Source: Ignavibacteria bacterium UBA7675 (GTDB lineage: Bacteria; Bacteroidota; Ignavibacteria; Kapaibacteriales; UB7675). From it: a stretch of 64,000 bases of DNA. The DNA lies in the NCBI GenBank assembly GCA_002483085.1, contig DLHF01000046.1:5313-69312 (forward strand), in the 5' to 3' direction. Shown here in pieces: positions 1 through 64,000 of the stretch (positions are counted from its first letter, which is position 1; the number at the start of each line of letters is the position of its first letter). The position numbers were made by a program, and so were the translations under genes. The notes beneath the pieces are model-generated. The model did not search any database. It worked only from the letters and a program-made list of their open reading frames with translations, and had not been told where the DNA came from.

Positions 1-1728
1 ACAAACAGTGGCATCTTTTCGGCGCCGCTGGCCACACCGCAGTTCAACCTTCCATCGGTTTGGCAGCCCTACTCATTTACCGATCTGAGCGGTGCAGCTC
101 TTGCACGCGGCCTCGCTGTGTACGAAGACACCCTGTTTACGGGCGTTGGCAAGTACCTCTGGAAGCTCGAAGGGAATGCGTTTGTACAGTCGACGGAACT
201 CGATACAACAGTGACGGCTCTTCTCTCCTCACCCGAAGGATTGTTTGTAAGCGATATGTTCTCTGTAGTTCGCTATCCAGATGACGTGCTGTACAACAAG
301 CGCCGTACAAATAATCTCATCAATAGTCTTGCCCGCCTTCCGGCATCAATAGGTTCCCCCGGTATCCTGTTTTCTAAGTTTGGCTTGTCGACAGCGGTAA
401 ACCGCGACAGCCTCGCCTTTCGCACGCCCAACTCGCCGCAGAGCAATCTCTTTATGGATATGACTACTACAGCCGATGGCTCCCTGTGGTCTGCCACAAT
501 CAAAGACGATGCCGGTAGCGGCTTCTCCCGACTGAAAAATGATACGTGGACAAACTTTACTGTCGACAACTACCCAGAATTGCTGACAGATTCGTATGTG
601 CAGATCAATACAGGGATCAATGGAGAAATATGGGCCAGTAGCTGGGGCTTCGGCTTAGCTCATATAGTGCCAGACAATGACGGTTTCGATATTACTGTCT
701 ATGAAACATCCAACTCGCCGATCAATGGTATTTTTACCGGCGGCGATTTCGAGGTGCTCGGCGAAACAGCAACCGACCAGAACGGCGTTACGTGGATATT
801 GGAACACGCCGGTGAAACACGCCCTAATCACAATATTATCGCGCGGGCTGCCGATGGTACATTCTACACGTTCAGCAGGCCAGAAGGCAAGCTTAGAAAC
901 TGGTACTTTAACTCTATTGTTATCGACCAAAGCGGAACAAAGTGGCTGGCTGCTCCCAACGACGAATCGGGCAATGTTATTCTCTATTTCAACGACCGAG
1001 GCACACTCGCCGATAAGACCGACGATATCTGGGGTACAATCGATGCGACAAGCACCTCCCTGCCCGGTGTTATCATCTTTGGTATGGCTGTAGACAACAA
1101 TGGCGTGCTTTGGCTGGCTGGCGAAAAAGGATTGTACGCAATCGACAACCCCTTTGCTGTGGTCTCGAAAAGCAGACTGTTCACACGCTCTATCCCAGCA
1201 CTATCAGGCCAGATTGTCAATTGTATCATGGTCGATGCTCTCAATCAAAAATGGGCCGGAACAAACTCCGGTGTGTGGGTGCTCAACGAAGACGGTACGG
1301 AAGTGCTCGCGCATTTTACAAAGGATAATACTCCAATCCTCGATAATATCGTGACATCGCTTGCCACCGACGAACAAAGCGGTCTGATCTACATCGGTAC
1401 ACGCAATGGGCTTTCCTCTGCATCCAGTTTGTCTATACGCGCAAATGTAGACTTCAACGAACTGCGCTGCTTCCCACAGCCCTTTGTTATTACAGAGGAC
1501 GACGAACTGCGCGTAGAAGGACTGGCAGAAAATTCTGTGGTAAAAGTAGCAACTATCGACGGTGTGTTGGTTCGCACACTCAATAGCCAAGGCTCGCGTG
1601 CCGCTGTGTGGGACGGGCGCAACGATCGCGGCGAATTTGTGGCAAGCGGAGTGTACCTTATCTCCGGCTTCTCCGAGACATCAGGCGAAACTGCTGTTGT
1701 CAAAGCAATGGTGCTGCACAAAGAATAA
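1..1728 (+). CDS. secreted beta-propeller repeat protein with T9SS C-terminal sorting domain; 5' end lies outside the window
   Basis: Frame 1 is open from base 1 (no stop upstream of the listed start at 118); stop TAA at 1726-1728. Repeated propeller-like blades (GEIWASSWGFGLAHI, GVLWLAGEKGLYAI, WAGTNSGVWVL). The last ~80 aa (CFPQPF...VKVATIDGVLVRTL...GVYLISGF) fit the Por/T9SS C-terminal beta-sandwich sorting-domain pattern. Confidence 0.6.
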   Translation, partial: TNSGIFSAPLATPQFNLPSVWQPYSFTDLSGAALARGLAVYEDTLFTGVGKYLWKLEGNAFVQSTELDTTVTALLSSPEGLFVSDMFSVVRYPDDVLYNKRRTNNLINSLARLPASIGSPGILFSKFGLSTAVNRDSLAFRTPNSPQSNLFMDMTTTADGSLWSATIKDDAGSGFSRLKNDTWTNFTVDNYPELLTDSYVQINTGINGEIWASSWGFGLAHIVPDNDGFDITVYETSNSPINGIFTGGDFEVLGETATDQNGVTWILEHAGETRPNHNIIARAADGTFYTFSRPEGKLRNWYFNSIVIDQSGTKWLAAPNDESGNVILYFNDRGTLADKTDDIWGTIDATSTSLPGVIIFGMAVDNNGVLWLAGEKGLYAIDNPFAVVSKSRLFTRSIPALSGQIVNCIMVDALNQKWAGTNSGVWVLNEDGTEVLAHFTKDNTPILDNIVTSLATDEQSGLIYIGTRNGLSSASSLSIRANVDFNELRCFPQPFVITEDDELRVEGLAENSVVKVATIDGVLVRTLNSQGSRAAVWDGRNDRGEFVASGVYLISGFSETSGETAVVKAMVLHKE

Positions 1729-1821
1729 CAGAATAATTGCGAGAATTACGCCAAAATTTTCGAGTACTGACACTTTTTTCTTGGCAACGCGCCTTCTCTT
1801 GCTTATTTTTGTGTTCCCTCT

Positions 1822-1903
1822 GCGGAAGTGGCGAAATTGGCAGACGCACCATCTTGAGGGGGTGGCGCCGTAAGGCGTGCGGGTTCAAGTCCCGCCTTCC
1901 GCA
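1822..1903 (+). tRNA. tRNA-Leu (anticodon GAG), class II with long variable arm; CCA not encoded
   Basis: Acceptor stem GCGGAAG/CTTCCGC plus discriminator A. D-arm GCG..AATTGGCAG..CGC. Anticodon stem CCATC/GGTGG with loop TTGAGGG (T33, anticodon GAG, G37). Variable arm CGCC-GTAA-GGCG. T-arm GCGGG-TTCAAGT-CCCGC. Confidence 0.85.
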
Positions 1904-1908
1904 CAGAA

Positions 1909-1946
1909 AAAAGCCTTCGTACACTGTACGAAGGCTTTTTTATTGA
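1909..1946 (+). terminator. rho-independent terminator downstream of tRNA-Leu
   Basis: Hairpin AAGCCTTCGTAC-actg-GTACGAAGGCTT followed by TTTTTTATT. Confidence 0.7.
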
Positions 1947-1972
1947 ACAGACGTTTTTGAACAGACGTTTTG

Positions 1973-2333
1973 TCGCTTCGGTCTTTGGCCGGAGCCGCCC
2001 TGCGGGACGGCTCTACGCTCGGCCTTCGCACCGCGCAGCACACCCGCCTCGTGGGGTTCATCCTCCATCGCAAAAAAAAGAAACTCGGCTTTGCGTACTC
2101 CAAACGCAATACTGTCTTCCCCCTGCCGAAGCACACCCGACCACAATACCACTACGCTCCCTTCTGGAGGCGGCTGTCAAGAGAATCGAATCAGCTTTTA
2201 CATACCGGATTTCTGTGGTTTTGCAGGTAAGATAGCGGAGAAAGCACGCACGCCACGAAGCGGATGTGCGACCGGCGACAGCGACGTATCGTAAAGCCGC
2301 CTATATAGGCGGCTCGCCGCAACGACGCCCGTG
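1973..2333. repeat. composite copy of intergenic repeat family (module B forward ... module A reverse, ~180-bp internal spacer)
   Basis: GTCGCTTCGGTC...CCTTCGCACCGCGCAGCACACCCGCCTCGTGG at 1973-2065. GCGGATGTGCGACCGGCGACAGCGAC...GACGCCCGTGC at 2258-2333. A 14-bp direct duplication TGAACAGACGTTTT x2 abuts the left end. Confidence 0.6.
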
Positions 2334-2400
2334 CAACTAAACGTAGGAATAGAATAACAGTGCAAATCTGCAATATCTGGCTGCTCTGCGCTCCTTATGC

Positions 2401-3465
2401 TCAATCAGTCTTCAGCGTGAACGAGATCGTCGTCCCCTTGCCTTGCTCGCTTTTGAGATGCACTGTAGATTTATGCGCTTCGAGTATGTGCTTTACAATA
2501 GCGAGACCCAGCCCCGTGCCGCCCACCGAACGCGAGCGGTTTTTATCTACGCGGTAGAAGCGCTCAAAAATGCGTTTGTGGTGTTCGGGCGGGATACCAA
2601 TACCGTTGTCATGTATCTGCACCAGCACTTCTGTTTCGCCCGGTTTCAGCCACACATCTACTTTTCCGCCTTCCACATTATACTTAATAGCATTCTCGAT
2701 GAGGTTTGTAAGAACCTGAGCAAGCCTGTCGCGGTCGCCATAGACTTCGATATCCTCGTCGTCTTGCGGTTCATGGACAGTAATACTCACCTTCTTGGTC
2801 TGCGCCTGTGCTTCGAGATTGCGGGCGATTTCGCGCACGAGCGGAAGCAAAATAAAGTAGCGGAAGCTGAAGCGCATCTCGCCGGATTCAATACGCGAAA
2901 TATTGATAAGATCGGTAAGCAGCGAATTGAGGCGAACGGTATTGGCGTGCGCCTTTTCTACGAACTGACGGCTTACTTCCTGATCCTCTAGCGCACCGTC
3001 GAGCAGCGTTTCTAAAAATCCCTGAATAGAGAAAATAGGTGTGCGAAGCTCGTGCGATACATTAGCGAGAAACTCGCTGCGAACGCGTTCTAACCGCTGC
3101 ATGCCCTCGATGTCCTTGTTCGACTTGTCGGCGAGTTTATTTACAGCGGCATAAGCGCGCTGCGTCTCGGCGAAATCGGTGTTTTCATCGGCAGTAATAC
3201 GCGAGTGTGTAGAGCCTTCGCTAATAGCACGCGACACAACGGCAATGCGCGACACCGAGGCCGCAATACGGTCGGAAGTGCGAGCAGAAAACCAGAATAC
3301 CACTCCGAGGCTAGGAGCCAGAAGCAGGAGTGCTGCTATAATGCCAACCGTCGCAGAAGAATGAAAAAGCGCCGGAACTAACAGCGCAATTCCGGCGAAA
3401 ACAACGAATGCGAAGATAAAAATCAGGGAAAAATTTCGCGCCTGATACGCACGCAGAGAGATCAA
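2401..3465 (-). CDS. two-component sensor histidine kinase (2 TM, HisKA + HATPase_c; PhoR-like)
   Basis: H-box LANVSHELRTPIFSIQGF, N-box LIENAIKYN, G-boxes DNGIGIP and GGTGLGLAIV. The listed ORF runs to 3615 but overlaps the upstream regulator gene. TTG at 3465 (..MISLRAYQARNFSLIFIF, immediately before TM1) is my preferred start and is uncertain. Confidence 0.75.
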   Translation of the reverse strand: MISLRAYQARNFSLIFIFAFVVFAGIALLVPALFHSSATVGIIAALLLLAPSLGVVFWFSARTSDRIAASVSRIAVVSRAISEGSTHSRITADENTDFAETQRAYAAVNKLADKSNKDIEGMQRLERVRSEFLANVSHELRTPIFSIQGFLETLLDGALEDQEVSRQFVEKAHANTVRLNSLLTDLINISRIESGEMRFSFRYFILLPLVREIARNLEAQAQTKKVSITVHEPQDDEDIEVYGDRDRLAQVLTNLIENAIKYNVEGGKVDVWLKPGETEVLVQIHDNGIGIPPEHHKRIFERFYRVDKNRSRSVGGTGLGLAIVKHILEAHKSTVHLKSEQGKGTTISFTLKTD

Positions 3466-3488
3466 CGTCTGCCAGCCTTTATTGGATG

Positions 3489-4196
3489 TTAATTGAATCG
3501 GTAGCCAACACCTTTTACCGTGTCGATGTAATGTCCGTACTTGCCAAGTTTGTCGCGGATTTTTGAAATATGAACATCCACAGTGCGGTCGATTACGTGA
3601 ATGCTTTCGCCCCATATACGGCGCAGCAGCACTTCGCGGTCGAATACTTTGCCCCTGTTGGCAGCAAGAAACGCCAGCAGTTCAAATTCTTTTTTCGGGA
3701 AAAATGTCTCGACATTGTCGATCCGTACAGTGTAGTTCTGCCGGTTGATTTCCAGTGCTTCGACCTGTAAGATCTCGGGCGCTTTTATCGTTTCGGTCTT
3801 TATTTTTTGAGCAGCTCTCCGCAGATGGCTTTTTACACGCGCTACAAGCAGCCGTGGACTGATCGGCTTCTGGATGTAGTCGTCGGCTCCCAGCTCAAGC
3901 CCGAGAATCTCGTCAATCTCACCCGATTTCGCCGTGAGAAATATCACTGGCGTTGCTGCTGTGTCGGGGTCTGCTCGCAAAGTACGGCATACCTCGAATC
4001 CGTCCATCTCCGGCATCATAATGTCGAGCACAATAGCATCGGGACGGTATTGCCGTGTTTTGGCTACCCCCTGTGCACCGTCTGCAGCGGTAAGCACATT
4101 AAACCCTTCTTTTTTCAAGTTGTATCCTATCAGCTCGACAATATCTTCTTCATCATCGACAACCAGGATGGTTTTATTGTACATTTCATCAGGCAT
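3489..4196 (-). CDS. OmpR/PhoB-family response regulator (REC + winged-helix)
   Basis: Internal ATG giving MPDEMYNKTILVVDDEEDI. Residues upstream in the listed ORF lie in a duplicated non-coding segment. REC motifs DD..D..K. C-terminal trans_reg_C (VHISKIRDKL...GVGYRF). Confidence 0.85.
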   Translation of the reverse strand: MPDEMYNKTILVVDDEEDIVELIGYNLKKEGFNVLTAADGAQGVAKTRQYRPDAIVLDIMMPEMDGFEVCRTLRADPDTAATPVIFLTAKSGEIDEILGLELGADDYIQKPISPRLLVARVKSHLRRAAQKIKTETIKAPEILQVEALEINRQNYTVRIDNVETFFPKKEFELLAFLAANRGKVFDREVLLRRIWGESIHVIDRTVDVHISKIRDKLGKYGHYIDTVKGVGYRFN

Positions 4197-4268
4197 AGTA
4201 GTACGACATATAGTTGTACAAAAATACGAGTTACTGGTGCTACATTTCAGTGGAAGCCGAGTTAAAAT

Positions 4269-4504
4269 AGGTAAAATTTTGGTAATACGCGAACCGGCAG
4301 ATACGCCACAACAGCCCATCAGACGAATATAAGCTGTTTTGGTACAGAATTACGGTAATGGCGAGGTCAGGCAGAGACAAGAGACTGGTAGGTAAAATTT
4401 TGGTAATACACGAACCGGTAGGTACGCCACAACAGCCCATCAGACGAATATGAGCTGTTTTGGTACAGAATTGCAGCCGCGACGAGGTCAGGCAGAGACA
4501 AGAG
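4269..4504. repeat. two tandem 115-bp direct repeats (~93% identical) in the regulator promoter/leader region
   Basis: Unit 1 4269-4383 and unit 2 4390-4504 (GGTAAAATTTTGGTAATACRCGAACCGG...GGTCAGGCAGAGACAAGAG). Unit 2 overlaps the last codons of the 4488-5618 gene. Confidence 0.85.
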
Positions 4505-5618
4505 GCAGGCGCACTGTAACAGTGGTTCCGGTATTAAGCGCACTTTCTATGGCAAAATGCCCGCTGAATATCTGGGTGAGGAGCTTTACGAGGATAAGTC
4601 CCAAGCCGGTTCCCTGCTGCTCGTGTAGATTGCGATGAAACTGGCTGTAAGCGCCGATGCTCTTAATCTGCCCGGCATCCATGCCGCGCCCTCTGTCGAT
4701 CACTCTGATTTCGTACAAGTCGCTGCGTACAGCCGATTGCACAAGAATAGAGGTGCCCGCAACTGAGAACTTGAGGGCATTGTCGATAAGCTCGAAAACT
4801 ACCTTGTTGAAGCTCTCGTAACTCATTCCTACAGCGGCGTTGTCGAGCTGAAGCTCAATATCAGCAGCTCGGCCTGCATTGCGCGCATTCAGCGCTACAA
4901 GGTCGTGGATTACTTCTGCGGCATCATTCACTACTTCCCGGCGCAGCCGTATCAGCTCGTCGGGCTGGGTCAGCACAGCCTGAATCTGGGTGTAAAACAA
5001 AAAATTCTCGGCGATCTTTTGCAGCCGCCTTCCCGACTGGCTTACCGAAGTGGTAAGGTCGCACAATTCCTCGCGCGCAATCGCGATGTTCAGGTCGGAG
5101 TCCGATAGCATGCCGTGCAGGATATCTGTTCCGCCGAGAATGCCGTTGAGAGCTGTGCGGAATTCGTGTGGCAAAGCACTGGAAATACTTTCGCGCAGAT
5201 GGTCGAACATTTCTTCGTAGCGCTGCGCTATCCGGTCCTTCTTCATCATGTGGTTCCGCACACGAGCTACTAGCAGCCTCGGGCTGACAGGTTTCTGGAT
5301 GTAATCGTCGGCGCCGAGTTCGAGCCCCCGAATCTCGTCCGATTCAAGTGCACACGCTGTCAGAAAAATAATAGGTAACGACGAAGTGACGGGGTCCTGG
5401 CGTAGGACACGGCATACTTCAAACCCGTTGAGCTCTGGCATCATGATATCGAGTATGACGGCATCGGGCTGATGCTGCCGGGCAAGCTCTATAGCCTGTA
5501 CTCCGTCGAAAGCCGATAAGACATGGTATCCTTCTTTTTTGAGATTATAACTTATTAACTGCACTATGTCCTCTTCGTCATCTACAACGAGGACAGTCTG
5601 GTTAAGCATCATACACAC
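4488..5618 (-). CDS. hybrid response-regulator receiver / histidine-kinase-like protein (N-terminal REC, C-terminal HisKA-like + HATPase)
   Basis: REC about 70% identical to the REC of the 3489-4196 regulator (VLVVDDEEDIVQLISYNLKKEGY...LELGADDYIQKPVSPRLLVARV). H-box-like ALPHEFRTALNGILG. G-box GTGLGL. Confidence 0.75.
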   Translation of the reverse strand: MCMMLNQTVLVVDDEEDIVQLISYNLKKEGYHVLSAFDGVQAIELARQHQPDAVILDIMMPELNGFEVCRVLRQDPVTSSLPIIFLTACALESDEIRGLELGADDYIQKPVSPRLLVARVRNHMMKKDRIAQRYEEMFDHLRESISSALPHEFRTALNGILGGTDILHGMLSDSDLNIAIAREELCDLTTSVSQSGRRLQKIAENFLFYTQIQAVLTQPDELIRLRREVVNDAAEVIHDLVALNARNAGRAADIELQLDNAAVGMSYESFNKVVFELIDNALKFSVAGTSILVQSAVRSDLYEIRVIDRGRGMDAGQIKSIGAYSQFHRNLHEQQGTGLGLILVKLLTQIFSGHFAIESALNTGTTVTVRLPLVSA

Positions 5619-5792
5619 GTTCCGTTTTTACCACCGTTCCGCAAAATTAGAAATAGCGGCAGGTTTACCTGTGTAAATTCTCGGTAACATACCCCTCATG
5701 TGTGGAAATACTCAACACGAAACACATCTACTACTTGTGCGCGGCAAAAAACCGCATCGGCAAGGCTATAATTTCTCTCTACCTTGCTCTCT

Positions 5793-6079
5793 GGGGCGTT
5801 CTGCCTCTGCTCCTGCGTTCCCTCTCCGCACCGCGCAGCACGCCCGCCGCGTGGCTATTCACCCCCCAATCGCATGCAAAATGCCCCTCGTCGGGCATGG
5901 ACAGGTTCTCCTTCTTGCGTGGTAGAGATTCTGTGCATATCCTTTCCGGCGGCAGTCCTTTGGCCAGCAACCAACCGGCATTATCGTAAGCACGATGCGC
6001 GGACGAGGTCGACCGGCAACAGCGACCATACGGTAGAGCCGTCCCGCCAGGGCGACTCCGCTGCAACGACGCCCGTGCC
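5793..6079. repeat. composite repeat-family copy (module B forward + partial module A reverse)
   Basis: CTCTCCGCACCGCGCAGCACGCCCGCCGCGTGG at 5822-5858. GCAACGACGCCCGTGCC at 6063-6079. Confidence 0.55.
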
Positions 6080-6180
6080 ACACATCGCCCCACAACAGAA
6101 ACGGCAAAAAGCGTTGTGTTCTGCAACATTTGCAGCACACTGCGTTTGCAGAGGTCGAAAAACAGGGGTAACTTGCAGAT

Positions 6181-6864
6181 ATGGTACAAAAATTACAGAC
6201 AGCGGTGGCCGAGGACTACCTTCGAACCATCTACAAATTGCAGCAGAACGAAGGCGATGTAACAACAAGCAGGCTGGCGTCTGCGATGAACGTCTCATCA
6301 GCTTCTGCTTCGGATATGCTCAAAAAGCTCGCTTATGATAAATTGGTGCGCTATCGGCCTTATTACGGCGCATCGCTTACCGATCAAGGGCTGGCGATTG
6401 CCTTGGCCGTAACACGCAAACACAGGCTCTGGGAAATGTTTTTGGTGGAAACTCTCGGCTTCAGTTGGGATGAAGTTCACGCTATTGCTGATAAATTAGA
6501 ACACTACACGCCTGCGCTGTTAGAAAAGCGCATCGACGAAAAATTGGGCTTTCCGACTGTGGACCCACACGGCGACCCAATCCCCCGCTCCGATGGCGAA
6601 ATCCACCATTCTAATGTCGCTCTGCTGGCCGACCTGGCGCTAAATACTCCCGCTGTGGTAAGCCGTGTCTCCGACGACAATCCCGAAATACTTCAGTATC
6701 TGGCTAAAATCGGTATGAAGCTCGGGCAGCGTATCGTTGTGCGCGAAAGTATTCCTTTCGACAATACGCTGCACATCGATCTGGAGGGCAAGGAGCTCTT
6801 CCTGAGCAACAAGCTCGCAAACAGCGTGTTCGTGTCGGCTGACGCTGTGGAAACTCCCTCCTAG
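6181..6864 (+). CDS. DtxR/MntR-family metal-dependent transcriptional regulator with C-terminal FeoA/SH3-like domain
   Basis: N-terminal HTH (TSRLASAMNVSSASASDMLKKL), dimerisation/metal-binding region (RKHRLWEMFLVETLGFSWDEVHAIADKLEH) and a C-terminal FeoA-like tail. Confidence 0.85.
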   Translation: MVQKLQTAVAEDYLRTIYKLQQNEGDVTTSRLASAMNVSSASASDMLKKLAYDKLVRYRPYYGASLTDQGLAIALAVTRKHRLWEMFLVETLGFSWDEVHAIADKLEHYTPALLEKRIDEKLGFPTVDPHGDPIPRSDGEIHHSNVALLADLALNTPAVVSRVSDDNPEILQYLAKIGMKLGQRIVVRESIPFDNTLHIDLEGKELFLSNKLANSVFVSADAVETPS

Positions 6865-6898
6865 CGTGTCTGGCTACAGGAGTGGCAGTACGAACTGG

Positions 6899-8170
6899 CT
6901 ACAACAAGGCAGCAGCTTCGTTGCCTTCCTCTTCCATATCAGCAGCAGGAGTGGGCGGCAGACGGCGTTTGGCAAGCCAGTCGTTGAAAAACATCATGAG
7001 CACAGCGGTACTGGGAACGGCCAGCAGCAACCCGAGCAGACCAAAGAAGTAGCCAAAAATAAACAGCGAAGCAATCAGCATCAGCGGATGTAATCCTACC
7101 CGTTTCCCCACTATACGCGGTTGTAGAAAGTACGTATCGGCAAAGTGCAGCCCCGCTACAATGAGCATGATAAAGCCCAGCCCAGCTAAAAAGTGGTCAT
7201 TACCGGTGAGCATCAGGATAATTACCCCTACAACCATGCTCGAAAACATCCCGATATATGGGATAGGATTGAGCAGCCCGCATACCAATCCGAGCAGCGC
7301 CGGGTACGGAATTCCCGCTACCGTGAACAAAAGCGACGCTGAAATGCCCACAAAAAACGCGGCTATAATTTGTCCGCCCACATATGCCTGCACGATAATA
7401 TTGATGCGATGTAAATCGTGGAGCAGCTTGTCGTTTTTGCCTTCGAGCGCTACGCGGATAAACTGCTTCAATTTGTCGAAATCCTTCAGGAAATAGAACA
7501 GCAAAATCGGCACGAGAATCACGTTAATCACTTGAGTGGCAATGCCCGACAGGTTCGTAAGAAAAACAAGCAGCGCGCGGAAAACTGTCTCAAAAATGCC
7601 TTTCAGGCGCGGTATGATTTCCGTCTGCATAATCTCGCGCAGTGTAGAGCTTGGCAGCCCCAGTTTGGGAAGCTCGCGGAAAAATTTCCGGCTGCCCAGA
7701 TATTCGTTGTAGTCTACAACTATCGACGACACTTGGCGGATGATATCATCGAGCTGTGTGTAGATAAGCGGGAACACAAACACTGATATCAGCGCTACAA
7801 GCCCCACGCCTACCGCCACAATAATAAACGCTATAAGCACACGCGACACATTCCTCCGCTGGAAAAACGTCACTGTCGGGTCGAGAATATAGGCGAGCAC
7901 AAACGATACAATGAACGGCACTAGCAGAAAAGCTACTTCGCGCAGTATCCACACCATAAAAGTAATGCCTGCCAGTAGTATCATACGCCTGATAAGCGGC
8001 GACTCTTTACGCATCGGAAACAGAAGAAACATGAGAGCCCCAAACAGAACAAAGGGGCTCATAGCGAGCTGCGTAAAATAGAGAAAACCGATGTAGAGAA
8101 TCAGTCCAGCCGCCAGAGCGACCCCCACGATAACCTTGCGGTTCTGGTTGTGATACATGCTCGTTTGCAT
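6899..8170 (-). CDS. AI-2E family (PerM/UPF0118) membrane transporter
   Basis: 423 aa, about 8 predicted TM helices, family-typical glycine-rich C-terminal helices (GLHPLMLIASLFIFGYFFGLLGLLLAVP). Confidence 0.7.
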   Translation of the reverse strand: MQTSMYHNQNRKVIVGVALAAGLILYIGFLYFTQLAMSPFVLFGALMFLLFPMRKESPLIRRMILLAGITFMVWILREVAFLLVPFIVSFVLAYILDPTVTFFQRRNVSRVLIAFIIVAVGVGLVALISVFVFPLIYTQLDDIIRQVSSIVVDYNEYLGSRKFFRELPKLGLPSSTLREIMQTEIIPRLKGIFETVFRALLVFLTNLSGIATQVINVILVPILLFYFLKDFDKLKQFIRVALEGKNDKLLHDLHRINIIVQAYVGGQIIAAFFVGISASLLFTVAGIPYPALLGLVCGLLNPIPYIGMFSSMVVGVIILMLTGNDHFLAGLGFIMLIVAGLHFADTYFLQPRIVGKRVGLHPLMLIASLFIFGYFFGLLGLLLAVPSTAVLMMFFNDWLAKRRLPPTPAADMEEEGNEAAALL

Positions 8171-8292
8171 TAAAAAGGAAGGGAATTAGGCTGCGCCCAA
8201 AATTAACAAGATCGGTGGTGAATCAAATGGATTTTTTATAAAAAAGGCGCTGTAGAAACAGCGCCTTCCAGTACATACTTCGTCAATTTTTC

Positions 8293-8727
8293 TTAATGTG
8301 AAGGCTCGGCTTTGCCGCAATGCTCGTCGAAAGCATACACAAGAGCCGAAGCAATCGTCTCGGGCATACGGCCTTCGATATGATGACGGTGGATAATGTG
8401 TATAAGCTGCCCGTCCTTCATCAAAGCCATTTGCGGCGACGACGGCGGCTGGTTGGTAAAATAGTCGCGTGCACGCTGTGTGGCCTCTAAGTCCTGCCCG
8501 GCAAACACAGTAACAATGTGGTCGGGAAGTACATCGTGCTTCATGGCAATCGCTACTCCGGGGCGCGCTCCGGCGGCGGCACAACCGCACACAGAATTTA
8601 CCACAACAAGGGTTGTTCCCGGCTGCTTCATGGCTTCGTCGACATCAGCAGCATTGCGGAGTTCTTTTATTCCAAGCCGCGTGAGCTCTTCGCGCATCGG
8701 CTGCACAAGCATAGGATCATAAGGCAT
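8293..8727 (-). CDS. thioredoxin-fold protein of the BrxA/BrxB (YphP/YqiW, DUF1094) bacilliredoxin type with CGC motif
   Basis: 144 aa. Conserved VVNSVCGCAAAGARP segment carries an unusual Cys-Gly-Cys redox motif in the position expected for bacilliredoxins. Confidence 0.55.
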   Translation of the reverse strand: MPYDPMLVQPMREELTRLGIKELRNAADVDEAMKQPGTTLVVVNSVCGCAAAGARPGVAIAMKHDVLPDHIVTVFAGQDLEATQRARDYFTNQPPSSPQMALMKDGQLIHIIHRHHIEGRMPETIASALVYAFDEHCGKAEPSH

Positions 8728-9059
8728 AGTAGTTCCTTTTCTCTTATTATTTCAGGGAATAACAAATTCAGGTGCATGGACGATTGTTATTGCGAATTAT
8801 CGTACAAGCCCCCGATAGTTAATACATATTCGCTATGGTGGCAACTTACAAAAGTTGTGTGCCGTCGCGCAACAATCTGTGTCTCATCTTTTCCAGTTGG
8901 CACGTGCTCATAGATTTTGCAATGGCAGAAAGCAGCTCGTAGTATTTATCAGGCAAAACCTGCATATTGCAACATTCATATTCCATTACACGGAAACACA
9001 GTTTGTTCGTCTACAGCAAGCAAGATTTTATACGACAGCAACCGAACCAAATACGAGTC

Positions 9060-10682
9060 ATGCGCTACTTCCTTTCCCTCCTCTGGGTTTCTTCTCTGCT
9101 GGCTACTATGCCAACTTCCGCTGCCCCGAAAAAGACTCCTTTGCGCCTCCCCGCTGAGAGCGTTTCGGTATTTACTCCTGCCAAGGCTCGCAGCCACTTG
9201 GAATACCTCGCTTCTGATGCGCTGCTGGGGCGCAATACGCCAAGTCCTATGCTCGACACGGCTGCCGAATACATCGCTGCGCGCTTCCGCAGCTACGGCC
9301 TGCAGCCAGTCAATGGCACGTACTTCCACACATACACGCTCGAACGCGCGCGCCTTGGCGACACCCTCGAACTAAATATTACTTCTGGTGGCACGACGAC
9401 AAAGCTGGCGCTTAAGGGCGACTTCATTCCGTTTGTTCGCACTTCGGCAGCCGATATAGATAGCGCGGCAGTCGTATTTGTAGGCTATGGGATATCGGCC
9501 CCGCAGGAACGCTACGACGACTACGCAGGCATCGACGTGCGCGGTAAAATTGTCGTGGCGATTAAAGGCGAACCTCTTACATCCGATACAGCGCGGCTCA
9601 AAGGCCCGGCGGCCAGCCGCTATGCACAGACGTCTCACAAGATAAGTGCAGCATCCGACCACGGCGCAGCGGGTATTATTCTCGTGGGAGATGCTCTTCG
9701 CATGCGGCGCCTGCGTCCGGTGGGCTTTGCTTGGCCTTCTCTCTATCCGAAAATTCCCGCTGATGCTCTTCCGTTGGTTCTGCCTGATACTACACCTTCC
9801 ATTCCCGCTGTAGACGCAGGAGAGAAAGCTATCACAGCGCTGTTTGGCAGTGTGGAAGCACTGCGCGCCATCCAGTCGGCCATCGACAGCACGTACAAGC
9901 CCAACTCGTTCGTGGTCAAGGCTACTACTGCCCGGCTGCGTATCATGCTGCTCAGCGAACGCTACACGATCAGAAATGTGATGGGAGTCCTTCCTGGATC
10001 AGAACGACCAGACGAATACGTGGTACTCGGTGCACACTACGACCACGTTGGCTATTTTTCTCCCGGTGCACACGCTACTGAAATGAATGAAATGGAAAAT
10101 GGTGCCAGCACTCCGGTGGATTCGATTTACAATGGTGCCGACGACAATGCCTCGGGTACAACTGGGCTGCTGCTCGCTGCCGAAGCTATGCAACAAGCTC
10201 CCATACGGCCCCGCCGGAGTATCCTGTTCCTCGCCTTTAGCGGTGAAGAAAAAGGACTGCTCGGCTCCAAAGCTTTTGTGGACTCTTCCCCGATCCCGCT
10301 CTCTTCGATGGTCGCAATGCTCAATATGGACATGATTGGCCGCAATAGCAGCGATTCTTTGTCGATTGGAGGTAATACACGCTCGCCCGAGCTCGCTGCG
10401 TGGAACGAAGAAGCTAATAGCGCTCTTACCAAGCCGTTTACTCTCGCGTACAATATCGAAGAGTATTTTCTGCGAAGCGATCAAGCCAGTTTTGCGCTCA
10501 AGGGCATTCCTGTGCTGTTCTATCACAGCGGTGAGCACGCCGATTACCACCGCGTAGGCGACGAAGTATCAAAGATCAACTACGATAAGTTGGTCCGCTG
10601 TGCACAGCTCTGCGCCGGCACAGCATGGCACGCCGCTCAAGAGGCTATCAAACCTCGGTATGTACCAGACAACGAGAAGTAA
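9060..10682 (+). CDS. secreted M28-family zinc peptidase with PA domain
   Basis: Signal peptide MRYFLSLLWVSSLLATMPTSAAP. M28 metal ligands (GAHYDHVG, NGADDNASG, EEKGLLGS, LNMDMIG, H..GEHADYH). The listed ORF start at 8967 is upstream of the signal peptide. Confidence 0.8.
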   Translation: MRYFLSLLWVSSLLATMPTSAAPKKTPLRLPAESVSVFTPAKARSHLEYLASDALLGRNTPSPMLDTAAEYIAARFRSYGLQPVNGTYFHTYTLERARLGDTLELNITSGGTTTKLALKGDFIPFVRTSAADIDSAAVVFVGYGISAPQERYDDYAGIDVRGKIVVAIKGEPLTSDTARLKGPAASRYAQTSHKISAASDHGAAGIILVGDALRMRRLRPVGFAWPSLYPKIPADALPLVLPDTTPSIPAVDAGEKAITALFGSVEALRAIQSAIDSTYKPNSFVVKATTARLRIMLLSERYTIRNVMGVLPGSERPDEYVVLGAHYDHVGYFSPGAHATEMNEMENGASTPVDSIYNGADDNASGTTGLLLAAEAMQQAPIRPRRSILFLAFSGEEKGLLGSKAFVDSSPIPLSSMVAMLNMDMIGRNSSDSLSIGGNTRSPELAAWNEEANSALTKPFTLAYNIEEYFLRSDQASFALKGIPVLFYHSGEHADYHRVGDEVSKINYDKLVRCAQLCAGTAWHAAQEAIKPRYVPDNEK

Positions 10683-10695
10683 CAATGATTGCTGT

Positions 10696-10752
10696 GGCAC
10701 GGGCGTCTCCGCAGCCCCGCCGCGTCGCTGTCACCGGTCGCACATCCGGTTC
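10696..10752. repeat. solo module-A repeat copy
   Basis: GGCACGGGCGTCTCCGCAGCCCCGCCGCGTCGCTGTCACCGGTCGCACATCCGG. Confidence 0.6.
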
Positions 10753-10924
10753 TTGGTTGCCAAAAGTCTGTCGCTTGTTCTCTCATTCGCCGCAGAACAA
10801 TGGATTATCGCCTGTGTATCGCCTGGCCGCAAGAACAGCACAGACGAGCTCATGATAACTACAGCGCGGTGCAGAGGCCAGCACATGGCCGGAGACTGAA
10901 GCACCCACATTCATTGTGCAGTAA

Positions 10925-10960
10925 GCATAAAAACAAAGCCCGCCTGGAATCCAGACGGGC
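10925..10960 (-). terminator. hairpin terminator between convergent genes (better T-run on minus strand)
   Basis: AAAGCCCG-cctggaatccaga-CGGGCTTT. The minus-strand reading is followed by GTTTTTATG. Confidence 0.5.
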
Positions 10961-10992
10961 TTTGTTGCGTTCTGCAAAATCTGCGAGAAAGA

Positions 10993-12339
10993 CTACTGCT
11001 TATACTGTGCGTCTTTGATTTCCCAGTAGATCGTGTTGCGAAGTTCTTTCACCCAGTCTTCGTACATTTTATTGCGTTTAAACATCGTAGCGTACTGCTC
11101 TACGCGCTTCAGATCATTTTCCAACGACATAATATGTTCGGGAACTTTCGCCTTGCGATACACAATGCGGAACCCCACTTTAGTCGGGCTTCCCGCATAC
11201 GGTATCGGATCGCTTACACCGCCATCGGGCAAAGCTGTCACCGCGCTGCCAAGATCACCGAGCCGAGCTGCTTCCACAGGGCCAATAGCACCACCAAAGG
11301 CTTTTGTTTCTTCGTCTTCGGAATTCTCACGTGCCAGGTCCTCGAAATTCGCACCACCTTCAACCTGCTTTTTCAATTCTGCAAGAGCGGCCTTTGTTCT
11401 CTCTACATCATCGCCGGACTGGCCAATTTTAAAGAGAATGTGCCTTGTATTCACCGATCCCTCCCGCTTTTCTACGAGCTGGATGAGATGAAACCCGAAA
11501 GGAGTCTCTATCGGATCAGAAATCTCATTGGGCTTCAGCGAATACGCTATCTTCTCGTACTCAGGCACGAGCTTTCCTTTATTGACAAATCCGAGGTCGC
11601 CACCCGAAGCAGCCGAGCCAGCGTCGGCACTGTATCTTTTCGCAAAGGCAGCAAAATCACCACCTGCGAGAATTGAATCGCGCACACGCCGGGCGAGATT
11701 GCTCGCCTCATCTTTGGCGGCAGTTGTCGCATCAACGTATTTCACAATATGGTAGAGTTCGTATTGTTCTGGCACAAGCGGCAGCGAATCGCGGTAATCG
11801 CGGAAGAATGTCTCCACCTCGCGTTGCGAAGGCTTGATATCCATAAACTTCTGCTGCTTTTTGCGTTCGGTGAGCAACTGCTTGCGAATCTCGTCGCGAA
11901 AATCGCGGCGGATACGGGCAATGCTCATACCATAGACCTCTTCCACGCGCTTTTCGGAACCGAGCTGCTGCACAAGCGACTGGATCTGAAAATTGAGACG
12001 CTCGGTCACTTCATCATCAGTCACATTCACACTGTCCTCTATGGCCCTGACAAGAATGAGTTTTTCGTTGACAAGCGCATCGAGAATACGGTGCAGAATT
12101 TCCGGATTATTCGGATCTTTCATCACCGAGGGATCCTGCTGGGCGAGCAGCGCCATCTGTGTTTGGACATCCGACTGAAGAATTACTTCATTGCCCGCAA
12201 CAGCCACAATTTTGTCTACCGACTGTCCTTCCTTCACCTGCGCCTGTGCCAGCGGCAGACAAAGGCAGAACGCCAGAGCAAACAACTGAGTACAACGCGC
12301 TACGGCTCTTTTTCTCGCGAGAATAGTCTTAACCACCAT
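10993..12339 (-). CDS. SurA-like periplasmic chaperone/peptidyl-prolyl cis-trans isomerase (parvulin domains)
   Basis: Signal peptide MVVKTILARKRAVARCTQLFALAFCLCLPLAQA (start at internal ATG). PpiC/parvulin segments (SVNTRHILFKIG...ISDPIETPFGFHLIQLVEKRE). Confidence 0.75.
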   Translation of the reverse strand: MVVKTILARKRAVARCTQLFALAFCLCLPLAQAQVKEGQSVDKIVAVAGNEVILQSDVQTQMALLAQQDPSVMKDPNNPEILHRILDALVNEKLILVRAIEDSVNVTDDEVTERLNFQIQSLVQQLGSEKRVEEVYGMSIARIRRDFRDEIRKQLLTERKKQQKFMDIKPSQREVETFFRDYRDSLPLVPEQYELYHIVKYVDATTAAKDEASNLARRVRDSILAGGDFAAFAKRYSADAGSAASGGDLGFVNKGKLVPEYEKIAYSLKPNEISDPIETPFGFHLIQLVEKREGSVNTRHILFKIGQSGDDVERTKAALAELKKQVEGGANFEDLARENSEDEETKAFGGAIGPVEAARLGDLGSAVTALPDGGVSDPIPYAGSPTKVGFRIVYRKAKVPEHIMSLENDLKRVEQYATMFKRNKMYEDWVKELRNTIYWEIKDAQYKQ

Positions 12340-14443
12340 GACTCCAGATCGAATTAATGGTATCATTCTTAATTGCTACGGGATATTTCAAGCGAAGACG
12401 CTCGATCCACTGGCGAGTCAACTGCTTTTGCATCAAGTCCTGGAACGTAACAGCGAAATCGGGAATAGCTTCCTCAAACGTCTTGGTGCGCGGGGATTCG
12501 ATAGCATTTACACGGGCAATTATATAGCCATTGTCCATTTTTACCGGCCCTATCACATCATTTAGTTTTGGCTGCTTTTCGGCTACAGCGGCTGCAGTTC
12601 TGTTTTCTTTTGCTGTCACCAAGCCGAGCCTGCCGTTTTTCTCACGCAGCCCTTTGCGCTGCGTGTGCTTTGCCGCCAGTTCCTCAAAGAGCTTGCCATC
12701 GGTCTGATAGACGCGTGTAGCCTCATCGTAAAGGCTTTTCGCCAGCGTGTCGGAAGTGACGAATATCTCCGTAAGATCGTATTTCGCCTCGGTCATATAT
12801 TTGTTTTTTGTCGAGTCGTAATACACACGGGCACGGGTAGAATCAAACTTCAGTTTGCTCCATACTTCTTGGTCTTCGATACGGAAAGCCAGGAGAGCGT
12901 CGTGGTATTCTTTCATCAGCGCAGCAAATTCCGGGTATTGCCGTTCGAGGTTTTCAGTAGCGCGAGCAAGCACTTTTGCTTCGACCAACCTTTTAGCGGC
13001 GCGCTCAAAGCCATCGCGTGTAAGCGGCACCCCTCGCATATCCGGGCGTTTTTTCACAGAGTCCACAAATGCTTGTACTGTCATCATATCTTGGCGGTTG
13101 CCGTACAGGTTACTGCCAATCGTCGCTTTTGTAAGGCCAGCGCTCCATGCAGTGTCGAGTGTCGATTTTGTAGAATCTACATTTGCAAACACTTCGCGCA
13201 GCGTCGCTTCATTCCAAGCATAGCCATAAGCCGTGCGCAGCGAGTCGATAAACTGCTCGCGGTCGCGCTCAAAATACTGTCGTTTGTACAGCTTCTTCAG
13301 CGTTTCGTACTCATCTGCACGCGTAAAGAGCTTGGTAGAATCACGCCGGATAATATGGAACCCGTAGGTTGTCTGCACTACCGGCGACAATTCCCCATCA
13401 CGCAGTTTATACAGAGCGTCTTCAAACTCAGGCACGAGTCTGCCCGGGCTGCTTTCAAAGCCGAGGGATCGTGTGTACAGGCTTGTCAGATCGCCGCCAC
13501 GAGTAGCACTAGTGTGGTCGTCGGAATGCTCCTTTGCCATTGCTGTAAAATCAGCTTTACCCGTTGCAACTACACGGCGCAAGCTGTCGGCAACATGATA
13601 CGCAGTTGCGCTGTCGCGCTCTGCTGTTGTGCTTATTAGAATATGGCTGCCGCGCACACGCTGGCGCGGTTCATCTTTTATCAGCTTGATGATAAAGTAG
13701 CCAAAGCGAGTGCGAACCGGCTGTTGGGTGTACTGTCCGGGCTTCAGGCTAAAAGCTGCGTCTTCTACTTCGCGGAGAATCATCCCGCCAGTAATGTAGG
13801 GAATTTCCCCACCACCAACGCGCGACTGCTCATCGTCGGAAGAATCGCGTGCGAGCTGTGCAAAATCGCCTCCCGCTTTTAGCTGGCGAAGTACGCCCAT
13901 TGCCTTGTTGTACGCCTGCATTGTATCAGCATCGGACGCTTGAGTAACCCCCATAAGAATAACAGCTATTTTCAGCTCTCTTTTTCGGCGCTCTACTAAA
14001 GCATCTACATTCGGATCGGTCAGTTTTTTCTCCAGCAAAAACGCCGGAGCAAGAGCTGCACGGTTCTCCCGGATGTCGGCCAAGACGGCTGAGTCCTTTG
14101 CAAAACCGAGTCCAACAGCTTCCTGTACCTTGAGCCTATAGTTTACATACATGTCCAGAAAATCATAAACGCTGTCGCGCTGAATATCCAGCAGCGAAGA
14201 ATCTTTCCGCGTCATAGTTTTGCGGTATGCATCCTGGAGCTGTCCATATGTAACATCTTCATTTCCCGCTTTGGCGAGAATAGCAGAAGACAGCTTAGAG
14301 ACATACTTTTTCTCGTCTGTCACCTGATTTTTTGTGGGCTTTTTTTTCGACGACTGCGCCTGGGCTGATGTACCGGATAGTACAGTGGAGACGACAATCG
14401 CCAGGCCGCAAACGGTGTTAAGAAGCGACTTAAACGACATCAT
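12329..14443 (-). CDS. large SurA/PpiD-like peptidyl-prolyl isomerase (two parvulin domains)
   Basis: Signal peptide MMSFKSLLNTVCGLAIVVSTVLSGTSAQA. Parvulin motifs (SHILISTT...GGDLTSLYTRSLGF...TYGFHIIRRD; GGEIPYITGGMIL...GYFIIKL). Confidence 0.7.
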   Translation of the reverse strand: MMSFKSLLNTVCGLAIVVSTVLSGTSAQAQSSKKKPTKNQVTDEKKYVSKLSSAILAKAGNEDVTYGQLQDAYRKTMTRKDSSLLDIQRDSVYDFLDMYVNYRLKVQEAVGLGFAKDSAVLADIRENRAALAPAFLLEKKLTDPNVDALVERRKRELKIAVILMGVTQASDADTMQAYNKAMGVLRQLKAGGDFAQLARDSSDDEQSRVGGGEIPYITGGMILREVEDAAFSLKPGQYTQQPVRTRFGYFIIKLIKDEPRQRVRGSHILISTTAERDSATAYHVADSLRRVVATGKADFTAMAKEHSDDHTSATRGGDLTSLYTRSLGFESSPGRLVPEFEDALYKLRDGELSPVVQTTYGFHIIRRDSTKLFTRADEYETLKKLYKRQYFERDREQFIDSLRTAYGYAWNEATLREVFANVDSTKSTLDTAWSAGLTKATIGSNLYGNRQDMMTVQAFVDSVKKRPDMRGVPLTRDGFERAAKRLVEAKVLARATENLERQYPEFAALMKEYHDALLAFRIEDQEVWSKLKFDSTRARVYYDSTKNKYMTEAKYDLTEIFVTSDTLAKSLYDEATRVYQTDGKLFEELAAKHTQRKGLREKNGRLGLVTAKENRTAAAVAEKQPKLNDVIGPVKMDNGYIIARVNAIESPRTKTFEEAIPDFAVTFQDLMQKQLTRQWIERLRLKYPVAIKNDTINSIWSHGG

Positions 14444-14539
14444 ACCTTTGGGGCATTAGTGGAACAATTTGAAAAATGAACATACGTAGGAACCCGCAAA
14501 TTTGCCAAACTCCCGTATGATATGCAAGTATAGTGCATT

Positions 14540-15910
14540 CTACGGCCTGTTCAGAAAGTCCGTACCAACTTTCCAAATGTCGCCTGCACCCAGTGTAAGC
14601 ACGATATCTCCTTCCCGTACAAGCGATTCCAGCAAATCAGTAATTTCTTCCTTATGAGGCAAATAATGCACGTTGCGATGCCCAAACTGGCGGGCAGCAT
14701 GCGCTACGAGCTCGCCAGTAACGCCCTCAATAGGCTGCTCGCGGGCGGGATAGACATCGGTGACAATGAGGACATCGGCATTGCCAAACGACTTGCCAAA
14801 GTCGGCGTAAAAATCGCGTGTCCGTGTAAATGTATGCGGCTGAAAAACACAGATAATGCGGTTGTTCCATCCGTCGCGGGTTGCCTGAAGAGTAGCTAAT
14901 ACCTCTGTGGGATGATGTGCATAGTCATCGATCACAAGTACACCTTGCCGCTCTCCTTTTACTTCAAAGCGCCTGTACACGCCCGAGAACTCTCGAAGCG
15001 CGTCGGCAATTATTTCAAACGGAATGCCTAATTTCAGCCCTACTGCCACCGATGCTAATGCGTTCTTGATGTTGTGCAGTCCGGGTATGTTGAGCTCCAT
15101 CGTGCCCATTGGCTCGTCGTTGTACAGTACTGTGCTGCGCGAGGAACGCTGGCGAAAGGTAATGTCTACAGCGCGCACTTCGCATTGCGGCGTCAGCCCA
15201 TATGTCACCTTCGGCTTGTTGATGGCAGGCAGCAATTCCATCGTATGGGGGTCGTCCAGGCATAATGCTACATAGCCGTAAAAGGGCACCTTGCCTGCAA
15301 ATTCGGCAAAAGTCGTCCGCAAGTCGTCGAGGTCTTTGTAGATGTCGGTGTGGTCTTCTTCCACATTGGTGATCACGGCAATGGTAGGCAGCAGTTGCAA
15401 AAACGATCTGTCGTATTCATCGGCTTCCACCACCGTCCATTCGCCATGCCCCAGCCGCGCATTGGTTCCGCCCAAGCCCTTTAGCCTGCCACCGACGATC
15501 ACCGTAGGGTCTAAACCGCCTTTCATCAGCACCAAGCCGCACATCGAGGTTGTCGTGGTCTTGCCGTGTGTGCCACCTATAGCGAGGCAATAGTTGAGCC
15601 GCGTCACTTCACCGAGCATTTCGGCTCGGCGAATAGTGGGAATATTGCGCAGCAAAGCTTCTGTTGTTTCAGGGTTTTCTGTAAGCCTGACTGCGCTCGA
15701 ATACACAACGACATCTGCGTTATGCACATGCTCCGCACTGTGCCCTTCGTAGATCACTGCGCCAAGCGATGCCAAGTAGTCGGTGCTTTCCGACCGCTGG
15801 AGGTCTGAGCCGCTTACGCGAAATCCCTGGTCGATAAGAATCTCGGCGATACCGCTCATGCCAATACCACCAATGCCCACAAAATGAATATTCCTTACAG
15901 AAGCAAACAT
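14540..15910 (-). CDS. murC: UDP-N-acetylmuramate--L-alanine ligase
   Basis: VGIGGIGMSGIAEIL nucleotide-binding N-terminus, GTHGKTTTTSM P-loop, Mur ligase middle and C-terminal domains. Confidence 0.9.
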   Translation of the reverse strand: MFASVRNIHFVGIGGIGMSGIAEILIDQGFRVSGSDLQRSESTDYLASLGAVIYEGHSAEHVHNADVVVYSSAVRLTENPETTEALLRNIPTIRRAEMLGEVTRLNYCLAIGGTHGKTTTTSMCGLVLMKGGLDPTVIVGGRLKGLGGTNARLGHGEWTVVEADEYDRSFLQLLPTIAVITNVEEDHTDIYKDLDDLRTTFAEFAGKVPFYGYVALCLDDPHTMELLPAINKPKVTYGLTPQCEVRAVDITFRQRSSRSTVLYNDEPMGTMELNIPGLHNIKNALASVAVGLKLGIPFEIIADALREFSGVYRRFEVKGERQGVLVIDDYAHHPTEVLATLQATRDGWNNRIICVFQPHTFTRTRDFYADFGKSFGNADVLIVTDVYPAREQPIEGVTGELVAHAARQFGHRNVHYLPHKEEITDLLESLVREGDIVLTLGAGDIWKVGTDFLNRP

Positions 15911-16049
15911 AGTCCTTCCTGCTTATAAAATACAAAAGCCCGTTTTTCCGGGCTTCCTCTCGCAATACAAAGTTTATTACTGGAACAGCACCGCCGCTCT
16001 CTTACCCGGCAATCGCAAAGATAAATCACAAAGATAGAAATGCGGTTGT

Positions 16050-16115
16050 GCGCTTCGGCCTTCGCTCATACGCTTTGTCTCCGCACCGCGCTGCACAGCC
16101 GCTGCGTGGATTGCC
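16050..16115. repeat. solo module-B repeat copy
   Basis: GCGCTTCGGCCTTCGCTC...GTCTCCGCACCGCGCTGCACAGCCGCTGCGTGG. Confidence 0.6.
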
Positions 16116-16150
16116 AGCATCCATCGCAAGGCAGTTCGCTGCCTGTAGCT

Positions 16151-16723
16151 TCAGTTGGCGCTACCCGTGCTTTGCGGCTCAAGTGTTTTACTCATCACAA
16201 TACTGCGGTAGTTCGTAACGCTCCACTGCACATGGCCTACCGAACGATACCCACGGCTACTGTAGTAGTGTATAAGATGGTGTGCACCTTCGGCAGTGTC
16301 TAATGCGAGTTCCTCGGCACCATTGCGATACGCATACAGCTCAATAATATCCATGAGCTTGCTTCCTATTCCATAGCGCTGTAGCTGCGGGTCGACGGCA
16401 AACTGGCCAAACCGCCACACTCCCTGCTGCTTATACCACTGGCATGCTCCTTCCGGTTTTGCTGTATTGTACAAGCACACCGTAGCCACAGGCTCGCCTT
16501 TGTATTCACCCACCCAGCAGAAGGCATCCTGTACCCGTGAAGCGGTGTCCTCTTCGGTCTGGTGTGTGGCAAAAAAGCGAAAACCCATAGCTGCAAGCGA
16601 ACCATAAGCGCGGTGCAAAAGCTCAGTAAGAGCAGCAAAGGAATCGCCGTCGGCTAAAGGCCGGATAGATATCTGCCCTCCTTCGGGCAGCAAAAAATAC
16701 TCGGTTGCAGCGTTAAAGAGCAC
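16151..16723 (-). CDS. GNAT-family N-acetyltransferase
   Basis: 190 aa. Acetyl-CoA binding motif region (QLQRYGIGSKLMDIIELYAYRNGAEEL). Confidence 0.6.
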   Translation of the reverse strand: MLFNAATEYFLLPEGGQISIRPLADGDSFAALTELLHRAYGSLAAMGFRFFATHQTEEDTASRVQDAFCWVGEYKGEPVATVCLYNTAKPEGACQWYKQQGVWRFGQFAVDPQLQRYGIGSKLMDIIELYAYRNGAEELALDTAEGAHHLIHYYSSRGYRSVGHVQWSVTNYRSIVMSKTLEPQSTGSAN

Positions 16724-16744
16724 ACAAAACTCCTTTTCTGCCGA

Positions 16745-17866
16745 TCAATGAGCCACAGGAAGTACCACCGTAACTGTAGTCTGTACTCCTACTTCGCTGT
16801 CAATAGTAAATTGTCCATCGTGTAGCTCGGCAAGCATTTTAGAAATGACTAAGCCAAGCCCGACGCCCTGCTGTTCGTACACATCCCGGCGGAACTGATT
16901 GTAAGCACCTATGCTTTCAATCTGGTCGTGGGTCATCCCTCTACCACCGTCGTGGATGGAAATAACATACGAGCCATTTTCCAGCGCACAACGCACACGT
17001 ACAGGCGTGCCTGCTTCCGAGAACTTAAAGGCATTGCTCAACAGCTCCTGTGCTATTTTGTACAGGTTCTCCGACGACATTCGCAGCTTTGCTTCGCAGA
17101 TATCGAGCGACAGATCGCTTTCACGCCCATTATCGCGCGAGGCAATAGTAGCTATATCGGCAATAATCTCGCTGGCGTTTTCCACGGTGAAGCGCTTGAG
17201 CTCTTCCACCGCTTCGGGCTTGCCCGCAATCGAAGTAATCTGCGTGTACACCAGGAAGTTCTCGGTCATCTTGTGCAAACGACGGCCAGAATCCTTGATC
17301 GCTACAGCCATTTCCAACAGTTCATCAGCATCTATGACATAGCTAGTATTCGACATTTGCGACATTTTCGCCATATCGATGATAATGTCAGAATAGCCGA
17401 GAATACCGTTGAGAGCCGTGCGGAACTCATGCGGCAAAGCATAGGAAATATTGCCGCGCAGCACTTCGAGCTTTTCCTCGTAGTGCTGCGCCACTTTCTC
17501 CTGCTTGGCCAGTTGCGTTGTAACAGCCGCGATAAGTTCAGTAGCTGTAAACGGTTTTGTAAGGTAGTCGTCTGCCCCGAGTTCCATCCCGCGCCGCATA
17601 TCAGCTTTTTCGGCCTTCGCAGTAAGGAAGATAAACGGCACCGTACCGAGCTCCTTGTTTTTGCGTAGTTCGCCCAGCACACCAAATCCATCCATGCGCG
17701 GCATCGAAACATCGCACAAGATCAAATCCGGCTTGCAGCTAGCAATAGCCTCAAGCCCTGCTACGCCGTCCTCGGCCACGCATGTGTCATATCCTTCAAA
17801 CCGAAGGGTTGTTGCAATGGTTTCGCTGATAAAATCAGTGTCTTCGATAATCAGTATCGTTTTCAT
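16745..17866 (-). CDS. hybrid response-regulator receiver / histidine-kinase-like protein (paralogue of 4488-5618)
   Basis: Start at internal ATG (MKTILIIEDTD). The listed ORF extends to 18127. REC domain, then ALPHEFRTALNGILG H-box-like motif and HATPase (GVGLGLVISK). Confidence 0.75.
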   Translation of the reverse strand: MKTILIIEDTDFISETIATTLRFEGYDTCVAEDGVAGLEAIASCKPDLILCDVSMPRMDGFGVLGELRKNKELGTVPFIFLTAKAEKADMRRGMELGADDYLTKPFTATELIAAVTTQLAKQEKVAQHYEEKLEVLRGNISYALPHEFRTALNGILGYSDIIIDMAKMSQMSNTSYVIDADELLEMAVAIKDSGRRLHKMTENFLVYTQITSIAGKPEAVEELKRFTVENASEIIADIATIASRDNGRESDLSLDICEAKLRMSSENLYKIAQELLSNAFKFSEAGTPVRVRCALENGSYVISIHDGGRGMTHDQIESIGAYNQFRRDVYEQQGVGLGLVISKMLAELHDGQFTIDSEVGVQTTVTVVLPVAH

Positions 17867-17877
17867 TGCCCTGATTG

Positions 17878-20220
17878 TTATGATGAAGTTTCTGCCGCCG
17901 ATGTCGTCGTTGCCACAGGATACGTCGTATGGCATTTGGGGCATTTTTTGAATTCGCCCTCGTCTTTTTTCCAGTGCACTTCTAAATAATTGTTGCCGCA
18001 ATTGGCGCAGGCTTCGTTCACAGGCTTGTAGTTGCTGATAAAGTCGCATTCCGGATAGCGCGAACAGCCCCAGAATGTACGCTTCATCTTGCCCCCCTTG
18101 CGCTCTACAATATGGCCGTCGTTGCACTTCGGACAGGTAATGCCCGATGGAATTTGTTTAATGCCCTTGCACTTCGGATACTGCGAACAGCCGTAAAACT
18201 TGCCGTAGCGGCCAGAGCGGACGTACATAGCCGAACCGCATAAATCGCAGGATACTCCTTCGGCAAGCACAGGCTCCGACGATTCTTCTGCGTCGCCACT
18301 GAGCTGCTTCAGCGTTTTGGTGTTGTCGCACTCCGGATAGCGTGTACAGCCAAAGAACGCGCCAAACCTGCCAATCTTCATGGCCATAGGCGAGCCGCAC
18401 TTATCGCAGATGATCTCCGGTATATCGCCTTTTTCCTCGGCGTTTTTCATGGAGAGCTTAAAGGGAATATAGAAATCATCCATCACCTCTTTATAGGTGT
18501 GCATCCCTTCGGCAATAGTGTCGAGCTCCTCTTCCATCATCGCTGTAAATTTTACATTGAACAGCTCTGGAAAATTCTTTACAAGCACCTGGCTTACATC
18601 CATACCAAGGTTGGTAGGTGTAAAGCGTTTGTCTTTTATTTCTACGTACTTGCGGTCCTGAATTGTACTTACAATGGACGCGTATGTACTGGGCCTGCCT
18701 ATGCCCTGCGCCTCCAATTCCTTTACAAGCGTTGCCTCGGTAAAGCGCGGCGGCGCTTTGGTAAACGACTGCTTCGGCGAAGCGTCCTTTAAGTCCACAT
18801 CTTCGGCCACGTGAAGCCCGTCGGGGAGTGCCCGGGAAGCGTCTTCGTCGCTGCCATCTTCGTCGCGTACATCTTCGTAAGCAGCCAGAAAGCCTTTAAA
18901 CTTTATTACCGAGCCATTGGCGCGGAATACGAAGTCTCCTCCGGTCATGGTCACGGCGGTCTGCTCTACAAGAGCGGCAGCCATTTGCGAAGCGAGAAAG
19001 CGGTTGTAGATAAGCTCGTACAAATCTGCCGTTTTTTTGTCGACATGCCTGCGCACCTGTTTCGGCGTGTATTCAAGCGTTGTCGGGCGGATGGCTTCGT
19101 GAGCGTCCTGCACATTCGAGGCTTTGGTCTTGTACTCCGGCGGAGCGTCGGGCAGATAGCTGTCGCCATACACGTTGGCAATAGTCTCGCGGGCAGCAAG
19201 CTGAGCCTCGCCGCTGATACGCACCGAGTCGGTACGCATATAGGTAATAAGCCCTACATCGCCGTCGGCACCCATCGATACGCCTTCGTACAGATTCTGA
19301 GCGATCTGCATCGTGCGCTTGGCATTCAGCCCTACGCGGCGCGATGCTTCCTGCTGAAGCGTACTAGTCGTAAATGGCGCCGGTGGCTTGCGCTTCATTT
19401 CCTTGCTCTGCACATCTGTAATCGAGTAGGCTTCGCGCTTGATACGCTCCAGCAGTGCTTGCGCCTGCTCTCCAGTGCGGATAAAGTGTGTCTTGTCGAG
19501 CTCTTTGTTTTTCTCGTCGTCGGCAGAACCCTCAGGATTGCGTATATCCCGGCCCTCAAAGCGTACAAGCCGCGCAGAAAACGCATTTTTTGCTCCGGCA
19601 GCCTTGTGCAGCGCAAATGTGCCGTAGATCGTCCAGTATTCAATAGGACGAAATCTGCGGATATCTTCCTCCCGCTCGCAGATAAGCCTGAGAGCTACCG
19701 ATTGCACACGCCCCGCCGACAGCGGCGACGATGTCTTGGTAGCCATGGCTCGCCACAAAAACGGTGATACTTCAAAGCCGATGAGACGATCCACTACACG
19801 CCGAGCCTGCTGCGACATAAACAGCTCTTCGTCGATGTCGCGCGGGGCAGCAATGCCCTTTTCCACACCCGACTTTGTAATCTCGTTGAACAGCACGCGC
19901 TTGATATTCGTATTGTCCTTGCGCACTTCTTCGGCAATGTGCCACGCTATGGCCTCTCCTTCGCGGTCGGGGTCAGTCGCAATGAGCACTTTCTGAGCCT
20001 TGGAAGCCAAGTCCTTGAGTTTTTTTACAATATCACCTTTGCCCTTTATCGTTACATAGCGCGGCTTGTAGTCTTTCTCTACATCGACACCCATGTTAGA
20101 CTTTACGAGGTCTTTGATATGACCAACCGATGCTTCCACGATATAGCTGCTGCCGAGATATTTATTGATCGTTTTTGCTTTTGCCGGAGATTCTACGACA
20201 ACTAATGTTTTCTTGGCCAT
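17878..20220 (-). CDS. topA: DNA topoisomerase I with C-terminal Zn-ribbon repeats
   Basis: TOPRIM N-terminus (LVVVESPAKAKTI), catalytic Tyr region, and four C-terminal CxxC..CxxC zinc-ribbon modules. Confidence 0.95.
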   Translation of the reverse strand: MAKKTLVVVESPAKAKTINKYLGSSYIVEASVGHIKDLVKSNMGVDVEKDYKPRYVTIKGKGDIVKKLKDLASKAQKVLIATDPDREGEAIAWHIAEEVRKDNTNIKRVLFNEITKSGVEKGIAAPRDIDEELFMSQQARRVVDRLIGFEVSPFLWRAMATKTSSPLSAGRVQSVALRLICEREEDIRRFRPIEYWTIYGTFALHKAAGAKNAFSARLVRFEGRDIRNPEGSADDEKNKELDKTHFIRTGEQAQALLERIKREAYSITDVQSKEMKRKPPAPFTTSTLQQEASRRVGLNAKRTMQIAQNLYEGVSMGADGDVGLITYMRTDSVRISGEAQLAARETIANVYGDSYLPDAPPEYKTKASNVQDAHEAIRPTTLEYTPKQVRRHVDKKTADLYELIYNRFLASQMAAALVEQTAVTMTGGDFVFRANGSVIKFKGFLAAYEDVRDEDGSDEDASRALPDGLHVAEDVDLKDASPKQSFTKAPPRFTEATLVKELEAQGIGRPSTYASIVSTIQDRKYVEIKDKRFTPTNLGMDVSQVLVKNFPELFNVKFTAMMEEELDTIAEGMHTYKEVMDDFYIPFKLSMKNAEEKGDIPEIICDKCGSPMAMKIGRFGAFFGCTRYPECDNTKTLKQLSGDAEESSEPVLAEGVSCDLCGSAMYVRSGRYGKFYGCSQYPKCKGIKQIPSGITCPKCNDGHIVERKGGKMKRTFWGCSRYPECDFISNYKPVNEACANCGNNYLEVHWKKDEGEFKKCPKCHTTYPVATTTSAAETSS

Positions 20221-20590
20221 GCTCTCTGTATCTGCTCAAAAATGTAACAAGACTATATGTACCAGATATTCTCCTCTGCCGGTCAACGACAGGATGTAAT
20301 CAGCGCCTGGCCGGTGGTTGTCCCTGTGGAGGTACATCTCCGTAACAGCCAGTACACTGCACAGCACAACCCTGCACTCTATAGGCCGCTGCCGCGCGTA
20401 GAGTTCCAATTTACAAGGATTTTGCACAATGTCAAATTTCAGTAGCAAGCATTATCTTTTCCTGATAGATGCCGGAGCTTCAGGCGTTTTCCCCGGCCCC
20501 GGGCTACAGGCTTTGCCTGATACCGCAGATTTCCGCTCTCGTAAAAGCCGGAAAATGCGTATTTTAAAGCAACATTTTTTCGGAGTACGC

Positions 20591-22015
20591 ATGACTGTCA
20601 TGATCCAGCCCTACAAGCCCCTGAACAAGATACGCATTGTTACGGCGGCTTCCCTGTTCGATGGCCACGACGCAGCAATTAATATTATGCGCCGTATTCT
20701 GCAATCTACCGGTGCGGAGGTGATCCACCTCGGACACAATCGATCAGTGCAGGAAATCGTGGACTGCGCTATCCAGGAAGATGTCCAGTCCATCGCCATT
20801 ACAAGCTACCAGGGCGGCCACGTCGAGTATTTTAAGTATATGTACGACCTGCTGCACGAAAAAGGAGCTGGCCATATTAATATTTTTGGCGGCGGCGGCG
20901 GCACAATCCTGCCCTCGGAAATTGAAGAGCTGCACGCCTATGGTATCACTCGAATCTACTCCCCCGACGACGGACGCGCCCTTGGATTGCAGGGTATGAT
21001 CAATGATGTGATGGAGAAATCTGATGTTGTTCCACCCGTCTCCTTCGGAGACGATTTTGTGGAAAATGTTCGGGGCAAAAATGCTCTTGCGCTGGCTCAG
21101 GCTATCACCCTTATAGAAAACGATCCCGCTCGTTCGGCTCAGTTGCTCGCAGCGCTCGGCACGCCCGCCAAAGTAATTCCCGTGCTCGGCATCACTGGTA
21201 CTGGTGGCGCTGGGAAGTCGTCGCTTACCGATGAACTCGTGCGCCGCTTTCTCGAAGATTTCCCCGACAAAACTATTGCTGTGATGTCGGTGGACCCCTC
21301 CAAACGCAAAACCGGCGGAGCACTGCTCGGCGACCGTATTCGCATGAATGCCGTGGGCAATGAGCGCGTGTATATGCGTTCGTTCGCCACACGCGAAGCA
21401 AATGTAGCGCTGAACCGCAATGTGCGCACGTCTATCGATGTGCTGAAAGCCGCTGGCTTCGATCTCATTATCGTAGAAACTGCCGGTATCGGGCAAAGCG
21501 ATTCGCAAATTACCGATGTAGCCGATGTATCACTCTATGTGATGACTCCCGAATACGGTGCTGCCAGCCAGCTCGAAAAAATAGATATGATCGACTATGC
21601 CGATATTATCGCGCTGAATAAATTCGACAAACGCGGGGCTCTCGACGCTCTGCGCGATGTAAAAAAACAATACCAGCGCAGCCGTGGCCTCTGGAACATA
21701 AAGCCCGATGAAATGCCCGTGTACGGCTCCATTGCCTCGCAGTTCAACGACCCCGGCACCAATGCGCTGTACAGAGCGATCATCGATAAAATTATGGAAA
21801 AAGTACCGCTCGGATGGCAATCGTCGTTCTACTCTACCGATGAAATGAGCGAAAAAATTTACATTATTCCGCCCGACCGCACCCGATACCTCGCCGAAAT
21901 TGCAGAGGAATCGCAGCGCTACGATAAGCTCGTGGAAGAGCAATCAGATGTAGCTCGCAAGCTGTTTCAAATCAAAGGAACAATCGAAGTGCTGAAAGAG
22001 CGCGCAACCAAGTAA
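20591..22015 (+). CDS. B12-binding domain fused to MeaB/ArgK-type G-protein chaperone (N-terminal two thirds of an IcmF-like fused acyl-CoA mutase)
   Basis: ATG at 20591 (MTVMIQPY). B12-binding Rossmann domain with DxHxxG-type motif ([11 protein letters not shown]). GTPase P-loop [12 protein letters not shown], switch regions and NKFD. Confidence 0.85.
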
Positions 22016-22036
22016 TCCTTCTCTGCTGAAGTGCTA

Positions 22037-22064
22037 AAGCCAGGGCGTTGCTCTGGCTTTTTTG
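22037..22064 (+). terminator. rho-independent terminator after the B12/MeaB gene
   Basis: AGCCAG-ggcgttgct-CTGGCTTTTTTG. Confidence 0.7.
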
Positions 22065-22094
22065 TTGTACAGCAGTGGGGTCCTATCGGTCATG

Positions 22095-22288
22095 GCGCTT
22101 CGGCCTCCGCCCTCGTGTTGCCTCTCCGCACCGCGCAGCACAGCCGCAGCATGGCTTTTCAACCGTCACCCGCAAGAAAAAGGCCACCCGCACATGCAAC
22201 GACGGCTGGCGGAAAACTTCCGAACTACACGACAACGGGTGTGCGACCGGCGACAGCGGCTGAACGCCAGAGCGAAGAAGCCCGTGCC
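22095..22288. repeat. composite repeat-family copy (module B forward + module A reverse)
   Basis: GCGCTTCGGCCTCCGCC...CTCTCCGCACCGCGCAGCACAGCCGCAGCATGG. Then GTGTGCGACCGGCGACAGCGGC...GAAGCCCGTGCC. Confidence 0.65.
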
Positions 22289-22436
22289 CATACATTACCT
22301 TCGCAGAAGAACTAAAGGCAGCTCCAGACTAAAAAAAACGGGACGAAAGAAGGAACTGTTTGCTGGTGAGTTTTTTTGTATGTTACGGAATCGCTCGAAG
22401 CAACAGGAAAGATTGTATCCTATGCGGGGAGAAACT

Positions 22437-25400
22437 ATGAACATTGTACGCTCGCGCTGCCTTCTACTGATACTTTTGTACTGTCTTCTGGCCGCTGCAT
22501 CTCTTCCGGCTGTAGCTCAGCCCGACACGCGCGGGCAGGAGTTTTACCTCACCTTTCCACCTAATTTTCACAATAACCTCGACAATCCACAGGCCAGCCT
22601 TATCGACAGCCTGTATATTTTTATTGCAGCAACCGAACCAACAACAGGCCAGATTGCCTACCGAGACATCGACAACAACGCATTTGTCGTCAATTATTCG
22701 ATTACTGATCCCTCGCAGGTGTACACATTCGGCATACCGTGGATAGACTTTGAACTGCGTGGATTCAACGACAGCGGTACGCTTATCAGCTACCATCAAA
22801 GCGCGAGTATTGCTCCACAGTCCTTTCGCATTACCAGCAGCAAAGACGTAGCAGTCTACGCCCTGAATCGCGCCGAAACAACCAGCGATGCCATGCTCGT
22901 GCTGCCCACAGATGTGCTTGGTACAAAGTACCGCGTCATGGCGTACAATTCGGATTTTCGCGGCAATGAGGACATGGACACGCCTTCGCAACTGGCCGTT
23001 GTAGCCACGCGCGATAATACGGTGCTCACGATTCAGCCCACCGTGCCTGTGATGGGCTCCACACTGGGCACGATCACAGTACGCCTGAACGCAGGTAATT
23101 CCTACTTGCTACAGGCTGCTCCCGGCGGACAATTGCCCGACCTGACCGGCACACTTGTAGAGTCGACTCAACCAGTAGCTGTATTCGGCGGCCACCAGCG
23201 CACACGCCTGCCAGTGCAAGACCCCTCGATGAACTCTCGCGATTACCTCATCGAGCAGATTCCCCCGATAGATGTGTGGGGCAAAAGCTATATCCTCACG
23301 CCCTTTCCCCCACCCGATAACCAGCAGGAAGAAGTCGTCGATATCGTGCGTGTGCTCGCTGCCAACGACAATACACAAGTGTTCATCGCAGACGAGCTCA
23401 AAGCCACGCTTGCCGCAGGTGAAGTATATGAAGAACTGCTACAAACAGCGTCGTTGCTCACCGCTTCGGAGAATGTGCTTGTAGCACAGTACAAGCAGAC
23501 CTCGCGGGATGGCGGCAACCTGCGCCTCGCCGACCCGTTTATGATCATTGTCCCGCCTCGAAAGCAGTTCCTTCAGTCGTACCTGTGTATCAATGCACAA
23601 TCCTACGCAGATAAGCGCATTTATTTCCGGCAGTACATGACCCTGATATGCCACAAGAATTATGTTGCCTCGATGACAATCGACGGCGCGCAAGTCAACG
23701 CTGCCCTGTTCAAAGATATTCCCGGCACGTGCTACACATACGCTTGGGTTCCTACAAGCGACGGCTCGCATCATGTAGAAGGGCAAAATCCATTTGGCCT
23801 CTATGTGTATGGCTACGGCACATTGGATTCCTACGGCTATACCGGCGGAATGGCTTTCCACAAAGAAGATGAAGACTTCGTCCATGTTTCGTCGGATACC
23901 GTGCTCTGCACTGGCGACAGCCTACAGCTTTCCATCACAGGAGGCACTTCTTATTCGTGGTCGCCTGCCAACGGGCTGAGCTGTACCGACTGTGCAAACC
24001 CAGTAGCGAAGCCCCAAACAGCTACAACCTATAACGTGTCGTTCACCGATGCCTTTGGCTGCGAACACAAGCGCAGTATTGCGGTCGATGTACAGCCCTA
24101 TCCAAAGCCGGTGGTAAGCAGCGATACAACAATGTGCAGTGGGCAATCGGTTGTGCTCAAAGCTTCGGGTGGGCGCTTCTATCAGTGGTCGCCATCCAGT
24201 GGGCTGAGCTGCACCGATTGTGCATCGCCTACAGCAAACCCGACTAAAACAACGACATACACCGTGGTAATAAGCAACGGCGGTACGTGCTTTGCTACAG
24301 ACAGCGTCACGGTTGCCGTCCGCTTTGCTCCGATTGATGCTCTGCCATCCGATACACTGATGTGCACGAACGATTCCATAGCCTTTCATCTGCCGGCAGA
24401 AGGCTTTTCTTACAAGTGGACACCGGCTACAGGGCTGAGCTGTACCGATTGCCCTAATCCTATAGCTCGACCGACCAAAACGACAAAATACATTGTAGTA
24501 ATGACCAACGACGCTGGCTGCAAAGTCGCCAAAGCTGTGACGGTGACTGTGGTAGCTCTGCCGATTGTCAATATTACACGCGACCTTACGCTGTGCAGCA
24601 ACGATCCGCCGGTAAGGCTGCTCGCTAAAGGCGGTAATTATTACCAGTGGTCGCCCGCCGATGGGCTGAGCTGTACCGACTGCGCGAGCCCGCTCGCGAA
24701 ACCGTCGGCAACAACAACCTACACTGTACATATTTCTATTACCAATACCTGTGCGGCAACAACAACTGTCACTATTACTGTACCGCCCACACCGGTGCCG
24801 GATATTTCTACCGATACAACAGTGTGCCTGAATACTGCTGTGCAACTGCACGCTTCGGGCGGAACAACATACGCGTGGTCGCCTGCCGATGGACTGAGCT
24901 GCACCACCTGCCCCGATCCGCTCGCGCTTCCGCAGAAAAGCACCTTGTATCGCGTAGCAATAGCCAACGACGAAGGCTGCTCTGTAGAAGACAGCGTGCA
25001 AGTTACGGTGATTAGTCCTGCCGACATATCCGTGAGCCCCGATGTGGAAGTATGCCGGGGTTCTTCGGCTTCGCTGAGCGCTAGCGGTGGAAGCGCCTAC
25101 CAGTGGTCGCCCGCCGATGGGCTGAGCTGTACCGATTGCCCGGCTCCTGAGGCTACGCCGAACGAAACAACGATCTACACCGTTGTCATTACTGGCTCCG
25201 GCGGCTGTATGGTAGAGCGCTCCGTAGCTGTTACCGTCCTTCCTGCCCCTCAGCTTGTCGTCGGCCCGGATGCTTCTGTGTGCCGTGGACAAAGCACAGT
25301 TCTCCAGGCATCAGGAGGCGTAGATTATGAGTGGTGGCCTGCGACCAGCCTAAGCTGTAGTAATTGCTCCAACCCTACAGCTACTCCCACATCAACAACA

Positions 25401-26510
25401 CAGTATTATGTGCGGGCGTCGAATGGAAGTTGTTCGCAGATCGACTCCGTGATGGTAACAGTAGCCCCCTGCAATCTGAAAGCAGAGTTCTCTACAGAAG
25501 AATTTCCTCCGCTGCTGCTGTGCAATTCTGCCGAAGGCCGATGCGTATTTCGCAATACCGGAGAAGACCCGATTATCGTAACAAGCTGGCAAATCAGCGA
25601 GGATAAAACATCTTCCTTTGTGCTGCGCGAGCTTGGCCTGACACCGCCGTACACCCTTGCCCCGAGCGATTCGTTAGTGTTTGGCATCGGATTCCAGCCT
25701 CAGCAAACTGGCTCGCTATCAGCCTTGCTCACGATTACAGTACAGGACGCTCCAGTATTTACGCAAAAACTGTCGGGAGAGGGCTACAAAAGAACACTTT
25801 CTCTTTCGCTGGGACCGGACATCTACACAACAATCGGCGATACAATTGCACTGCATATTGTTGCTGCTTGCGACAACTGGAGCGAAGCGCAGATTAGTAA
25901 GATATTGCTCGATATTACCTATCCTATCCAATGGCTAGCCTACAGTGGTACGGCAACCGCCATCGATCCATCGTGGCAAGTGTCGGCTGCCGAACTTCCC
26001 GGCGCAGACCGCGAAGAAAAGACTTTGCACATCTCTGTTGAGGGCAGCCAGCCTCTGACTGCTAATGGCACGGTGGCGACTGTTTACATTATTCCATTCC
26101 TTACAACACAGCAAGTGTACACGCCCCGAGTCTCGGCTTCTGCCCCGGACCGGGAAGTCTGCGTGGCAACTGTTGCCGAAGCAAATTCAATCGACTTAAC
26201 ACTGTGCGTACCGCATCTGCGCCCCATACGCTACAGCGGCTCGGCCTACAAGTTTGAAATCGCAGGCGGCACAGCAGCTTCGGGCGAACATGTGCATGTG
26301 TATTACGGAGTAGCTCTCCAAGCACATTCCACAATTGAGCTCTACGACTGCCTTGGGCAATTGCTCCGCACTATCGACCTCGGAACGCTGGATGCAGGGG
26401 ACTACCGGCACGAGATAGAGATGCAGAACCTCTCACGTGGCATGTATATCATGCGCTATAAATCAGGGCCATACAGTCGCAGTATTCCTTTTCTCTTCGG
26501 CGCTGAATAG
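22437..26510 (+). CDS. giant T9SS cargo protein, paralogue 1: ~480-aa N-terminal domain (IgGFc-binding-N-like, tentative), 7 Cys-containing Ig-like repeats, conserved ~300-aa region, T9SS C-terminal sorting domain
   Basis: GGGGAGAAActATG at 22437 with signal peptide MNIVRSRCLLLILLYCLLAAASLPAVAQP. The listed ORF extends back through the repeat to 22062. Seven repeats of the type Y.WSP..GLSCTDC..P.A.P..TT.Y. C-terminus IELYDCLGQLLRTIDLG...GMYIMRYKSGPYSRSIPFLF. Confidence 0.8.
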   Translation: MNIVRSRCLLLILLYCLLAAASLPAVAQPDTRGQEFYLTFPPNFHNNLDNPQASLIDSLYIFIAATEPTTGQIAYRDIDNNAFVVNYSITDPSQVYTFGIPWIDFELRGFNDSGTLISYHQSASIAPQSFRITSSKDVAVYALNRAETTSDAMLVLPTDVLGTKYRVMAYNSDFRGNEDMDTPSQLAVVATRDNTVLTIQPTVPVMGSTLGTITVRLNAGNSYLLQAAPGGQLPDLTGTLVESTQPVAVFGGHQRTRLPVQDPSMNSRDYLIEQIPPIDVWGKSYILTPFPPPDNQQEEVVDIVRVLAANDNTQVFIADELKATLAAGEVYEELLQTASLLTASENVLVAQYKQTSRDGGNLRLADPFMIIVPPRKQFLQSYLCINAQSYADKRIYFRQYMTLICHKNYVASMTIDGAQVNAALFKDIPGTCYTYAWVPTSDGSHHVEGQNPFGLYVYGYGTLDSYGYTGGMAFHKEDEDFVHVSSDTVLCTGDSLQLSITGGTSYSWSPANGLSCTDCANPVAKPQTATTYNVSFTDAFGCEHKRSIAVDVQPYPKPVVSSDTTMCSGQSVVLKASGGRFYQWSPSSGLSCTDCASPTANPTKTTTYTVVISNGGTCFATDSVTVAVRFAPIDALPSDTLMCTNDSIAFHLPAEGFSYKWTPATGLSCTDCPNPIARPTKTTKYIVVMTNDAGCKVAKAVTVTVVALPIVNITRDLTLCSNDPPVRLLAKGGNYYQWSPADGLSCTDCASPLAKPSATTTYTVHISITNTCAATTTVTITVPPTPVPDISTDTTVCLNTAVQLHASGGTTYAWSPADGLSCTTCPDPLALPQKSTLYRVAIANDEGCSVEDSVQVTVISPADISVSPDVEVCRGSSASLSASGGSAYQWSPADGLSCTDCPAPEATPNETTIYTVVITGSGGCMVERSVAVTVLPAPQLVVGPDASVCRGQSTVLQASGGVDYEWWPATSLSCSNCSNPTATPTSTTQYYVRASNGSCSQIDSVMVTVAPCNLKAEFSTEEFPPLLLCNSAEGRCVFRNTGEDPIIVTSWQISEDKTSSFVLRELGLTPPYTLAPSDSLVFGIGFQPQQTGSLSALLTITVQDAPVFTQKLSGEGYKRTLSLSLGPDIYTTIGDTIALHIVAACDNWSEAQISKILLDITYPIQWLAYSGTATAIDPSWQVSAAELPGADREEKTLHISVEGSQPLTANGTVATVYIIPFLTTQQVYTPRVSASAPDREVCVATVAEANSIDLTLCVPHLRPIRYSGSAYKFEIAGGTAASGEHVHVYYGVALQAHSTIELYDCLGQLLRTIDLGTLDAGDYRHEIEMQNLSRGMYIMRYKSGPYSRSIPFLFGAE

Positions 26511-26599
26511 TGGGAAAACCAGCGTCGGTTTTGCGGGACACAATCATGCCGGGTATGTATTGGAGCTACCTACAGTTGATGACAAAAATAAAAAATGGT

Positions 26600-26732
26600 G
26601 GCACGGGCGTCGCTCGGGCGCTCGGCTCGTCGCTGTCACCGGTCGCAAAACCGCTGCGGTGGAGGTCGGCCAGCCACGCAACGGCAATGCTGCGCGGTGC
26701 GGAGACCCAAAGCAAGAGCGAAGACGGCGGCG
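26600..26732. repeat. compact full-length repeat element (module A forward + module B reverse, ~133 bp)
   Basis: GGCACGGGCGTCGCTCGGGCGCTCGGCTCGTCGCTGTCACCGGTCGCAAAACCGCTGCGGTGG...CCACGCAACGGCAATGCTGCGCGGTGCGGAGACCCAAAGCAAGAGCGAAGACGGCGGCGC. Coordinates may be off by 1 here (see rejected note). Confidence 0.7.
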
Positions 26733-26782
26733 CTCTTATTGCAAAAGCTAAAAAGCACGATGCTCAGCAGCACCAGGCTCTA

Positions 26783-29700
26783 TTGGCAGTTCGCGTGCTG
26801 ATCGTATTCTTGGCATTGGTATGTCTACCCGCTATGTGCAGCGCAGCGGGACAGCCCGACAACAGAGGCGTTGATTTTTACTTCACGTTCCTGCCCAATT
26901 ATCACAGCAACGACAACTCCAATATACGCGATAGCCTGTACCTTGTCATTGCCGCCGAAGAAGCAGCAACAGGTGTGATCACACTGCGCGATATTAACGG
27001 CACGGAGACAACGATAAATTTTTCTATTCCCGATCCGGCTACCGTCTACCGCACTGGGCTTCCGTGGCGCCCGTATGAACTGCGAGGCTGCAATCGCAAC
27101 GGCACTCTCAACTTCGGCGGAGCTGATAATCAGAATGGAAAAGTTGCTCCACAGTCCGTTCATATTACCTCGGATAAAGAGGTCGCTGTCTACGCGCTCA
27201 GCCAGGCTGCAAAAACCAGCGATGCAATGATGGTGCTTCCCACAGATGTTCTCGATAGCCTCTACTACGTGATGTCTTATTATTCCGATGCCCGCGTGGA
27301 AACTGATATATTCGGTACAAAACGGCTCACAGCACAAAGCACGCCTTCGCAATGCGCTATTACAGCAGTAGAGGACAACACAGTTGTCACGATCACGCCT
27401 TCGGTTCGCGTTCGCAATGGAATAACAACGCCTTTTTCGATTACACTACAGCGGGGCGACTCCTACCTGCTCCAAGCCGATATGTACACCAATATTCCCA
27501 ACGCCGATCTTACAGGTACAGCAATAGAATCGACAAAGCCTGTTGCGGTATTTGGCGGGCATCAGCGCAGCCTGCTCCCGGTTTCCTCTACCACACTTGT
27601 TTCCCGCGATTTTCTAGCCGAGCAAATGCTCCCCGTTTCCTCCTGGGGTAAGCGCTATCTGCTCACGCCATTCCCTTCGCCGCCCAATCTGGCTGCCGGG
27701 TCCATGGATGTGTACAGGATATTAGCAGCGCACGACAACACAGAAATTCGCATCGGCGAAGCAGTAGTGGCTACCCTTCGCGCAGGCCAGTATTACCAAG
27801 CTCAGCTCAAGGAACCAGCCCTCGTAGAAGCATCGCAAGACGTGCTGGTAGCGCAGTACAAAGGCTCATCGCAGGAGAGCGACACGGACCGCCTCAGCGA
27901 CCCATTTTTTATTCTCGTGCCACCTCTCAAACAATTCCTGAAGTCATATACTTTTGCTGCTACGCAGGTGACAGCAACGCCCGCTGTGTACCGCGAACAG
28001 TATATCACAATCTTCTGCCCATCGGCAGCCTGTAGCACGATTGCTCTCGACGGCATCCAAGTAGACCAATCGCTGTTCAAACCCGTACCGCTGTCGTGCT
28101 ATTCGTATGCGTGGATTCGCGTGGGCGATGGAGCGCACAGAATTGAAGCCGAGAAAAACTTTGGGTTGTATGTGTATGGCTACGGTTTTGCAGACTCCTA
28201 TGGCTATGTAGGCGGTATGGCTTTTACCGCAGAAAAAGAACCTGCTATTGTGGCTCTGGGCGACACGACTCTGTGCCGTGGCGATACGGCGCGGCTCTCG
28301 GCTTCTGGTGGTGTATTGTACGCGTGGACGGGCGACCATCTGTCGTGTACGGATTGCCCCAATCCTACAGCCGTACCCGAGGTAAGCACTCTGTACACTG
28401 TGGCGATTACCGACGAAAATGGCTGTGCTTACGAGCGCAAAATTTCTGTGCGGGTAAATCAACCACCAATTGCGGTGTGTAGTAGCGATACGGCAATCTG
28501 TACCGGCTCGCAGGTGACAATTTCGGCATCGGGAGGGTCGGGCGTGCAGTGGTCGCCCCCAGAAGGTTTGAGCTGTGTGGATTGCCCCGCGCCAATAGCT
28601 TCCCCCCGCCAGCCGACAATGTACGTGGCTACTGTTGTCAATACATTTGGCTGCACGGCAGTCGACAGCGTGTTTGTGGATGTTTCTCCTTTTCCCATTG
28701 CTGCTATCGCCAACGACACAACCGTATGCACCGATACACCTGTGCTGCTTCAGGCATCCGGCGGTACGCGGTACGTTTGGTTTCCATCCAATGGTTTGAG
28801 CTGTACAAACTGTTCCTCGCCAACCGCGATCACAAGCCAAACTCGCATGTACTATGTGCAGGTGTTCAACGATGCGGGATGCAGCGTACTTGATTCCGTA
28901 CTTGTGACAATTAAACCATGCCAAAGTATTTCTTCGATCAATAGCGCAGTGGTATTTGGGGAGTTTTCCCTGTGCGATTCCGTCGAACAATTATGCTCAG
29001 TGAGCAATGTGGGCAACGCACCATTGGATGTTTTTTCGTGGGCACTGCGCGGTAATAATGCGACGGCATTTTCCGCCTTCCCTGTGTTGCCCAATGGCAG
29101 CGACTTTCCTGTTACGCTCGCGCCCGGCGATTCGCTGCATTTTCGGATTGTGTTTCATCCCGAATACACGGGCTCTCTTACAGCACAGCTCGCCGTACAG
29201 ACATCTGGTGCGCCAAGCGAGGCAGTGTGTGTATTGCAAGGTGGCGGCGTAAAAGGAACTGTCGCTTTTTCGCTTGTACCGCGCATCGCGGCAACGGAAG
29301 CTGGTGCTGTTGCAGGCTTCGATATTCGCGCCGACAACGGCGACTGGAACAACGCCGCACTCAACCAGCTCGTGCTTGAAGTCAACTATCAGACCGAATG
29401 GCTGGCGTATGCTGGCACAATTATTCCGGGGGCGGCTGTCGACAATACATGGCAGTTTACTGCGGAAGAACAACTGGAAGGCAATGGCACGTACACAACC
29501 GTTATCACAGCCGTGGGCGCGACGCCGCTGGCAGCATCTGGCACAATTGCGACAGTGCAAATGGATGTATTTTTAGACACCGACAGGCTGCTTACTCCTA
29601 CTCTTCGCGTTGTGCCCATAGGACGCGAACGCTGCGTGGAAGTGCAGACAACGGCAGAGCCTCTTGATGTTTCTACATGCGCCCGGCAATTGCGCCCAAT

Positions 29701-29980
29701 CCGGTACACCGGTCAGCCGCTGTTTGTCGAGATGCCGGGCGGCACAGTAGAAACAGATGGTATGATAGAACTCCGCTACGGCGTTCCTTTTGCCAGCGAT
29801 GTACATATCGAAGTGTACACAGCTATGGGGCAGATCCTTTACAAGTACAGCACTTCGTACAGCGGAGCTACACAAGATCAGTATGTCGTCGACCTGCGGC
29901 ACTGCGCTCAGCAAATGCTTATCGTGCGGTGCTGGATCGCAGGTCGATGGATGACAAAGCAGGTGTTGCTGGTGAGATAA
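26783..29980 (+). CDS. giant T9SS cargo protein, paralogue 2: same N-terminal domain, 3 Cys-containing Ig-like repeats, conserved C-region, T9SS C-terminal sorting domain
   Basis: The listed ORF starts at 26510 but reads through the repeat element. The true start is probably TTG/GTG near 26783-26795, giving signal peptide (M)AVRVLIVFLALVCLPAMCSAAG. N-domain motifs DNRGVDFYFTFLPNYH, DAMMVLPTDVL, GGHQRSLLPV, YGYGFADSYGYVGGMAF. Tail IEVYTAMGQ... Confidence 0.7.
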   Translation: MAVRVLIVFLALVCLPAMCSAAGQPDNRGVDFYFTFLPNYHSNDNSNIRDSLYLVIAAEEAATGVITLRDINGTETTINFSIPDPATVYRTGLPWRPYELRGCNRNGTLNFGGADNQNGKVAPQSVHITSDKEVAVYALSQAAKTSDAMMVLPTDVLDSLYYVMSYYSDARVETDIFGTKRLTAQSTPSQCAITAVEDNTVVTITPSVRVRNGITTPFSITLQRGDSYLLQADMYTNIPNADLTGTAIESTKPVAVFGGHQRSLLPVSSTTLVSRDFLAEQMLPVSSWGKRYLLTPFPSPPNLAAGSMDVYRILAAHDNTEIRIGEAVVATLRAGQYYQAQLKEPALVEASQDVLVAQYKGSSQESDTDRLSDPFFILVPPLKQFLKSYTFAATQVTATPAVYREQYITIFCPSAACSTIALDGIQVDQSLFKPVPLSCYSYAWIRVGDGAHRIEAEKNFGLYVYGYGFADSYGYVGGMAFTAEKEPAIVALGDTTLCRGDTARLSASGGVLYAWTGDHLSCTDCPNPTAVPEVSTLYTVAITDENGCAYERKISVRVNQPPIAVCSSDTAICTGSQVTISASGGSGVQWSPPEGLSCVDCPAPIASPRQPTMYVATVVNTFGCTAVDSVFVDVSPFPIAAIANDTTVCTDTPVLLQASGGTRYVWFPSNGLSCTNCSSPTAITSQTRMYYVQVFNDAGCSVLDSVLVTIKPCQSISSINSAVVFGEFSLCDSVEQLCSVSNVGNAPLDVFSWALRGNNATAFSAFPVLPNGSDFPVTLAPGDSLHFRIVFHPEYTGSLTAQLAVQTSGAPSEAVCVLQGGGVKGTVAFSLVPRIAATEAGAVAGFDIRADNGDWNNAALNQLVLEVNYQTEWLAYAGTIIPGAAVDNTWQFTAEEQLEGNGTYTTVITAVGATPLAASGTIATVQMDVFLDTDRLLTPTLRVVPIGRERCVEVQTTAEPLDVSTCARQLRPIRYTGQPLFVEMPGGTVETDGMIELRYGVPFASDVHIEVYTAMGQILYKYSTSYSGATQDQYVVDLRHCAQQMLIVRCWIAGRWMTKQVLLVR

Positions 29981-30019
29981 TGCATCTCGATGCACTCGCG
30001 ATACATCTTGCTCAACTTA

Positions 30020-30226
30020 CTAGTTTTCTATATCATCCTTAATTATAACATATGACGCTTCATTTGCATACTGGGCTTTCACCTGATTATACAACATCGG
30101 GTCATTCTCAACAGCATCGATCTGCACTTGGTGTTGCTGTTCGATGGTATTGATAGTGTGAGTGGTATAAACACCCGGGCTAAAAATCAGCGCGAGGTAC
30201 AGCATGACGCACAAAAGAGCGAACAT
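30020..30226 (-). CDS. small single-pass membrane protein (68 aa), hypothetical
   Basis: GGAGAAccaccATG Shine-Dalgarno-like spacing. MFALLCVMLYLALIFSPGVYTT hydrophobic N-terminus then hydrophilic tail. No recognisable family. Confidence 0.35.
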   Translation of the reverse strand: MFALLCVMLYLALIFSPGVYTTHTINTIEQQHQVQIDAVENDPMLYNQVKAQYANEASYVIIKDDIEN

Positions 30227-30493
30227 GGTGGTTCTCCAAAGTGGTATTGAAAAATATGAATAGGTGGTCCGCACCCGCGACGGGCGCATGGATAACAGTA
30301 CAGGCGATTAAGTTTTGGTTATGGCCATGGGCTAACAGCCGTATGAGCCTGGTGTCGACTGCATACGTGAACATTTAGAGAAGGCACAGCCCTCCTTTCC
30401 GCATAGAGTGGAAAATGTTGTGTTAATCTATGATCAATGCGATTCTGACAAATACTGAATGGGAAAAATCAGATTGGTTAGAATGAAGCTAAC

Positions 30494-30774
30494 GATTGAT
30501 TAGAGTTTGAGAAGGTATGATTGGTTTGCATAGCGGCCTCCGGTGTAACGATTATTATTGCACTGACAGTTGATTAGGAGCTCAGAACGTTGTGGTTGGT
30601 TTCCACAAAGCCTTCATTGCGATTAATTGACGTTATCAGTTAGTTGAGAAACTCAGAAGGTATGGTTGGTTCCCATAGTCTTCACTGCGATGATTGTAAG
30701 TTATCAGTTAGTTAAAAGTTCAGAAGGTAATGGCTGGTTTCCATACAATCCTTCACTGCGATGATTAACATTAG
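30494..30774. repeat. array of four degenerate ~69-73-bp tandem direct repeats upstream of the 30873 gene
   Basis: Units about 30494-30566, 30567-30636, 30637-30705, 30706-30774. The last two are cagttagttRARARYtcagaaggtaWggYtggttYccatA..cttcactgcgatgatt. Identity decays towards the 5' units. Confidence 0.75.
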
Positions 30775-30872
30775 TGTCTCTTTTTCTCGTGAACTTGGGG
30801 CAAATTTAATGTAATTTGACGGTATATACAAGAGATAAAATGGGTACCATGTTTTTTTTGTAGAATTTTAGT

Positions 30873-32360
30873 ATGAATTTTCTAAAACAAGTTATTAACC
30901 TATTAGACAAATACGAACAGAAATTAGAGTTTTTCGACGAGGCTGATCTTGCGAATACAACCTTCCACAAGCTATATGACGGTGTAAAATCAGGCAAATA
31001 CTCAACCGATGAAGAAGCCTGCGGCGACATCTACCAGCTTGAAGCACCGGATGCACGCTATCGCAATCTTAAATCGCGCCTAAAGAAAAAGTTAGCGGGA
31101 AATCTTTTCTTTCTAAGAATTGAACAGCCGGAACATTCGGAATACCTCTCCACAGTTCATGACATATTCCATCAAGTTTACATATTACATACCCTTGGTA
31201 GTTTAGGGGCATCCGTGGCAGCTAATGAGGTTGCCGAACAGATTTTTGCAAAGGCACAAAAGTTCCACCTAACCAATGCCGCTGTGGATAGCCTTCTGAC
31301 ACTTCGCAAGCGTGGAGCCTATCACGGTCAGTCAAAGGAATATCTACGCTACAGCGAATTACTCGACTACTATATTAGAGTACAAAGTGCCGAGATAAAA
31401 GCATCAAGCTATATAGAATCGATTAACATAATATTCACAAATACTAAATCTGATTCTCCCGGTATTATAGAACAATTAGAACATGCTGTCAGCGAAGTCT
31501 CTAATTTGTCAGATGAATACAAATCTCATTTCTTATTTCTCACTCATTACCGACTAAGCATTTACCTAAGCCAACTTAAAAAAGACAGTCTATTAGCACT
31601 GCAAGTATGTAATACTATAGATGAGTTCTATCACAAGTACCCTCATTTAGTAACTACGACCAGGATAGGTGAAATTGCTCTTGACAAAACCATGGCATAT
31701 TTCTATTTACGCCGCTATCGAGAGGGCGTTGAATATGCAAGACCCTATCTGCCAATATTTCGGGAAGGCGGGAATACATGGTTCACATTTAGAGAAACAT
31801 TCTGCTGGCTTCTAATCCATGGACAATGTTATACCGAGGCTCGCGAAGTTTACGAGGGGACAACTACTCACATCAGCTTCGACACTGGCATTGCCCATCG
31901 CAAAGAAACATGGCAAATCTTTGGCTTGTATCTCGCCTTTGTCGAAGGTGCAGAAACACCGGACATGGACAAGTTCATGAAAGACATGGAGGTGTACCGC
32001 GCCGACAAAAGTGGAGCCTATGTCACCGTGCTGGCTCTGAGCATTCTCGTTCTACTCCGCAAAGGCGACTACGACAGTATTATTACCCGCGATGAATACC
32101 TTAAAAAATACCTCACACGCTATCTGCGGGGTGAGGATCACGCACGTGGTGCTGCATTCTTCAAACTGCTGCGCCTTCTCGCAAAAAACGACTTTAGCTT
32201 GGATGCTGTAAAGAAGTACGGAGAGAAACACATTGCCGTGCTGTACGACGCTTCGCTCCCGCTCGACGACTACGAGGTAATGCCCTACGAACGCATGTGG
32301 GAATATGTCGTAGAGACGTTGACCGGCTCTGCGGGAACGGCTCTTCGCAGCATTAGCTAA
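30873..32360 (+). CDS. hypothetical all-alpha protein (495 aa), AT-rich orphan gene
   Basis: Long ORF in a locally ~40% GC stretch. No motifs I can assign. Helix-rich composition with Y/F/L periodicity suggestive of TPR-like packing (tentative). Confidence 0.55.
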   Translation: MNFLKQVINLLDKYEQKLEFFDEADLANTTFHKLYDGVKSGKYSTDEEACGDIYQLEAPDARYRNLKSRLKKKLAGNLFFLRIEQPEHSEYLSTVHDIFHQVYILHTLGSLGASVAANEVAEQIFAKAQKFHLTNAAVDSLLTLRKRGAYHGQSKEYLRYSELLDYYIRVQSAEIKASSYIESINIIFTNTKSDSPGIIEQLEHAVSEVSNLSDEYKSHFLFLTHYRLSIYLSQLKKDSLLALQVCNTIDEFYHKYPHLVTTTRIGEIALDKTMAYFYLRRYREGVEYARPYLPIFREGGNTWFTFRETFCWLLIHGQCYTEAREVYEGTTTHISFDTGIAHRKETWQIFGLYLAFVEGAETPDMDKFMKDMEVYRADKSGAYVTVLALSILVLLRKGDYDSIITRDEYLKKYLTRYLRGEDHARGAAFFKLLRLLAKNDFSLDAVKKYGEKHIAVLYDASLPLDDYEVMPYERMWEYVVETLTGSAGTALRSIS

Positions 32361-32483
32361 ACCGCCCCAACAACGGAAGTTTGCAGCATCCGCAGCACAG
32401 CAGAATATATGTTGCGGATTATTCGGTGTTCCTGTTTATTTTCCCTCTTGCTCCCAAGCACAGACTAATCGATGGAGGGAAAC

Positions 32484-34634
32484 ATGCTCACCAGCAACTT
32501 GTTTCGCAGTATCTACTGCATGGCGTTATGTACCATGCTGGCCGTATCTCTTCTGGCACAAACTGTCCCCGACAGCCGGGGGCGGGAATTTTACTTTACA
32601 TTCCCCCCCAACTTCCACGAAAACAACAATCGGGACAGCTTGTTTATTTTCATTGCAGCAGCACAGCCTACAACTGGAAATATAGCCTATCGCAATAGCA
32701 GCGGTACACGAATAAACCGTGTATTTACCATCAGCGACGTATCCAAAGTTTATTCTTTCGCTGTATCCTATCGCAATATCGAACTCGGCAGTGCATTCAA
32801 CAACACGGGCAGCAACCAGAACGGGAAAGTAGCGCCGCAGTCGTTCCATGTTACAGCCGATCAGGATATCGCCGTGTATGCGCTCAGCTACAGCAACAGA
32901 ACAAGCGATGCCATGATGGTGCTACCTACCGATGTGCTCGGCACGGAATATATGGTACTCGCCTACAACAGCGATGGACTCGACAAAGAGCCAACACCCT
33001 CGCAGCTCGCTGTGGTTGCTCCAGAAGATAATACCGATGTTGTTATCACCCCTTCCACTCGCGTGCTCAATGGCTCTATGGCGCCGATCAGCATTCGCCT
33101 GAACAGCGGAGACTCCTACCTGCTACAAGCCGACGTATCGCAGGCAGCTCCCTACAATGATCTTACAGGATCAACAATCAGCACGACTAAACCTGTAGCG
33201 GTGTTCGCCGGGCATCAGCGCACTGTTGTGCCAGTACGCTCATCCGCGCTCATTTCCCGCGACTATCTTTTAGAGCAGCTCCCGCCTGTGCAAGCGTGGG
33301 GACGACGGCATATACTTACGCCCTTTCCCCTTCCCGCAGGAATCCCCGCCACTGAAAATGATCTGTACCGCGTGCTTGCAGCACACGACAATACAGCAGT
33401 AGCGGTAAATGGCACACAACTCGTTGTCCTACGCGCAGGCGAGATTTATGAAGCCCCTCTGCGAACCGCAGCCGTAGTAGAAGCAAATATGGAAGTACTC
33501 GTAGCACAGTATAAACGCTCTTCAAGCCAGCAGAGCACGGACCTCCGGATCAGCGATCCGTTTATGCTCGTCGTGCCGCCGGTGCGACAATACTTGTCGT
33601 CGTATCTCTGCATCAACGCACAGAACTACGACGGTGGGAAAGTGTATCAGCAGCAGTATCTCACCATCATCTGCCCCGCTTCGTTTGTACACACTGTCAC
33701 ACTCGATGGCCAAGCAGTCGATCCCAACCGTTTCCTGCCGGTGCCTACGTCCTGCTATTCCTATGCGATTATTCCAGTACAGGACGGAGTGCACAAAGTA
33801 GAGGCTGCTACTGAAATTGGTATTTATATCTATGGCTATGGGCAGGCTGATTCTTATGGCTATGTGGGTGGAATGGCTTTTAGAAAACACCTCGGTGAAG
33901 GTGGAAATATTGCTTTTACAATGGCTCCCAGCTTCGTACATGCGTCGCCGGGCGATACGATTGCACTCGATATTCACGCCAGCAGCCTTGAATGGCAGGA
34001 TATGGCAGCAGTTTCATTTTCGATGGAACTCGCGTATAAATTTTCGTGGATGACCTACGCAGGAACGTTCACACGCGGGAATGTGCTCGACGATACGTGG
34101 TCGATAGAAGTACAGGAAACGGAAGGCGATGCGCCCGGAACGAAAAAAACTACCATTGTCGCCAGCGGCAGCACACCAGTAGCACAGGACGGAACCATTG
34201 CTACCATCCGCATGCTGCTTTTCATGAATACCGATACAGTGTACACGCCTTCGTTATCAGCATCGGTCAATGGCGATATTAACTGCGTAAAAACAACAGC
34301 AGCATCGCTACATATCGGCCTTTCGCAATGCGTTATCAATCTCAGCCCCATCCACTACTCCGGCAGTGGTTATGGGCTCGGGCAGGTGGCAAATGCCAGT
34401 GCATCCACAGGTGTACTTCGCCTGCGCTACAGCGTGGGCATTGAAGCCGAAACTCGCATCGAACTCTTCAACAGCCTCGGCGAGCGAATAAGCACACTTG
34501 TCGATACCGTAAAACCGCCGGGTGCATACGAGCAAGAAGCAGATGTCTCGCAATACGGAGCAGGTGCTTATTTTATCAGAATGGTATCGGGGCCCTACAG
34601 CCACACCCTGCCGATAGTATTGGGATCCAGATAA
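32484..34634 (+). CDS. T9SS cargo protein, paralogue 3: shared N-terminal domain and C-region, no Cys-Ig repeats, T9SS C-terminal sorting domain
   Basis: GGAGGGAaacATG at 32484 with signal peptide MLTSNLFRSIYCMALCTMLAVSLLAQT. Motifs DSRGREFYFTFPPNFH, DAMMVLPTDVLGTEY, AGHQRTVVPV, YGYGQADSYGYVGGMAF. Tail IELFNSLGE...GAYFIRMVSGPYSHTLPIVLG. Confidence 0.8.
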   Translation: MLTSNLFRSIYCMALCTMLAVSLLAQTVPDSRGREFYFTFPPNFHENNNRDSLFIFIAAAQPTTGNIAYRNSSGTRINRVFTISDVSKVYSFAVSYRNIELGSAFNNTGSNQNGKVAPQSFHVTADQDIAVYALSYSNRTSDAMMVLPTDVLGTEYMVLAYNSDGLDKEPTPSQLAVVAPEDNTDVVITPSTRVLNGSMAPISIRLNSGDSYLLQADVSQAAPYNDLTGSTISTTKPVAVFAGHQRTVVPVRSSALISRDYLLEQLPPVQAWGRRHILTPFPLPAGIPATENDLYRVLAAHDNTAVAVNGTQLVVLRAGEIYEAPLRTAAVVEANMEVLVAQYKRSSSQQSTDLRISDPFMLVVPPVRQYLSSYLCINAQNYDGGKVYQQQYLTIICPASFVHTVTLDGQAVDPNRFLPVPTSCYSYAIIPVQDGVHKVEAATEIGIYIYGYGQADSYGYVGGMAFRKHLGEGGNIAFTMAPSFVHASPGDTIALDIHASSLEWQDMAAVSFSMELAYKFSWMTYAGTFTRGNVLDDTWSIEVQETEGDAPGTKKTTIVASGSTPVAQDGTIATIRMLLFMNTDTVYTPSLSASVNGDINCVKTTAASLHIGLSQCVINLSPIHYSGSGYGLGQVANASASTGVLRLRYSVGIEAETRIELFNSLGERISTLVDTVKPPGAYEQEADVSQYGAGAYFIRMVSGPYSHTLPIVLGSR

Positions 34635-34679
34635 TCGCAACAACACAACATCGTGGCTGTATGTTGCAAAGAGATAGGT

Positions 34680-34752
34680 GGCACGGGCGTCTTTGTGACG
34701 CCCGCCCAGTCGCTGTCACCGGTCGCACGAGCCGGTTAGCCGCTGGCCAAAA
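34680..34752. repeat. solo module-A repeat copy
   Basis: GGCACGGGCGTCtttgtGACGCCCGCCCAGTCGCTGTCACCGGTCGCACGAGCC. The internal stem-loop is maintained by compensatory change. Confidence 0.6.
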
Positions 34753-34782
34753 GCCATCCGCAACTTGTGATAACAGCAATAG

Positions 34783-35193
34783 CTATTTTACAAAATAGAG
34801 ATCAGCATCGGTGTCTTTGTCTTCTTTGTAATCGTATAGTAACACACGAAATGTTAGCTTCTCGTCGGTAAGCGTGCGAACCTCGCATGAATCACCGTCT
34901 ATGACCAGTGTCCTATCGCCATTGGTCAGTTGCCATACCGTAGTTCCAATCGTAGTCCCTTCTTTTTTGGACTCTGCCCTACCATCGCTGTGAAAAGTCA
35001 CGGCGTCTATTCCAATAACGTCGCTCGCATCTTCCCCACTTACGGCTCGTAGTGCCCGCTGAAACGTCCACGAATGAGAAAGCAGAATATCCCGACGTGT
35101 TTTCTGGGTTGCAACAGGGTCGTCTGAGCAACTGGCAAACAGGAACGACACGGCCAACAGTACAATCAGGATAAGTGCCGGTTTGTTTTTCAT
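34783..35193 (-). CDS. lipocalin-like domain lipoprotein (paralogue a)
   Basis: Lipoprotein signal MKNKPALILIVLLAVSFLFASCSDD. Lipocalin_4-like LLSHSWTFQRAL...WQLTNGDRTLVIDGDSCEVRTLTDEKLTF. Confidence 0.65.
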   Translation of the reverse strand: MKNKPALILIVLLAVSFLFASCSDDPVATQKTRRDILLSHSWTFQRALRAVSGEDASDVIGIDAVTFHSDGRAESKKEGTTIGTTVWQLTNGDRTLVIDGDSCEVRTLTDEKLTFRVLLYDYKEDKDTDADLYFVK

Positions 35194-35372
35194 AGCATAC
35201 TGCCCGATAATGAGGAGATAATTGGATGATAGATTGTGGATGAGATTCCAAGTTAGAGAATTTCGCTATCTGATACAATACCACTACAGCTTCATAAGTG
35301 AAGTGCGGTTTAAAATGACAGCGGTGCGCCACAAGAGCACACCGCCATCGAATCTACTGCGCTACAAGGAGA

Positions 35373-35798
35373 CTACTTGTACGTAAGGTCGACGGGATAT
35401 GTCACCGTTTGATATTCGATGTTCGCCTTGCCCTTGAATTCACTTTCGCTCAGAGAAACGATAGTCACAACAAATTCATCGCTCGTCCCTTGGTCAAAGA
35501 CAATCTGTGTATCGTTGGAAGCGAGTGCCCAAGTAGATTCGAACGAGCCTTCGCTGCCTTCTATCTGCGCAGTGCCGTCGCTGCTGAATTTAATCTTCTT
35601 CATATACGATTCTATAATCGTTTTTACATCCACACCCATCGAGGTCGCAGTTTTCAGCTCCCACGTTTTGAGCAGAAGAAGCTCTTTTCTCGATTTATTC
35701 CCCGAAGCGGGATTGTCGTCGTCTTTGGAGCAACCTACGAGCAGCGACAAGCTGGCTATAACAACAAGAACGAGTGGAAGTACATAGCGTCGATTCAT
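35373..35798 (-). CDS. lipoprotein with lipocalin-like architecture (paralogue b, diverged)
   Basis: Internal start MNRRYVLPLVLVVIASLSLLVGCSKDD. LLLLKTWELKTATS...TWALASNDTQIVFD...EFVVTIVSLSESEFK. Confidence 0.55.
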   Translation of the reverse strand: MNRRYVLPLVLVVIASLSLLVGCSKDDDNPASGNKSRKELLLLKTWELKTATSMGVDVKTIIESYMKKIKFSSDGTAQIEGSEGSFESTWALASNDTQIVFDQGTSDEFVVTIVSLSESEFKGKANIEYQTVTYPVDLTYK

Positions 35799-35916
35799 AC
35801 CTTTACACCATACAGAGGTTTTACAACACGATTGCCGCAAGATACAAACTGATTAGCAGTTTTCATATGGATGAAGCAATTGACAGTTTCCGGCGCAGAG
35901 GAGCAGAGTTAATGTG

Positions 35917-36309
35917 CTACTTCACAAAAAACAGGTCCCTATCACCTTCTTTGTCTGGTACGCGCAATGTCATCTTCTCGTCCGTAAGCGTGCGAATTCC
36001 GCACGAATCGCTTTGTATAATCACCGTTTTATCGCCATCGACCAGTTGCCAGCCAGTGGTTCTGACCTCATCACCTTCCTTTTGGGCTTCAACTATACCA
36101 TTGGCATAGAATGTCAACACTTCTACTTCAATATCGTAAGTAACATCCTTTCCACCGGCAACTACCAGAGCTCGCTGAAACATCCAGGGGTGAGCAAGAA
36201 GCAACTCGCGACGCGTTTTCTCGGATGAGGCCGCGTCGTCGGAACAATTAGTGAACAGAAAGGATACTGCAAGCAGCACCAGCAGAACAAGAATAGGATT
36301 GCGTCTCAT
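35917..36309 (-). CDS. lipocalin-like domain lipoprotein (paralogue c, close to a)
   Basis: MRRNPILVLLVLLAVSFLFTNCSDD. LLLAHPWMFQRAL...WQLVDGDKTVIIQSDSCGIRTLTDEKMTL. About 55% identical to 34783-35193. Confidence 0.65.
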   Translation of the reverse strand: MRRNPILVLLVLLAVSFLFTNCSDDAASSEKTRRELLLAHPWMFQRALVVAGGKDVTYDIEVEVLTFYANGIVEAQKEGDEVRTTGWQLVDGDKTVIIQSDSCGIRTLTDEKMTLRVPDKEGDRDLFFVK

Positions 36310-36591
36310 GGCAGATAGTATTATAGTTAGGAAAACCGGGTTGGAGCTAAAGTTAGTAAATTTCCCTATTTACAGCAATTGCCCTGAACTGTTATCGCAT
36401 CTAAATTTTCCAGCGGCGTTTTTTCAAGAATTTCGCCACCGCGCTTTATATGCGTTTGCTCTGGCCGCTGTGCGTATGGCTATTAGTTGCAGAAGGCCAT
36501 ATCGTTGCGCCCACACACCGATGAGCACATCCTGCGGCTGAAGCTCTATGCTATTGAGTGCTTCTCTGCACAGGGCGAAGGAGGCCGGACT

Positions 36592-36651
36592 ACCACGCGG
36601 CGGACGTGCTGCGCGGTGCAGAGAACGGAGTACGCACAGCGACCGAAGCGC
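36592..36651. repeat. solo module-B repeat copy (reverse orientation)
   Basis: CCACGCGGCGGACGTGCTGCGCGGTGCAGAGAACGGAG...GCGACCGAAGCGC. Confidence 0.6.
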
Positions 36652-36733
36652 TCCTATCGCCATTGCACTGCCGACAAGGCTCTACCCGCGAGGAAAAATT
36701 TTTACCACTGCACAATGCTTTGTAATTTGCAGG

Positions 36734-36799
36734 CCGTTTCCGCGCCGCAACACGGCACTGCTTTGTTCGTCTGCACGGAAACCGGTTTTTTCTGTTTTT
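36734..36799 (+). promoter_or_regulatory. terminator/attenuator-like hairpin in the leader immediately upstream of the mutase gene, preceded by a Bacteroidota-type -7 box (TAATTTG at 36723-36729)
   Basis: CCGTTTCCG...(32 nt)...CGGAAACCGG followed by TTTTTTCTGTTTTT, 17 nt before the ATG at 36817. Confidence 0.4.
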
Positions 36800-36816
36800 A
36801 ACAGCCTGGAACATCT

Positions 36817-38826
36817 ATGCAGAACGCTTCTACAACCGACGTGACAACGCTCAACGGCCTTCGCAACGGCCATTCCAGTCCGGCTCTTACTGAATTGGAG
36901 CAGGTATATCAGGAACTTCTGGCGTATTTGCGCCCCGAAAGCCGGGAAATTCTCGACTCGTGGGAAGCAAAAAAGGCAAACTACGAGGGCGAACAGTTCA
37001 CCTACAAGGTGCGCGGCAAGGACATACACGTGCGGAACTACACAGAATCGCTCTCGCATACCCAGGTACCTAAGATTGCCGTACCGAAGTTCCGCGACTG
37101 GGGCGAAATTCTGCGCTGGGCGATGCAGGAAAACTTCCCCGGCGAGTTTCCATATACCGCTGGAGTGTACCCATTTAAGCGGCAGGGCGAAGATCCTACG
37201 CGTATGTTTGCAGGCGAAGGTGGTCCGGAGCGCACAAATCGCCGCTTCCACTACCTGTCGCACGGGATGCCCGCAGCGCGGCTTTCCACGGCATTCGACT
37301 CGGTGACACTGTACGGCGAAGACCCGGACGAGCGGCCAGACATCTACGGAAAAATCGGCAACTCGGGCGTGAGCATTGCCACGCTCGACGACGCAAAAAA
37401 GCTGTACTCAGGCTTCGACCTCTGCGCTCCTTCTACCTCGGTGTCCATGACTATCAACGGTCCGGCTCCAATGCTTCTCGCGTTTTTTATGAATGCCGCT
37501 GTGGATCAGCAATGCGAGTTGTACATTCGCCAGCACGGCATGGAAGAAGAAATTTCGGCAAAGATCGACAGAATATACCAAGAGAAGAGTCTGCCCCGCC
37601 CCTCCTACTCCGGTGAACTTCCCGAAGGCAACAATGGGCTCGGCTTGCTTCTGCTGGGCGTAACAGGCGACCAAGTGCTGCCCGCCGATGTCTACCAAGA
37701 GTGCAAAGAACGCGCTCTTACCAGCGTGCGCGGCACAGTGCAAGCAGATATTCTCAAAGAAGACCAAGCGCAGAACACCTGCATCTTCTCCACAGAATTT
37801 GCCCTGCGCATGATGGGCGACATACAGCAGTATTTTATCGAAGAAAAGGTGCGTAACTTCTACTCTGTGTCGATCTCCGGCTATCATATTGCCGAAGCGG
37901 GCGCCAACCCGATTACACAGCTCGCACTTACGCTTGCCAATGGCTTTACCTATGTAGAATACTACCTTTCGCGCGGCATGGATATTAACGACTTTGCGCC
38001 GAACCTGTCGTTCTTTTTCTCTAATGGCATCGACCCCGAGTACTCGGTGATTGGCCGCGTGGCGCGCCGCATCTGGGCTAAAGCTATCAAGAATAAATAC
38101 GGCGGCAACGAGCGCTCGCAAATGCTGAAGTACCACATCCAGACCTCGGGCAGATCGCTGCACGCGCAGGAAATCGACTTCAACGACATACGCACGACGC
38201 TGCAAGCGCTGTACGCTATTTACGACAACTGTAATTCGCTGCACACTAACGCCTACGACGAAGCGATAACAACGCCTACGGAGGAATCAGTGCGCCGCGC
38301 CGTTGCTATTCAGCTTATCATTAATCGCGAGCTCGGCCTTGCGAAAAACGAAAATCCACTCCAAGGTTCGTTTATTATCGAAGAGCTTACCGAACTCGTG
38401 GAAGACGCCGTGCTTACGGAGTTCAACCGCATAGCAGAGCGCGGAGGCGTGCTCGGCGCAATGGAACTCATGTACCAGCGCAACAAGATTCAGGAAGAAT
38501 CGCTGTACTACGAAACACTGAAGCACACAGGCGAATACCCGATCATCGGCGTGAACACCTTCCTGAGCAGCAAGGGCTCGCCTACTGTGGTGCCCAGCGA
38601 AGTAATTCGCTCCACACAAGAAGAAAAGGAACTGCAAATATCCAATGTACGCGCCTTCCAGCAGCGCAACAGCACGACAGCCGACGCGCTCAAGCAGCTA
38701 AAAGTTGTGGCAGTACAAAACGACAATATTTTTGAAGGGTTGATGGAAGCTGCAAAAGTGTGTTCGCTCGGCCAGATGACGCGCTCGCTGTACTCGGTGG
38801 GCGGGCAGTATAGAAGGAATATGTGA
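36817..38826 (+). CDS. methylmalonyl-CoA-mutase-family catalytic (substrate-binding TIM-barrel) subunit, IcmF C-terminal-half-like; no B12-binding domain
   Basis: [66 protein letters not shown], long N-terminal linker region. 669 aa, ends without a DxHxxG Rossmann domain. Confidence 0.85.
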
Positions 38827-38886
38827 CCTCGCCCAGACTCCTCTACGACACATACATACTTCAATTCTCGATCCTGAAAAGCACTT

Positions 38887-40191
38887 ATGAGCATATCAAA
38901 CCTGACCATACAAAACTTCAAGAGCATCAACCGTGTAGAGATGCAGCTTGGAGATTTTAATGTGCTCATAGGTGCTAACGCGGCAGGAAAAACAAATATC
39001 GTGCAGGCTGTGAAGTTTTTGAAGGATTGTGCGGCGGAGGGATTTGAGAATGCTTTTTCTTTACAGGGCGCTTCTAACTATTTCTTCAACTCGCGTAACA
39101 AAGCAACTCACGGTATATTTAATCTTACATTTATTCCTCTTGCTGCATATAAACGGATGTTGGGGTTCACCATAAAAGACACATCAGTATTTGGCTTGCT
39201 CCAGAATATTACCTACCAACTTCGCGTTCTACCGCAGACGGAGTCTTTACCTTATTATGTAGATATTATAACATCAGATGCTGTTTGGGACGAGTTTCCA
39301 CCTGTCAAGGAACAAGACAGCTATAGTTCCCAAATCGAGTGCCTAAAAGTATTAGAAAAACATAAACAGAATAAAGAAAAGATGGGCAAATTCCTTGCCT
39401 CTCATAATCCTAATACTGATAGACCTTTCTTTGCGGTTCAGAATCAGCAGGGAAAAACCATGCACCATATGGAGGAAATGGTAAATGAAGAATTAGGACG
39501 CAGTCTTCTCATACATAGTGACATATTTCATCTCGGTCTTTTAGGTAGACCCACAGTTGATCAATTATTAGATATTGGCATCTATAATTTTTCTATAAGC
39601 AAACTTGTGGAGGCAAACTCTCTTATTGGCCGCAAAGACCTCGAATCCGACGGCAGCAACCTCATCCTTGTCCTGAAAAATCTCATGGACAACGAGGAAA
39701 AACGCCACCAGTTCCTCCTACTGCTCGAATATGCTTTACCATTTATCAAGGATGTAAAGGTGGAGTCGATGCACGGCCAATCGCTTGTGGCTCTGCTCAC
39801 TGAAAAATACGATGAGAATTTCTCGCTGCCATCTGTCTTCTTTTCCGAAGGAACGATAAGCGTGATTGCTCTTATTATCGCGCTATTTTTTGAGAATAAA
39901 TCCGTCGTCGTCATCGAAGAACCGGAACGCTATATTCACCCTTCCCTGCTGGCAAAGCTCGTAGAACTGATGAAAGACGCCTCGCGCAACAAACAGGTAA
40001 TTATCACTACACATAGCCCAGAACTCGTCAAGCACGCAGGCATAGAGAACCTCTTGCTTGTGCAGCGCGATAAGGAAGGATTTACAACAGTGTCGCGACC
40101 AAACGACAATGAAATAGTGAAAACATTTCTGCACAATGAGATAGGGCTGGACGACTTGTACATTGACAATTTGCTTGGAGTAGAATCATGA
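38887..40191 (+). CDS. ABC/AAA_21-type ATPase (OLD/PARIS AriA-like N-terminal ATPase class)
   Basis: Walker A GANAAGKTN, Walker B VVVIEEPERYIHP, H-loop IITTHSPEL. 434 aa. Lies in a ~40% GC stretch. Confidence 0.8.
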   Translation: MSISNLTIQNFKSINRVEMQLGDFNVLIGANAAGKTNIVQAVKFLKDCAAEGFENAFSLQGASNYFFNSRNKATHGIFNLTFIPLAAYKRMLGFTIKDTSVFGLLQNITYQLRVLPQTESLPYYVDIITSDAVWDEFPPVKEQDSYSSQIECLKVLEKHKQNKEKMGKFLASHNPNTDRPFFAVQNQQGKTMHHMEEMVNEELGRSLLIHSDIFHLGLLGRPTVDQLLDIGIYNFSISKLVEANSLIGRKDLESDGSNLILVLKNLMDNEEKRHQFLLLLEYALPFIKDVKVESMHGQSLVALLTEKYDENFSLPSVFFSEGTISVIALIIALFFENKSVVVIEEPERYIHPSLLAKLVELMKDASRNKQVIITTHSPELVKHAGIENLLLVQRDKEGFTTVSRPNDNEIVKTFLHNEIGLDDLYIDNLLGVES

Positions 40192-40712
40192 GCTACAGAC
40201 CGCTTTTCCTGTTTGTAGAAGGCCTGCATGACAAGGATTTTTTCGAGCGCATTATCACCCAGAGGCTTTCCAGCTTTTATAGCCATATTACAGTCAAAAC
40301 GACATCAACAGATATTCATCAAGTAAATAAACTTGTCAAAACACTTACGCATCAGGGCAGCGATTACTGGAAAATTAACGACATTGACGAGTCGCCCTGT
40401 GTAACTCAAAAGAAAGAATCCGTTCAGAGAAAACATCCCACTATTCCAACGAACAGAATATTAATTGTGCGGATCGAGATTGAAAGCTGGTACGCTGCCG
40501 GACTCGATGCCGAAGCTCGCACAAAGCTGAAAGTGACGTTCAGCAAACCACCCGATGAAATGACAAAAGAAGATTTTGCAGCCTGTATTCCGTCACGCTA
40601 CAACAATTCCAAAATTGCTTTCATGCAGGACATCCTTCATCACTTCTCCTTCGATGAAGCCAGAACCAGAAGCACATCCTTCAACTATTGCATGAACAAA
40701 CTTGGCCTCTAA
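40188..40712 (+). CDS. small TOPRIM-like protein (DUF4276/RloB-like class, tentative), translationally coupled to the ATPase
   Basis: ATGA start/stop overlap. LFLFVEGLHDKDFF (TOPRIM Glu), NDIDE (DxD) about 58 aa later, then IEIESW acidic motif. 174 aa. Confidence 0.55.
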   Translation: MSYRPLFLFVEGLHDKDFFERIITQRLSSFYSHITVKTTSTDIHQVNKLVKTLTHQGSDYWKINDIDESPCVTQKKESVQRKHPTIPTNRILIVRIEIESWYAAGLDAEARTKLKVTFSKPPDEMTKEDFAACIPSRYNNSKIAFMQDILHHFSFDEARTRSTSFNYCMNKLGL

Positions 40713-41769
40713 CCGCTCATATCAGACTTGCGATTTCCTCATCGCCGGTGGTGGGCTGGCGGGTTCGCTGCTGGCGTGGTGTCTGCGCGAGCGCGGCGCT
40801 ACGGTGCTTCTGGCCGATTTGCCCAATCCCTCTGCCGCGTGGCGCACAGCGGGCGGCCTGCTCACACCTGTCACTGGGCGGCGCCTTGCAAAATCCTTTA
40901 TGCTCGACACGCTCCTGACCTTTGCAAAAGAGTGGTATCGCTCGATGGAACAGCAGTTCGGTGCGACTCTACTCACGGAGCTGCCCATCTTGCGCGTGTT
41001 TCGCAGTGCCGATGAACGCTCTGTATGGGAGGAGCGCCGCGCCGAACCCGGCTACAGCCAGTATATGCAGCCAGCACAGGACGCAATACCGGCGGGCGTG
41101 TATGCACCGTTTGGTACAGGCATCATGACCGGCGGCGGGCGCGTGGACCTCGTGGCCCTACTCCACTGCCTGCACAGCGTACTTCCGCTGGCAGAAACAA
41201 CAGGTGCGCCCGTGCGAGTGGAAGAACTCGACATCACCGAGAGCGGTGTGAAGTGGCGCACGATCCATGCCGAGAAACTTATATTCTGCGAAGGATGGCG
41301 CGGCGCTTACAACCCCCTGTTCAGCGCTGTCCCTATCCTGCCTTCGCATGGAGAAACACTCGTGATTCGCACGGCAGGCATCCCCGATACTTGCATCCTG
41401 AACGGCGGTGCACACGTCACTCCGCTCGGCAATGGCCTGTTCAAAGTGGGAGCTACCAATGGGTGGTCGACATTCGATGAAACGACGACACAGGACGGGC
41501 TCGCGGAGCTTCGGCACAATCTCGACAATCTGATAGGCGTGCCCTACGATATTGTCGAGCACACAGCCGGAATACGCCCGGCTATCAAGGACCGCCATCC
41601 AGTAGCGGGAATGCACCCCGTGCACAAGCGCGTGGGCATGCTCAATGGCCTCGGTAGCAAAGGCGCTCTGTACGGCCCGTGGTCGGCGTTCCACTTCGCA
41701 GATTTTCTCGTGAATGCCTCCCCCCTTCCGGCGTTCTCTATCGAACGGTTTTACTCATCCGATACCTGA
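40702..41769 (+). CDS. FAD-dependent oxidoreductase (DAO/glycine-oxidase/MnmC-oxidase-domain-like)
   Basis: N-terminal dinucleotide fold DFLIAGGGLAGSLLAWCLRERGATVLLAD. C-terminal GIRP...DRHPVAG. Only a TTG start at 40702 precedes the GxGxxG, overlapping the upstream gene by 11 nt. Confidence 0.7.
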   Translation: MASNRSYQTCDFLIAGGGLAGSLLAWCLRERGATVLLADLPNPSAAWRTAGGLLTPVTGRRLAKSFMLDTLLTFAKEWYRSMEQQFGATLLTELPILRVFRSADERSVWEERRAEPGYSQYMQPAQDAIPAGVYAPFGTGIMTGGGRVDLVALLHCLHSVLPLAETTGAPVRVEELDITESGVKWRTIHAEKLIFCEGWRGAYNPLFSAVPILPSHGETLVIRTAGIPDTCILNGGAHVTPLGNGLFKVGATNGWSTFDETTTQDGLAELRHNLDNLIGVPYDIVEHTAGIRPAIKDRHPVAGMHPVHKRVGMLNGLGSKGALYGPWSAFHFADFLVNASPLPAFSIERFYSSDT

Positions 41770-41774
41770 CCAGT

Positions 41775-42353
41775 ATGCTCAAGGCTCTGCATTTTGCACG
41801 TACACTTATCGCAAATGCCCTTCAGCCCGGCGCTCTTGCTATAGATGCAACAGCGGGCAATGGACACGACACGGAGTTTCTCGCACGATTAGTTGGTACA
41901 AACGGTATGGTGTATGCGTTCGATATTCAGGAACAGGCAGTAATCGCTACGCGCAATCGCCTGCTCAATGCCGGATTAGAACGGCAAACAATGGTTGTGC
42001 ACGATGGACACGAGCACATGCGGCATCATATAGCGCCAGAACACTGCGGGCTTATCAATGTCTGTATGTTCAACCTCGGCTATCTGCCTCGCGGCGACAA
42101 AAGCATCACCACAAAGCGGCAGACATCGCTCCAAGCGCTACAGGCTGCTACAGAACTACTCGCCCCAAATGGCATTATCACCGTTATGATCTACCCCGGC
42201 CATGCAGAAGGAACAGAAGAAGCGGCGCACATCTCGGCATGGGCACGCGAACTCCCGCAAACGCAGTACCACGTGCTGCACTACGAATTTATCAACCTGA
42301 GCAATGCCCCGCCAAGGCTTCTGGCCATCGAAAAGAATGACGTGCTTGAGTAG
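41775..42353 (+). CDS. class I SAM-dependent methyltransferase of the YtqB/MnmM type
   Basis: ALAIDATAGNGHDTEFLARLVGTNGMVYAFDIQEQA SAM-binding motif I and following. About 190 aa, typical of this family. Confidence 0.65.
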   Translation: MLKALHFARTLIANALQPGALAIDATAGNGHDTEFLARLVGTNGMVYAFDIQEQAVIATRNRLLNAGLERQTMVVHDGHEHMRHHIAPEHCGLINVCMFNLGYLPRGDKSITTKRQTSLQALQAATELLAPNGIITVMIYPGHAEGTEEAAHISAWARELPQTQYHVLHYEFINLSNAPPRLLAIEKNDVLE

Positions 42354-42420
42354 CACATTGTCCATCCTACAACGTCTTGATACGCATTCGCTCATGAGTC
42401 TTGCTGCTGCTATAGATTGT

Positions 42421-42482
42421 GGCACGGGCGTCGCTCGGGCGCCCGTCTGGTCGCTGTCACCGGTCGCACAAGCCGCTGCGTG
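42421..42482. repeat. solo module-A repeat copy (near-consensus)
   Basis: GGCACGGGCGtcgctcggCGCCCGTCTGGTCGCTGTCACCGGTCGCACAAGCCGCTGCGTG. Confidence 0.65.
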
Positions 42483-42736
42483 ATTTTTCTACCAGCAATC
42501 GCGCGGGCATACTGCCGCAGTACAACGCCGGAACAAAAGATAGCAGTAGGTAGAATGCTCCCTTCCAGCGACAGAAGCGAACATCACATCCAAAAACATT
42601 GTACAGAACAGCGTTCGCAACATCGTATCGACTGCGTAGAATGATGTTTTTTTTGCCTGTACTACTGGCGCACGATTTTCTATCTTGCATATTGAACGGA
42701 GTGCGATTTCGTTCATTTATTATCATAGGGTTCTTT

Positions 42737-44821
42737 ATGCGTTGTTTTTCTATTCGCACGCACGCTTTGTCCCTGCTGTTTTGTCTGACGGGAACCGTGT
42801 TCGCACAAGCACAATGGCAGCCTCTCAACGAGCCATTTGGCACAAATATCCAAGGTCTGTTTGAAAGTAATGGTACTGCGCTTGCTTCTTCGCCTACTGG
42901 TATTTACCGCTCCGACAACCATGGTATGAACTGGAGCCATGCGTACACAGGTAATGCATCCCCTTCATTTGCACGCATTGGCAGTCGCTTGTATGCAAGC
43001 ACATGGTCGGACATCATTGTCTCCGACAACGACGGGCAGAGCTGGGAACAGCTTCAGACCAACCTACCCGAAAGCAATGTATCTGCCCTCGCTTACGACG
43101 GTTCCACGCTCTATGCAGGTGGTTTTGGCCTCGGCATTTACTCCTCTACCGACAACGGCGCTACGTGGCAATCCAACAACGAAGGCCTACCCAACGACTA
43201 CGTTGTGTCCATCGCTGTTATCGACACGAGCGTATTTATCAACATTATCAGCAGCTTTGGCGCAGAAGACGGTGGCATATACACCCGCGAAGCTGGCGGA
43301 AACTGGATAAGGATTTCGTCGACAACCATGCATCCGTCCTTACTAAAAGCCATTGGTTCAGTTCTGTTTATCGCAGGATGGAACGAAGCATACCGCTCCG
43401 AAGACCTGGGACACACATGGATACCACTGGCTTCCCCTACAAGCCAATCCTACATAAGCTGCGTTGAATCTTCAGGCTCTCTGCTGTTTGCTGGTACGAG
43501 TGATAATGGTGTGTTCAGTTCTACAGACAACGGAGCTACATGGTCGCCTGCCGGATTAGAATTTACAGGTATTACAAGCCTTACCGCAAGCAGTTCGATG
43601 CTTATAGCAGGAACCACAAAATACGGTGCGTATATCTCACACGACAACGGTGCACACTGGGAAGCAGTCAATACGGGCATTGCCAGTACAACAACTGTTC
43701 CTGTGCTGGCGGCGGACAACAGCGGTATCTATGCAGCAGTAGAAAACTCGACGAATATATATAAAAGCAGCGATAACGGTATTTCCTGGGTAGAGCTTCC
43801 GGCGCCACACACGACATCCTCCACCATAACGGCGCTTGCAGTGGCCAACTCTACACTGCTCGCAGGTACGTCGATGGAAGGAGTGTTCAATGCGGATGTC
43901 GATGGCACGCTGTGGCAAGCGTCCACGGGAATCCCAAAAAAAATATGGGTGACAAATTTTCTCCAATCTGGCTCTCTGCTGCTTGCAGGAACTATGTCGA
44001 TGTCCTTTCCGGTTGCCCCCTACAGCGGAGCGTATATCTCGAATGATATCGGTATTACATGGACGGCAACCGACCTTCCAACTTCTGCGCTCTCTCTGGT
44101 ACAGCACAATGGCGCGCTCTATGCCGGTACAACAACCGATGTGCGCGTTTCTACCGACGGCGGTACTCACTGGGTACGGAGTAGCCCAGCAAGTATTGCT
44201 GAAAGCGAAATATACTCTCTTGCCTCCAACGGTGCTACCTTGTTCGCAGGCTCCTACAACAATGGTATTTTTATTTCGCACAACAATGGCATAACGTGGA
44301 CTCCATCTACAATGGGGCTGCCTGAGAACATACGCGTCACACGCTTTGCAGTGTATGAGCAGACAGTATTTGCAGGAACTGAAGACGGTGTTTTCAAAAC
44401 TACCGACAACGGCACAACGTGGGAATCCGTAACCGATGGAATGGAACACATTCCTGTGCAGACCATTGTGATCCAAGGAGACTATCTGTACGCAGGGACA
44501 ACCGGTGCAGCAACGTGGCGGCGACCGCTCTCAGAACTGGTGATAACATCGGTGAACGAGAGCACACCAGTGCAATCGGGCTACGAACTGTTTCCCAACC
44601 CCATGAAAACAGCAGCTACACTCCGGCTCTGCGCTTCCTGCGAACTCCATAACGCAACACTCTCTATTACTACAGTCGCTGGGCAGCACGTGCGCTCTAC
44701 TCATGGGCTGTACGGCTCCTCCATTACTATCCAGCGCGGAGAGCTTGCACCCGGAGTGTACGCCTTCACGCTCGAAGAACATGGCACTCGTCTTACTTCC
44801 GGGACTTTTGTCGTAGAATAA
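42737..44821 (+). CDS. secreted BNR/Asp-box (sortilin/Ycf48-like) repeat protein with T9SS C-terminal sorting domain
   Basis: Signal peptide MRCFSIRTHALSLLFCLTGTVFAQA. Multiple S/T-x-D-x-G-x-T-W boxes (STDNGATW, SHDNGAHW, SSDNGISW, TTDNGTTW). Tail FPNPMKTAATLRL...GVYAFTLEEHG. Confidence 0.75.
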   Translation: MRCFSIRTHALSLLFCLTGTVFAQAQWQPLNEPFGTNIQGLFESNGTALASSPTGIYRSDNHGMNWSHAYTGNASPSFARIGSRLYASTWSDIIVSDNDGQSWEQLQTNLPESNVSALAYDGSTLYAGGFGLGIYSSTDNGATWQSNNEGLPNDYVVSIAVIDTSVFINIISSFGAEDGGIYTREAGGNWIRISSTTMHPSLLKAIGSVLFIAGWNEAYRSEDLGHTWIPLASPTSQSYISCVESSGSLLFAGTSDNGVFSSTDNGATWSPAGLEFTGITSLTASSSMLIAGTTKYGAYISHDNGAHWEAVNTGIASTTTVPVLAADNSGIYAAVENSTNIYKSSDNGISWVELPAPHTTSSTITALAVANSTLLAGTSMEGVFNADVDGTLWQASTGIPKKIWVTNFLQSGSLLLAGTMSMSFPVAPYSGAYISNDIGITWTATDLPTSALSLVQHNGALYAGTTTDVRVSTDGGTHWVRSSPASIAESEIYSLASNGATLFAGSYNNGIFISHNNGITWTPSTMGLPENIRVTRFAVYEQTVFAGTEDGVFKTTDNGTTWESVTDGMEHIPVQTIVIQGDYLYAGTTGAATWRRPLSELVITSVNESTPVQSGYELFPNPMKTAATLRLCASCELHNATLSITTVAGQHVRSTHGLYGSSITIQRGELAPGVYAFTLEEHGTRLTSGTFVVE

Positions 44822-44851
44822 CAGCACCCACACATAGCAAAAACAGACGCT

Positions 44852-44880
44852 GGCGGTGAACTTCACCGCCTTCTTTTTTT
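44852..44880 (+). terminator. rho-independent terminator
   Basis: GGCGGTGAA-c-TTCACCGCC followed by TTCTTTTTTT. Confidence 0.7.
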
Positions 44881-44899
44881 ACCACAACAACTGAACCAA

Positions 44900-44991
44900 A
44901 GCGAACGCCCCCCGGCCAACCGAAAAGCGGATGTGCGACCGGTGACAGCGACCAGGCGGTCGCCGCAAAGAAGCCCGTGCCATAACCTTTG
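44900..44991. repeat. module-A repeat copy in reverse orientation with extended arm shared with the 46720-46806 copy
   Basis: AGCGAACGCCCCCCGGCCAACCGAAAAGCGGATGTGCGACCGGTGACAGCGACCAGGCGGTCGCCGCAAAGAAGCCCGTGCC. Confidence 0.65.
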
Positions 44992-45083
44992 CCCAACAGC
45001 CGATACTGCCCGCCAACCAACGATTTACTTTTTCCTCTGCTATGCGCGTTGTAAATTGCCAGATATTTTACAATGGAGAATGT

Positions 45084-45767
45084 ATGACGCCCAACGATGT
45101 GCTCGCTCTCCTCGAAGAGAACAAAAATGAACGCGGCATCGCTGTATGGAACCGAACAGGTCTACAAGACATCGGGTCGTTTGGGCTCGGCGTGACCCAG
45201 CTCAAAGCAATCGCAAAAAAAATTGAGAAAAGCCACCAGCTCGCGCTGGAACTGTGGAATTTGCCGTATCTCGACACGAGAATTCTCGCTACGCTCGTGG
45301 ACAATCCCAAGGAAGTGACACCCGAGCAAGCCGAACAACAAATAAGCGAGAAGCACGGCTGGATGCTGTCGAACGCCTATTGCAGCTATCTGCTTTCCAA
45401 AACATCCTTCGCAAAAGAAAAAGCTGTGGAGTGGATGGAAACCAGCGATAATCTGAAAAAGCGCTGCGGCTTCCTGCTGCTGTACAATCTTGCAAAAGAC
45501 GACAAAAAACTTCCCGATTCGTTTTTTATGCCCTACCTCGATATGATCGAAGCAAAGCTACAGTCCGAAGAAAATTTTGTAAAGGACTCTATGAACACAG
45601 CTCTTCTCGCTATCGGGCAGCGCAATCGCACTCTGAACAGCCGGGCTATCGACGTGGCGCATGCTATTGGTGTAGTGGAAGTCGACTATGGCGATAACTC
45701 ATGCCAGGCTATCGACTGCCTGAAACACCTTACCAGCGAGCGCATTCAAAGCAAATTCAAGCCGTAA
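45084..45767 (+). CDS. DNA alkylation repair protein (AlkD/AlkC-like HEAT-repeat glycosylase family)
   Basis: MTPNDVLALLEENKNERGIAVWNRTG..., helical repeat composition, ~228 aa typical of the family. The listed ORF start at 45042 is upstream. Confidence 0.65.
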   Translation: MTPNDVLALLEENKNERGIAVWNRTGLQDIGSFGLGVTQLKAIAKKIEKSHQLALELWNLPYLDTRILATLVDNPKEVTPEQAEQQISEKHGWMLSNAYCSYLLSKTSFAKEKAVEWMETSDNLKKRCGFLLLYNLAKDDKKLPDSFFMPYLDMIEAKLQSEENFVKDSMNTALLAIGQRNRTLNSRAIDVAHAIGVVEVDYGDNSCQAIDCLKHLTSERIQSKFKP

Positions 45768-45825
45768 CCGCAGCCGAGAATACGGCGGCAATATCATACT
45801 ATGTAATTGCAACACAGGATAAAAT

Positions 45826-46572
45826 ATGTCTATTTCCACACAACAAGAGCTCGACGGCATACGCGCAATCGGCTGGATTGTGGGCCATGTGCTCAAAGAA
45901 ATGAAAACCAGCGTGCGGGCGGGAATGACAACTGCCGAGCTAGACGCTCTTGGCAACGAGATGATGCGCGACCTCGGTGCAAACCCAGCTCCCCGGCTTG
46001 TCTATAATTTCCCAGGCGCGACGTGTATCAGCATCAACAACGAAGCGGCGCACGGCATACCCGGCAAGCGCGTCATACGCGAAGGCGATTTAGTAAATAT
46101 CGACGTATCGGCGGAAAAAGACGGATTTTTTGCTGATAATGGCGGTACGGTGGCTGTAGATGTCACCGATAAGCGCCTGCTCCGCCTGTGCGAAAGCTCC
46201 AAAGCAATTCTCGACAAGGCCATCGCCACCGCTAAAACAGGTGTACGTGTCAATCAAGTAGGCCGTGTTATCGAGCGCGAAGCGCGAAAAAATGGGTTTC
46301 AGGTTATCGAAAATCTGTGCGGGCATGGCGTGGGCAGAAGCCTGCACGAAGAGCCCTCGGAAATAGCAAATTACTACGACCCGGCGTACCGCAAAACCTT
46401 CACACGCGGTATGGTGGTAGCCATCGAAACATTCATTTCCACACGAGCTCACTATGTCGTGGAAAAAGGCGATGGCTGGACATATATCACGCCCGACGGC
46501 AGCTATGTAGCACAATACGAGCACACGGTGATTATTACCGACACCGAGCCTATTGTCGTTACAGCCGTATAG
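45826..46572 (+). CDS. map: type I methionine aminopeptidase
   Basis: Metal ligands in context (NIDVS, ENLCGHGVGRSLHEEP, AIETFIS). 248 aa. Confidence 0.9.
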   Translation: MSISTQQELDGIRAIGWIVGHVLKEMKTSVRAGMTTAELDALGNEMMRDLGANPAPRLVYNFPGATCISINNEAAHGIPGKRVIREGDLVNIDVSAEKDGFFADNGGTVAVDVTDKRLLRLCESSKAILDKAIATAKTGVRVNQVGRVIEREARKNGFQVIENLCGHGVGRSLHEEPSEIANYYDPAYRKTFTRGMVVAIETFISTRAHYVVEKGDGWTYITPDGSYVAQYEHTVIITDTEPIVVTAV

Positions 46573-46584
46573 AAAAATAGTTTT

Positions 46585-46806
46585 GCGCTTCGGTCTGCGC
46601 TCTACCGTTTAGTCTGCGCACCGCGCTGCAAAACCGCCGCGTGGCATTGCAACCCGTCTGCGCGCATGTTCCCGTAACGGTGCGAGGCGATACGGCCATT
46701 CGCTGGGCGATACGACAGCACCAGAGCGAACAACCTCCGGCCAACCGAAAAGCGGATGTGCGACCGGTGACAGCGACCAGACGGGCGGTGCAAAGAAGCC
46801 CGTGCC
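46585..46806. repeat. composite repeat-family copy (module B forward + module A reverse)
   Basis: GCGCTTCGGTCTGCGCTC...GTCTGCGCACCGCGCTGCAAAACCGCCGCGTGG. Then CCGAAAAGCGGATGTGCGACCGGTGACAGCGACCAGACGGGCGG...GAAGCCCGTGCC. Confidence 0.65.
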
Positions 46807-46839
46807 ACAAACTTTTCGCAATACTACACGGCAATACCT

Positions 46840-47285
46840 ATGGCTCTGTACTCTGCACTATTTTTTACACTGATGCTCTTTGCGGGTGTGGGCAAAACAG
46901 CTCGCAGGACGGTCCAAAGAGCACACAAACCAAAAGCTCGCAGTTTGCGACAATGGAGGAAAAGACCTCATTTTTGCATCAGTACGTGGCATTCCAGCGC
47001 AGCTATACCACACTCGACTTCGATATAAGCTATAATAACAACGGCGTGGGAAGAGTACCCGGCCCATCCGACTGGGATATCCGCCTTGTGGCCACCGTGC
47101 CCGAGGCGGAGTTGCAGCAATGGATACCAACAGATATCTCCCCTTCGGAACAGACACAGCCACCATTGTGGGTAAAAACCGTGCCTACCTCACTCGATCT
47201 TTCCACCATTACAGAATGGTATGGCGAAGACCTCGGTATCGACCGGCAGCGGTGTATCGTGGTGTACCACAATTGGAGCAACTAA
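46840..47285 (+). pseudogene. lipoprotein gene interrupted by an apparent 1-nt frameshift at a GGG run (about 46884-46886)
   Basis: ATG 46840 frame gives MALYSALFFTLMLFAG then VGKTARR... with stop at 47028. The other frame continues CGQNSSQDG...YHNWSN to 47285. Adding one G (GCGGG to GCGGGG) yields a canonical lipobox LFAG-C and a single 148-aa ORF. Confidence 0.5.
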
Positions 47286-47295
47286 CGGCACAGCG

Positions 47296-48687
47296 TTATT
47301 TATTCGATACAATGACTACCTTATCGCTTTTGGTTCTGGCTTTAAGCCATTCCTCTATTTTCTTCTTATCTGTCTGCTTCAGTCTTCCCTCAAACGAAAT
47401 ACATGCCACAATTGCAGTATCTACCGCGTTTTCTTTCGGCCTATAGACCAAGTTTCGATTGATAGTGAACTCTGTGATTTTCGGCTGAAGCGCTTTGAGC
47501 TCTGCAACAATATCATCGCTTGGCAAAGCCTGCGATTTATAGAGCAGAAGTTCATTTTCCAGATACTCAATTCGCTTGTCCTTGTTTTCCATTGCCTTCT
47601 CATTGCGCTTATATAAATCTTCGAGCAGCCCTGTTTTTACGGTGTTGATGTCGAGGCGCGTCTCGCTATCTACGCCTTGCCGCACCAGAAGCTGAACGTC
47701 CTCAAGCTGGTAGGCCGCCATCCGCGCTTTCAGATCATCAATCTTGCTTTTATCCAATGGCTTGCCAATCAGAAAAACTTCAACTACCTGTTTTCCCCCG
47801 CCAAAGCTCATTTTTGTATTGACGACCTGGCTGGTCTGGAAATTAAACTCGCGCTGCACAAACAGACGAGCATTTTCCTCATTGATAGTTCTCACAACAA
47901 TTGTATAGGCAAGATAGAGGCTGGGCAGGACGGTGACAATCGTAACAATCATAATGATGCGCTTTACCCGGCTTTCCTTCTGGCTATCTACTAAATGCTT
48001 TTGCGGAAGCTTCAGGAATTTGACCATCAGCAGAGTAGACACACTGATAAACACGGTGTTGATACAATACAAGTAAAACGCGCCGAGAGCAAAGTACCAA
48101 TTGCCATGAGCTAGGCCAAACCCGGTTGTACACAGCGGAGGCATGAGCGCCGTTGCGATTGCCACTCCGGGAATCACATTGCTCTTTTCTTTCCTTGTAG
48201 CGGCGATAATACCGGCGATTCCCCCAAACAGAGCGATTAGCACATCCCAGATTGTAGGAGTAGTTCTGGCCAGCAGCTCCGACTGAGCAGCATCGAGTGG
48301 GCTTATCGCAAAATAGATAGTAGAGGTAAGGATGCTGATACCAGTAGCAATTGCGAGATTCTTCACAGCTTTCTTAATCAGCTCGAAATCATTCGTTCCC
48401 ACTCCCAAACCAATGCCCATGATAGGCCCCATGAGCGGCGAAATAAGCATGGCTCCAATGACAACAGCCGTAGAATTGACATTGAGCCCAATAGAAGCAA
48501 TAAAGATGGCAAAAATGAGCACCCAAAGGTTCGTTCCCTTGAACTCAACACCTCTTGTAATGGCCTCAATAATATCTTCGGTACTCGCCTTGTCATCAGA
48601 GAGATTAAATCGATCCTGAAGAAATCGCAGTACCTGTTGATATGCCGAGCTTGCGCGTCGCTGCTCGGCTGCGCCTTTCTCTGTCAT
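47296..48687 (-). CDS. DUF389-family integral membrane protein
   Basis: Hydrophilic N-terminus then paired hydrophobic repeats (LISPLMGPIMGIGLGVG...; LMPPLCTTGFGLAHG) characteristic of DUF389/TIGR00341. 463 aa. Confidence 0.6.
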   Translation of the reverse strand: MTEKGAAEQRRASSAYQQVLRFLQDRFNLSDDKASTEDIIEAITRGVEFKGTNLWVLIFAIFIASIGLNVNSTAVVIGAMLISPLMGPIMGIGLGVGTNDFELIKKAVKNLAIATGISILTSTIYFAISPLDAAQSELLARTTPTIWDVLIALFGGIAGIIAATRKEKSNVIPGVAIATALMPPLCTTGFGLAHGNWYFALGAFYLYCINTVFISVSTLLMVKFLKLPQKHLVDSQKESRVKRIIMIVTIVTVLPSLYLAYTIVVRTINEENARLFVQREFNFQTSQVVNTKMSFGGGKQVVEVFLIGKPLDKSKIDDLKARMAAYQLEDVQLLVRQGVDSETRLDINTVKTGLLEDLYKRNEKAMENKDKRIEYLENELLLYKSQALPSDDIVAELKALQPKITEFTINRNLVYRPKENAVDTAIVACISFEGRLKQTDKKKIEEWLKARTKSDKVVIVSNK

Positions 48688-48905
48688 CTATGTTCCTGTC
48701 TCATTGTTTGACATCTTACACGGTGGTTCCAGTTTCCCACTATACTTCCTACGGGAATACACCGCCGCGAAGATACTCCACAAGCACACAACAGCCAATA
48801 CCGGGCACTTGCTTATCAGTAATAAGACGAGGACAGAAGCGGCCTTATATGCCACCAGGCCCGCACGTTCACAGCACGGACCTGGCAGGATACTCTGTGC
48901 AGTCA

Positions 48906-51900
48906 TCAATCGAGAATGATCATTTTCCGCTGGAGTTCAAATGTCTGGCCGGTGCGCACCAGTACCGCTTTGAGCCTATAGATATACGCACCTGCGGGAA
49001 CAGATACACCTCCCCGCTTCCACTCTACTTCGTGTGTACCTTCTGCAAGATTGCGTGCGAGCACCGAAGCAATACGCTCACCTGCAAGATTGTATATTTC
49101 CAGCTCCACCCGCGACTCGGCAAACAGATCGAACTTAAACATCGTGCGCTGGTCGAACGGGTTCGGATAGTTCTGGTACAATCTAAACGGCAGGTCGGCC
49201 ACAGGTTTATAGCCGACTGATGATACAGGCAGCAGGCTTGTCGCTTCTTCGCTGATAATATTCAGCTCGTTCAGCCCTATCACATACGCTCCCACTTCTG
49301 TCACCGATAGGAGATCATCCATCCTATTGCCGTTATCTGTGATACGCAGTTCATCGCCTCCTACAGAAGCACCGTTGGCGAGCGAAAAGCTCACTGCACC
49401 GGGCCACAGCAGCCGGAAACTCGGATCATCAGTATTATCATCAACAGCATGTCCACCGCCATTTGGCCAGTTGTTCACTCTACCAATGAACGAGGTCAGC
49501 CCTCCTGTTCCGTACACAAAATTCCCATTGTTATACACTTCTACTCTGTAGTCCTGCACACCAAGCCGCGAGAGATCGGCAAAAATATCGGCGTCGCTGG
49601 TAGTGCGCTGCAACCAGACCGAACCCGTTTCCCCCGGACCCGATATAAAATTGCCATGTGCAGACACAGCCAGATGCGTACCATACGGTACATCGCTGAT
49701 ATCTGTCGCTGTCCAAGTGAGATCATAGCCTTTGAGCTCAGGAACTTCGGCCCGCACACCCACAGCCGAACGATCTGTAAAAGCACGTGCGGTCAGCGTC
49801 TGCCCGTCGTCTTTCCACTCTAAAACAGGATTTCCCATAGCTCTGAACGGGCGTTCAAATACGCCACCAGCTTCGCCTGTCAGAGCAAATTCTGTGGGTC
49901 CGTCGGCCAGTATTTCCACGTTTTCTATATAGTCGGCCAGTGTAGCCTGTGTGCCAGCTCGCACTACGATTCTGTCGCCTGCTACCATCGTAGCGGCTGT
50001 GGAGCTCAGTATTTCAATATCGGTCTTATCGGCAAAGCTCACCTCGGCATACACATCGCCGTCGGCCTGCCTGTACGGTGTTACTCGAATACCTTTGAGC
50101 GGCGGCCACGCATTGGCAAAGGTGACAGAAGCTGTTGCAGTTGTAAGCACAATACTGTCGACGCCCATAAGCACGCCATCGTTGTACACTTCCACTGTAA
50201 GAGTTGTTGTTGTGGTGTGCTGAAAAGCTACAGACAATCGCGCGTGATCGCTTTCATCTTCAATACGCAGCGTGGCTATTGTCACTGGTGCAGTACCGCC
50301 CACACTTCCCTGTGCAGTAAACGAAATGCTCTGGCCGTCCAGCAGGTCGTCCGGAAGAAATTCTTCCAGTGTTCCGCGCCAGAAGTCAGCCCTGCCAAGC
50401 CATGCCATGATACCATCGTCGCCTCCACCGTCGATATGCGACACAGCAAGTCGCGTAGGTGTAGAGCGCAGGTGCACATATCCTAACCCTGTGTGTGCTA
50501 TACCATCGAATACAGCATGAACAGGCGGGCGAGCCTTACCGCGACCATCTATGGCAATAATGCGTACACCGCCAAGCTCTTGGTATTCGCTCTGCCCTTC
50601 GCGACCACGCACATACACATTAACAGCCATGGTATCGGGCGCATTGGGCGCCATAGGCTCAAGCGACACCACAACAGTTTTCGGGCATTCGTTCGCCCTC
50701 ATTACAAAATCCTTTTCGGTTATAGTAAGCTCCCAGCCCTGTGCGGCTATCTGTGCGGCTGTTGGATCGGTGACAATCTCCATATTGAGGTTTTTGCCCG
50801 TGGGGTTGACCACTGTCATGGGAAAAGGCGCAGGCGAATTCGATTGTTTGATATTGACATTATGCTGTGCACAGTTATTGCCGTGGTTGGTATCGTTCGG
50901 GTAAATAATAAAAGCTTTAAGGCATGCGTGCACTACCGGCGGCGTATCGAACTCAGCCTGCGGTGTCCACGGAACCGTGAACTCATAGGTATCGCCAGCG
51001 TTAATTTGGGGGATATTCTCCAAAGCAATATCGTACTCGGCATTCGAGTTGCTAAAGTTGTAAATCCCTACACGCACTTTTACATTATAAGCCGTAGAAG
51101 TACCGGAGTTATGAACTTTTACTTTGATATTGTTTGCAGTTCCTTCCACAATGACAGGGTCTACCGGTTCGAGGCTCGCTGATGTCCACCAATCAGGATT
51201 GCCCGGCTGGTTGCAGTATTCGTCGAACTGCACATCGGTTTGCACAGAGCCAAGCAGGGTGTCTATTGCGTGATAGGCATCGATAATCCCATGCCCAAAA
51301 GTATCATCCCAGCCGGCGGTGCCTTTATCTTCGGCAGTAAGCTGAATAAGCTCGCCTACCGACAGCGGATCCATATTCGGCTTAGCCTGCAAAATCAGGG
51401 CTGCGAGCCCGGCTACCTGTGGCGCTGCCAACGATGTACCGCTTACGCTGAGATAGCCATTGGTTGTATTAGATTCGGCTGCATAAATGTTCGTGCCGTA
51501 TGCCGTTACTTCCGGTTTGTCCTCATCAACAGTAATAGCATCGCCGTCGCTCAGGCGAGGACCCCGGCGCGAAGCAGAGTTGATAATATCATTGGTGCGG
51601 TCTACATCCCCTAAGTCGTTGGCGGCGGCGACTGTCAGTACAAGGTCGCCAGCTCCCGGCCCGTTGATCTCGTGCAAAGGGTCGCCAGAGCTCCGTCGAT
51701 TGCCCATCACACCTACGACTACAATACCTTCGCGCACCATACGGTTGGCCATTTGCGAAAGGCCATCGGTGCCATTGGAGTTGCCGTCGTTCCGGTAGCC
51801 GAAGCTCATATTGGCAACGTGGATATTCCAGTCGTGCTTCTTCTGAATGACTTTTTCTATGCCAAAGTACATAGATTCCCAATAGTCTATAGAGAAAGCA

Positions 51901-52733
51901 CCGCTCCACACCTTGATGTCTATCAGCCCGGCCTGCGGCGCTACTCCGCGAAATGTTCCATCGCTTTTTGCTATTCCAAGAGCAATAGAGGCTACGCCTG
52001 TGCCGTGCTCATCGTCGTCGTCTGGGTCGGTTTCTGTTCTGAAGACGGCATCATAACCATGCTTGAACTTCCAGCCCGGCAGGCTTTCGTGTCCGCCCGG
52101 GCTACCATCTGCCGGACCATTATCCACACCTGAGTCGATAATAGCGATATTGATACCCGTACCATCAATGCCCGGGTACATATCTTCCAGATTGGCTCCT
52201 GCATAGGTAGCACTCGTTGTAATTTTAGCAGCGGCTTGGCTGGTGTGAATCTCTGGCACAATGGGGCGCGCCATTTCCACCATAGCAACGCGTTCGTCGC
52301 TCCCAAGTGCAAGAGCAGTTTCCACACGTACATTGCGGAAGGTCATCAGCGAAAGGTACGCGCTGCGAAAGCTCGGTTCGCCCATGCCCATCTTCTGAAA
52401 GCGTGCAAAGTCTTCGTTGTCGCCACAGGAGTTCAGGCACAGAATAATATCAACGCGCTCATCGGGCTTCATCTTCTCGATGGCGTCGTCCACAAAATTT
52501 TTATTGCGATCAAAATTAGACACGTAGTTTTTAGGTATCCATTCCAAGGGCGTATAGCACTCCTGAGCTGCTGCATACGGCACCGAGGCTATCAGCGCTA
52601 TGACTGCCAATGAGAGAGCGCGTTTTACAACACTGTGTATCATAGGATGTTTTATATGTGTAAGTGAAAAATGTAGCAGGTACGGCCTGCATATTCCGGT
52701 AAGGATAGGCACGGTCGCGGGCGCCGAGCGCAT
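48906..52733 (-). CDS. large multidomain subtilisin-like serine peptidase (S8) with T9SS C-terminal sorting domain
   Basis: Catalytic triad regions DSGVDNG, HGTGVASIALG, GTSLAAPQVAG. Signal peptide. 1275 aa. Tail NYPNPFDQRTMFKF...GAYIYRLKAV. Confidence 0.9.
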   Translation of the reverse strand: MRSAPATVPILTGICRPYLLHFSLTHIKHPMIHSVVKRALSLAVIALIASVPYAAAQECYTPLEWIPKNYVSNFDRNKNFVDDAIEKMKPDERVDIILCLNSCGDNEDFARFQKMGMGEPSFRSAYLSLMTFRNVRVETALALGSDERVAMVEMARPIVPEIHTSQAAAKITTSATYAGANLEDMYPGIDGTGINIAIIDSGVDNGPADGSPGGHESLPGWKFKHGYDAVFRTETDPDDDDEHGTGVASIALGIAKSDGTFRGVAPQAGLIDIKVWSGAFSIDYWESMYFGIEKVIQKKHDWNIHVANMSFGYRNDGNSNGTDGLSQMANRMVREGIVVVGVMGNRRSSGDPLHEINGPGAGDLVLTVAAANDLGDVDRTNDIINSASRRGPRLSDGDAITVDEDKPEVTAYGTNIYAAESNTTNGYLSVSGTSLAAPQVAGLAALILQAKPNMDPLSVGELIQLTAEDKGTAGWDDTFGHGIIDAYHAIDTLLGSVQTDVQFDEYCNQPGNPDWWTSASLEPVDPVIVEGTANNIKVKVHNSGTSTAYNVKVRVGIYNFSNSNAEYDIALENIPQINAGDTYEFTVPWTPQAEFDTPPVVHACLKAFIIYPNDTNHGNNCAQHNVNIKQSNSPAPFPMTVVNPTGKNLNMEIVTDPTAAQIAAQGWELTITEKDFVMRANECPKTVVVSLEPMAPNAPDTMAVNVYVRGREGQSEYQELGGVRIIAIDGRGKARPPVHAVFDGIAHTGLGYVHLRSTPTRLAVSHIDGGGDDGIMAWLGRADFWRGTLEEFLPDDLLDGQSISFTAQGSVGGTAPVTIATLRIEDESDHARLSVAFQHTTTTTLTVEVYNDGVLMGVDSIVLTTATASVTFANAWPPLKGIRVTPYRQADGDVYAEVSFADKTDIEILSSTAATMVAGDRIVVRAGTQATLADYIENVEILADGPTEFALTGEAGGVFERPFRAMGNPVLEWKDDGQTLTARAFTDRSAVGVRAEVPELKGYDLTWTATDISDVPYGTHLAVSAHGNFISGPGETGSVWLQRTTSDADIFADLSRLGVQDYRVEVYNNGNFVYGTGGLTSFIGRVNNWPNGGGHAVDDNTDDPSFRLLWPGAVSFSLANGASVGGDELRITDNGNRMDDLLSVTEVGAYVIGLNELNIISEEATSLLPVSSVGYKPVADLPFRLYQNYPNPFDQRTMFKFDLFAESRVELEIYNLAGERIASVLARNLAEGTHEVEWKRGGVSVPAGAYIYRLKAVLVRTGQTFELQRKMIILD

Positions 52734-52871
52734 CGCCTATGTAGTTGTACCACAAGAGCGATGTGCAGACAATCTTGCGATCCCCCTACTACTGCGATGA
52801 AGCCTGCACGGCCACGCGGCGGTTATGCAGCGCGGTGCGGAGGCGCAACGCTGGAGCGGAGACCGAAGCGC
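52708..52871. repeat. composite repeat-family copy (degenerate module A forward + module B reverse)
   Basis: GGCACGGTCGCGGGCGCCGAGCG... then CCACGCGGCGGTTATGCAGCGCGGTGCGGAGGCGC...GAGACCGAAGCGC. Confidence 0.55.
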
Positions 52872-53409
52872 AATCAGGCAAAACGATGTATCATGTTGGA
52901 TCGAGCGCCATACTATCATCAGCAGCCATTAGCTGCCCGTTGTTGGCAACAATTGGTACGGCACACTCCGAGTCGAGATTGATGTTTTCGCTACTACTAC
53001 TACCCGTGGCAGTTGCAGGTATTTCTGCCCCGAGCGCAAAGGCACTCATGGTAGCGGCTATGAGCAATGGCCGCGACCACGAAACGCCAAAAGAGCAATA
53101 CTTCCTTGTAGGAACTATGTTGTCCATACATTCTCCCTGAAATTGCAGGCAATGCACAGCCTTCCCATCCCGGCACACAGGATGAGCGCAGAGCAATCGC
53201 CCCAAAGTAAAAAATGGTTATACTATCGCATACGAATAAGGGAAGCTGTACCCCGCGTAGCCTTCTCCAATCCAGAACCATGCGCACTGCGAAACTACCT
53301 TGTAGACGGCAGGCAATCAATCGGTGTTTGTCTGATTTTGTCCTACGCAATCACCTGAGAGCAGGGCTTTTGGCCATATACTCTGTGCCCTGTGCCAGCT
53401 ATTCGCAAT

Positions 53410-53450
53410 AAAAAAGGCATGGTGGCTTCCCCTTACAATGCCACCATACC
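53410..53450 (-). terminator. hairpin with minus-strand T-run (orphan terminator in a gene-poor gap)
   Basis: Minus-strand reading GGTATGGTGGC-attgtaagggga-GCCACCATGCC then TTTTTTATT. No annotated minus-strand gene immediately upstream of it. Confidence 0.4.
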
Positions 53451-53611
53451 TTATATGTACTCCCCTTATATGTTCCGTCAGCGAACATTTTTCTACAGGC
53501 AGATCATTCCTGCCTAAAAACCTTTTATGCACCTAAAAAACTTCTTATGCACCTGCTTTCCCCTTGCATTTACTGCAAAGAAGTCGAAAGAGCATACTGG
53601 ATACAAGGATG

Positions 53612-53674
53612 AATGAGTATCTGGCGGCTTTCAGTGAGTATCTGGCGGCTTTCAGTGAGTATCTGGCGGCTTCT
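53612..53674. repeat. three perfect/near-perfect tandem copies of a 21-bp unit
   Basis: AATGAGTATCTGGCGGCTTTC / AGTGAGTATCTGGCGGCTTTC / AGTGAGTATCTGGCGGCTTCT. Confidence 0.85.
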
Positions 53675-54187
53675 ATGTGCACTTCTGCCAGTGCAATTCC
53701 TGTCGCTATGCGCGTTTGCCCCGGTAGAGAAGGGCATATCGGAAACTGTTTGCAGACCGAAACAGCATACAACGCAGCCGGAACTATGGAGGAAATCTCC
53801 ATATCTCTACTGGCACTGATAATTTCCCTGTGTTTTCTCTAAAGTAAAAGTTCTCCCGTTCGATACTATGCAAACCGGTGTCAAAATTATGTTTCTGCGC
53901 AGAACTTTATACAATGGCTCTTCAAGGGATTGAAAAGAGCTCCACAAAAGCAGAAAACTGATAGTAGCTTAATCAGTCAGCAAACAGCAATCATAGAACT
54001 ACGGACAAGTACCATACAACAGATTTATGATTGGGTGCGATTGTACACGATCTGTACAGACAATCTCTTGTATGTGTAGCTCTTGCCCTTCTCATCCGCA
54101 TCTACGGCCATACTCTTCAATATTGGTGGCAACAGCTATGCGTATTCTCCATTATCCTTCTAAAGATTTTCCCAAAGGTACATTGTT

Positions 54188-56014
54188 ATGAAGCAGTGGT
54201 TTCTGAACCTGAACATTGGCAAGCGTCTCACTGTGGCATTCAGTGGCATCCTTGTCCTGCTATTGATTACCGGCGTTACAGGCTTTATCAGTATGAGGGC
54301 GGTCGACCCTCTGTTGCAGGCGACCTACGATAAGTGTATTATTCCCCTGCTTGAGCTCGACGATATAGCGCGCAACTGGTACCGCATACGCGTTGATATT
54401 CTCAAGGCTATTACAACGTCGGACCCCGCTGAACAGCAGGCCATGTTCGCGAAAGCCTCCCCCCTATTAGACTCGATCAACGCGAATTTTGCACGCTACG
54501 AACCAACAATCCTGACTGAAACTGAGCGAAAAGCAGCAAATAGCTACAAGGAACATCAGGCTCTCTACCTCGCTACACGAGCAAAGGTCGTTTCGTTGCT
54601 AAGCGAAGATCGGAGAGACGAAGCAAGAGAAGTAGCCGAAACCGAAGGCCGCGACAACTTTTACCTCGTGATTAACAGCCTGGACGAGCTTCTGAAAATT
54701 CAGGCTCTAAACGCTGCAGAGCTGCATCGCGAGTCGGAAGCGACAGTAGACACCGCATCGATACTCATAGGCAGTCTGCTTGTATTCTCCATGCTCTTTG
54801 GGATGTGGCTGGCGCGCTTTATTGGGAGGTCTATCAGCCGCCCGGTGGTGCAATTGGAACAGGCAGCGCAGGCAATTGCTGCGGGAGATCTCGATACTTC
54901 TGTATCAATAGAAAATAAGGACGAATTAGGCAACCTCGCCTCGTCGTTCAATAGTATGGTAGGCTCTATTCGCAGCGGTGTAGAAGACGTGCGGCGCAAA
55001 AGCGAAGAGGCAGAAGCAGCTTCGCAGGAAGCACAATCCGCACTTGAAACTATTACTCACCTGTCTGCTGAAGTCCGGCAAGTAGCCGAACAAGTAGCGC
55101 TCCACACTACAGGCATTAGCTCCAGTGTCGAGCAGATGGCTGCGAGTGTACAGGAACAGGCGTCGCAAACAAGCGAAGTCGCGGCAGCAAGCGAGGAAAT
55201 GGCGTACACTATCGCCGAAACAACAAAAAGTATCACCACGACAGCTCACTCCTCCAACCAAGCCAGCAGTGCGGCAAAAGAAGGAATACACGCGGTGCAA
55301 ACTACGCAGCAGAGCATGGCGAAAATTGTGAGTGTCACAAAAGTAAGCAGTGAAAAAATCGAGATGCTGAGCAATAAGGTAGAAGAAGTTGGCAATATTA
55401 CCCAAGTGATCAACGAGATTGCCGACCAAACCAACCTCCTGGCTCTGAATGCAGCTATCGAAGCAGCGCGAGCGGGAGAACACGGGCGCGGCTTTGCAGT
55501 GGTAGCCGACGAAGTAAGGAAACTGGCAGAGCGCACTGCACGCGCTACCAAAGAAATAGCCAGCGTACTTAGGTCGATACAAGATGAAACCATCGGAGCT
55601 CGGGAGTCCATGGACGAAGCAGCCGAAGTGGTAAGCCACGAGCTCGTCATTACAGAAACATTGGCGTCGACATTCGACCGCATTTCTGCGGAAACTATCA
55701 ATGTAACAACGCTTATCAATCAGATTGCCGCTGCCAGCGAAGAACAGTCCACAACAATGAGCGAGGTAAGTAGGACAATCGAGGGCATGCACACAGTATC
55801 AGAGCAAACGGCCATAGGAATACAGCAAATCGCAGGCGCAACATCGCAGCTCAACGAGCTGACGTTTGCGCTACAGCAGCTTGTGGAGCAGTTCGCACAG
55901 GGTGATTCGCAGGAACAAGCCAGCACTTCGCAGCACGGCTCCCGCCAGCTCCAGCACCAGAGAGCGCCTCATCATGCTACACAGCCCAAGCACCAGCCGA
56001 GACGAACGGTATAG
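54188..56014 (+). CDS. methyl-accepting chemotaxis protein (N-terminal 4HB-type sensor, TM, HAMP, MA domain)
   Basis: TM2/HAMP region ([25 protein letters not shown]). Highly conserved signalling hairpin [32 protein letters not shown]. Confidence 0.85.
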
Positions 56015-56167
56015 CTCCAACAAGCAAATAGCTCACAGAGAAAAATACAACACTCCGTATCAAAAAAGCCGAGTCTTCATATGAAGGCTCGGCTTTTGCG
56101 TGCATAGCTTTTACAGCGAGGAAATACCGCAACAACAACGACAGTGCGCTTTCCAGGCTCCTCGCTC

Positions 56168-56788
56168 CTATTCTTTTGCGTACAGCTTGTGCTCATAGAT
56201 ATACTGCTCGATCTTCCACGGCACCACAAATTTAATCGACCTGCCGCCTGCCACCCGGCTGCGGATATCCGTAGAAGAAAATGCCATCAGCGGAGCGTCA
56301 ATCCAGAGCGGTGCGCCCTTTTCATCCGAAAGCGTAAAGGAAATCACATGCTCTACTTCGTGCGGAATCGTATGCGGGCGCCGCGCAATGCACAACTGTA
56401 CCTGTGCTATAATTTCTTGCCAATCCTTCCACTTCGTAAATGCCGTTGCCTGATCGCTGCCTATAAGCAGAAATAAGTCGGCATCTGGAAACATATTGCG
56501 GAAATAGCGAATGGTATCAATCGTGTACGACACGCCACCGCGCTCGATCTCCACAGTATCCACCTGAAACTGCGGGTAGTATTCTAATGCCAGCCGCAGC
56601 ATTGTGGTGCGATGCTCTGCCGAGGCAACATCGGTGCCGTCTTCTTCGAGCTTGAACGGCGACCGAAACGCCGGTATCAGGAATGTCTTATCTAATTGCA
56701 TTTGCTCTGCAAACCTGTCGGCAATGATCAAGTGTGCAATATGAACGGGATTATAGCTACCGCCGATAATGCCTATACGCTGTTTCAT
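56168..56788 (-). CDS. nadD: nicotinate-nucleotide adenylyltransferase
   Basis: GGSYNPVHIAHL (H/T-x-G-H motif region), SSTDIRSRV C-terminal motif. 206 aa. Confidence 0.85.
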   Translation of the reverse strand: MKQRIGIIGGSYNPVHIAHLIIADRFAEQMQLDKTFLIPAFRSPFKLEEDGTDVASAEHRTTMLRLALEYYPQFQVDTVEIERGGVSYTIDTIRYFRNMFPDADLFLLIGSDQATAFTKWKDWQEIIAQVQLCIARRPHTIPHEVEHVISFTLSDEKGAPLWIDAPLMAFSSTDIRSRVAGGRSIKFVVPWKIEQYIYEHKLYAKE

Positions 56789-56815
56789 ATGTCGTTTTGT
56801 AGGTTATGGGAGCAT

Positions 56816-56874
56816 GGGCACGGGCGTCGTTGCCCGCCCTTCTGTCGCTGTCGCCGGTCGCACAACTGCTCGTG
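56816..56874. repeat. solo module-A repeat copy
   Basis: GGCACGGGCGTCGTTGCCCGCCCTTCTGTCGCTGTCGCCGGTCGCACAACTGC. Confidence 0.6.
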
Positions 56875-56967
56875 TTTTTCGCCCACCTGCCGCCTGTTTC
56901 AGCTTGTAATAAAAAAGCCGTGCGGTGAAACCGACACGGCTATACCATACACGCAGAATGCGCGTGG

Positions 56968-58299
56968 TTAATTGTTCTGGACTTCTAATGTAGGAGCCTG
57001 GTTACGCATACCGTGCACAACATTCAGCGGGATAAAGTTGCGGCGCGGCTTTACGCGCTTCTCAAACTCATCGCGGAACTGCACAATAAAGCCGCGCACC
57101 GGCCATGCAGCCGCATCGCCAAGAGCGCAAATAGTATTGCCCTCGATCTGCGAAGCCACATTCACAAGCAAGTCGAGGTCTTCGGTCGTACCATCACCGC
57201 GATGGATGCGCTTCAGGATTTTTTCCATCCATCCACATCCTTCGCGGCAGGGCGTACACTGCCCACAGGATTCGTGGTGGTAGAAGTGTGCAATACGCAA
57301 GAGCACTTTTACTAAATCGGTATCCTCGTCCATCACCATAATACCTGCGGTGCCAATATGCGTACCGATCTTCTTCAGCGATTCTTCGTCCATCGGCACA
57401 TCGAGCTGGTCGCCGCGCAGTGGCGGCATCGAGCTTCCGCCCGGGATCACCGCTTTTACTTTTTTATTGCCGGGGACGCCACCGCAGATGTCGTAAATAA
57501 TTTCGCGCAGCGTAAGGCCCGTAGGCAATTCGTACACACCCGGCTTATTCACATGGCCGCTTACGCCATAGAGCAACGTACCGGGATGCCCCTGTGCGCC
57601 AATTTTACTGTACGCCTCGCCGCCCATACGGATAATAGCAGGCACAGTAGCGAGCGTTTCCACATTGTTGATAGTGGTAGGCATGCTCCACAATCCCTTC
57701 TGAGCCGGGAACGGAGGCTTCACACGCGGATAGCCCCGGTTGCCTTCGAGCGAGCTCATCAGCGATGTCTCTTCGCCGCACACATAAGCGCCTGCGCCCT
57801 TGTGCACGTAAATATCCATGCTGAAATCGGTGCCGAATGTTTCCTTCATTTTCGGGCCGATCAAGCCACGAGCATACGCTTGGTCGATGGCATCCTGCTG
57901 AAGACGTACCCACTTGTGGTACTCGCCGCGAATGTAAATATAAGCGGCCTTTACTCCCATCGCATAGCCTGCAATCAAAATGCCTTCGATATGCTGATGC
58001 GGGTTGTATTCAAAAATTTGCCGGTCTTTGAACGAACCGGGCTCAGACTCATCGCCGTTGACAGCCAAGTATTTCGGCTTGTCGGTTCCCTTAGGCATGA
58101 AGCTCCACTTCAGTCCCGTCGGAAAACACGCGCCGCCCCGCCCGCGAAGATTGGATTTTTTTACTTCATCGATCACCTGGTCAGGCGTCATCTTCAGCAC
58201 TTTGCGTATCGACTCATATCCCTGGTTGGCTATGTAGACGTCGATGTCGTGAAGATTCGGAATATCGGGAAGGACTATGCGCGGGAAGGACTGTGCCAT
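56968..58299 (-). CDS. nuoF: NADH:quinone oxidoreductase subunit F-like flavoprotein (51-kDa NuoF/HoxF family: NADH-binding, FMN, 4Fe-4S)
   Basis: GRGGACFPTGLKW, FMN/NADH fold, C-terminal cluster ligands ESCGQCTPCREGCGW. 443 aa. No nuoE or nuoG neighbours. Confidence 0.8.
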   Translation of the reverse strand: MAQSFPRIVLPDIPNLHDIDVYIANQGYESIRKVLKMTPDQVIDEVKKSNLRGRGGACFPTGLKWSFMPKGTDKPKYLAVNGDESEPGSFKDRQIFEYNPHQHIEGILIAGYAMGVKAAYIYIRGEYHKWVRLQQDAIDQAYARGLIGPKMKETFGTDFSMDIYVHKGAGAYVCGEETSLMSSLEGNRGYPRVKPPFPAQKGLWSMPTTINNVETLATVPAIIRMGGEAYSKIGAQGHPGTLLYGVSGHVNKPGVYELPTGLTLREIIYDICGGVPGNKKVKAVIPGGSSMPPLRGDQLDVPMDEESLKKIGTHIGTAGIMVMDEDTDLVKVLLRIAHFYHHESCGQCTPCREGCGWMEKILKRIHRGDGTTEDLDLLVNVASQIEGNTICALGDAAAWPVRGFIVQFRDEFEKRVKPRRNFIPLNVVHGMRNQAPTLEVQNN

Positions 58300-58513
58300 A
58301 AATCAGAATTCCTGTTTGATTTACACTCTCTACAGGCCCGGCTGCTCATGCGGCAGAGCCCAAATGCGTATGCCGGGATAATCAGCGCTTAAAATACGTT
58401 TTTTTCATTGAACGGGCAATATCTGAACACCTAAAAAACACAGGCCCAACACGATGAACCCCGCCGGGTATCTATTGCCCCAATTGCGACTGCTATGACA
58501 GCTCGCAGTTGTG

Positions 58514-58574
58514 GCGCTTCGGCCTCTGCTCCTACCTCTGCTCTCTGCACCGCGCAGCACATCCGCTGCGTGTG
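58514..58574. repeat. solo module-B repeat copy
   Basis: GCGCTTCGGCCTCTGCTCC...CTCTCTGCACCGCGCAGCACATCCGCTGCGTG. Confidence 0.6.
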
Positions 58575-58966
58575 TTTCGACCCGTCCCCCGCGCATTTGC
58601 TACCGTAAAACGGTGCGCCTGTGGTAGCCCACACTGGCAAAGAACAGCTAGTTCCAGCCTTCCGGGCACAGTTCCTACACCGAGACGATTTCCATCCGGT
58701 GAGCCTCGTGTGCGTAGGCCAAATACATCTTGCAGAGAATGACTCATCAGCTTACCAAGGCGATATGATAAAAATAGTGATAGTAGTGTCGACCTAACGA
58801 GAGAGGCATATGGTTTTGCTCTATACATCGGCCAGCAGAATTTCTATTAGTGAAGCTTTGAGCGCACAGGAAAACACACTGGTTTTAGTACACCGTGTGC
58901 CGTATATTGCGCCCTGTTGTTCGCAATTTTAGTCGTCTTTCTTTATTCGTTGTACGGGAGATTCTT

Positions 58967-59803
58967 ATGCGTGTACTGGCTCGCTTGGTCTGTACGTTGC
59001 TCCCTTTGGTTGTTTTCCTTCCATCGTGCTCGCCGCCTGCATCATCGCCTGTAGCCGATGTACCACAGACATCTACTAACAGCGATACAGCCATCTCCAT
59101 TCACTTGGAGCTCGGCTATCCGCACGACGCAGATACAACCGACGACTTTTTGGTGGTACGCCCCCAGTATGTGGCATCGTTCAGCTACAAGCGCAACACA
59201 CCCAACTGGGTGAGCTGGAATTTGAACAGCGACTGGTTTGGCGATGTACCGCGCTACGAAGGCAACTTCATAGTCGACCCGATGCTACCTGAGTCCTTCT
59301 ACCATCCAGATCACAACGACTATACCAACAGTGGTTATGACCGGGGGCACATGGTGCGCTCCGAGGAACGCACAAAAACACCGGAAGATAATCGCTCGAC
59401 GTTTTACATGACCAATATCATACCACAGCGCCCCGACCTGAACCGAGGGGTGTGGTTAGATTTTGAACGCTATTGCGAATCGCTGTGCAAAGACTCTCTC
59501 AAGCAATTATTTATTGTAGCCGGCCCAGTGTTTTCTACTCCCCAGCCTACAATTATCGGCCAGCATATTGCTGTGCCGGATTCTTGCTTTAAAATTGTGG
59601 TTGTGCTCGACCGGGGACAAAAGCGCAGCAGTGTTACGGCAACCACGCCTGTTATTGCTGTGATGATGCCCAATCGCGACGGCGTGCGAAAAGACGACTG
59701 GACGCTGTATCGCAGTACCATCGACGACATCGAAGCGAGAACAGGCTATGATTTTCTCAACGACATAGCTCCTTCCATCCAAGCGCTTATCGAAGCAAAG
59801 TAA
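58967..59803 (+). CDS. secreted non-specific DNA/RNA endonuclease (Serratia NucA-like, DRGH motif), probable lipoprotein
   Basis: Signal/lipobox MRVLARLVCTLLPLVVFLPSCS. Active-site YDRGHMV...N. The listed ORF starts at 58895, upstream of the signal peptide. Confidence 0.8.
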   Translation: MRVLARLVCTLLPLVVFLPSCSPPASSPVADVPQTSTNSDTAISIHLELGYPHDADTTDDFLVVRPQYVASFSYKRNTPNWVSWNLNSDWFGDVPRYEGNFIVDPMLPESFYHPDHNDYTNSGYDRGHMVRSEERTKTPEDNRSTFYMTNIIPQRPDLNRGVWLDFERYCESLCKDSLKQLFIVAGPVFSTPQPTIIGQHIAVPDSCFKIVVVLDRGQKRSSVTATTPVIAVMMPNRDGVRKDDWTLYRSTIDDIEARTGYDFLNDIAPSIQALIEAK

Positions 59804-62029
59804 TTATCTGACGACTGTAAATACGCCCGTCTGCACGCGCTGCCCGGCTTGTAGCCTGTACATATAGGTTCCCGCCGTAAGCTCTGCGGTGCTCACTGTG
59901 GCCGTGTGCTCTCCCGCCGCCATTTTGCTATCGAATGCAGTAAACTTCCTGCGGCCAAACGTGTCGTACACATCTATTACTACACGCTGTGCCGACACTA
60001 ATCCAAACTGTACATATACATATGAAGAAGTAGGGTTTGGATAAGCAGTGGTCTGCACACCGTTATCCAGCACAGAAGCACTTGCGGCAAGGTTAGTCAT
60101 AGCCGCAAAAATATCGAGCTTGCCGTATCCCCACGTGTTGTTTGGAAGCGAGCCATGCGATGCGGTAAAGCTGTCCTCTGCGGCTGTGCCTGTCAGAACA
60201 TTATACACCTCGCTGAACGAGGACAAAGGATGTTTCTCCATGTAAAGAGCAACTGCGCCAGCAACCGCAGGAGCAGACATACTCGTACCACTTCGCACCA
60301 TGTAGCGCCCATCTCCTACAATAGTAGAAGGAACATCTTTGCGCTCGACCACGCGGGCTGATACGACGCGCTCGCCCGGCGCTGCAATGTCGGGCTTCAG
60401 ACGGCCATCAGATGTTGGCCCGGAACTGGAAAACACGCTGAGCTCGCCTACAGGACGCCCCGACCCCAAACGTTCGATACCACTTGTATCAGTATAAGAA
60501 TATCTGTTTATATAGCATCCTACGGTGATGGCTCCGCGCGACACACCGGGCACACCCACCTGCATGAGGTTGTCTGTAGGTCTGTAGCGCGAGTTGAATG
60601 GCAAACCGCCACTTGTGTGCTCCGGGTCGTCTACATATCGCCCCCAGGAGTGGAAAGTACCGCTACCCCGCACTTTGATGCGGTAAATACTCAATTTACT
60701 CTGAAAACGCCGCATTGAAAGCATCAAGTCAACGCGTCCTGATGGGGCTTTCGAAGCGGTGAATGTAATGACTGCCGACGTGTCGTGTGGCACTCCTGAT
60801 GTCGTGCAAAGCCATGTGAGAGTACTACTGCCGATATCGGCAAGGCTGGCGGGCGTCCACCACGGAGTAGCTCCTACCGGCACGAAAAACAGCTTGCCAT
60901 TACTGCTGCCGAGGGAATCGCATTCCACGGCAATTTCTAATGTTTCGGTATCAGAAGCTGGTACTTCAAAATACAATCCGTCCTGGCGGAAGCTGTAAAT
61001 CCACAGTGAATCTTGCTCTACAGGAAAACCGCCCCAGTGTGTTTTGAGCTCGCCGTCGTTGCCCGCCGAAGCACAGAATATTCGCCCGGGTTTTGCATGC
61101 ACCAACTGGTCGATTGCCTGCGATGCTGCGTCGTCGCCACTGTGCGTTACACCAAGCCGCTGCCCAAGGCTGGCATTGATTACACATGGCATGCCTAGCT
61201 CGTCAGCTTTGGCGTAGATGTACGCTACAGCATCAACAAAAGAAGTAAGCACGACATTTTCCTGTTCAAAATCCAACTGCACAACAACGATAGAAGCCTC
61301 GGGAGCAACACCGTTGTTTCCGGCGGCAGTAGCAGCTACATGAGTGCCGTGCCCGATCTGGTTGTCGTTTTGCAATACAAAGCCCGCAGGCGAGCCATCG
61401 AGCTCGTCTTCAATCTGCGCTTGTGTGTACTCCACGCCATAGTCGAAGCCTTTTGGGGCTGCGCCCTGTGTCTGCATATGGCTCCAGATAGCGAGAATAC
61501 GCGAGCGCGTAGAATCGGCGGGATCGCGAAATTCGGCATGGGTAAAATCAATACCGCTGTCGATAATTCCCACCAGCACCCCCTTACCAGTATAGCTCCG
61601 GTCTAAAGGCATAGTGCCTCGATGTACCCTGTCGGCGCCGATATCTGCCACTAACGAATCGTTGTGCAATTCCATCGGCGACGCTGCTTCTATATATTCC
61701 ACACTGGATAGAGCTGCTACCCCCTCAATACGCGAAGCTGGAATGCGAGCCGTCACCAGCAATGGCAATACAGTACCTACAACTCCGCCATGCTGCTCTA
61801 TCTCCTGCCTGAGCGCCGAACCGTCGCCGCGCACAAATACGTGGAGCATATCGTCCGCTGGTACAACTGCCGCGCGCAAAGCTGCCAATTGCCGCTGGTG
61901 CAGCATCATGCGAAGACGGGCATCGTATTTGGACAGAGCAGTCTTCTCCACACCATCTGCATGTGCGGCAGAAGAAAGAAGAAACACAAAAGCAGCGATG
62001 GCAAAAGCAAAACGGATGGCTCGGTGCAT
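59804..62029 (-). CDS. subtilisin-like serine peptidase (S8) with T9SS C-terminal sorting domain
   Basis: Start at internal ATG (MHRAIRFAFAIAAFVFLLSSAAHA). IIDSGIDFTHAEF (Asp), GHGTHVAATAAG (His), SGTSMSAPAVAGA (Ser). Tail AYPNPTSSYVYVQF...GTYMYRLQAG. Confidence 0.85.
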   Translation of the reverse strand: MHRAIRFAFAIAAFVFLLSSAAHADGVEKTALSKYDARLRMMLHQRQLAALRAAVVPADDMLHVFVRGDGSALRQEIEQHGGVVGTVLPLLVTARIPASRIEGVAALSSVEYIEAASPMELHNDSLVADIGADRVHRGTMPLDRSYTGKGVLVGIIDSGIDFTHAEFRDPADSTRSRILAIWSHMQTQGAAPKGFDYGVEYTQAQIEDELDGSPAGFVLQNDNQIGHGTHVAATAAGNNGVAPEASIVVVQLDFEQENVVLTSFVDAVAYIYAKADELGMPCVINASLGQRLGVTHSGDDAASQAIDQLVHAKPGRIFCASAGNDGELKTHWGGFPVEQDSLWIYSFRQDGLYFEVPASDTETLEIAVECDSLGSSNGKLFFVPVGATPWWTPASLADIGSSTLTWLCTTSGVPHDTSAVITFTASKAPSGRVDLMLSMRRFQSKLSIYRIKVRGSGTFHSWGRYVDDPEHTSGGLPFNSRYRPTDNLMQVGVPGVSRGAITVGCYINRYSYTDTSGIERLGSGRPVGELSVFSSSGPTSDGRLKPDIAAPGERVVSARVVERKDVPSTIVGDGRYMVRSGTSMSAPAVAGAVALYMEKHPLSSFSEVYNVLTGTAAEDSFTASHGSLPNNTWGYGKLDIFAAMTNLAASASVLDNGVQTTAYPNPTSSYVYVQFGLVSAQRVVIDVYDTFGRRKFTAFDSKMAAGEHTATVSTAELTAGTYMYRLQAGQRVQTGVFTVVR

Positions 62030-62245
62030 ATGCAGATTCCAACAAAAATTAAGATGAAGCGGAAGATACAACAGAACTCTATTATATCCTCGTGTGCGCT
62101 TTTTGGCAGCGATACGATAATAGTTGCTGACCACGAACTCTTGGCAAGGATGCAGCACAGCAAAAAAATCCCGTATCTAAAAAACCCCGTATCTGTATCT
62201 ATTGTAGAAGTTATCCAACATTGTGCTCTCTACCCCATAGGCTGT

Positions 62246-62300
62246 GGCACGGGCGTGGTTCGGCGCACGGCTCGGCGCTGTCACCGGTCGCACAAACTGT
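62246..62300. repeat. solo module-A repeat copy
   Basis: GGCACGGGCGTGGTTCGGCGCACGGCTCGGCGCTGTCACCGGTCGCACAAACTG. Confidence 0.6.
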
Positions 62301-62893
62301 TCTGTAGCTGCCCCGACGCCTGGCGCACAGGCACGCAAAAGTGGACTACGCGCAGCGCTCGTCCGCACATCCTCACTGCAAAAGCAGTGCACAGACGAGC
62401 TTATAATAACTGCCAAACAGGCCACAGACAAAACACCCGAGCGAAGGTATCTGCACACACAACAGAACTTCAACCAACTCCGCAATAACTATTTTTTCGT
62501 CCATTCAAAAAAAACTTTGCATTCGACAAATTGGTTAATATATTTGCACCCTGTTTTTCGATTTTTCCACCTTCTTTCATTAAAGGTGAGACAATGCTGC
62601 TACATCTACTCTTCTAACTCCCGCAGGTAGCCCTGCGCCGCACACAGGCCGGGCGGCTTTTGTACCGTGTCGTCTTCCCATCACGGTGGCAGCCGTCATA
62701 CGCATTCATATCATATCAACTACACTTTTCGACCGGTGATAAACCGGACGCAGTTGGTGCATTGTACCATCGTGCGCATTTCATGCACTGCATAGCACGC
62801 AGCGCACGGATAGTTCTATCGCCGTATTTACGTCATCGCCAGTTGCTGCAAGCGCCTTCACAGGTGCTCGCAGGTGGCTGCTCGATGCCTTTG

Positions 62894-64000
62894 ATGGAGG
62901 ACACCGTCGTGACGGACGACCCAGAATTGGAATCAGAGCCCAGAACAAAGATCAGTATATCCACCTTTCGGCGTATGCTCCCGTTCTTCAGCGGCTACCA
63001 GCACACGGTGGCTGCCGCAGTAGCAATGGTGCTTGCGCGCACAGGTATTCTCGCCTGCTTGCCGCTCGTATTTCGCGAACTGGTAGATAGCTCTATCCCC
63101 TCGCAGCAATACAGCCGTATTGCAATTGCAGCAAGCATCTACTTGCTGATGCTCGTAGCACAGGGTACACTAGAATACTACCAATCGTTGATTGTTGGTT
63201 TCATGGGCATTCGCATTGTCAACACGATTAAACAACAACTGCTCGCGCACATCTTTACGCTCTCGATCCGCTTTTTCGACCATCACAAAGTCGGCAAGCT
63301 GATCAGTCGTGTAGAGTCCGATTCGCAACGCCTGTATATGGCGTTTTCCAGTGTGGGCCTGCAACTACTCGGCGCCTTGCTGATGCTGGGCATATCGCTT
63401 ATAATTATGATCTCGACAAGCGTACAGCTAACGCTGTACGCACTGGCTGCCGCGCCTCTGTTTCTCGGTGGATTATACGCCATCTTTTTCAAAATGCGAC
63501 CGCTGTTCCGGCAGGATCGCGAGCTCTATGCAAACATTACCGGATTTCTTACAGAGCATATTCCCGCTGTAGTGCTGCTGCGTAATCTGAACAACACGGC
63601 GTGGTCGCGCAAGAAAATGGCCGACCTCAACCGCGAAAAAACACGCTTTTCGATTAGAGTGGAAAGCCTCGAAGTAGTGCTGTGGTTCTTCATGCTGCTG
63701 GCGCCTGTGCTGGCAATTACGGGTATTCTGTACCGCAGCGTTTCGTGGATTCCATCGGGCGATATTTCCATTGGTACGGTGTGGATGTTTATTCAGTACA
63801 TCCAGCTCGCTACCATGCCGCTTATTATGATTTCCGAACAGATTAGCGAGTTGCAAAAAGCAATGGGCGCCGCCGAACGGATATTCGACCTGTTCGATAC
63901 ACAACCGGAAATAAGCAATCCGGTGCGCCCTGTAGCCGATAAGCCGTTTACAAATGAACTGCGCTTTGAGCGCGTGAGCTTTCACTATGAATCCGACAAG
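62894..64000 (+). CDS. ABC exporter, fused permease/ATPase type (MsbA-like); only the transmembrane domain lies in the window; 3' end outside the window
   Basis: ATG 62894, open to base 64000 (not in the ORF list because no stop is reached). Six TM segments, family motifs FFDHHKVGKLISRVESD and ERIFDLFD. Confidence 0.8.
   Translation, partial: MEDTVVTDDPELESEPRTKISISTFRRMLPFFSGYQHTVAAAVAMVLARTGILACLPLVFRELVDSSIPSQQYSRIAIAASIYLLMLVAQGTLEYYQSLIVGFMGIRIVNTIKQQLLAHIFTLSIRFFDHHKVGKLISRVESDSQRLYMAFSSVGLQLLGALLMLGISLIIMISTSVQLTLYALAAAPLFLGGLYAIFFKMRPLFRQDRELYANITGFLTEHIPAVVLLRNLNNTAWSRKKMADLNREKTRFSIRVESLEVVLWFFMLLAPVLAITGILYRSVSWIPSGDISIGTVWMFIQYIQLATMPLIMISEQISELQKAMGAAERIFDLFDTQPEISNPVRPVADKPFTNELRFERVSFHYESDK

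Follow-up and report, generated by a model that had tools for sequence, protein, structure and literature searches.

Gene boundaries in a 64-kb stretch of the Ignavibacteria bacterium UBA7675 genome (64,000 nucleotides, hereafter the window) carry a dense set of palindromic repeats that probably constitutes a new non-autonomous family of the REPIN/ERIC type, one that spread in trans without target duplication, is now mostly inherited vertically and has constrained boxes. Although the family is new, its kind is familiar (REP/REPIN/ERIC/MITE-like), and its chief distinction lies in core boxes that remain nearly unchanged at orthologous sites. We found no description of this family in the literature on Kapabacteria or Ignavibacteria, and the present data place a dense palindromic repeat on record for a poorly studied, uncultivated lineage of Kapabacteria/Ignavibacteria-like FCB bacteria.

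Searches of the window with nhmmer revealed 11 copies of module A and 10 of module B at 15 loci, all of them intergenic and comprising six A/B composites, five solo A arms and four solo B arms (Table 1), while shuffled sequence gave essentially none. The A profile recovered ten strong copies plus a degenerate one at 5949-6082 (-), and the B profile nine strong copies plus a partial one at 10861-10907 (-). The A box GTCGCTGTCACCGGTCGCAC was matched 10 times at three or fewer mismatches (0.00 expected), the B box CTCCGCACCGCGCAGCAC nine times (0.14 expected), and the box CCGCTGCGTGG, common to both modules, 12 times (1.9 expected). A first-pass annotation had proposed a dense, dispersed, non-coding family of at least 15 copies, and the 15 copies or half-copies found here, with box matches far above chance, bear this out. 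Its placement of the repeat at nearly every gene boundary was overstated, as elements occupy 15 of about 45 boundaries, or about one third. Two of its assignments also change: the supposed solo A at 10696 has a decayed inverted B partner and is a composite, and in the supposed composite at 52708 only the B(-) arm at 52784-52875 is detectable, with no A match nearby at E<10.

Table 1. Repeat elements in the window. The strand given for composites is the A->B strand.
Element	Position	Strand	Arms and E-values	Context and remarks
Composite unit 1	1972..2342	-	B arm (+) 1972-2085; ~140-bp core; A arm (-) 2224-2342	Nested hairpins 1991-2013 (B arm) and 2294-2314 (A arm); between tRNA-Leu terminator and 3' end of histidine-kinase gene 2401-3615(-)
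Composite unit 2	5789..6086	-	B arm (+) 5794-5883, E 7.2e-19; A arm (-) 5949-6082, E 4.6e-06	A arm degenerate, with nested hairpin; between divergent genes 4488-5618(-) and 6181-6864(+)
Composite unit 3	10689..10910	+	A arm (+) 10692-10781; decayed B arm (-) 10861-10907	Canonical terminator 10932-10966(-) between element and SurA-like gene
Solo B arm	16047..16135	+	E 2.3e-22	
Composite unit 4	22089..22295	-	B arm (+) 22091-22183; A arm (-) 22199-22293	Downstream of terminator 22036-22060(+)
Minimal 147-bp unit	26593..26739	+	A arm (+) 26594-26676, overlapping B arm (-) 26647-26738	Arms overlap at shared apical hairpin; architecture shared with 14 metagenome units (144-148 bp)
Solo A arm	34676..34772	+	E 6.9e-22	Could mark the left end of an A...B composite that extends as far as B(-) 36563-36656
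Solo B arm	36563..36656	-	E 3.3e-18	Upstream of methylmalonyl-CoA mutase gene
Solo A arm	42415..42512	+	E 1.2e-20	
Solo A arm	44896..44986	-	E 1.9e-21	Just past terminator 44852-44870(+)
Composite unit 6	46579..46813	-	B arm (+) 46581-46667; A arm (-) 46722-46811	
Solo B arm	52784..52875	-	E 4.7e-22	
Solo A arm	56812..56901	+	E 4.3e-15	
Solo B arm	58509..58599	+	E 3.7e-18	
Solo A arm	62241..62334	+	E 1.2e-17	

Alignment of the consensus sequences indicates that A and B have diverged from a single arm of about 61 nt (40/61 identical, a score reached by 0 of 1000 shuffles), and the canonical unit is an imperfect inverted repeat of these two arms, 144-148 bp (about 146 bp) in length. Head and box are GTGGCACGGGC and GGTCGCTGTCACCGGTCGCA in the A arm and GCGCTTCGG and GGTCTCTGCACCGCGCTGCA in the B arm, and the two arms face one another across a variable apical hairpin. 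Aligned end to end, 15 units of 144-148 bp share a mean column identity of 77%; longer copies carry insertions at the unit centre, with cores of 0 to over 300 bp. An inverted B partner accompanies 24 of 27 metagenome A copies and 6 of the 11 in the window. The full element is an imperfect inverted repeat, as first suggested, but the palindromy reaches beyond the terminal box to span the whole of both arms. Unit termini are often TG...CA, and the A head is preceded by G, T and G in 50, 71 and 83% of copies, respectively, to give GTGG at best. An A-rich TTTG motif also lies ahead of the A head.

When folded, the A and B boxes pair into a stem of about 26 bp, which is better formed on the A->B strand. 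Indeed, this strand folds better in 14 of the 15 units (mean MFE -63.6 versus -57.3 kcal/mol), and the central helix between the arms is 96% paired, with 54 G·U versus 1 C·A cells. Folding the minimal unit of the window with DNA parameters gave no better result than shuffles (z = +0.48). Covariation along the long helix reached values matched by 45-54 of 500 shuffles, a test that is uninformative here because the paired columns are invariant. The first hairpin of the A arm, in which the earlier annotation saw a stem kept paired by compensatory change, does not covary: its 5' half (GCACGGGC) is invariant while the 3' half drifts, and the CGCCCG-like partner is kept in only 21 of 42 copies.

The family extends well beyond the window, being present on 27 metagenome contigs on which the flanks of copies are unlike those of the window, and in five related genomes (L116, L117, L120, L125 and L126). 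Loci of relatives were fetched by their marker protein, MurC or methylmalonyl-CoA mutase; carriers of the family are 94-80% identical in the marker, and the family is absent from the examined locus of a relative with 70% MurC identity (L118/L119). The distribution leaves virtually no room for a local segmental duplication or a chance similarity confined to the window: for duplication we can count the local density and a pair of A arms 1.8 kb apart, at 44896..44986 and 46712-46821, that are 86% identical over 110 nt, but the unrelated flanks on metagenome contigs and the copies in related genomes refute it, as the near-absence of matches in shuffles does for chance. A 17-nt box pattern run against genome contigs gave at least 86 single chance matches in unrelated GC-rich genomes, and at those loci nhmmer matched the seed region only. 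Viral contigs gave no match to the repeat, nor did BLAST searches of plasmids and phages.

Comparison of the window with its relatives showed positions to be conserved at three sites and different at others. For example, unit 3 has an ortholog in L120 (5756-5951) that is likewise a composite and better preserved, and unit 4 has a composite ortholog in L116 (3250-3416). The solo B arm at 16047..16135 is matched by a solo B in L120 (378-489) with 26/26 conserved columns identical, whereas L116 has no copy in the corresponding spacer. Similarly, the A arm at 42415..42512 corresponds to an A(+) at the end of L126 (4206-4255; 22/23 conserved columns identical). In L125 and L126 the spacer that holds the B arm at 36563..36656 contains a module that differs in type or orientation, and two gene-carrying A...B pairs, whose cargo differs, occupy a common site in two genomes. 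Across orthologous copies the conserved columns are 130/135 identical (96%) and the variable columns 52/106 (49%), close to the 0.44-0.53 identity of murC 4-fold sites, and about 30 positions per arm are strongly conserved in situ. With about 65-70% pairwise identity and variable columns close to saturation, the copies are old and offer no evidence of recent movement.

Several features bear on how the family moved. No target-site duplication was found in 20 well-anchored composites, whichever of 121 offset combinations was used for k=2-9, the best fixed offset accounting for 5/20 at k=2, 4/20 at k=3 and at most 2/20 at k>=4. The 40 ORFs of the window contain no transposase domain (Y1_Tnp or other), in agreement with the first-pass annotation, and among the 58 ORFs screened from the metagenome contigs Pfam identified housekeeping genes and one IS110 but no other transposase. 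On this single replichore the elements are oriented 8 versus 7, without bias. Strong canonical terminators separate gene ends from elements at 10932-10966, 22036-22060 and 44852-44870, and the family would not be the main terminator of its flanking genes.

In our preferred reading the family is a non-autonomous element whose spread depended on mobilisation in trans, presumably by an enzyme that recognises single-stranded ends in their folded form and does not give rise to a duplication. By analogy with REPINs, the leading candidate for that enzyme would be a RAYT/IS200-type HUH tyrosine transposase, with a DEDD (IS110-type) recombinase as the second candidate. Solo arms would then be truncated or decayed units, and present persistence would be owed mostly to vertical inheritance with the boxes under constraint. 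Some observations run against this reading. No transposase is linked to the family in the window, the metagenome contigs or the loci of relatives; the arms exceed classical REPs (20-40 bp) and have no GTAG or CGTC tag architecture; the copies are old; turnover between relatives could also stem from deletion and recombination; the balanced orientation is unlike that of IS200/IS605-type elements; and boxes conserved in static orthologous copies are unlike the prediction for a purely selfish element.

The unit resembles the ERIC/IRU of enterobacteria, an intergenic imperfect palindrome of about 130-150 bp with high sequence conservation and with size variants that arise through insertions at internal sites. 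To our knowledge no transposase is known for ERIC/IRU either. There is no evident sequence relationship between the two, however, the host lineage is another one, and ERIC copies are reported mainly from transcribed regions, whereas several units here lie past terminators. With REPINs and BIMEs the family shares the character of a high-copy extragenic palindromic repeat (PMC3116915, PMC3733652) whose replicative unit is two inverted arms able to form one long hairpin, as well as partner spacers that vary in length and are sometimes structured, singletons that are decayed halves, a lack of target duplication, long vertical persistence and a mosaic association with other small hairpin modules. 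REP superfamilies, including those of Chlorobi and Bacteroidetes, indeed comprise dimers with conserved or structured spacers as well as decayed singletons, and have no dedicated transposase nearby (PMC3733652), a pattern described for REPINs too (PMC3116915). A REP, in contrast, is a short palindrome of 20-40 bp, one end of which bears an unpaired GTAG or CGTC tag (PMC3733652). A REPIN-RAYT system also includes a cognate RAYT (Y1 HUH transposase) gene that the repeats flank within the genome. The arms here are about 61 nt long and fixed as two different sequences (a heterodimer), the B head is without a tag and the small hairpin of the A head is intact in only half of copies, and the copies differ from each other far more than do those of a typical REPIN population.

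Among the alternatives, a classical MITE, that is, a deletion derivative of a DDE-transposase IS moved by cut-and-paste through terminal inverted repeats, is quite unlikely. The long imperfect inverted repeats, small size without coding capacity, intergenic dispersal and TG...CA termini would suit it, and Correia/NEMIS, RUP and Nezha MITEs are likewise 100-160-bp units with terminal inverted repeats, at a comparable intergenic density of about one per 4-8 kb. Yet Correia/NEMIS and other MITEs have short TIRs and target-site duplications (TA for Correia), whereas here nothing is duplicated, the similarity of the arms spans the whole unit rather than the tips alone, and no IS with matching ends occurs in the 64-kb window, in the metagenome contigs (57 kb) or in the loci of relatives. 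A structured RNA, in which the transcribed A->B strand forms a hairpin of about 146 nt that acts as a small RNA or as a UTR stability or processing element, strikes us as similarly improbable. It would account for the wobble-pair asymmetry and better folding of this strand, for insertions of variable length at the apex only, for the TTTG motif, and for an apical stem that, as we read the alignment, varies by subfamily yet stays paired (GGTG/CACC, GGAGT/ACTCC, GTTG/CAAC). Against it, covariation is not significant, folding z-scores are modest (-1.8 and -1.3), no terminator T-run lies 3' of the unit, orientation is independent of flanking transcription, several units lie past strong intrinsic terminators, and boxes are kept in solo arms incapable of forming the hairpin. 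Rfam at gathering score matched only the tRNA-Leu in the whole window, permissive thresholds yielded only chance matches of at most 14 bits for the unit alone, and L092 gave no match; the unit corresponds to no RNA family described in Rfam.

The conservation of the boxes may instead reflect host-functional DNA sites, bound by a chromosomal protein (a regulator, nucleoid or recombination protein) and retained at fixed intergenic positions whatever their origin, which we regard as unlikely. This would explain the neutral drift of variable columns in copies whose conserved columns hold, the intact boxes of solo arms without a partner, the 6/9 solos with a head that points to a gene start 25-210 nt away, and a module upstream of the mutase gene in 3/3 genomes examined. 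Position and orientation relative to promoters are inconsistent, however, with convergent, divergent and co-directional spacers occupied alike; elements are gained or lost at particular spacers between relatives that retain the neighbouring genes; decayed halves and insertions at the centre of a 146-bp palindrome are what the dynamics of repeat elements typically produce; and no candidate binding protein was found. A domesticated system of this uncultivated FCB lineage, served by a dedicated putative protein and using the repeat as an abundant hairpin RNA or ssDNA signal or as recombination boundaries that capture DNA at their centre, is an unlikely but conceivable reading. On this view the units would be more than old selfish DNA, with some 30 positions in each arm kept by selection at set chromosomal sites and with a strand-specific hairpin, and the variable cores together with the same-site pairs of different cargo hint at recombination boundaries. 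The idea that the A head TGGCACGGGC is the -24 element of a sigma-54 promoter carries almost no weight. TGGCACG is a perfect -24 box, and the copies at 26599 and 42420 match TGGCACG-N4-TTGCW with one mismatch, but these are only 2 of 11 A heads and 30 of 100 shuffles match at least as often, which effectively refutes the reading; moreover, the -12 GC is unconserved at the required spacing and heads point toward gene 3' ends as often as toward starts.

One relative has an IS110-family element within a (G/C)ACAGAG tract directly beside a complete unit. In L092 this IS (about 530-2088) interrupts the CACAGAG tract outside the unit, and contigs of the L092-type IS and of its 61%-identical relative start after the unit. 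L092, L121 and L123 represent one locus or one IS rather than independent cases, and the adjacency is seen at one locus only. The IS in all three sits in the flanking tract, ruling out the unit as the left end or bridge-RNA region of the IS, and the window has no IS110. The arrangement recalls REP-targeting IS110-family elements (e.g. IS621, ISPpu10) in that the IS adjoins a unit, but differs in that the insertion is secondary and lies alongside the unit instead of forming part of it.

The static orthologous copies, with box positions 96% identical while variable positions drift at a neutral rate, provide a clean case that bears on whether REP-like elements act as parasites, as domesticated tools or in both roles, and the two 20-nt boxes could serve as baits for a cognate protein. 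The repeats also cause assemblies of these organisms to break into short contigs, several of which end within boxes.

Two conserved boxes named in the first-pass annotation are real and well above chance in the window, where GTCGCTGTCACCGGTCGCAC was matched 10 times with up to three mismatches (0.00 expected) and CTCCGCACCGCGCAGCAC nine times (0.14 expected); the shared CCGCTGCGTGG box was matched 12 times (1.9 expected). Profile HMMs made from the repeat copies themselves gave 10 strong matches to module A plus a degenerate one (5949-6082, minus strand), and nine strong matches to module B plus a partial one (10861-10907, minus strand). These matches group into 15 loci, all intergenic, comprising six A/B composites, five solo A arms and four solo B arms. 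The original observation was confirmed and its interpretation was largely right, except that the supposed solo A at 10696 has a decayed B partner and is a composite, the supposed composite at 52708 is a solo B alone, and elements occupy about one third of gene boundaries rather than nearly all of them.

Repeat loci in the window, as located by profile HMM
Type	Position	Strand
A/B composite	1972-2342	
A/B composite	5789-6086	
A/B composite	10689-10910	
A/B composite	22089-22295	
A/B composite	26593-26739	
A/B composite	46579-46813	
Solo A	34676	
Solo A	42415	
Solo A	44986	(-)
Solo A	56812	
Solo A	62241	
Solo B	16047	
Solo B	36656	(-)
Solo B	52875	(-)
Solo B	58509	

The consensus sequences of the A and B arms share 40 identical positions over ~61 nt, a score reached by none of 1000 shuffles. 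Therefore, the imperfect palindrome proposed earlier stands, with the correction that the similarity spans the entire unit and both whole arms, not the terminal box alone. Across 15 units aligned end to end (14 metagenome units of 144-148 bp and window 26593-26739), mean column identity was 77%. Each arm consists of a head (GTGGCACGGGC in A, GCGCTTCGG in B), a variable stretch and an almost invariant 20-nt box, the conserved arm boxes being GGTCGCTGTCACCGGTCGCA and GGTCTCTGCACCGCGCTGCA. The variable stretch of the A arm, formerly a small hairpin, is still intact in only 21 of 42 copies. Together the A and B boxes form a 26-bp helix, 96% paired. A variable apical hairpin closes this helix, differing among subfamilies with its self-complementarity kept. 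In longer composites (169-469 bp), heterogeneous insertions are found at this apex, some of them containing additional small repeated hairpin modules. An optional 20-25-nt hairpin of the GAGCCGCC...GGCGGCTC type can also nest in the A or B arm, and since only some copies have it the repeat family is mosaic. Such hairpins occupy the same relative place in each arm at window 1991-2013, 2294-2314 and ~6010-6050, and at ~420-450 and ~5870-5920 in the related-genome locus L120. At window 34676-36656, A(+) and B(-) arms with heads outward bracket a trio of small ORFs (136 aa; 155 aa, lipocalin-like; 130 aa) directly upstream of the methylmalonyl-CoA mutase gene; at the equivalent place in another related locus (L125, 8107-9862) a B(+)...A(-) pair brackets a Na+/H+ antiporter gene instead. 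These gene-flanking pairs may be long composites with differing cargo, or a coincidence, considering how densely the repeats lie.

The family is present beyond the window. A gapped A-module pattern matched 28 metagenome contigs, of which 26 come from a single sample, and nhmmer confirmed module A on 27; their flanks are unlike the window, indicating that the family is dispersed. Inverted B adjoins A on 24 of the 27, and the entire unit measures 144-148 bp in 14 of these 24 pairs. Similarly, the family was found in five related genomes, represented by loci fetched via MurC (L120, L116 and L117, with 90%, 87% and 80% identity) or the mutase (L126, 94%; L125, 87%, with 46% G+C). It was not found in a relative with 70% MurC identity.

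Several sites are orthologous. The window and L120 share a solo B in the GNAT/murC spacer and a composite downstream of the SurA-like gene, while a composite between meaB and a large surface-protein gene is shared with L116 and a solo A after the methyltransferase gene with L126. In L116 the GNAT/murC solo B is missing, and a composite occupies the RR-HK/GNAT gene spacer, which is 22 nt long in the window. Three genomes differ in the module upstream of the mutase gene, which is B(-), B(+) or A(-). In orthologous pairs 130 of 135 family-conserved columns are identical, compared with 52 of 106 variable columns (49%; non-orthologous baseline 34-38%), a value close to that of murC 4-fold degenerate sites (44-53%). 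Therefore, the variable positions have drifted to about the synonymous level with ~30 positions per arm held, in solo arms as well, which could reflect constraint per site, homogenisation or re-occupation of hot spots. In L117 the place after the SurA-like gene, which in the window belongs to an M28 peptidase, is taken by a type III CRISPR-Cas cluster (11144-17137; cas2, RAMPs, Csm2/4, Cas10), and an A module lies between cas2 and the next gene (11707-11788).

These repeats are best interpreted as imperfect palindromes of a new interspersed family that resembles REPINs and ERIC elements. Searches of Rfam, which the first-pass annotation had proposed, and of plasmids and phages gave no match. 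GTAG/CGTC REPs have a formal definition, outside which this family falls (PMC3733652). Unlike MITEs, the family shows no target-site duplication, none being found when 121 offset combinations were tried for k = 2-9 on 20 anchored composites, which is evidence against a DDE-type MITE. It is therefore classed as behaving like a REPIN or ERIC element while belonging to neither group. Covariation in the 26-bp helix was not significant, because its columns are invariant. Its wobble cells show a marked strand asymmetry (54 G·U vs one C·A), and folding energy is lower on the strand reading A arm then B arm in 14 of 15 units (means -63.6 vs -57.3 kcal/mol). Both results suggest that one single strand, of DNA or RNA, is recognised in folded form. 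This asymmetry, together with static-site conservation, leaves some room for domestication as a protein-binding site, hairpin RNA or recombination boundary, which we consider unlikely. Strong canonical intrinsic terminators lie between gene end and element at 10932-10966(-), 22036-22060(+) and 44852-44870(+), and tRNA-Leu(GAG) with a hairpin-plus-T-run terminator after it (1822-1946) is directly upstream of composite 1972-2342; since separate terminators precede them, the elements are not the principal terminators. A sigma-54 promoter at the A head was also rejected, as it fits just two of 11 heads.

As REPIN/ERIC-like palindromes, the repeats would have spread without target duplication by means of an enzyme supplied in trans, for which the leading candidate, by inference, is an HUH/Y1 RAYT-type transposase acting on a folded single strand. 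At present they would be mostly vertically inherited, with the boxes constrained. Unit orientation is unbiased (8 vs 7) within the window, a single replichore, and is independent of flanking transcription. The reported absence of a transposase was borne out, none of the 40 window ORFs having such a domain.

On one metagenome contig (L092, the same as L122; region 364-2110) an IS110-family transposase lies ~95 nt from a complete unit. Its ORF (603-1670) has DEDD_Tnp_IS110 and Transposase_20 domains, and the locus recurs in further samples; contigs L121 and L123 represent this one locus or this one IS as well. The IS (~530-2088) breaks a (G/C)ACAGAG tandem tract, which precedes the A head in the Ga0196964 organism and is uninterrupted in contig L104 (~215-260), and the alignment with a 61%-identical IS starts just past the unit. 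The IS110 element was rejected as the unit's parent and is instead a secondary insertion into the flanking tract, recalling REP-targeting IS110 members. Contigs L121 and L122 are 98% identical throughout right of the B head and differ in their left flanks, through either rearrangement at the repeat or chimeric assembly.

The gene content of the window (~51% G+C) is that of an ordinary chromosome, with MurC, TopA, SurA-like PPIases, methylmalonyl-CoA mutase, two-component systems and T9SS-tailed surface proteins. Those relatives of its MurC and mutase that bear a name (~63-84% identical) are annotated as MAGs of Bacteroidota, Ignavibacteria, Chlorobi or Candidatus Kapabacteria. The identical MurC protein is listed on a 232-kb NCBI contig, and a 13.9-kb Logan contig with MurC terminates within an A box. 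In the spacer between response-regulator and hybrid histidine-kinase genes, a 121-nt unit occurs twice in tandem (4268-4504; 90% matches). Three paralogous IgGFc_binding-domain surface proteins are encoded within 22299-34634, the first two genes each preceded by a composite unit, and runs of a ~76-aa Ig-like repeat (228-231-nt period; 23927-25367 and 28547-28813) occur in two of the three. A low-G+C island (30000-32400; 41%) includes a tandem repeat (68 nt x2.6, 30581-30762) and a 495-aa ORF (30873-32360) that matches nothing in Pfam or PADLOC. Two genes at 38887-40712, an AAA_21/AAA_15 ATPase and a 174-aa partner, have PADLOC matches to HEC-01, a candidate defence system (HEC-01A, 2.8e-48; HEC-01B, 7.5e-07); this module is in L125 and missing between the mutase and DAO genes of the closest relative, L126. 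Finally, 1.3 kb at 52876-54187 lacks any ORF above ~130 aa and contains a perfect tandem repeat (21 nt x2.8, 53614-53672).

Follow-up and report, generated by a model that had tools for sequence, protein, structure and literature searches.

A two-component locus of an Ignavibacteria-related bacterium probably shaped by an old receiver swap and a young tandem duplication

Results

Layout of the locus

The window analysed here is a 64-kb stretch of DNA from an uncultured Ignavibacteria-related lineage within Bacteroidota. Its minus strand carries, in this order, a gene for a hybrid protein that joins a receiver (REC) domain to a kinase module, a spacer, an OmpR-type response regulator gene and the gene of a classical kinase. 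The features to which we refer are the following:

2401..3465, minus strand: 354-aa classical membrane histidine kinase, sharing an operon with the regulator (gene call from Logan contig L001)
3489..4196, minus strand: OmpR/PhoB-family response regulator gene, 235 aa
4219..4226, minus strand: TATTTTTG, putative -7-like element of the regulator-kinase operon, outside the repeat
4268..4388, minus strand: proximal tandem unit, 121 nt, adjoining the regulator promoter
4271..4285, minus strand: native (proximal) box TTACCAAAATTTTAC upstream of the regulator gene, conserved in six lineages
4389..4509, minus strand: distal tandem unit, 121 nt, with the final 22 nt of the hybrid gene (stop codon included), spacer and box
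4392..4406, minus strand: extra (distal) copy of the box TTACCAAAATTTTAC, 21.9 bits in the position weight matrix (PWM) scan
4488..5609, minus strand: REC-HisKA-HATPase hybrid gene, 373 aa, ATG at 5609 (GTG at 5618 as an alternative start)
4500..5183, minus strand: kinase core (DHp/HisKA plus HATPase) of the REC-kinase hybrid family, Pfam coordinates
5133..5177, minus strand: H-box ALPHEFRTALNGILG with the phospho-accepting His, read from the sequence
5247..5597, minus strand: REC domain of the hybrid, apparently derived from that of the adjoining regulator
5642..5649, minus strand: TAATTTTG, putative -7-like promoter element (TAnnTTTG type) of the hybrid gene
5667..5691, minus strand: box upstream of the hybrid gene, with the core TTACCGAGAATTTAC at 5673-5687
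16745..17866, minus strand: second REC-kinase hybrid, typical of the family and included as a paralogue for comparison

Pfam recognised Response_reg (7e-30), HisKA (1e-6) and HATPase_c (2e-18) in the hybrid, the HisKA match being weak (29 bits vs a cut-off of 26.9) and HATPase_c scoring 67.6 bits. The protein has what defines a HisKA-type histidine kinase, i.e. the H-box histidine and an HATPase_c domain with N, G1 and G2 boxes, and the kinase boxes can be read off the translation (PHEFRT, ELIDNALKFS, DRGRGM and GTGLGL). Aligned to the regulator, its REC domain displays the motifs VVDDEED, LDIMMP, FLTA and IQKP and contains every residue of a phosphorylatable receiver (acidic pair, phospho-acceptor Asp, Thr/Ser and Lys). 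The regulator combines Response_reg (2e-30) with a C-terminal winged-helix Trans_reg_C domain (1e-23), as is characteristic of the OmpR/PhoB family, and the classical kinase consists of HisKA and HATPase_c. Only three REC domains are present in the whole window.

A protein identical to the hybrid (P0001) is called at 373 aa in contig L001. In the gene calls of L001 and L004 the regulator begins with MPDEMYNK, and the other relatives start equivalently; a longer version (ATG at 4319 within the proximal unit, 276 aa) was rejected, as the conserved -7-like element would fall inside this N-terminal extension. While the best NCBIfam match of the regulator is PhoB (Bacteroidetes type) at 240.8 bits, it stays below both PhoB equivalog cut-offs (NF053854, 240.8 vs 270 bits; TIGR02154, 220.9 vs 296.2 bits), and the classical kinase, which NCBIfam matches best to PnpS and PhoR, likewise remains below the cut-offs of PnpS (295.9 vs 400) and phoR_proteo (270.3 vs 334.2). 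Besides, no pst, phoU or pho genes flank the locus in the window or in the local context of two Ignavibacteria loci, and a phosphate role is therefore not established for it. The divergently encoded neighbour of the hybrid, a gene for an MntR/DtxR-like repressor (6181-6864), is conserved.

The kinase core of the hybrid belongs to a widespread family

More than 110 proteins match the hybrid collinearly over 97-99% of its length, with the same three Pfam domains. These ~370-aa REC-HisKA-HATPase proteins from Cyanobacteria, Chloroflexota and Bacteroidota share its domain order and length and are 35-45% identical to it over 97-99% of the protein. They are annotated as 'response regulator' or 'hybrid sensor histidine kinase/response regulator', and we know of no characterised member of this family. 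The kinase cores of 112 members are 38% identical on average (maximum 45%), and in a kinase-core tree the cores of the hybrids fall inside the family and far from the classical kinase of the locus. The paralogue at 16745-17866, which sits with the family in both the REC and the kinase-core tree, is 43% identical to the hybrid over 370 aa, i.e. full length, and its H-box ALPHEFRTALNGILG is identical, just as the earlier note had pointed out a common H-box-like motif. The placement of the hybrid core as sister of this in-window paralogue group is weak (37.5% bootstrap), too weak to identify the donor of the core. A genome-contig scan with the hybrid protein returned no close orthologue (best full-length match 41%) and yielded the Ignavibacteria regulator loci used below.

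The receiver of the hybrid derives from the adjoining regulator

At the amino acid level, the REC domains of hybrid and regulator are 68% identical (84/123), close to the ~70% given in the earlier note, which had asked for a phylogeny of all three receivers in the window. In our REC tree, the hybrids and the regulators each form a clade with a bootstrap of 100, the two are sisters (99), and both are nested in the clade of Ignavibacteria OmpR-type regulators (100), with the receiver of the paralogue standing apart in a separate hybrid-family clade (100). Unlike the ~370-aa proteins, whose core it shares, the hybrid thus does not group with the REC clade of the family (100%) but with OmpR-type regulators (99-100% bootstrap). 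Both trees are neighbour-joining trees only, and were built from the matches of the hybrid-protein search and the genome-contig scan; a REC-only protein search, which gave just short proteins and fragments and missed the full-length orthologues, was not used for the question of closest relatives. As the family's own receivers are just ~39% identical to that of the hybrid (39% mean and 47% maximum across 112 members), the hybrid is evidently a chimera of a regulator-derived REC domain and a kinase core of the widespread family. Alignments with the regulator and the paralogue place the junction between regulator-type and family-type sequence at about residues 121-128.

The sequences point to a REC copy that is old, with synonymous sites near saturation. 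Identities range from 78 to 95% among hybrid receivers and from 83 to 95% among regulator receivers, but are flat between the two sets at 64-71% (amino acids) and 62-70% (nucleotides), whether or not the two genes come from the same locus; third codon positions agree at 43.5% within and 39.7% between loci. The REC domain of the paralogue is 36-43% identical to both other sets. Helix alpha-1 is invariant at 13 of 16 positions over all hybrid and regulator receivers and divergence is found mostly in alpha-2 and alpha-3, while the hybrid REC keeps the phospho-acceptor residues and an almost unchanged beta5/alpha5 region.

Ongoing gene conversion (concerted evolution) between the adjoining genes might uphold such similarity, and could leave behind patterns like the 80-nt stretch that is 81% identical in DNA (3835-3914 vs 5260-5339) or the third-position identity in REC nucleotides 241-330, which is 48-57% within loci vs 37-47% between them. 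Yet the 80-nt stretch codes for a segment that is nearly invariant in 12 of 12 proteins, and the small within-locus excess is compatible with common codon usage. With hybrid-regulator identity equal within and between loci, and with clean reciprocal clades of hybrids and regulators at 100% each, we regard gene conversion as extremely improbable.

A 121-bp tandem repeat spans the 3' end of the hybrid gene and the spacer

TRF reported a tandem repeat at 4268-4504 (period 121, 2.0 copies, 90% matches, no indels, score 397), and a repeat search delimited the units as 4268-4388 and 4389-4509, which are 89% identical; seven of the 13 differences among 121 positions cluster in unit columns 28-37. Both programs bear out the earlier observation of a repeat upstream of the regulator gene. 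Its dimensions need correction, as the reported 115-bp units with ~93% identity turned out to have a period of 121 bp and, over 115 positions, an identity of 90.4% (104/115). The overlap of the second unit with the stop of the upstream gene was correctly described: the distal unit covers the hybrid stop codon (4488-4490) together with the last 19 coding nt. The hybrid protein itself is unaltered by the duplication.

Searches with portions of the repeat unit gave no match elsewhere in the 64 kb (chance expectation 0), the window has no further copy of the unit, and the unit is not among the dispersed repeat families present in the window. Occurrence at unrelated loci, which the earlier note had named as the sign of a dispersed element, therefore has no counterpart in the window, and the picture of a local tandem duplication stands, the unit being homologous to the single-copy spacer plus gene 3' end of the related contig L004. 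Short-read assemblies are error-prone at tandem repeats, but an artefact of assembly is hardly credible here: window positions 2257-6048 recur in the public Logan contig L001 with 0 mismatches, so that the whole 3.8 kb is reproduced exactly, both units included (L001 possibly comes from the same data as the window, which makes the independence of this confirmation uncertain). Moreover, the 13 differences tell the units apart, unlike copies of one identical repeat that has been collapsed or expanded. A search for exact matches to the regulator protein, aimed at strains with a single unit, recovered contig L001 only.

Alternatively, a functional RNA might be encoded or formed by the units, for example a small RNA, a tandem riboswitch or leader, or the terminator of the hybrid gene. 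Each unit does form a 10-bp hairpin (CCAAAACAGC...GCUGUUGUGG) in both folds, but the fold energies are no better than those of shuffled sequences (z = -0.26 and -1.27), the hairpin sequence is not kept in L004, L005 and L006, and it comes without a U-tract in a place where the terminator scan was empty, all of which makes a role as RNA very unlikely. Rfam gave no match at the gathering threshold, nor at E≤1 in 4100-6250, and the scan for sigma-70 promoters and terminators remained at chance level.

The arrangement of hybrid, regulator and kinase already exists in six related lineages. The public relatives are short contigs, and L002 and L003 stop 76 nt past the hybrid gene and thus do not span the spacer. 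The spacers of L004, L005 and L006 align with ours and contain the unit in single copy, with hybrid-to-regulator gaps of 168, 147 and 190 nt, respectively, vs 291 nt in our window; the relatives' spacers, those of L008 and L009 included, showed no internal direct repeat. Each of our two units, 89% alike, is 68-73% identical to the single homologous stretch of L004. Because relatives with the hybrid show one unit or no internal repeat, the 121-bp tandem duplication is, on this comparative evidence, young and specific to the present lineage.

A conserved box marks both putative promoters of the locus

Each tandem unit ends in a conserved direct repeat with an 11-bp period, TTACC-N6-TTAC, and the box upstream of the hybrid gene has the halves ATGTTAC and TT(T/A)ACA, which are invariant or nearly so in seven lineages. 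In the 64 kb, the box pattern has three matches, all at the locus, vs 0.30 expected, and a PWM scan gave just three sites above 20 bits (34 bits for the one upstream of the hybrid), the next best scoring 11.5. The same 11-bp-period repeat also lies within 90 nt upstream of 17 of 34 Ignavibacteria regulator genes, as compared to 0.5% of shuffles. Direct half-sites with a period of ~11 bp, here delineated by phylogenetic footprinting, are the operator format of OmpR/PhoB-type regulators, and we infer that the box is a putative operator of the regulator itself. The suggestion that the duplicated leader may carry duplicated regulator-binding sites agrees with these data, as a conserved candidate box is found in each unit.

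Downstream of the boxes, the element TAATTTTG of the hybrid gene, which we take to match the Bacteroidota -7 consensus, is kept as TAA(T/C)TTTG in seven lineages, and the corresponding region of the regulator gene (CTCGTAT(T/G)TTTG) is conserved in six. Box and -7-like element are ~22 nt apart at the hybrid gene, ~43 nt at the regulator gene and ~10 nt in Ignavibacteria.

Alternatively, the box could be an element of the promoter or be bound by a different factor, e.g. the MntR/DtxR-like repressor, whose gene is a conserved neighbour of the hybrid; in Ignavibacteria, the box indeed lies just ~32-58 nt from the start codon, at the place of a -33/-35-type element. We consider this rather unlikely, and the same applies to its corollary that the duplication would have no bearing on autoregulation. 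Metalloregulator sites are usually palindromic. The box of Ignavibacteria tracks the regulator gene, with no MntR-like neighbour in the contexts examined, and a spacing that shifts from ~10 to ~43 nt would be intolerable for a fixed core-promoter element. In addition, direct repeats with an 11-bp period are the site format of the OmpR/PhoB family (PMC2275107).

Returning to the box as a putative operator, 21 nt around it are identical between the two units, which would be expected by chance in ~8% of cases given 13 differences in 121 positions. This clean stretch is not significant, and selection on the extra box is thus not established. In metagenome contigs, the box pattern TRTTAYCARRATTTTACMTA had 102 matches, which we dismissed as chance since tblastn detected hybrid, regulator or kinase relatives beside none of them; no new loci were obtained.

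Discussion

The earlier note had traced both the repeat and the hybrid to a single segmental duplication of the regulator's leader and REC domain, followed by fusion, with the tandem repeat as a remnant of the leader. One half of this proposal holds, in that a copied regulator REC sits on a kinase core of a different family, but the leader repeat does not belong to the same event. The two RECs are each other's closest relatives, as a single duplication would have it, and a regulator-like box lies upstream of the hybrid gene as well, so that a promoter may have been co-copied in the old event; this box, though, is not the tandem repeat, and apart from it and the -7-like element the upstream regions of hybrid and regulator do not align. 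The repeat itself is missing from the aligned spacers of L004, L005 and L006, which have the unit in single copy, and from those of L008 and L009, which lack an internal repeat, while the hybrid is present in all of these relatives. Neither do the ages agree: the two units have diverged by 11%, but the third codon positions of the REC copies, at ~40-44% identity, are close to saturation. Lastly, the repeat is located on the 3' side of the hybrid gene rather than preceding its REC, and holds the 3' end of the hybrid instead of the 5' end of a REC domain. A common origin in one duplication is therefore highly improbable.

We instead consider it probable that two independent events shaped the locus, namely an old REC swap and a young 121-bp tandem duplication that doubled a putative operator box. 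The first would date to the time between the split from Ignavibacteria-type lineages and the divergence of the seven relatives sampled. It would have placed a duplicate of the regulator's REC before the kinase core of a member of the widespread ~370-aa family, ousting the receiver that this protein had of its own, with the junction at about residue 125. Since the hybrid REC keeps the phospho-acceptor residues, alpha-1 and beta5/alpha5, the same classical kinase may phosphorylate both the regulator, with transcription as the output, and the receiver of the hybrid, which could control the second kinase. Likewise, the putative operator box could serve autoregulation of the regulator and co-regulation of the hybrid.

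The second event, presumably confined to this lineage, would have doubled, in tandem, ~99 nt of spacer together with the final 22 nt of the hybrid gene. Such a duplication would spare the core promoter and the native box of the regulator and place a further copy of the box 121 bp upstream. It is most likely neutral or of small effect, and may at most alter the gain of autoregulation.

A bolder reading, which we put forward only tentatively and think more doubtful than not, is that of a rewired, branched pathway. One membrane sensor kinase would phosphorylate a transcription factor and, in addition, the receiver of a second, soluble kinase, or else the two receivers would heterodimerise; in both cases, the response in transcription would become linked to a second phosphorylation cascade. 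The idea stems from the copied receiver, which keeps the kinase-docking alpha-1 and the alpha4-beta5-alpha5 face of its parent. If it were true, all three genes would share an operator whose lineage-specific doubling would adjust the gain of the feedback.

For two-component systems in general, comparative-genomics surveys describe domain shuffling as well as lineage-specific duplication (PMC4603909, PMC4618731). As in the shuffling covered there, a receiver has apparently been recombined with a transmitter of another lineage, here beside the parent gene. In the present case, the adjoining regulator can be identified as the donor and the ~370-aa family as the recipient, the junction is narrowed to ~8 residues, and the parental alpha-1 is kept. 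All the same, the locus is a tidy but ordinary case of two-component evolution and no new kind of system. It provides a clean, datable natural example of domain replacement, from a neighbour's receiver to a kinase, combined with a small tandem duplication that alters operator copy number. The organism belongs to an uncultured lineage, so the practical impact is modest; yet, as donor, recipient and junction can be named and spacers with one or two copies exist in close relatives, the locus might become a small test case for receiver specificity after a domain swap and for the relation between operator copy number and autoregulation.

OmpR/PhoB-family regulators bind tandem 11-nt direct-repeat units, the number of which varies among promoters and also upstream of phoRP genes (PMC2275107). 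The present locus resembles OmpR/PhoB operons with Pho boxes or PhoP DRu arrays in that a regulator with REC and winged helix is followed by a HisKA kinase, and in that a direct repeat of 11-bp period lies upstream of the regulator's own gene. It differs from them in its half-site, (T)TTAC, which departs from both the E. coli and the Streptomyces consensus, and in the position of the extra box, which is 121 bp away, whereas the units of a Pho box or PhoP DRu array are adjacent.

A chimeric kinase gene upstream of a regulator-kinase pair

The relevant genes of the hybrid-regulator-kinase locus all lie on the minus strand, and are listed in transcription order after the upstream neighbour of the hybrid.

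Features of the locus
6181-6864, divergent from hybrid: MntR/DtxR-like gene
5609→4488, minus strand: hybrid, REC-HisKA-HATPase, 373 aa
291 nt, minus strand: spacer between hybrid and regulator
4196→3489, minus strand: OmpR-type response regulator, 235 aa
3465→2401, minus strand: classical membrane histidine kinase, 354 aa, 23 nt past the regulator

The best model matches of the regulator and the classical kinase were PhoB and PnpS/PhoR, respectively, yet all scores fell below the equivalog cut-offs and we therefore withhold a Pho name from this two-component system. The source organism is uncultured, its nearest named relatives being 'Bacteroidota bacterium' and Ignavibacteria MAGs.

Judged from its sequence, the hybrid reads as a chimera whose REC domain and kinase core have different relatives. 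Over its full length, it shares 43% identity with a second hybrid encoded in the window (16745-17866, minus strand), and the two have the motif ALPHEFRTALNGILG in common, as the earlier note had pointed out. Compared with 112 members of their widespread family of REC-kinases, the hybrid reached at most 47% identity in REC (mean 39%) and 45% in the kinase core (mean 38%). Its REC domain is, however, 68% identical to that of the regulator over 123 aa, close to the ~70% first estimated. In a kinase-core tree (neighbour-joining only), the hybrid core fell within the REC-kinase family and far from the classical kinase of the locus, grouping with the subclade of the in-window paralogue at a support of only 37.5%. 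Regulator-like sequence gives way to family-like sequence around residues 121-128 (...SPRLLVARV(R/K).H | K.(D/E)(R/K)(I/V)AQ.YEE...).

The window encodes only three REC domains, namely those of the two hybrids and the regulator. In the REC phylogeny that the earlier note had called for (neighbour-joining, 100 bootstraps), hybrid and regulator RECs formed sister clades (100 each, joined at 99), nested at 100 among full-length OmpR-type regulators of Ignavibacteria that are 55-59% identical to the window regulator. The second hybrid clustered elsewhere, in a clade (100) together with RECs from 24 further members of its family. Over a 120-aa stretch from six loci, hybrid RECs were 78-95% and regulator RECs 83-95% identical among themselves, while hybrid-versus-regulator identity was flat at 64-71%, whether within one locus or not. 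The two RECs might have been kept alike by ongoing gene conversion, and there is indeed an 80-nt DNA match between hybrid and regulator at 81%; this match encodes a segment that is near-invariant in all twelve proteins. Since within- and between-locus identities are alike and third codon positions are near saturation (43.5% identical within, 39.7% between loci), we rejected ongoing conversion. The REC copy is old, the event predating all sampled relatives. Of the proposed duplication of leader plus REC followed by fusion, the joining of a regulator REC copy to a different transmitter is supported, but the tandem repeat discussed below is unconnected to it.

In the hybrid REC, the phospho-acceptor Asp is preserved along with the acidic pair, Thr and Lys, and the core retains its His, N, G1 and G2 boxes. 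When all hybrid and regulator RECs are compared, 13 of the 16 positions of helix alpha-1, the main kinase-docking surface, do not vary. Beta5 and the start of alpha5 are near-invariant as well, and differences concentrate in alpha-2 and alpha-3, with approximate secondary-structure boundaries that we assume from PhoB-type receivers. Both receivers are probably substrates of the classical kinase, in which case the hybrid would give this sensor a second output, of the kinase type.

Every component is of a known kind: a regulator-kinase operon of the OmpR family whose predicted operator is a direct repeat, a member of a widespread though uncharacterised family of REC-kinases, domain shuffling beside a parent gene, and a small tandem duplication of a spacer bearing the predicted operator. 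Particular to this locus is that donor, recipient family, junction and relative ages can all be named.

A local duplication in the hybrid-regulator spacer

TRF reported a tandem repeat at 4268-4504 (period 121, 2.0 copies, 90% matches, no indels, score 397), and a separate repeat search returned 4268-4388 (proximal, regulator side) and 4389-4509 (distal, hybrid side) at 89% identity. The repeat noted earlier is therefore real, but its period is 121 rather than 115 bp, and the 115-bp units are 90.4% rather than ~93% identical. Of 13 mismatches over 121 positions, seven cluster in a 10-nt patch. As already noticed, one unit overlaps the hybrid stop: the distal unit begins 22 nt before the gene end, stop included, and the proximal unit holds a copy of this end. 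A public Logan contig (L001) equals window 2257-6048 exactly, including both units.

The repeat is a local duplication and not a mobile element. Occurrence at unrelated loci, which would have indicated a dispersed element, was not seen in the 64-kb window, where no further copies of parts of the unit were found, nor is the unit a member of the window's dispersed repeat families. Besides, we compared the DNA of short public metagenomic contigs carrying hybrid orthologues (61-85% identical). The order MntR-like gene, hybrid, regulator, kinase is the same in five sequence-distinct loci (L004, L005, L006, L008 and L009; L007 duplicates L006 and was left out of the count), with hybrid-to-regulator gaps of 168, 147, 190, 298 and 469 nt, respectively, against 291 nt in the window. 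No internal direct repeat was found in these five spacers, and those of L004, L005 and L006 align as one copy of the unit. The single homologous stretch of L004 (118 nt, gene 3' end included), whose hybrid protein is 85% identical to that of the window, is 68-73% identical to either unit, whereas the units are mutually 89% alike; the duplication therefore postdates the split from the L004 lineage. The event is both young and local.

The L002 and L003 contigs stop 76 nt past the hybrid gene; there (L002:3452-3527 and the L003 ends, an 85%-identical relative), the downstream sequence shows only a degenerate box and -7-like region. In this lineage, the spacer may be rearranged or far shorter, or a repeat may have interrupted the assembly. 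With lengths of 147-469 nt across relatives, the long ones (L008:2476-2773, L009:2024-2492) lacking internal repeats, the spacer looks like a hotspot for indels.

No Rfam family matched at the repeat locus, the units did not fold better than shuffles, a unit hairpin was not conserved among the relatives compared, and a sigma-70 promoter and terminator scan stayed at chance level. An ATG in each unit (4240-4440, minus strand) opens an ORF beginning MGCCGV, the proximal one running in frame into the regulator (3489-4319, minus strand, 276 aa). This long regulator ORF is unlikely to be genuine: its extension contains the conserved -7-like element, the ATG is absent at the equivalent site in L004, and gene calls for the regulator in the relatives begin at the downstream start.

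A predicted operator, duplicated

Upstream of the regulator, six lineages share two conserved islands, GT(A/G)TTA(C/T)CA(A/G)(A/G)ATTTTACATA and, 43 nt downstream and outside the repeat, CTCGTAT(T/G)TTTG. Upstream of the hybrid, seven lineages share ATGTTAC(C/G)GA..A.TT(T/A)ACA, then TAA(T/C)TTTG. The two boxes share one direct-repeat design with an 11-bp period, TTAC(C)-N6/7-TTAC, and TAnnTTTG presumably matches the Bacteroidota -7 promoter consensus. TTACS-N5-TTWAC occurs three times in the 64 kb (0.30 expected).

Matches to the box pattern
4271-4285, minus strand: native box, proximal unit, upstream of regulator
4392-4406, minus strand: extra box, distal unit
5673-5687, minus strand: box upstream of hybrid

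Only these three scored above 20 bits (next best 11.5) with a weight matrix from 13 orthologous sites, the window's own included. In Ignavibacteria, TT(T/A)A(C/T)-N6-TT(T/A)AC lies at most 90 nt upstream of 17 of 34 orthologous regulator genes (shuffles, 0.5%), and most of the remainder have near variants. Regulators of the OmpR/PhoB family bind direct repeats made of tandem 11-nt units, and how many units are present differs from promoter to promoter, phoRP upstream regions among them (PMC2275107). On this ground, we take the box to be the predicted operator of the regulator itself, through which it would govern the hybrid gene as well as its own operon with the kinase. The suspicion that the duplicated leader carries regulator-binding sites accordingly finds a conserved candidate box in each unit.

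Neither the hybrid coding sequence nor the native box nor the -7-like element is disrupted by the duplication, which places another copy of the 21-nt box region, identical to the first, 121 bp upstream. An autoregulated promoter would thereby gain a further site for a regulator dimer, probably with small or neutral effect. Statistically, the extra box gave no indication of being under selection, since a clean 21-nt stretch is expected ~8% of the time.

In L034, L057 and ~33 other Ignavibacteria loci, the order is LptF/G permease, Gfo/Idh/MocA oxidoreductase, regulator, kinase and PurQ-like amidotransferase, the box directly following the oxidoreductase stop codon. Neither a hybrid gene nor pst genes were found beside the pair in the two contexts examined. 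The conserved neighbourhood suggests a housekeeping rather than phosphate-specific role.

Other repeats in the window

Intergenic, GC-rich repeats of a dispersed family that comprises at least two modules (cores CTCCGCACCGCGCAGCAC..CCGC.GCGTGG and GTGGCACGGGCGTC...GTCGCTGTCACCGGTCGCAC; copies in both orientations) occupy 5700-6150, with related copies near 2013, 10717, 16068, 22113, 26595-26733, 34675, 36575, 42416, 44932, 46603, 46757, 52794, 58532 and 62240. Both modules lie between the hybrid promoter and the MntR-like gene, a spacer of 563 nt in the window versus ~170-185 nt in all relatives, so that a ~390-nt element was inserted in the window lineage. L001 breaks at both ends inside dispersed repeats, and a copy at ~1940-2150 directly follows a tRNA gene (1822-1903, plus strand; Rfam RF00005, 49.1 bits). 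Six copies of a ~228-231-nt unit at 23927-25183 (63-73% identical over a 111-nt core) probably encode a protein domain that recurs within one large gene. Finally, there is a tandem array at 30581-30762 (period 68, 2.6 copies, 75% matches, 9% indels) and a perfect 21-nt tandem repeat at 53614-53672 (TGAGTATCTGGCGGCTTTCAG, 2.8 copies), adjoined by a 19-20-nt repeat at 53513-53554.

Follow-up and report, generated by a model that had tools for sequence, protein, structure and literature searches.

Two genes of this bacterium, both on the + strand and 14.8 kb apart, resemble the front and the back of one B12-dependent enzyme, the acyl-CoA mutase IcmF, and the question that the locus raises is whether the surface-protein genes between them broke the enzyme apart or came to lie between two subunits that were already separate. 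The sequence-only reading of this DNA (a stretch of 64 kb, hereafter the window) had taken the two genes for halves of a split IcmF, and that observation is confirmed. Its interpretation, that a functional pair was either split or pulled apart by an insertion, or that two cooperating subunits are now transcribed independently, is partly supported: independent transcription has evidence on its side, but insertion of the block as the cause of the split is not supported. We conclude, with a probability of roughly 0.82, that the locus encodes a two-subunit IcmF in separate transcription units, the product of an ancient icmF gene fission and not of a recent island insertion. The split of icmF is old and common to an entire group of Bacteroidota-like bacteria, and the 14.8-kb block is therefore not its cause. 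The features of the locus are collected in Table 1.

Table 1. Features of the split icmF locus (positions in the window)
Feature	Position	Strand	Details
IcmF N-half: cobalamin-binding domain, MeaB-type G-protein domain, first linker helices	20591-22015	+	474 aa
Intrinsic terminator of the N-half gene	22036-22060	+	11-bp stem with 6 GC pairs, then T-run
Dispersed intergenic repeat copy, GC-rich, REP-like	22095-22170	-	core 22123-22154
Large secreted protein, paralogue 1	22437-26510	+	1357 aa; signal peptide, IgGFc_binding domain
Large secreted protein, paralogue 2	26510-29980	+	ORF as listed
Orphan protein	30873-32360	+	495 aa; 41-44% GC stretch
Secreted protein, paralogue 3	32472-34634	+	720 aa; IgGFc_binding domain, weak Por_Secre_tail match
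Three paralogous small lipocalin-like lipoprotein genes	34783-35193, 35373-35840, 35917-36309	-	lipoprotein signal peptides (lipobox)
Dispersed REP-like repeat copy	36575-36624	+	present at the equivalent place in a sister species
Imperfect hairpin with T-run, leader of the C-half gene	36729-36795	+	dG -23.7 kcal/mol, z -2.2
IcmF C-half: remaining linker, substrate-binding TIM barrel	36817-38826	+	669 aa

Two halves of IcmF and the place of the break

The first gene encodes, as had been proposed, a B12-binding domain (PF02310, E 3e-14) and a MeaB GTPase domain (PF03308, E 1e-44; both Pfam), and it matches positions 1-468 of the NCBIfam IcmF model NF045497, which has 1076 positions (E 1e-205). 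Its start at 20591 is backed by homologues; the public gene call begins at 20429 (528 aa). Residues 9-468 align with chain residues 42-504 of Cupriavidus IcmF (PDB 4xc6; E 3e-159). The gene falls with the N-terminal halves of IcmF and not with the MeaB partners of a standard methylmalonyl-CoA mutase (MCM), both in a neighbour-joining (NJ) tree and in profile scores, which are 685 bits for the IcmF model versus 158 for MeaB models. The second gene, correctly described as a mutase TIM barrel with linker, contains a PF01642 domain and matches NF045497 up to the end of the model at position 1076 (E 0 versus 1e-95 to 1e-111 for MCM-type models); its residues 18-243 and 295-669 align with 4xc6 chain residues 508-730 and 736-1113 (E 8e-262). 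The NF045497 cutoff of 1500 bits is reached by neither half alone, the C-half scoring 1108.

All residues that we checked for catalysis, B12 ligation, GTPase function and isobutyryl-CoA specificity are present. The motif FDGHDA of the N-half places its His ligand, which is invariant in 18 sequences of the split clade, at Cupriavidus chain residue 59 (native His39), and the P-loop GTGGAGKSS is conserved, as is the switch III motif AASQLEK, which contains the equivalents of Gln341 and Lys344 (switch III residue numbers and residue roles in IcmF as in PMC10481361). The motifs RMFAGEG and KEDQAQNT of the C-half match the corresponding ones of Cupriavidus. We take the Phe of the former and the Gln of the latter, following the ICM/MCM literature, to be the isobutyryl-CoA mutase specificity pair.

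Alignment to the fused Cupriavidus protein shows a clean break within the linker, where the two halves abut at a single point and nothing is lost. The break lies at about native residue 485-487, in a linker that has been grouped with the barrel as IcmF residues 443-1093 (PMC10481361), and one variable loop holds it in all five split pairs aligned (5/5); this loop varies in length and follows the long helices downstream of the G domain. The span of the MeaB alignments suggests that a free-standing MeaB would end at about this point. No icmF relics were found in or beside the 14.8-kb block. The N-half ends 3-6 residues past its last IcmF-aligned position, and about 17-25 non-conserved, low-complexity residues precede the start of IcmF homology in the C-half. 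These tails leave no room for a split intein, with its fragments of about 100 aa and about 35 aa, and it is hardly conceivable that the halves are rejoined by protein trans-splicing, even though metagenomes are known to contain fractured genes with split inteins (PMC2677866).

A split shared with relatives

Stand-alone halves are widespread. Nearly all (118/120) of the best listed homologues of the N-half, with 69-93% identity, are proteins of 451-498 aa without PF01642, and the same independence is seen in 120/120 of the best listed homologues of the C-half (77-94% identity, 652-711 aa); more than 100 clusters at 90% identity are listed for each stand-alone half, and the closest listed homologues belong to metagenome genomes of Kapabacteria, Ignavibacteria and Bacteroidota. 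Of the loci retrieved from public genomes and metagenomes, those nearest to the window (N-halves at 67-89% identity) have an N-half that stops after about 465-490 aa, and those at 54-70% identity are single fused ORFs coding for about 1000-1140 aa, the shortest of which begins at a contig end. The split sequences are nested among the fused IcmFs of Bacteroidota, Leptospira and Bacillota in an NJ tree, and together with the fused Leptospira sequences they are recovered as a single clade in 98.5% of 200 NJ bootstraps. Because fused Leptospira IcmF falls inside the split clade in 77% of the NJ bootstraps, a single fission is not established; one fission, two fissions, re-fusion and an artefact of these trees, which are distance-based only, are all possible.

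Both halves are under strong purifying selection, with dN/dS of 0.06-0.10 (0.063 for the C-half against contig L047) and dS of 1.1-1.4 or saturated with respect to the nearest relatives. A gene in two pieces around 14.8 kb of unrelated DNA superficially resembles a disrupted one, but such ratios, full-length reading frames with every checked motif intact, the large number of stand-alone clusters, a start codon for each half and a terminator for the first make it exceedingly improbable that these are decaying pseudogene fragments of a dead icmF.

Besides the window, five contigs (L001, L048, L049, L050 and L133) contain both halves, and in about a dozen further pairs of N-half and C-half clusters the longest contigs are identical in size. 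What lies between the halves differs from one relative to the next, and no directly adjacent split pair occurs in the approximately 12 lineages seen. A gene for a DUF4397 lipoprotein stands just 5' of the C-half in four relatives (L133, L048, L049 and L050), where a single strand reads N-half, DUF4397, C-half. Three of these are tight three-gene clusters, with gaps of 2 nt around the DUF4397 gene in L133, and of 49 and 43 nt before it and 8 and 29 nt after it in L048 and L049, respectively; the gap of L050 holds a P-type ATPase gene in addition. In one relative the halves are divergent (inverted), in an arrangement that includes acetyl-CoA hydrolase and LigT, and at least six relatives have them separated by more than 10 kb. 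The identical split is thus found with other intervening DNA, and the notion of an insertion that divided or parted a functional pair, understood as a local event tied to the 14.8-kb block, is not supported.

We propose that icmF underwent fission in an ancestor shared by a Kapabacteria-/Ignavibacteria-like Bacteroidota clade, or in two such ancestors that were closely related, which would have left the cobalamin-binding domain and a complete MeaB-like chaperone module on one polypeptide and the rest of the linker with the acyl-CoA barrel on the other. The block of envelope-protein genes would have accumulated, or been rearranged, after the fission. The two polypeptides may reassemble non-covalently, with the B12 domain docked on the barrel in the way that IcmB, the small subunit of the classical isobutyryl-CoA mutase, binds IcmA. 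Together they would make up an isobutyryl-CoA/n-butyryl-CoA mutase of the IcmF type, in which adenosylcobalamin is loaded and unloaded by the G-protein. Both the N-half/C-half complex and its AdoCbl-dependent mutase and GTPase activities are predictions from sequence.

One possibility, which we hold tentatively and consider somewhat doubtful, refines the fission explanation rather than replacing it: a DUF4397 or other envelope-protein gene may have entered the icmF linker in the ancestor of the clade and caused the fission, and the gap would later have expanded or undergone rearrangement, the 14.8-kb block being its enlarged form here. The gene order of the four relatives points in this direction, as does the lack of adjacent pairs, which would not be expected had a point mutation made the split; DUF4397 proteins, being lipoproteins, are also unlikely functional partners of a cytoplasmic mutase. 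Conversely, the DUF4397 arrangement is limited to one sub-clade, the 64-kb window has neither a DUF4397 gene nor a relic of one, and the ancestral state is not reconstructable from the present sample, with halves unlinked in other lineages. Rather unlikely is an extended version, by which a DUF4397-like insertion caused the fission, the gap became a growth point collecting genes for secreted proteins and lipoproteins, and the N-half turned into a free-standing cofactor-loading cartridge. Such a growth point would measure 1.3 kb in some lineages versus 14.8 kb here, and, if it were true, lineages with unlinked halves might in principle use the N-half for more than one barrel.

It is very unlikely that the two halves have ceased to work together, with the N-half serving some other mutase as a B12-binding G-protein chaperone or the C-half relying on another B12 subunit, given that the C-half contains no B12 domain and the N-half no barrel, that both are nested among fused IcmF and not among MCM or MeaB, that they co-occur on many contigs with similar conservation, and that the tight three-gene clusters of L048, L049 and L133 contain both. 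An uncoupling would agree with the distances of more than 10 kb in relatives, at which position enforces no co-regulation, and the evidence from this genome covers the 64-kb window, so that a B12-domain partner or a fused copy is possible elsewhere in the genome.

The genes between the halves

The block had been described as three paralogous T9SS proteins, an AT-rich orphan gene and lipocalin lipoproteins. The large proteins are indeed paralogues, with PF17517 IgGFc_binding domains common to all three, but their T9SS sorting tail stays below threshold: PF18962 (Por_Secre_tail) scores 23.2 bits in paralogue 1 and 20.2 bits in paralogue 3 against a cutoff of 27, paralogue 2 has no PF18962 match, and none of the large paralogues matches an NCBIfam C-terminal sorting domain (TIGR04183-type). 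Paralogue 1 also carries six to seven tandem repeats of 228 nt and a CHU_C-associated Ig_7 domain, and the true start of paralogue 2 is probably near 26.75 kb, past a REP-like copy at 26597-26733. The orphan, AT-rich as stated, has no signal peptide and no family match. The lipoprotein description holds for the three small minus-strand genes, of which the middle one gives a Lipocalin_4 match that is only borderline, at the threshold.

Independent transcription of two cooperating subunits, the second option of the sequence-only reading, is supported by the signals around the block and by the purifying selection on both halves. The terminator after the N-half is strong, as had been noticed, with dG of -22.8 kcal/mol and z of -3.2, none of 200 shuffles folding as well (0/200). 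The three small genes that immediately precede the C-half run in the opposite direction and therefore block read-through into it. The terminator-like hairpin reported before the mutase ATG does exist, but its fold is modest, no gene in the same direction stands before it that it could terminate, and a sister species (contig L131) does not conserve its stem, only a TTTG/TAATTTG stretch just 5' of the hairpin (about 36715-36729).

This sister species, represented by one sample (contigs L005 and L131), reproduces both the left and the right end of the block. An orthologue of paralogue 1 (61-75% amino acid identity) follows the N-half in L005, and in L131 the C-half is preceded by a homologue of the orphan (76% identity over the last 116 aa of the orphan), by an orthologue of paralogue 3 at the equivalent position (66% identity, with a 'weak' Por_Secre_tail match on record) and by three syntenic homologues of the small lipoprotein genes (35-56% identity). 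Each contig breaks inside the paralogues, and the comparison covers the two ends of the block. The block is a lineage-conserved stretch of envelope-protein genes.

The block does resemble a genomic island in its accessory cargo of surface proteins, an orphan and lipoproteins, and in the AT-rich segment 29981-32360 (GC 0.41-0.44), the only part that deviates. It differs from one in its overall GC of 0.510 (0.513 in the window), in ends kept in a sister species at dS above 1, and in the lack of mobility genes, with no integrase or transposase Pfam match in the 14 block ORFs scanned and the only tRNA of the window at 1822-1904. The repeats that had been thought to bound an island are present at both ends, but they belong to a REP-like family with seven copies in the window (at 5823, 16078, 22123, 26674, 36593, 52812 and 58542), 4/7 of them outside 22-37 kb, and, spread across the window in this manner, they therefore do not mark island boundaries. 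It is accordingly very improbable, slightly more so than an uncoupling of the halves, that the split was created by a mobile 14.8-kb island inserting into the linker of a fused, still intact icmF here or in immediate ancestors. The shared strand, the N-to-C order matching that of the fused protein, the clean junction, the cargo and the low-GC segment would all suit such an event; against it stand the same-loop split in relatives with different intervening DNA or unlinked halves, the dS values above 1 to the nearest split relatives, and block ends, the AT-rich orphan included, that are syntenic in the sister species. Collinear halves with accessory DNA between them do not necessarily imply a recent disruptive insertion.

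Split IcmF among related mutases

IcmF of Cupriavidus metallidurans (PDB 4xc6/8ssl; NF045497) comprises the three modules of the split halves in unchanged order, with identical His ligand, P-loop, switch III Gln/Lys and Phe/Gln substrate residues, but on one polypeptide, whereas here they are divided between two ORFs in separate transcription units. Separate polypeptides for the B12 domain and the barrel, which must assemble non-covalently, are shared with IcmA/IcmB, as is the Phe/Gln signature. The classical isobutyryl-CoA mutase of Streptomyces consists of these two subunits and has a stand-alone chaperone, MeaI. Its B12 subunit is small (about 135 aa) and its chaperone separate, whereas split IcmF has the B12 and G domains joined in 474 aa and an IcmF-type linker and barrel in its large subunit; by sequence it is derived from IcmF and not from IcmA/IcmB. 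MeaB/MMAA, the G-protein of methylmalonyl-CoA mutase, is likewise not covalently bound to the barrel. Unlike MeaB, the G-protein of split IcmF carries the cobalamin domain of its client, and the barrel residues are Phe/Gln (ICM) in split IcmF versus Tyr/Arg in MCM.

IcmF has been described as the notable case of a G-protein metallochaperone covalently fused to its client mutase, and it has been used as a model for cobalamin loading and repair (PMC10481361). The split form is a widespread and selectively maintained variant in which the chaperone is attached to the cobalamin domain and detached from the substrate barrel, and it provides a ready natural test case for which covalent links are needed by the wedge-open loading mechanism. 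Since public records name the halves 'cobalamin-dependent protein', 'hypothetical protein' or 'methylmalonyl-CoA mutase', the isobutyryl-CoA mutase capacity of Kapabacteria-/Ignavibacteria-like organisms is likely under-called.

The two genes as halves of IcmF

The gene referred to here as the N-half carries B12-binding (PF02310) and MeaB (PF03308) domains in the profile search and covers positions 1-468 of the NCBIfam IcmF equivalog NF045497 (1076 positions; E 1e-205), the MeaB models matching far more weakly (1e-46). The C-half contains PF01642 and matches the same IcmF model through its final position 1076 (E 0). In structure alignments, N-half residues 9-468 correspond to chain residues 42-504 of the IcmF of Cupriavidus metallidurans (4xc6/8ssl), and C-half residues 18-243 and 295-669 to chain residues 508-730 and 736-1113. 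The PDB chain has 1113 residues and the protein is numbered to 1093, with residues 443-1093 described as 'linker plus substrate-binding domain' (PMC10481361); from this we infer a 20-residue tag in the chain, which puts the break near native residue 485-487, within the linker and with zero residues lost. The model matches and the structural alignment thus bear out the sequence-only reading that the two genes are halves of an IcmF broken in its linker. The junction is without extra residues, which rules out a split intein. Conserved in the N-half are the His ligand (FDGHDA), the P-loop (GTGGAGKSS) and the switch III Gln and Lys (AASQLEK). The C-half keeps the Phe of RMFAGEG and the Gln of KEDQAQNT, which we take to be the residues telling isobutyryl-CoA mutases from methylmalonyl-CoA mutases. 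The N-half start backed by homologues is the ATG at 20591; the public gene call (528 aa, cluster member P0244) begins 54 codons 5' of it and so takes in 20429-20590 as well.

In comparisons with the nearest relatives the N-half gave a dN/dS of 0.06-0.10 and the C-half one of 0.063, values that rule out the reading of the two genes as pseudogene fragments and point to both being functional. Because dS was 1.1-1.4 or saturated in all of these comparisons, the window must have parted from its nearest split relatives a long time ago.

The N-half retains intact those switch III residues of the G domain on which the wedge mechanism of IcmF depends (PMC10481361). Judging by the reach of MeaB structure alignments, the N-half would end approximately where a free-standing MeaB ends, so that fission would have left a 'B12 domain plus complete chaperone' module on one side and a 'linker plus barrel' module on the other. 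In IcmA/IcmB and HcmA/HcmB, the B12 domain docks non-covalently on the mutase barrel. Given this precedent and the intact switch III, the halves would be expected to form a heteromeric enzyme with IcmF-like action. IcmF takes its name from the fusion, the one feature of the family that the window's enzyme lacks. A split IcmF is relevant to B12 enzymologists and annotators alike. No description of a split IcmF was found in the literature searched; the original IcmF papers lay outside that search, and an earlier mention is possible.

Split and fused forms in relatives

The split is a property of a clade rather than a local accident. Stand-alone proteins account for 118 of the 120 best homologues listed for the N-half (69-93% identity), with lengths of 451-498 aa and no mutase domain, and for all 120 listed for the C-half (77-94% identity), with lengths of 652-711 aa; where named, their sources are 'Kapabacteria', 'Ignavibacteria' or 'Bacteroidetes' metagenome-assembled genomes. 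The same division appears in the loci fetched from species-representative genomes and metagenomes (L-numbers below): those with an N-half 67-89% identical to that of the window encode a protein that stops at about 465-490 aa, and those at 54-70% identity encode one ORF of about 1000-1140 aa (the shortest begins at a contig end), in Bacteroidales, Flavobacteriaceae, Leptospira, Bacillota and Hydrogenedentota. An apparent exception to this identity rule, the 3-kb contig L089, has a stop within an otherwise collinear gene and looks like a frameshift artefact. In all five alignable split pairs the breakpoint falls in the same linker loop, which varies in length and is unconserved. Matches listed in the metagenome scan were mostly fused forms, with at least two split contexts added (L050, L051); the 50%-identity representatives were mostly fragments, and split and fused forms merge at such clustering.

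Split sequences group together in the neighbour-joining tree. Of 200 bootstraps, 98.5% unite them with fused Leptospira sequences in a joint clade, 77% place Leptospira within the split clade and 21.5% place it as sister, so that a single fission is likely but not proven. The placement of Leptospira suggests inter-phylum horizontal transfer, a second fission or a re-fusion. The fused proteins of two Leptospira MAGs (L008, L011) and of Leptospira weilii (P0082) are 70-73% identical to the window N-half.

In none of the relatives' loci examined are the halves directly adjacent. Four loci have a gene for a DUF4397 lipoprotein between them (Table). This gene for an exported protein amid the halves of a cytoplasmic enzyme may be a scar left by the fission; no DUF4397 relic was found within the window. 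A PALP enzyme gene usually comes next after this series. Five loci (L003, L007, L010, L012, L051) have no C-half within 10 kb of the N-half, and L047 has no N-half within 10 kb of the C-half. The proposal that a local insertion split or separated the pair is therefore contradicted by relatives whose separated halves have different genes between them. An envelope-protein gene may have caused the fission by inserting long ago, with the gap continuing to collect genes of this kind. Around the halves of L001 lie genes for an acetyl-CoA hydrolase/transferase, a 4HBT thioesterase, a branched-chain aminotransferase and a 2-oxoacid dehydrogenase E1, neighbours that fit a role in valine/isobutyryl-CoA metabolism; none of this type stands beside the halves in the window.

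Coordinates of features in the window and in related loci
Feature	Sequence	Position	Strand	Remarks
N-half	window	20591-22015	+	474 aa
Terminator of N-half	window	22036-22060		
Three small lipoprotein genes	window	34783-36309	-	directly upstream of C-half
C-half	window	36817-38826	+	669 aa
Two-gene cassette	window	38887-40712	+	directly 3' of C-half; PADLOC match HEC-01
Repeat, 32-nt core	window	5823, 16078, 22123, 26674, 36593, 52812, 58542	both	
Repeat, longer copies	window	22095-22170, 26597-26733		
Repeat, partial copy	window	34677-34727		
AT-rich segment	window	29981-32360		GC 0.41-0.44
Direct repeat pair	window	30606-30645, 30674-30713		68-nt-spaced; within AT-rich segment
N-half, DUF4397, C-half	L133	7297-11989		compact, co-directional; gaps 2 nt
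N-half, DUF4397, C-half	L048	737-5554		compact, co-directional; gaps 49 nt before and 8 nt after DUF4397
N-half, DUF4397, C-half	L049	5452-10275		compact, co-directional; gaps 43 nt before and 29 nt after DUF4397
L133-type order	L050	9968-17255		plus heavy-metal P-type ATPase gene; 3.9 kb between halves
Halves	L001			82% identity; C-half 3.7 kb upstream on opposite strand; acetyl-CoA hydrolase and LigT genes between
Acyl-CoA genes	L001	7772-9049, 11473-11985, 14859-18117		around halves

The 14.8-kb block between the halves

An accessory island cleaving the icmF gene locally, one of two alternatives put forward from the sequence, is not supported. The block has a GC content of 0.510 vs 0.513 for the window, falling lower only in the AT-rich segment; no integrase or transposase domain was detected in the 14 block ORFs scanned, the single tRNA of the window lies 20 kb away, and no icmF relic was found inside the block or in frame at either edge. 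Two contigs of a sister species, from one metagenome sample (SRR24524866), show that both block ends are inherited. On L005, TopA is followed by the N-half (88% identity) and an orthologue of paralogue 1; on L131, the last part of the orphan gene (76%) is followed by paralogue 3 (66%), three small lipoprotein genes (35-56%), the C-half (93%) and then the DAO and methyltransferase genes. This synteny covers the two ends, both contigs stopping inside paralogues. The accessory genes change far more rapidly than the two mutase halves. A recent island insertion is rejected, given the clade-wide split, the saturated dS, the sister-species synteny, the lack of detected mobility genes and the dispersed repeats.

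Those repeats had been taken for the boundaries of the island, a role they do not fill, since they are members of a GC-rich intergenic family that has seven copies over the window, four of them outside 22-37 kb. The family, whose core is CCACGCxxCGGxxxTGCTGCGCGGTGCxGAGA, is REP- or MITE-like, and the sister species shares the copy ahead of the C-half.

Paralogue 1 contains six to seven tandem repeats of 228-231 nt (76-77 aa; 23927-25400) that share the conserved motif W-x-P-x(3)-GLSC-x(2)-C, and paralogue 2 contains two (28547-28813). In relatives, contigs often break off right after the N-half or inside these paralogue genes. The AT-rich segment encodes a 495-aa cytoplasmic orphan, matchless in Pfam, NCBIfam and PADLOC and conserved in the sister species.

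Transcription and downstream neighbours

The N-half has its own strong terminator, as the sequence-only reading had it, and minus-strand genes lie ahead of the C-half, so that co-transcription of the halves is excluded as far as sequence alone can tell. The hairpin noted 17 nt before the mutase ATG does exist, as a modest fold (z -2.2), but not as the terminator it was thought to resemble, there being no co-directional gene upstream and the stem not being conserved in L131. It is treated here as part of the leader; the TTTG / TAATTTG block just 5' of it is conserved in L131. With Rfam at gathering threshold, one tRNA was the sole hit in the window, so that neither half has a riboswitch or other known RNA detected ahead of it, and the Bacteroidota-type promoter pattern did not occur in the window above chance.

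The cassette that follows the C-half consists of two genes overlapping stop to start, for an AAA_15/AAA_21 ATPase (434 aa) and a protein of 174 aa; its match in PADLOC is the candidate defence system HEC-01 (HEC-01A, E 3e-48; HEC-01B, E 7e-7). Its GC content is low (0.425). It is missing in the sister species, where the C-half of L131 abuts the DAO gene, whereas L001 and L047, which are more distant, have it after the C-half.

What the first reader, a model, noticed from the sequence alone, without database searches (positions are those of the whole stretch)
22437..34634. Three tandem paralogous T9SS cargo proteins with a shared ~480-aa N-terminal domain and variable Cys-Ig repeat number (7 / 3 / 0)
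All three share signal peptide, N-terminal domain motifs (D.RG.EFY.TF.PN.H, DAM.VLPTDVL, PSQLAVVA, GHQR..LPV, WGKRY.LTPFP, SDPF...VPP, SCYSYA, YGYG.ADSYGY.GGMAF), a conserved ~300-aa C-region and a T9SS sorting domain. They differ by insertion of 7, 3 or 0 ~80-aa repeats (C.G.S..L.ASGG..Y.W.P..GLSC.DC..P.A.P..TT.Y.V...GC). N-domains are only ~45-50% identical, so the family is old and diversifying. Repeat-family elements sit at each gene junction and could mediate rearrangement. It looks like a surface adhesin/S-layer-like family under diversifying selection. The N-domain resembles the bacterial IgGFc-binding-N-terminal domain; this is a tentative identification.
Basis: partly seen in the sequence, partly recalled or inferred. 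Interest (0 to 1): 0.65.

Follow-up and report, generated by a model that had tools for sequence, protein, structure and literature searches.

The report
Conserved trio of T9SS surface proteins
Three related genes for secreted cell-surface proteins, with the same head domain on stalks of 7, 3 or 0 repeats, are real, but they form an old, stably conserved gene cluster of an already catalogued protein type, not a rapidly diversifying family.

Summary
Three + strand genes (22437-26510, 26783-29980, 32472-34634) encode a signal peptide, a ~450-aa PF17517 "IgGFc_binding" domain (E 1e-66 to 1e-70), then 7, 3 or 0 four-Cys Ig_7 repeats of 76-77 aa, a cohesin-like beta-sandwich and a T9SS type-A-like C-terminal domain (CTD). 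N-domains are 51-54% identical.

Corrections:
- The genes are not strictly tandem. A conserved 68-aa membrane-protein ORF (- strand), an AT-rich spacer and a 495-aa TPR-like ORF lie between genes 2 and 3.
- Gene 3 also lacks the ASH/choice-of-anchor-D Ig domain.
- Each CTD alone scores below the Pfam/TIGRFAM cut-offs. Homology is supported only at profile level, and gene 2's CTD has lost the conserved G-x-Y region.
- The junction repeats are a window-wide intergenic repeat family.

The diversifying, variable-repeat reading is not supported. Every orthologue counted keeps 7, 3 or 0 repeats at ~50% identity, and one metagenomic contig carries the whole cluster in the same gene order. N-domain orthogroups have bootstrap 95-100, and the N-domain is the best-conserved part.

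Homologues in NCBI are already named "T9SS type A sorting domain-containing protein" or "IgGFc-binding protein" (Kapabacteria/Ignavibacteria MAGs). This is a new member of a known kind; the biochemical function remains unknown.

The parts
22437..26510 (+). g1, 1357 aa. Signal peptide aa 1-27; PF17517 head aa 28-474 (nt 22518-23858); 7 Ig_7 Cys repeats aa 482-1012 (nt 23880-25472); ASH/choice-of-anchor-D-like Ig aa 1013-1117; cohesin-like beta-sandwich aa 1118-1260; T9SS type-A-like CTD aa 1261-1357.
   Evidence: The identical protein P0135 is on record. Orthologues P0136-P0140 all have 7 repeats.
26783..29980 (+). g2, 1065 aa from TTG 26783 (the ORF is open from 26510; NCBI's call P0014 is 1144 aa). 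Signal peptide aa 1-22; PF17517 head aa 23-481; 3 Ig_7 repeats aa 488-713 (nt 28244-28921); ASH-like Ig aa 714-823; beta-sandwich aa 824-969; divergent CTD aa 970-1065 that lacks the near-invariant P-G-x-Y and G-x-Y-x-x-R positions.
   Evidence: Orthologues P0009-P0013 all have 3 repeats.
30020..30226 (-). Conserved 68-aa ORF with a hydrophobic N-terminus (MFALLCVMLYLALIFSPG...), transcribed divergently from the 495-aa ORF.
   Evidence: tblastn finds it at the same relative position in L004/L005, L003 and L007, at 43-52% identity, E 1e-14 to 1e-18.
30227..30872 (.). AT-rich (41% GC) intergenic region with a 68-bp x 2.6 tandem repeat at 30581-30762. A short conserved segment (TTGG.GCAAATTTA.T.TA.TT) lies just upstream of the 495-aa ORF.
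   Evidence: The tandem repeat is unique in the window and absent from the orthologous loci.
30873..32360 (+). 495-aa all-helical, TPR-like protein with no signal peptide, no Pfam hit and only an insignificant NCBIfam hit. It is the conserved upstream partner of g3-type genes.
   Evidence: It lies directly upstream of the g3 orthologue in L002, L003, L004 and L007.
32472..34634 (+). g3, 720 aa (NCBI's call P0001 starts 4 codons later). Signal peptide aa 1-30; PF17517 head aa 31-470 (nt 32562-33881); no Ig_7 repeats and no ASH domain; cohesin-like beta-sandwich aa 477-623; T9SS type-A-like CTD aa 624-720.
   Evidence: The AlphaFold2 model has mean pLDDT 85.9 with seven strands at 635-717. Foldseek hits cohesin modules 2w1n, 4fl4 and 3kcp.
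22095..22260 (-). Copy of the dispersed intergenic repeat family, upstream of g1.
26597..26733 (+). Copy of the dispersed intergenic repeat family, between g1 and g2. It lies inside the N-terminal extension of NCBI's g2 call.
34677..34727 (+). Partial copy of the dispersed intergenic repeat family, downstream of g3.

Best explanation
The region is a conserved gene cluster of an uncultured FCB-group bacterium. The closest named homologues come from Candidatus Kapabacteria and Ignavibacteria MAGs. The cluster encodes three anciently diverged paralogues of one surface-protein type.

Proposed pathway:
1. Each protein is made with a Sec signal peptide.
2. It crosses the outer membrane through the type IX secretion system, recognised by its C-terminal type-A-like sorting domain.
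3. [quoted passage not shown]

On this model the C-terminal end is cell-proximal. The conserved PF17517 head is held away from the cell on a stalk of fixed length. The stalk is seven disulfide-type Ig_7 domains plus an ASH-type Ig in g1, three plus one in g2, and none in g3. Each ends in a cohesin-like beta-sandwich next to the sorting domain. The head is presumably a binding module for an unknown ligand.

The g3-type gene forms a conserved unit with an upstream cytoplasmic TPR-like protein and a divergently transcribed 68-aa membrane protein. This unit may regulate or assist it.

Shown here: the domain architecture, family-level CTD homology, conservation of the 7/3/0 repeat numbers, of the gene order (one fully sequenced contig, L004) and of the three orthogroups, and the presence of other T9SS cargo genes in the window.

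Inferred: actual secretion, CTD cleavage and anchoring, the stalk role of the repeats, ligand binding by the head, and any role of the TPR and small proteins.
For: - Domains: PF17517 at E 1e-66 to 1e-70 over the full profile; Ig_7 above cut-off in g1 and g2; HYDIN/ASH and choice-of-anchor-D hits in g1 and g2.
- Signal peptides: hydrophobic N-termini are followed by a conserved (A|Q)..PD.RG start in the window proteins and their orthologues. The model has helix 5-26.
- CTD: the family profile hits PDB Por CTD chains 8glj_D and 8glk_D over residues 5-74 of 75, at E 0.008 and 0.016. hhalign against the CTDs of four other window proteins gives probability 95.2%, E 2.8e-8. The model has seven beta-strands at 635-717 with pLDDT above 90. 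Orthologues P0002, P0004, P0005, P0008 and P0010 carry PF18962 on record, and NCBI names relatives 'T9SS type A sorting domain-containing protein'.
- Other T9SS cargo in the window: the S8 protease at 59804-62158 scores 32.8 bits on Por_Secre_tail, above the cut-off of 27.
- Conservation: L004 carries the order g1(7) - g2(3) - small ORF - TPR - g3(0) at about 50% identity. Repeat counts are fixed within each orthogroup. The NJ tree gives bootstrap 96, 100 and 95.
- Per-domain identity to orthologues: N-domain 58-61%, g1 Ig_7 array 57%, g2 Ig_7 array 53%, C-terminal domains 28-43%.
- The T9SS mechanism is taken from the review PMC10202324.
Against: - No single copy reaches the curated Pfam or TIGRFAM CTD cut-off.
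- g2's CTD lacks the conserved G-x-Y region that corresponds to motif D, so its secretion is doubtful.
- No T9SS core gene lies in the window, and the genome could not be inspected further.
- The PF17517 domain has no known biochemical function. The IgG binding that gave it its name has been contradicted (PMC11796319).
- Fold searches of the whole g3 model gave only generic multi-beta-sandwich matches, with TM-scores of 0.1-0.2 normalised to the query.
- The cohesin similarity is at fold level only: no Pfam Cohesin hit and no PDB sequence hit.
Confidence: 0.7

Rival explanations
1. This is a fast-evolving adhesin or S-layer-like family under diversifying selection, in which repeat number changes between strains and the junction repeat elements drive rearrangement.
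For: The paralogues differ in repeat number. Repeat elements lie upstream of g1, between g1 and g2, and downstream of g3. The wider PF17517/Ig_7 family shows many repeat numbers, from 1 to at least 8.
Against: Repeat number is invariant within each orthogroup at about 50% identity: 6/6, 6/6 and 8/8 proteins. The orthogroups have bootstrap 95-100. Repeats are conserved position by position. The N-domain is the slowest-evolving part. The junction repeats occur at about 19 sites in 64 kb at unrelated genes. No dN/dS test was possible because the sequences are saturated.
Confidence: 0.07
2. The PF17517 domain is an uncharacterised enzyme, for example one acting on a polysaccharide or a cell-surface polymer. 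The three proteins would then be secreted or anchored enzymes, not adhesins.
For: The N-domain is the most conserved part. It has many invariant polar or charged positions across 49 sequences: E104, S145, T175-P-S177, Q219, D230, R250, R263-D264, D297, D362 and the S-Y-G-Y-x-G-G motif. Other T9SS cargo genes in this window encode hydrolases, namely S8 proteases.
Against: There is no sequence or fold match to any catalytic family. The literature assigns no activity to the domain.
Confidence: 0.15
3. The three paralogues are subunits of one heteromeric surface structure, such as a layered coat or a filament. They would assemble through the cohesin-like module, with the TPR-like protein and the 68-aa protein as dedicated assembly or regulatory factors.
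For: The trio and its gene order are co-conserved: directly in L004, and across further contigs by matching contig lengths. A cohesin-like fold precedes the CTD. The TPR partner is strictly adjacent to g3-type genes in this clade.
Against: No dockerin-like partner was seen. L003 and L007 carry only the g3 module at that locus. Homologues of the TPR protein in Bacteroidota are not next to PF17517 genes. A beta-sandwich before the CTD is common in T9SS cargo (RgpB's IgSF domain is an example from my own knowledge) and need not mediate assembly.
Confidence: 0.08

Closest known systems
Bacterial PF17517 (IgGFc_binding / FCGBP-N1) proteins with a T9SS type-A sorting domain, as annotated by NCBI in Kapabacteria, Ignavibacteria and Bacteroidota MAGs
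   Same: The same N-terminal domain, full-length and highly significant. The same modular plan: head, variable middle, C-terminal sorting domain. Many homologues of 38-52% identity are on record with PF17517 + PF19081 + PF18962.
   Different: Here three differentiated paralogues (7, 3 and 0 repeats) are kept together in a fixed order with a TPR-like gene and a 68-aa gene. The CTDs are divergent and sub-threshold, and g2's is aberrant. In other homologues the middle region is a lectin (PF00139, PF03388, PF18483) or an ASH domain instead of Ig_7 repeats.
Human FCGBP N-terminal domain (FCGBP-N1)
   Same: It is a member of the same Pfam family, PF17517. The literature notes that the domain also occurs in gliding bacteria (PMC11796319).
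   Different: FCGBP is a eukaryotic mucus protein built of vWD assemblies. Its IgG binding is disputed, the role of N1 is unknown, and the mouse protein lacks the domain. No function can be transferred.
Cytophaga/Flavobacterium large surface proteins with Ig_7 (CHU_C-associated) repeats and type-B CTDs (PF13585), such as the SprB/RemA-class gliding adhesins
   Same: Both have tandem Ig-like repeats that act as a stalk for T9SS-exported surface proteins. The Ig_7 family is named for its association with CHU_C.
   Different: Here the sorting domain is type-A-like, not type B. The proteins are much shorter, and there is no evidence of gliding genes in the window. One distant hit, P0157, shows the type-B combination.
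Porphyromonas gingivalis type-A cargo such as RgpB (functional domain, Ig-like domain, CTD)
   Same: The order is the same: functional domain, beta-sandwich, then a seven-stranded Ig-like CTD. The expected processing by PorU is the same (PMC10202324).
   Different: The functional domains are unrelated. The motif B 'PNP' start is absent from this clade's CTDs. Cleavage and anchoring have not been tested.

Membership tests
PF17517 IgGFc_binding (FCGBP N-terminal domain) family | A significant match to the Pfam HMM above the gathering score (25.6 bits), over most of the profile. | tested here: met
   231.9, 238.7 and 224.3 bits, covering profile positions 1-297 of 297 in all three proteins.
PF19081 Ig_7 (CHU_C-associated Ig-like domain) repeats | A match above the gathering score (27.3 bits), in tandem units of about 80 aa. 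| tested here: met
   g1 scores 83 bits in 5 stretches; g2 scores 32.6 bits; g3 has none. The four-Cys motif occurs 7, 3 and 0 times with a period of 76-77 aa.
T9SS type-A cargo (PF18962 / TIGR04183 CTD) | The C-terminal domain matches PF18962 or TIGR04183 at the curated cut-off. | tested here: not met
   Pfam gives 19.2 bits (g1), no hit (g2) and 17.1 bits (g3), against a cut-off of 27. TIGR04183 gives 15.8, none and 12.8, against 23.
T9SS type-A cargo (PF18962 / TIGR04183 CTD) | Homology of the C-terminal ~80 aa to bona fide type-A CTDs at profile level. | tested here: met
   hhalign of the clade's CTD profile against the CTDs of four other window proteins gives probability 95.2%, E 2.8e-8. 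One of those four is above the Pfam cut-off. The family profile hits PDB CTD chains 8glj_D and 8glk_D at E 0.008 and 0.016. Several orthologues have PF18962 on record.
T9SS type-A cargo (PF18962 / TIGR04183 CTD) | A seven-stranded Ig-like beta-sandwich fold at the extreme C-terminus (PMC10202324). | tested here: met
   The g3 model has seven strands between residues 635 and 717, with block pLDDT of 78-94. This is a predicted model only.
T9SS type-A cargo (PF18962 / TIGR04183 CTD) | Conserved C-terminal motifs D and E, which are needed for secretion (PMC10202324). | tested here: inconclusive
   g1, g3 and all the orthologues aligned keep P-G-x-Y and G-x-Y-x-x-R. g2 alone lacks G49, G63 and Y65, and no frameshift explains this. 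The motif B 'PNP' start is absent in the whole clade. I assigned the motifs by eye.
T9SS type-A cargo (PF18962 / TIGR04183 CTD) | An N-terminal Sec signal peptide. | tested here: inconclusive
   Each protein has a hydrophobic N-terminus with an A-x-A-like site before a conserved mature start, and the model has helix 5-26. No signal-peptide predictor was available.
T9SS type-A cargo (PF18962 / TIGR04183 CTD) | The genome encodes the T9SS core machinery (SprA/Sov, PorV, PorU, GldKLMN). | not testable with these tools
   No core gene lies in the 64-kb window. Other cargo-like genes are present.
Cohesin module (PF00963) | A sequence match to the cohesin HMM, or a specific dockerin partner. | tested here: not met
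   No Pfam hit and no PDB sequence hit. There is only fold-level similarity to 2w1n, 4fl4 and 3kcp, with Foldseek probability 1.0 and TM-scores of 0.33-0.44 normalised to the target. It should be called cohesin-like by fold only.
S-layer protein | An S-layer homology or lattice-forming domain, or very high expression with self-assembly. | not tested
   No SLH or S-layer family appeared in the Pfam or NCBIfam scans. Expression and assembly cannot be assessed from sequence.

The most novel reading that the evidence does not exclude
The conserved unit of a 68-aa exported or membrane peptide, a cytoplasmic TPR-superhelix protein and the g3 gene could be a peptide-sensing regulatory module that controls a T9SS surface protein. 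It would be analogous to the divergently transcribed small peptide plus TPR receptor pairs of Gram-positive RRNPP systems. In this reading the 7/3/0 trio is a deliberately length-graded display of one binding head. The TPR protein belongs to a large family of about 500-aa proteins in Bacteroidota that is entirely unannotated, so a function found here would extend to thousands of proteins.
Probability: 0.07. Interest if true: 0.6.

Novelty: new member of a known kind. Interest (0 to 1): 0.3.

Why it matters
These are further members of an abundant but functionally blank class: T9SS cargo proteins that carry the FCGBP-N/PF17517 head. The useful result is comparative. The head is the most constrained part. 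The stalk length (7, 3 or 0 Ig_7 domains) has stayed fixed since an old triplication. The shortest paralogue travels with a TPR-like protein and a small membrane protein. Together these give a defined, conserved locus in which to test what the PF17517 domain does, which also bears on the unexplained N-terminal domain of human FCGBP. On its own the finding does not change current understanding.

Tried and rejected
2. I tested a frameshift as the cause of g2's odd CTD and rejected it, because the other two frames contain stops and show no CTD motifs.
3. I asked whether the TPR partner plus PF17517 pairing is general. It is not. In 80 Bacteroidota, Kapaibacterium and other loci the partner homologue is not adjacent to a PF17517 head; only CTD or C-region matches occur nearby.
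4. I looked for a specific relative of the partner. Only weak TPR matches turned up and generic TPR folds. Rap and AimR gave TM-scores of about 0.5 normalised to the target, which is not discriminating.
5. I tested the 68-bp tandem repeat as a conserved regulatory element. It is unique in the window and absent from the orthologous spacers.
6. I folded three copies of the dispersed junction repeat. None gave a convincing structure (z-scores +1.27, -1.91 and +0.55). Rfam found only a tRNA in the window.
7. An exact look-up of g3 failed because of a different start codon.
8. I did not attempt dN/dS, because paralogues and the available orthologues are 50-66% identical in protein and synonymous sites would be saturated.
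9. The sigma-70 promoter scan was uninformative: 6 sites found against 15 expected.

Full report
**What is there.** The interval holds three large + strand ORFs.
- g1 runs from 22437 to 26510 (1357 aa, ATG start).
- g2 ends at 29980. Its reading frame is open from 26510, but the only in-frame start next to a signal peptide is TTG at 26783, which gives 1065 aa (MAVRVLIVFLALVCLPAMCSAAGQPDNRG). NCBI's own call (P0014, 1144 aa) begins 79 codons upstream, inside an intergenic repeat element. The orthologues do not support that extension.
- g3 runs from 32472 to 34634 (720 aa; NCBI's call P0001 starts four codons later).
- The region has 51-54% GC, except for a stretch of about 41% GC at 30-32 kb.

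**Domain content.**
- All three proteins match Pfam PF17517 (IgGFc_binding) over the entire profile, at E 1.3e-68, 1.1e-70 and 2.7e-66.
- The motif L-S-C-x-x-C occurs 7, 3 and 0 times with a period of 76-77 aa.
- The units match PF19081 Ig_7 above its cut-off in g1 and g2. Each unit has four conserved cysteines, and units are 36-51% identical to one another.
- After the repeats, g1 and g2 have a HYDIN/ASH or choice-of-anchor-D type Ig domain, which scores below the curated cut-offs. g3 lacks this domain.
- All three then have a beta-sandwich of about 145 aa and a terminal domain of about 97 aa.
- Identity between paralogues is 51-54% in the head, 37% in the ASH domain, 32-35% in the beta-sandwich and 19-33% in the terminal domain. 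These are old paralogues, not an assembly artefact.

**The sorting domain.** Taken singly, the C-termini fail the curated thresholds. Por_Secre_tail scores 19.2 bits (g1), nothing (g2) and 17.1 bits (g3), against a cut-off of 27. TIGR04183 scores 15.8, nothing and 12.8, against 23. Family-level evidence is positive:
- A profile of g3 and 48 homologues hits two solved 'Por secretion system C-terminal sorting domain' chains (8glj_D and 8glk_D) over residues 5-74 of 75.
- A profile of this clade's C-termini aligns with the C-termini of four other proteins in the same window at hhalign probability 95.2%, E 2.8e-8. One of those four, the S8 protease at 59804-62158, passes the Pfam cut-off at 32.8 bits.
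- The AlphaFold2 model of g3 (mean pLDDT 85.9) ends in seven beta-strands at 635-717. This is the fold described for type-A CTDs (PMC10202324).
- Several orthologues carry PF18962 on record, and NCBI names relatives 'T9SS type A sorting domain-containing protein'.

g2 is the exception. It alone lacks three positions that are at least 90% conserved (G49, G63 and Y65 of alignment A4), in the region corresponding to the secretion-critical motif D. No frameshift explains this.

**The genes are not simply tandem.** Between g2 and g3 lie three features:
- A 68-aa ORF on the - strand (30020-30226) with a hydrophobic N-terminus.
- A 646-bp AT-rich spacer containing a 68-bp x 2.6 tandem repeat (30581-30762).
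- A 495-aa ORF (30873-32360) with no signal peptide, no Pfam hit and only an insignificant NCBIfam hit (E 0.058, 12.5 bits against a cut-off of 352).

The 495-aa protein is predicted to be all-helical (pLDDT 85.1). It has weak TPR sequence matches and generic TPR-superhelix fold matches.

**Comparative evidence.**
- Locus L004, a metagenomic contig, carries the same order: a 1384-aa protein with 7 repeats, a 1082-aa protein with 3, the small ORF on the opposite strand, a 513-aa TPR-like protein, and a 731-aa protein with no repeats. Protein identity to the window is only 49-54%.
- Every g1-type protein found (P0135-P0140) has 7 repeats with the same spacing. Every g2-type protein (P0009-P0014) has 3. 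Every g3-type protein (P0001-P0008) has 0.
- A neighbour-joining tree of the head domain recovers the three orthogroups with bootstrap 96, 100 and 95, and the trio as a clade at 100.
- The g1 repeat array is 57% identical to its orthologue position by position. This is higher than any pair of repeats within the protein. There has been no recent expansion or homogenisation.
- Between orthologues at about 50% overall identity (L003 and L004), the head is the best-conserved part at 58-61%. The ASH, beta-sandwich and CTD parts are 28-44%.
- Matching contig lengths indicate g1-g2 adjacency on two further contigs, g2-TPR adjacency on two further, and TPR-g3 adjacency on three further. TPR-g3 adjacency is seen directly in L002, L003, L004 and L007.
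- In L003 and L007 only the unit of small ORF, TPR gene and g3 is present at the locus.

**Junction repeats.** Their two core motifs occur 10 and 9 times in the 64-kb window, against fewer than 0.2 expected, and the copies lie at many unrelated gene junctions. They show no convincing secondary structure. They are a general dispersed intergenic repeat of this genome and give no specific support for rearrangement of these genes.

**Interpretation.** The best-supported reading is a conserved cluster encoding three differentiated T9SS type-A-like cargo proteins. They present the same PF17517 head on stalks of fixed, different length. Export through Sec and T9SS, CTD removal by PorU, and anchoring or release are inferred from the established pathway (PMC10202324); none of this was shown here. 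The head's activity is unknown. The literature says only that the FCGBP-N1 domain also occurs in gliding bacteria, that its role is unclear, and that FCGBP's IgG binding has been contradicted (PMC11796319). Searches for PF17517 or IgGFc_binding in bacterial contexts found nothing useful. Fold searches of the full model gave only generic beta-sandwich matches, apart from cohesin modules matching the C-terminal part.

They are weighed in the structured fields. The diversifying-adhesin model is contradicted by the orthologue data.

**Known or new.** Hundreds of homologues with the same head and sorting domain are already in public databases. Many are named by NCBI or JGI as 'T9SS type A sorting domain-containing protein' or 'IgGFc-binding protein', from Candidatus Kapabacteria, Ignavibacteria and Bacteroidota MAGs. 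The window's proteins themselves are on record from a 232-kb NCBI contig, without names. This is therefore a new member of a known kind. The fixed 7/3/0 trio and its conserved companions are a modest new observation within a small clade. Taxonomy is inferred only from the names of homologues.

Noticed in passing
window 30873-32360 (+); loci L008-L087: The 495-aa TPR-like ORF belongs to a large family of uniformly ~500-aa proteins with no Pfam or NCBIfam model. A profile search found 3663 cluster representatives at E<=1e-3 and 1785 at E<=1e-30, mostly full-length matches. At least 80 species-level loci carry it, in Hymenobacter, Pontibacter, Rufibacter, Adhaeribacter, Saprospiraceae, Haliscomenobacter and others. 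The N-terminal motif N-L-K-S-R-L-K-K-K-L is nearly invariant. In those genomes the gene is not next to PF17517 genes.
   Followed up: partly
window 30020-30226 (-): An unannotated 68-aa ORF with a hydrophobic N-terminus is conserved at 43-52% identity at the same position. It is divergent from the TPR-like gene in L003, L004/L005 and L007.
   Followed up: partly
window 30581-30762: A 68-bp tandem repeat of 2.6 copies (75% matches) lies in the AT-rich spacer upstream of the TPR-like gene. It is unique in the window and absent from the orthologous spacers.
   Followed up: yes
window-wide, e.g. 2267, 5823, 10724, 16078, 22123-22260, 26629-26705, 34709, 36607, 42450, 44934, 46613-46777, 52826, 56844, 58542, 62274: A dispersed intergenic repeat family has two core motifs, GTCGCTGTCACCGGTCGCA (10 hits) and TGCTGCGCGGTGCGGAGA (9 hits), against fewer than 0.2 expected by chance. 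The spacing between the motifs is variable, and there is no significant fold.
   Followed up: partly
window 34783-35193, 35373-35798, 35917-36309 (all -): Three paralogous small lipoprotein-like ORFs have lipobox-type ...SC/GC/NC-S sites. The first and third are 51% identical, and the second is 29-34% identical to the others. Three similar small ORFs sit at the same place in L002. Pfam gives no match above the curated cut-off for the two scanned.
   Followed up: partly
window 20429-22015 and 36817-38826: The ~14.8-kb block described here lies between a fused B12-binding/MeaB GTPase gene and a methylmalonyl-CoA-mutase-family catalytic gene. These two are functionally linked partners, separated by the block.
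   Followed up: no
window 38887-40191 (+): An AAA_21/AAA_15 (AbiEii/OLD-like) ATPase gene lies in a lower-GC stretch (47%) between the mutase gene and the DAO oxidoreductase gene. In the related contig L002 those two genes are directly adjacent, so this looks like a lineage-specific insertion, possibly a defence gene.
   Followed up: no
window 118-1728, 42599-44821, 48906-52733, 59804-62158: Four further secreted-protein genes have T9SS-type C-termini: a propeller protein, a BNR/sortilin protein and two S8 proteases. Only one reaches the Pfam Por_Secre_tail cut-off (32.8 bits; one other scores 24.7, and two are seen only as FlgD_ig). CTDs in this lineage appear to be systematically divergent from the curated models.
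   Followed up: partly
window 22437-22530, 32472-32570 and orthologues: The predicted signal-peptide cleavage exposes an N-terminal Gln (A|Q..PD.RG) in g1, g3 and most orthologues. This resembles the Bacteroidetes 'Q-rule', which was reported not to hold across the whole FCB group (PMC5837995 abstract). g2 reads ...CSAAGQPD instead.
   Followed up: no
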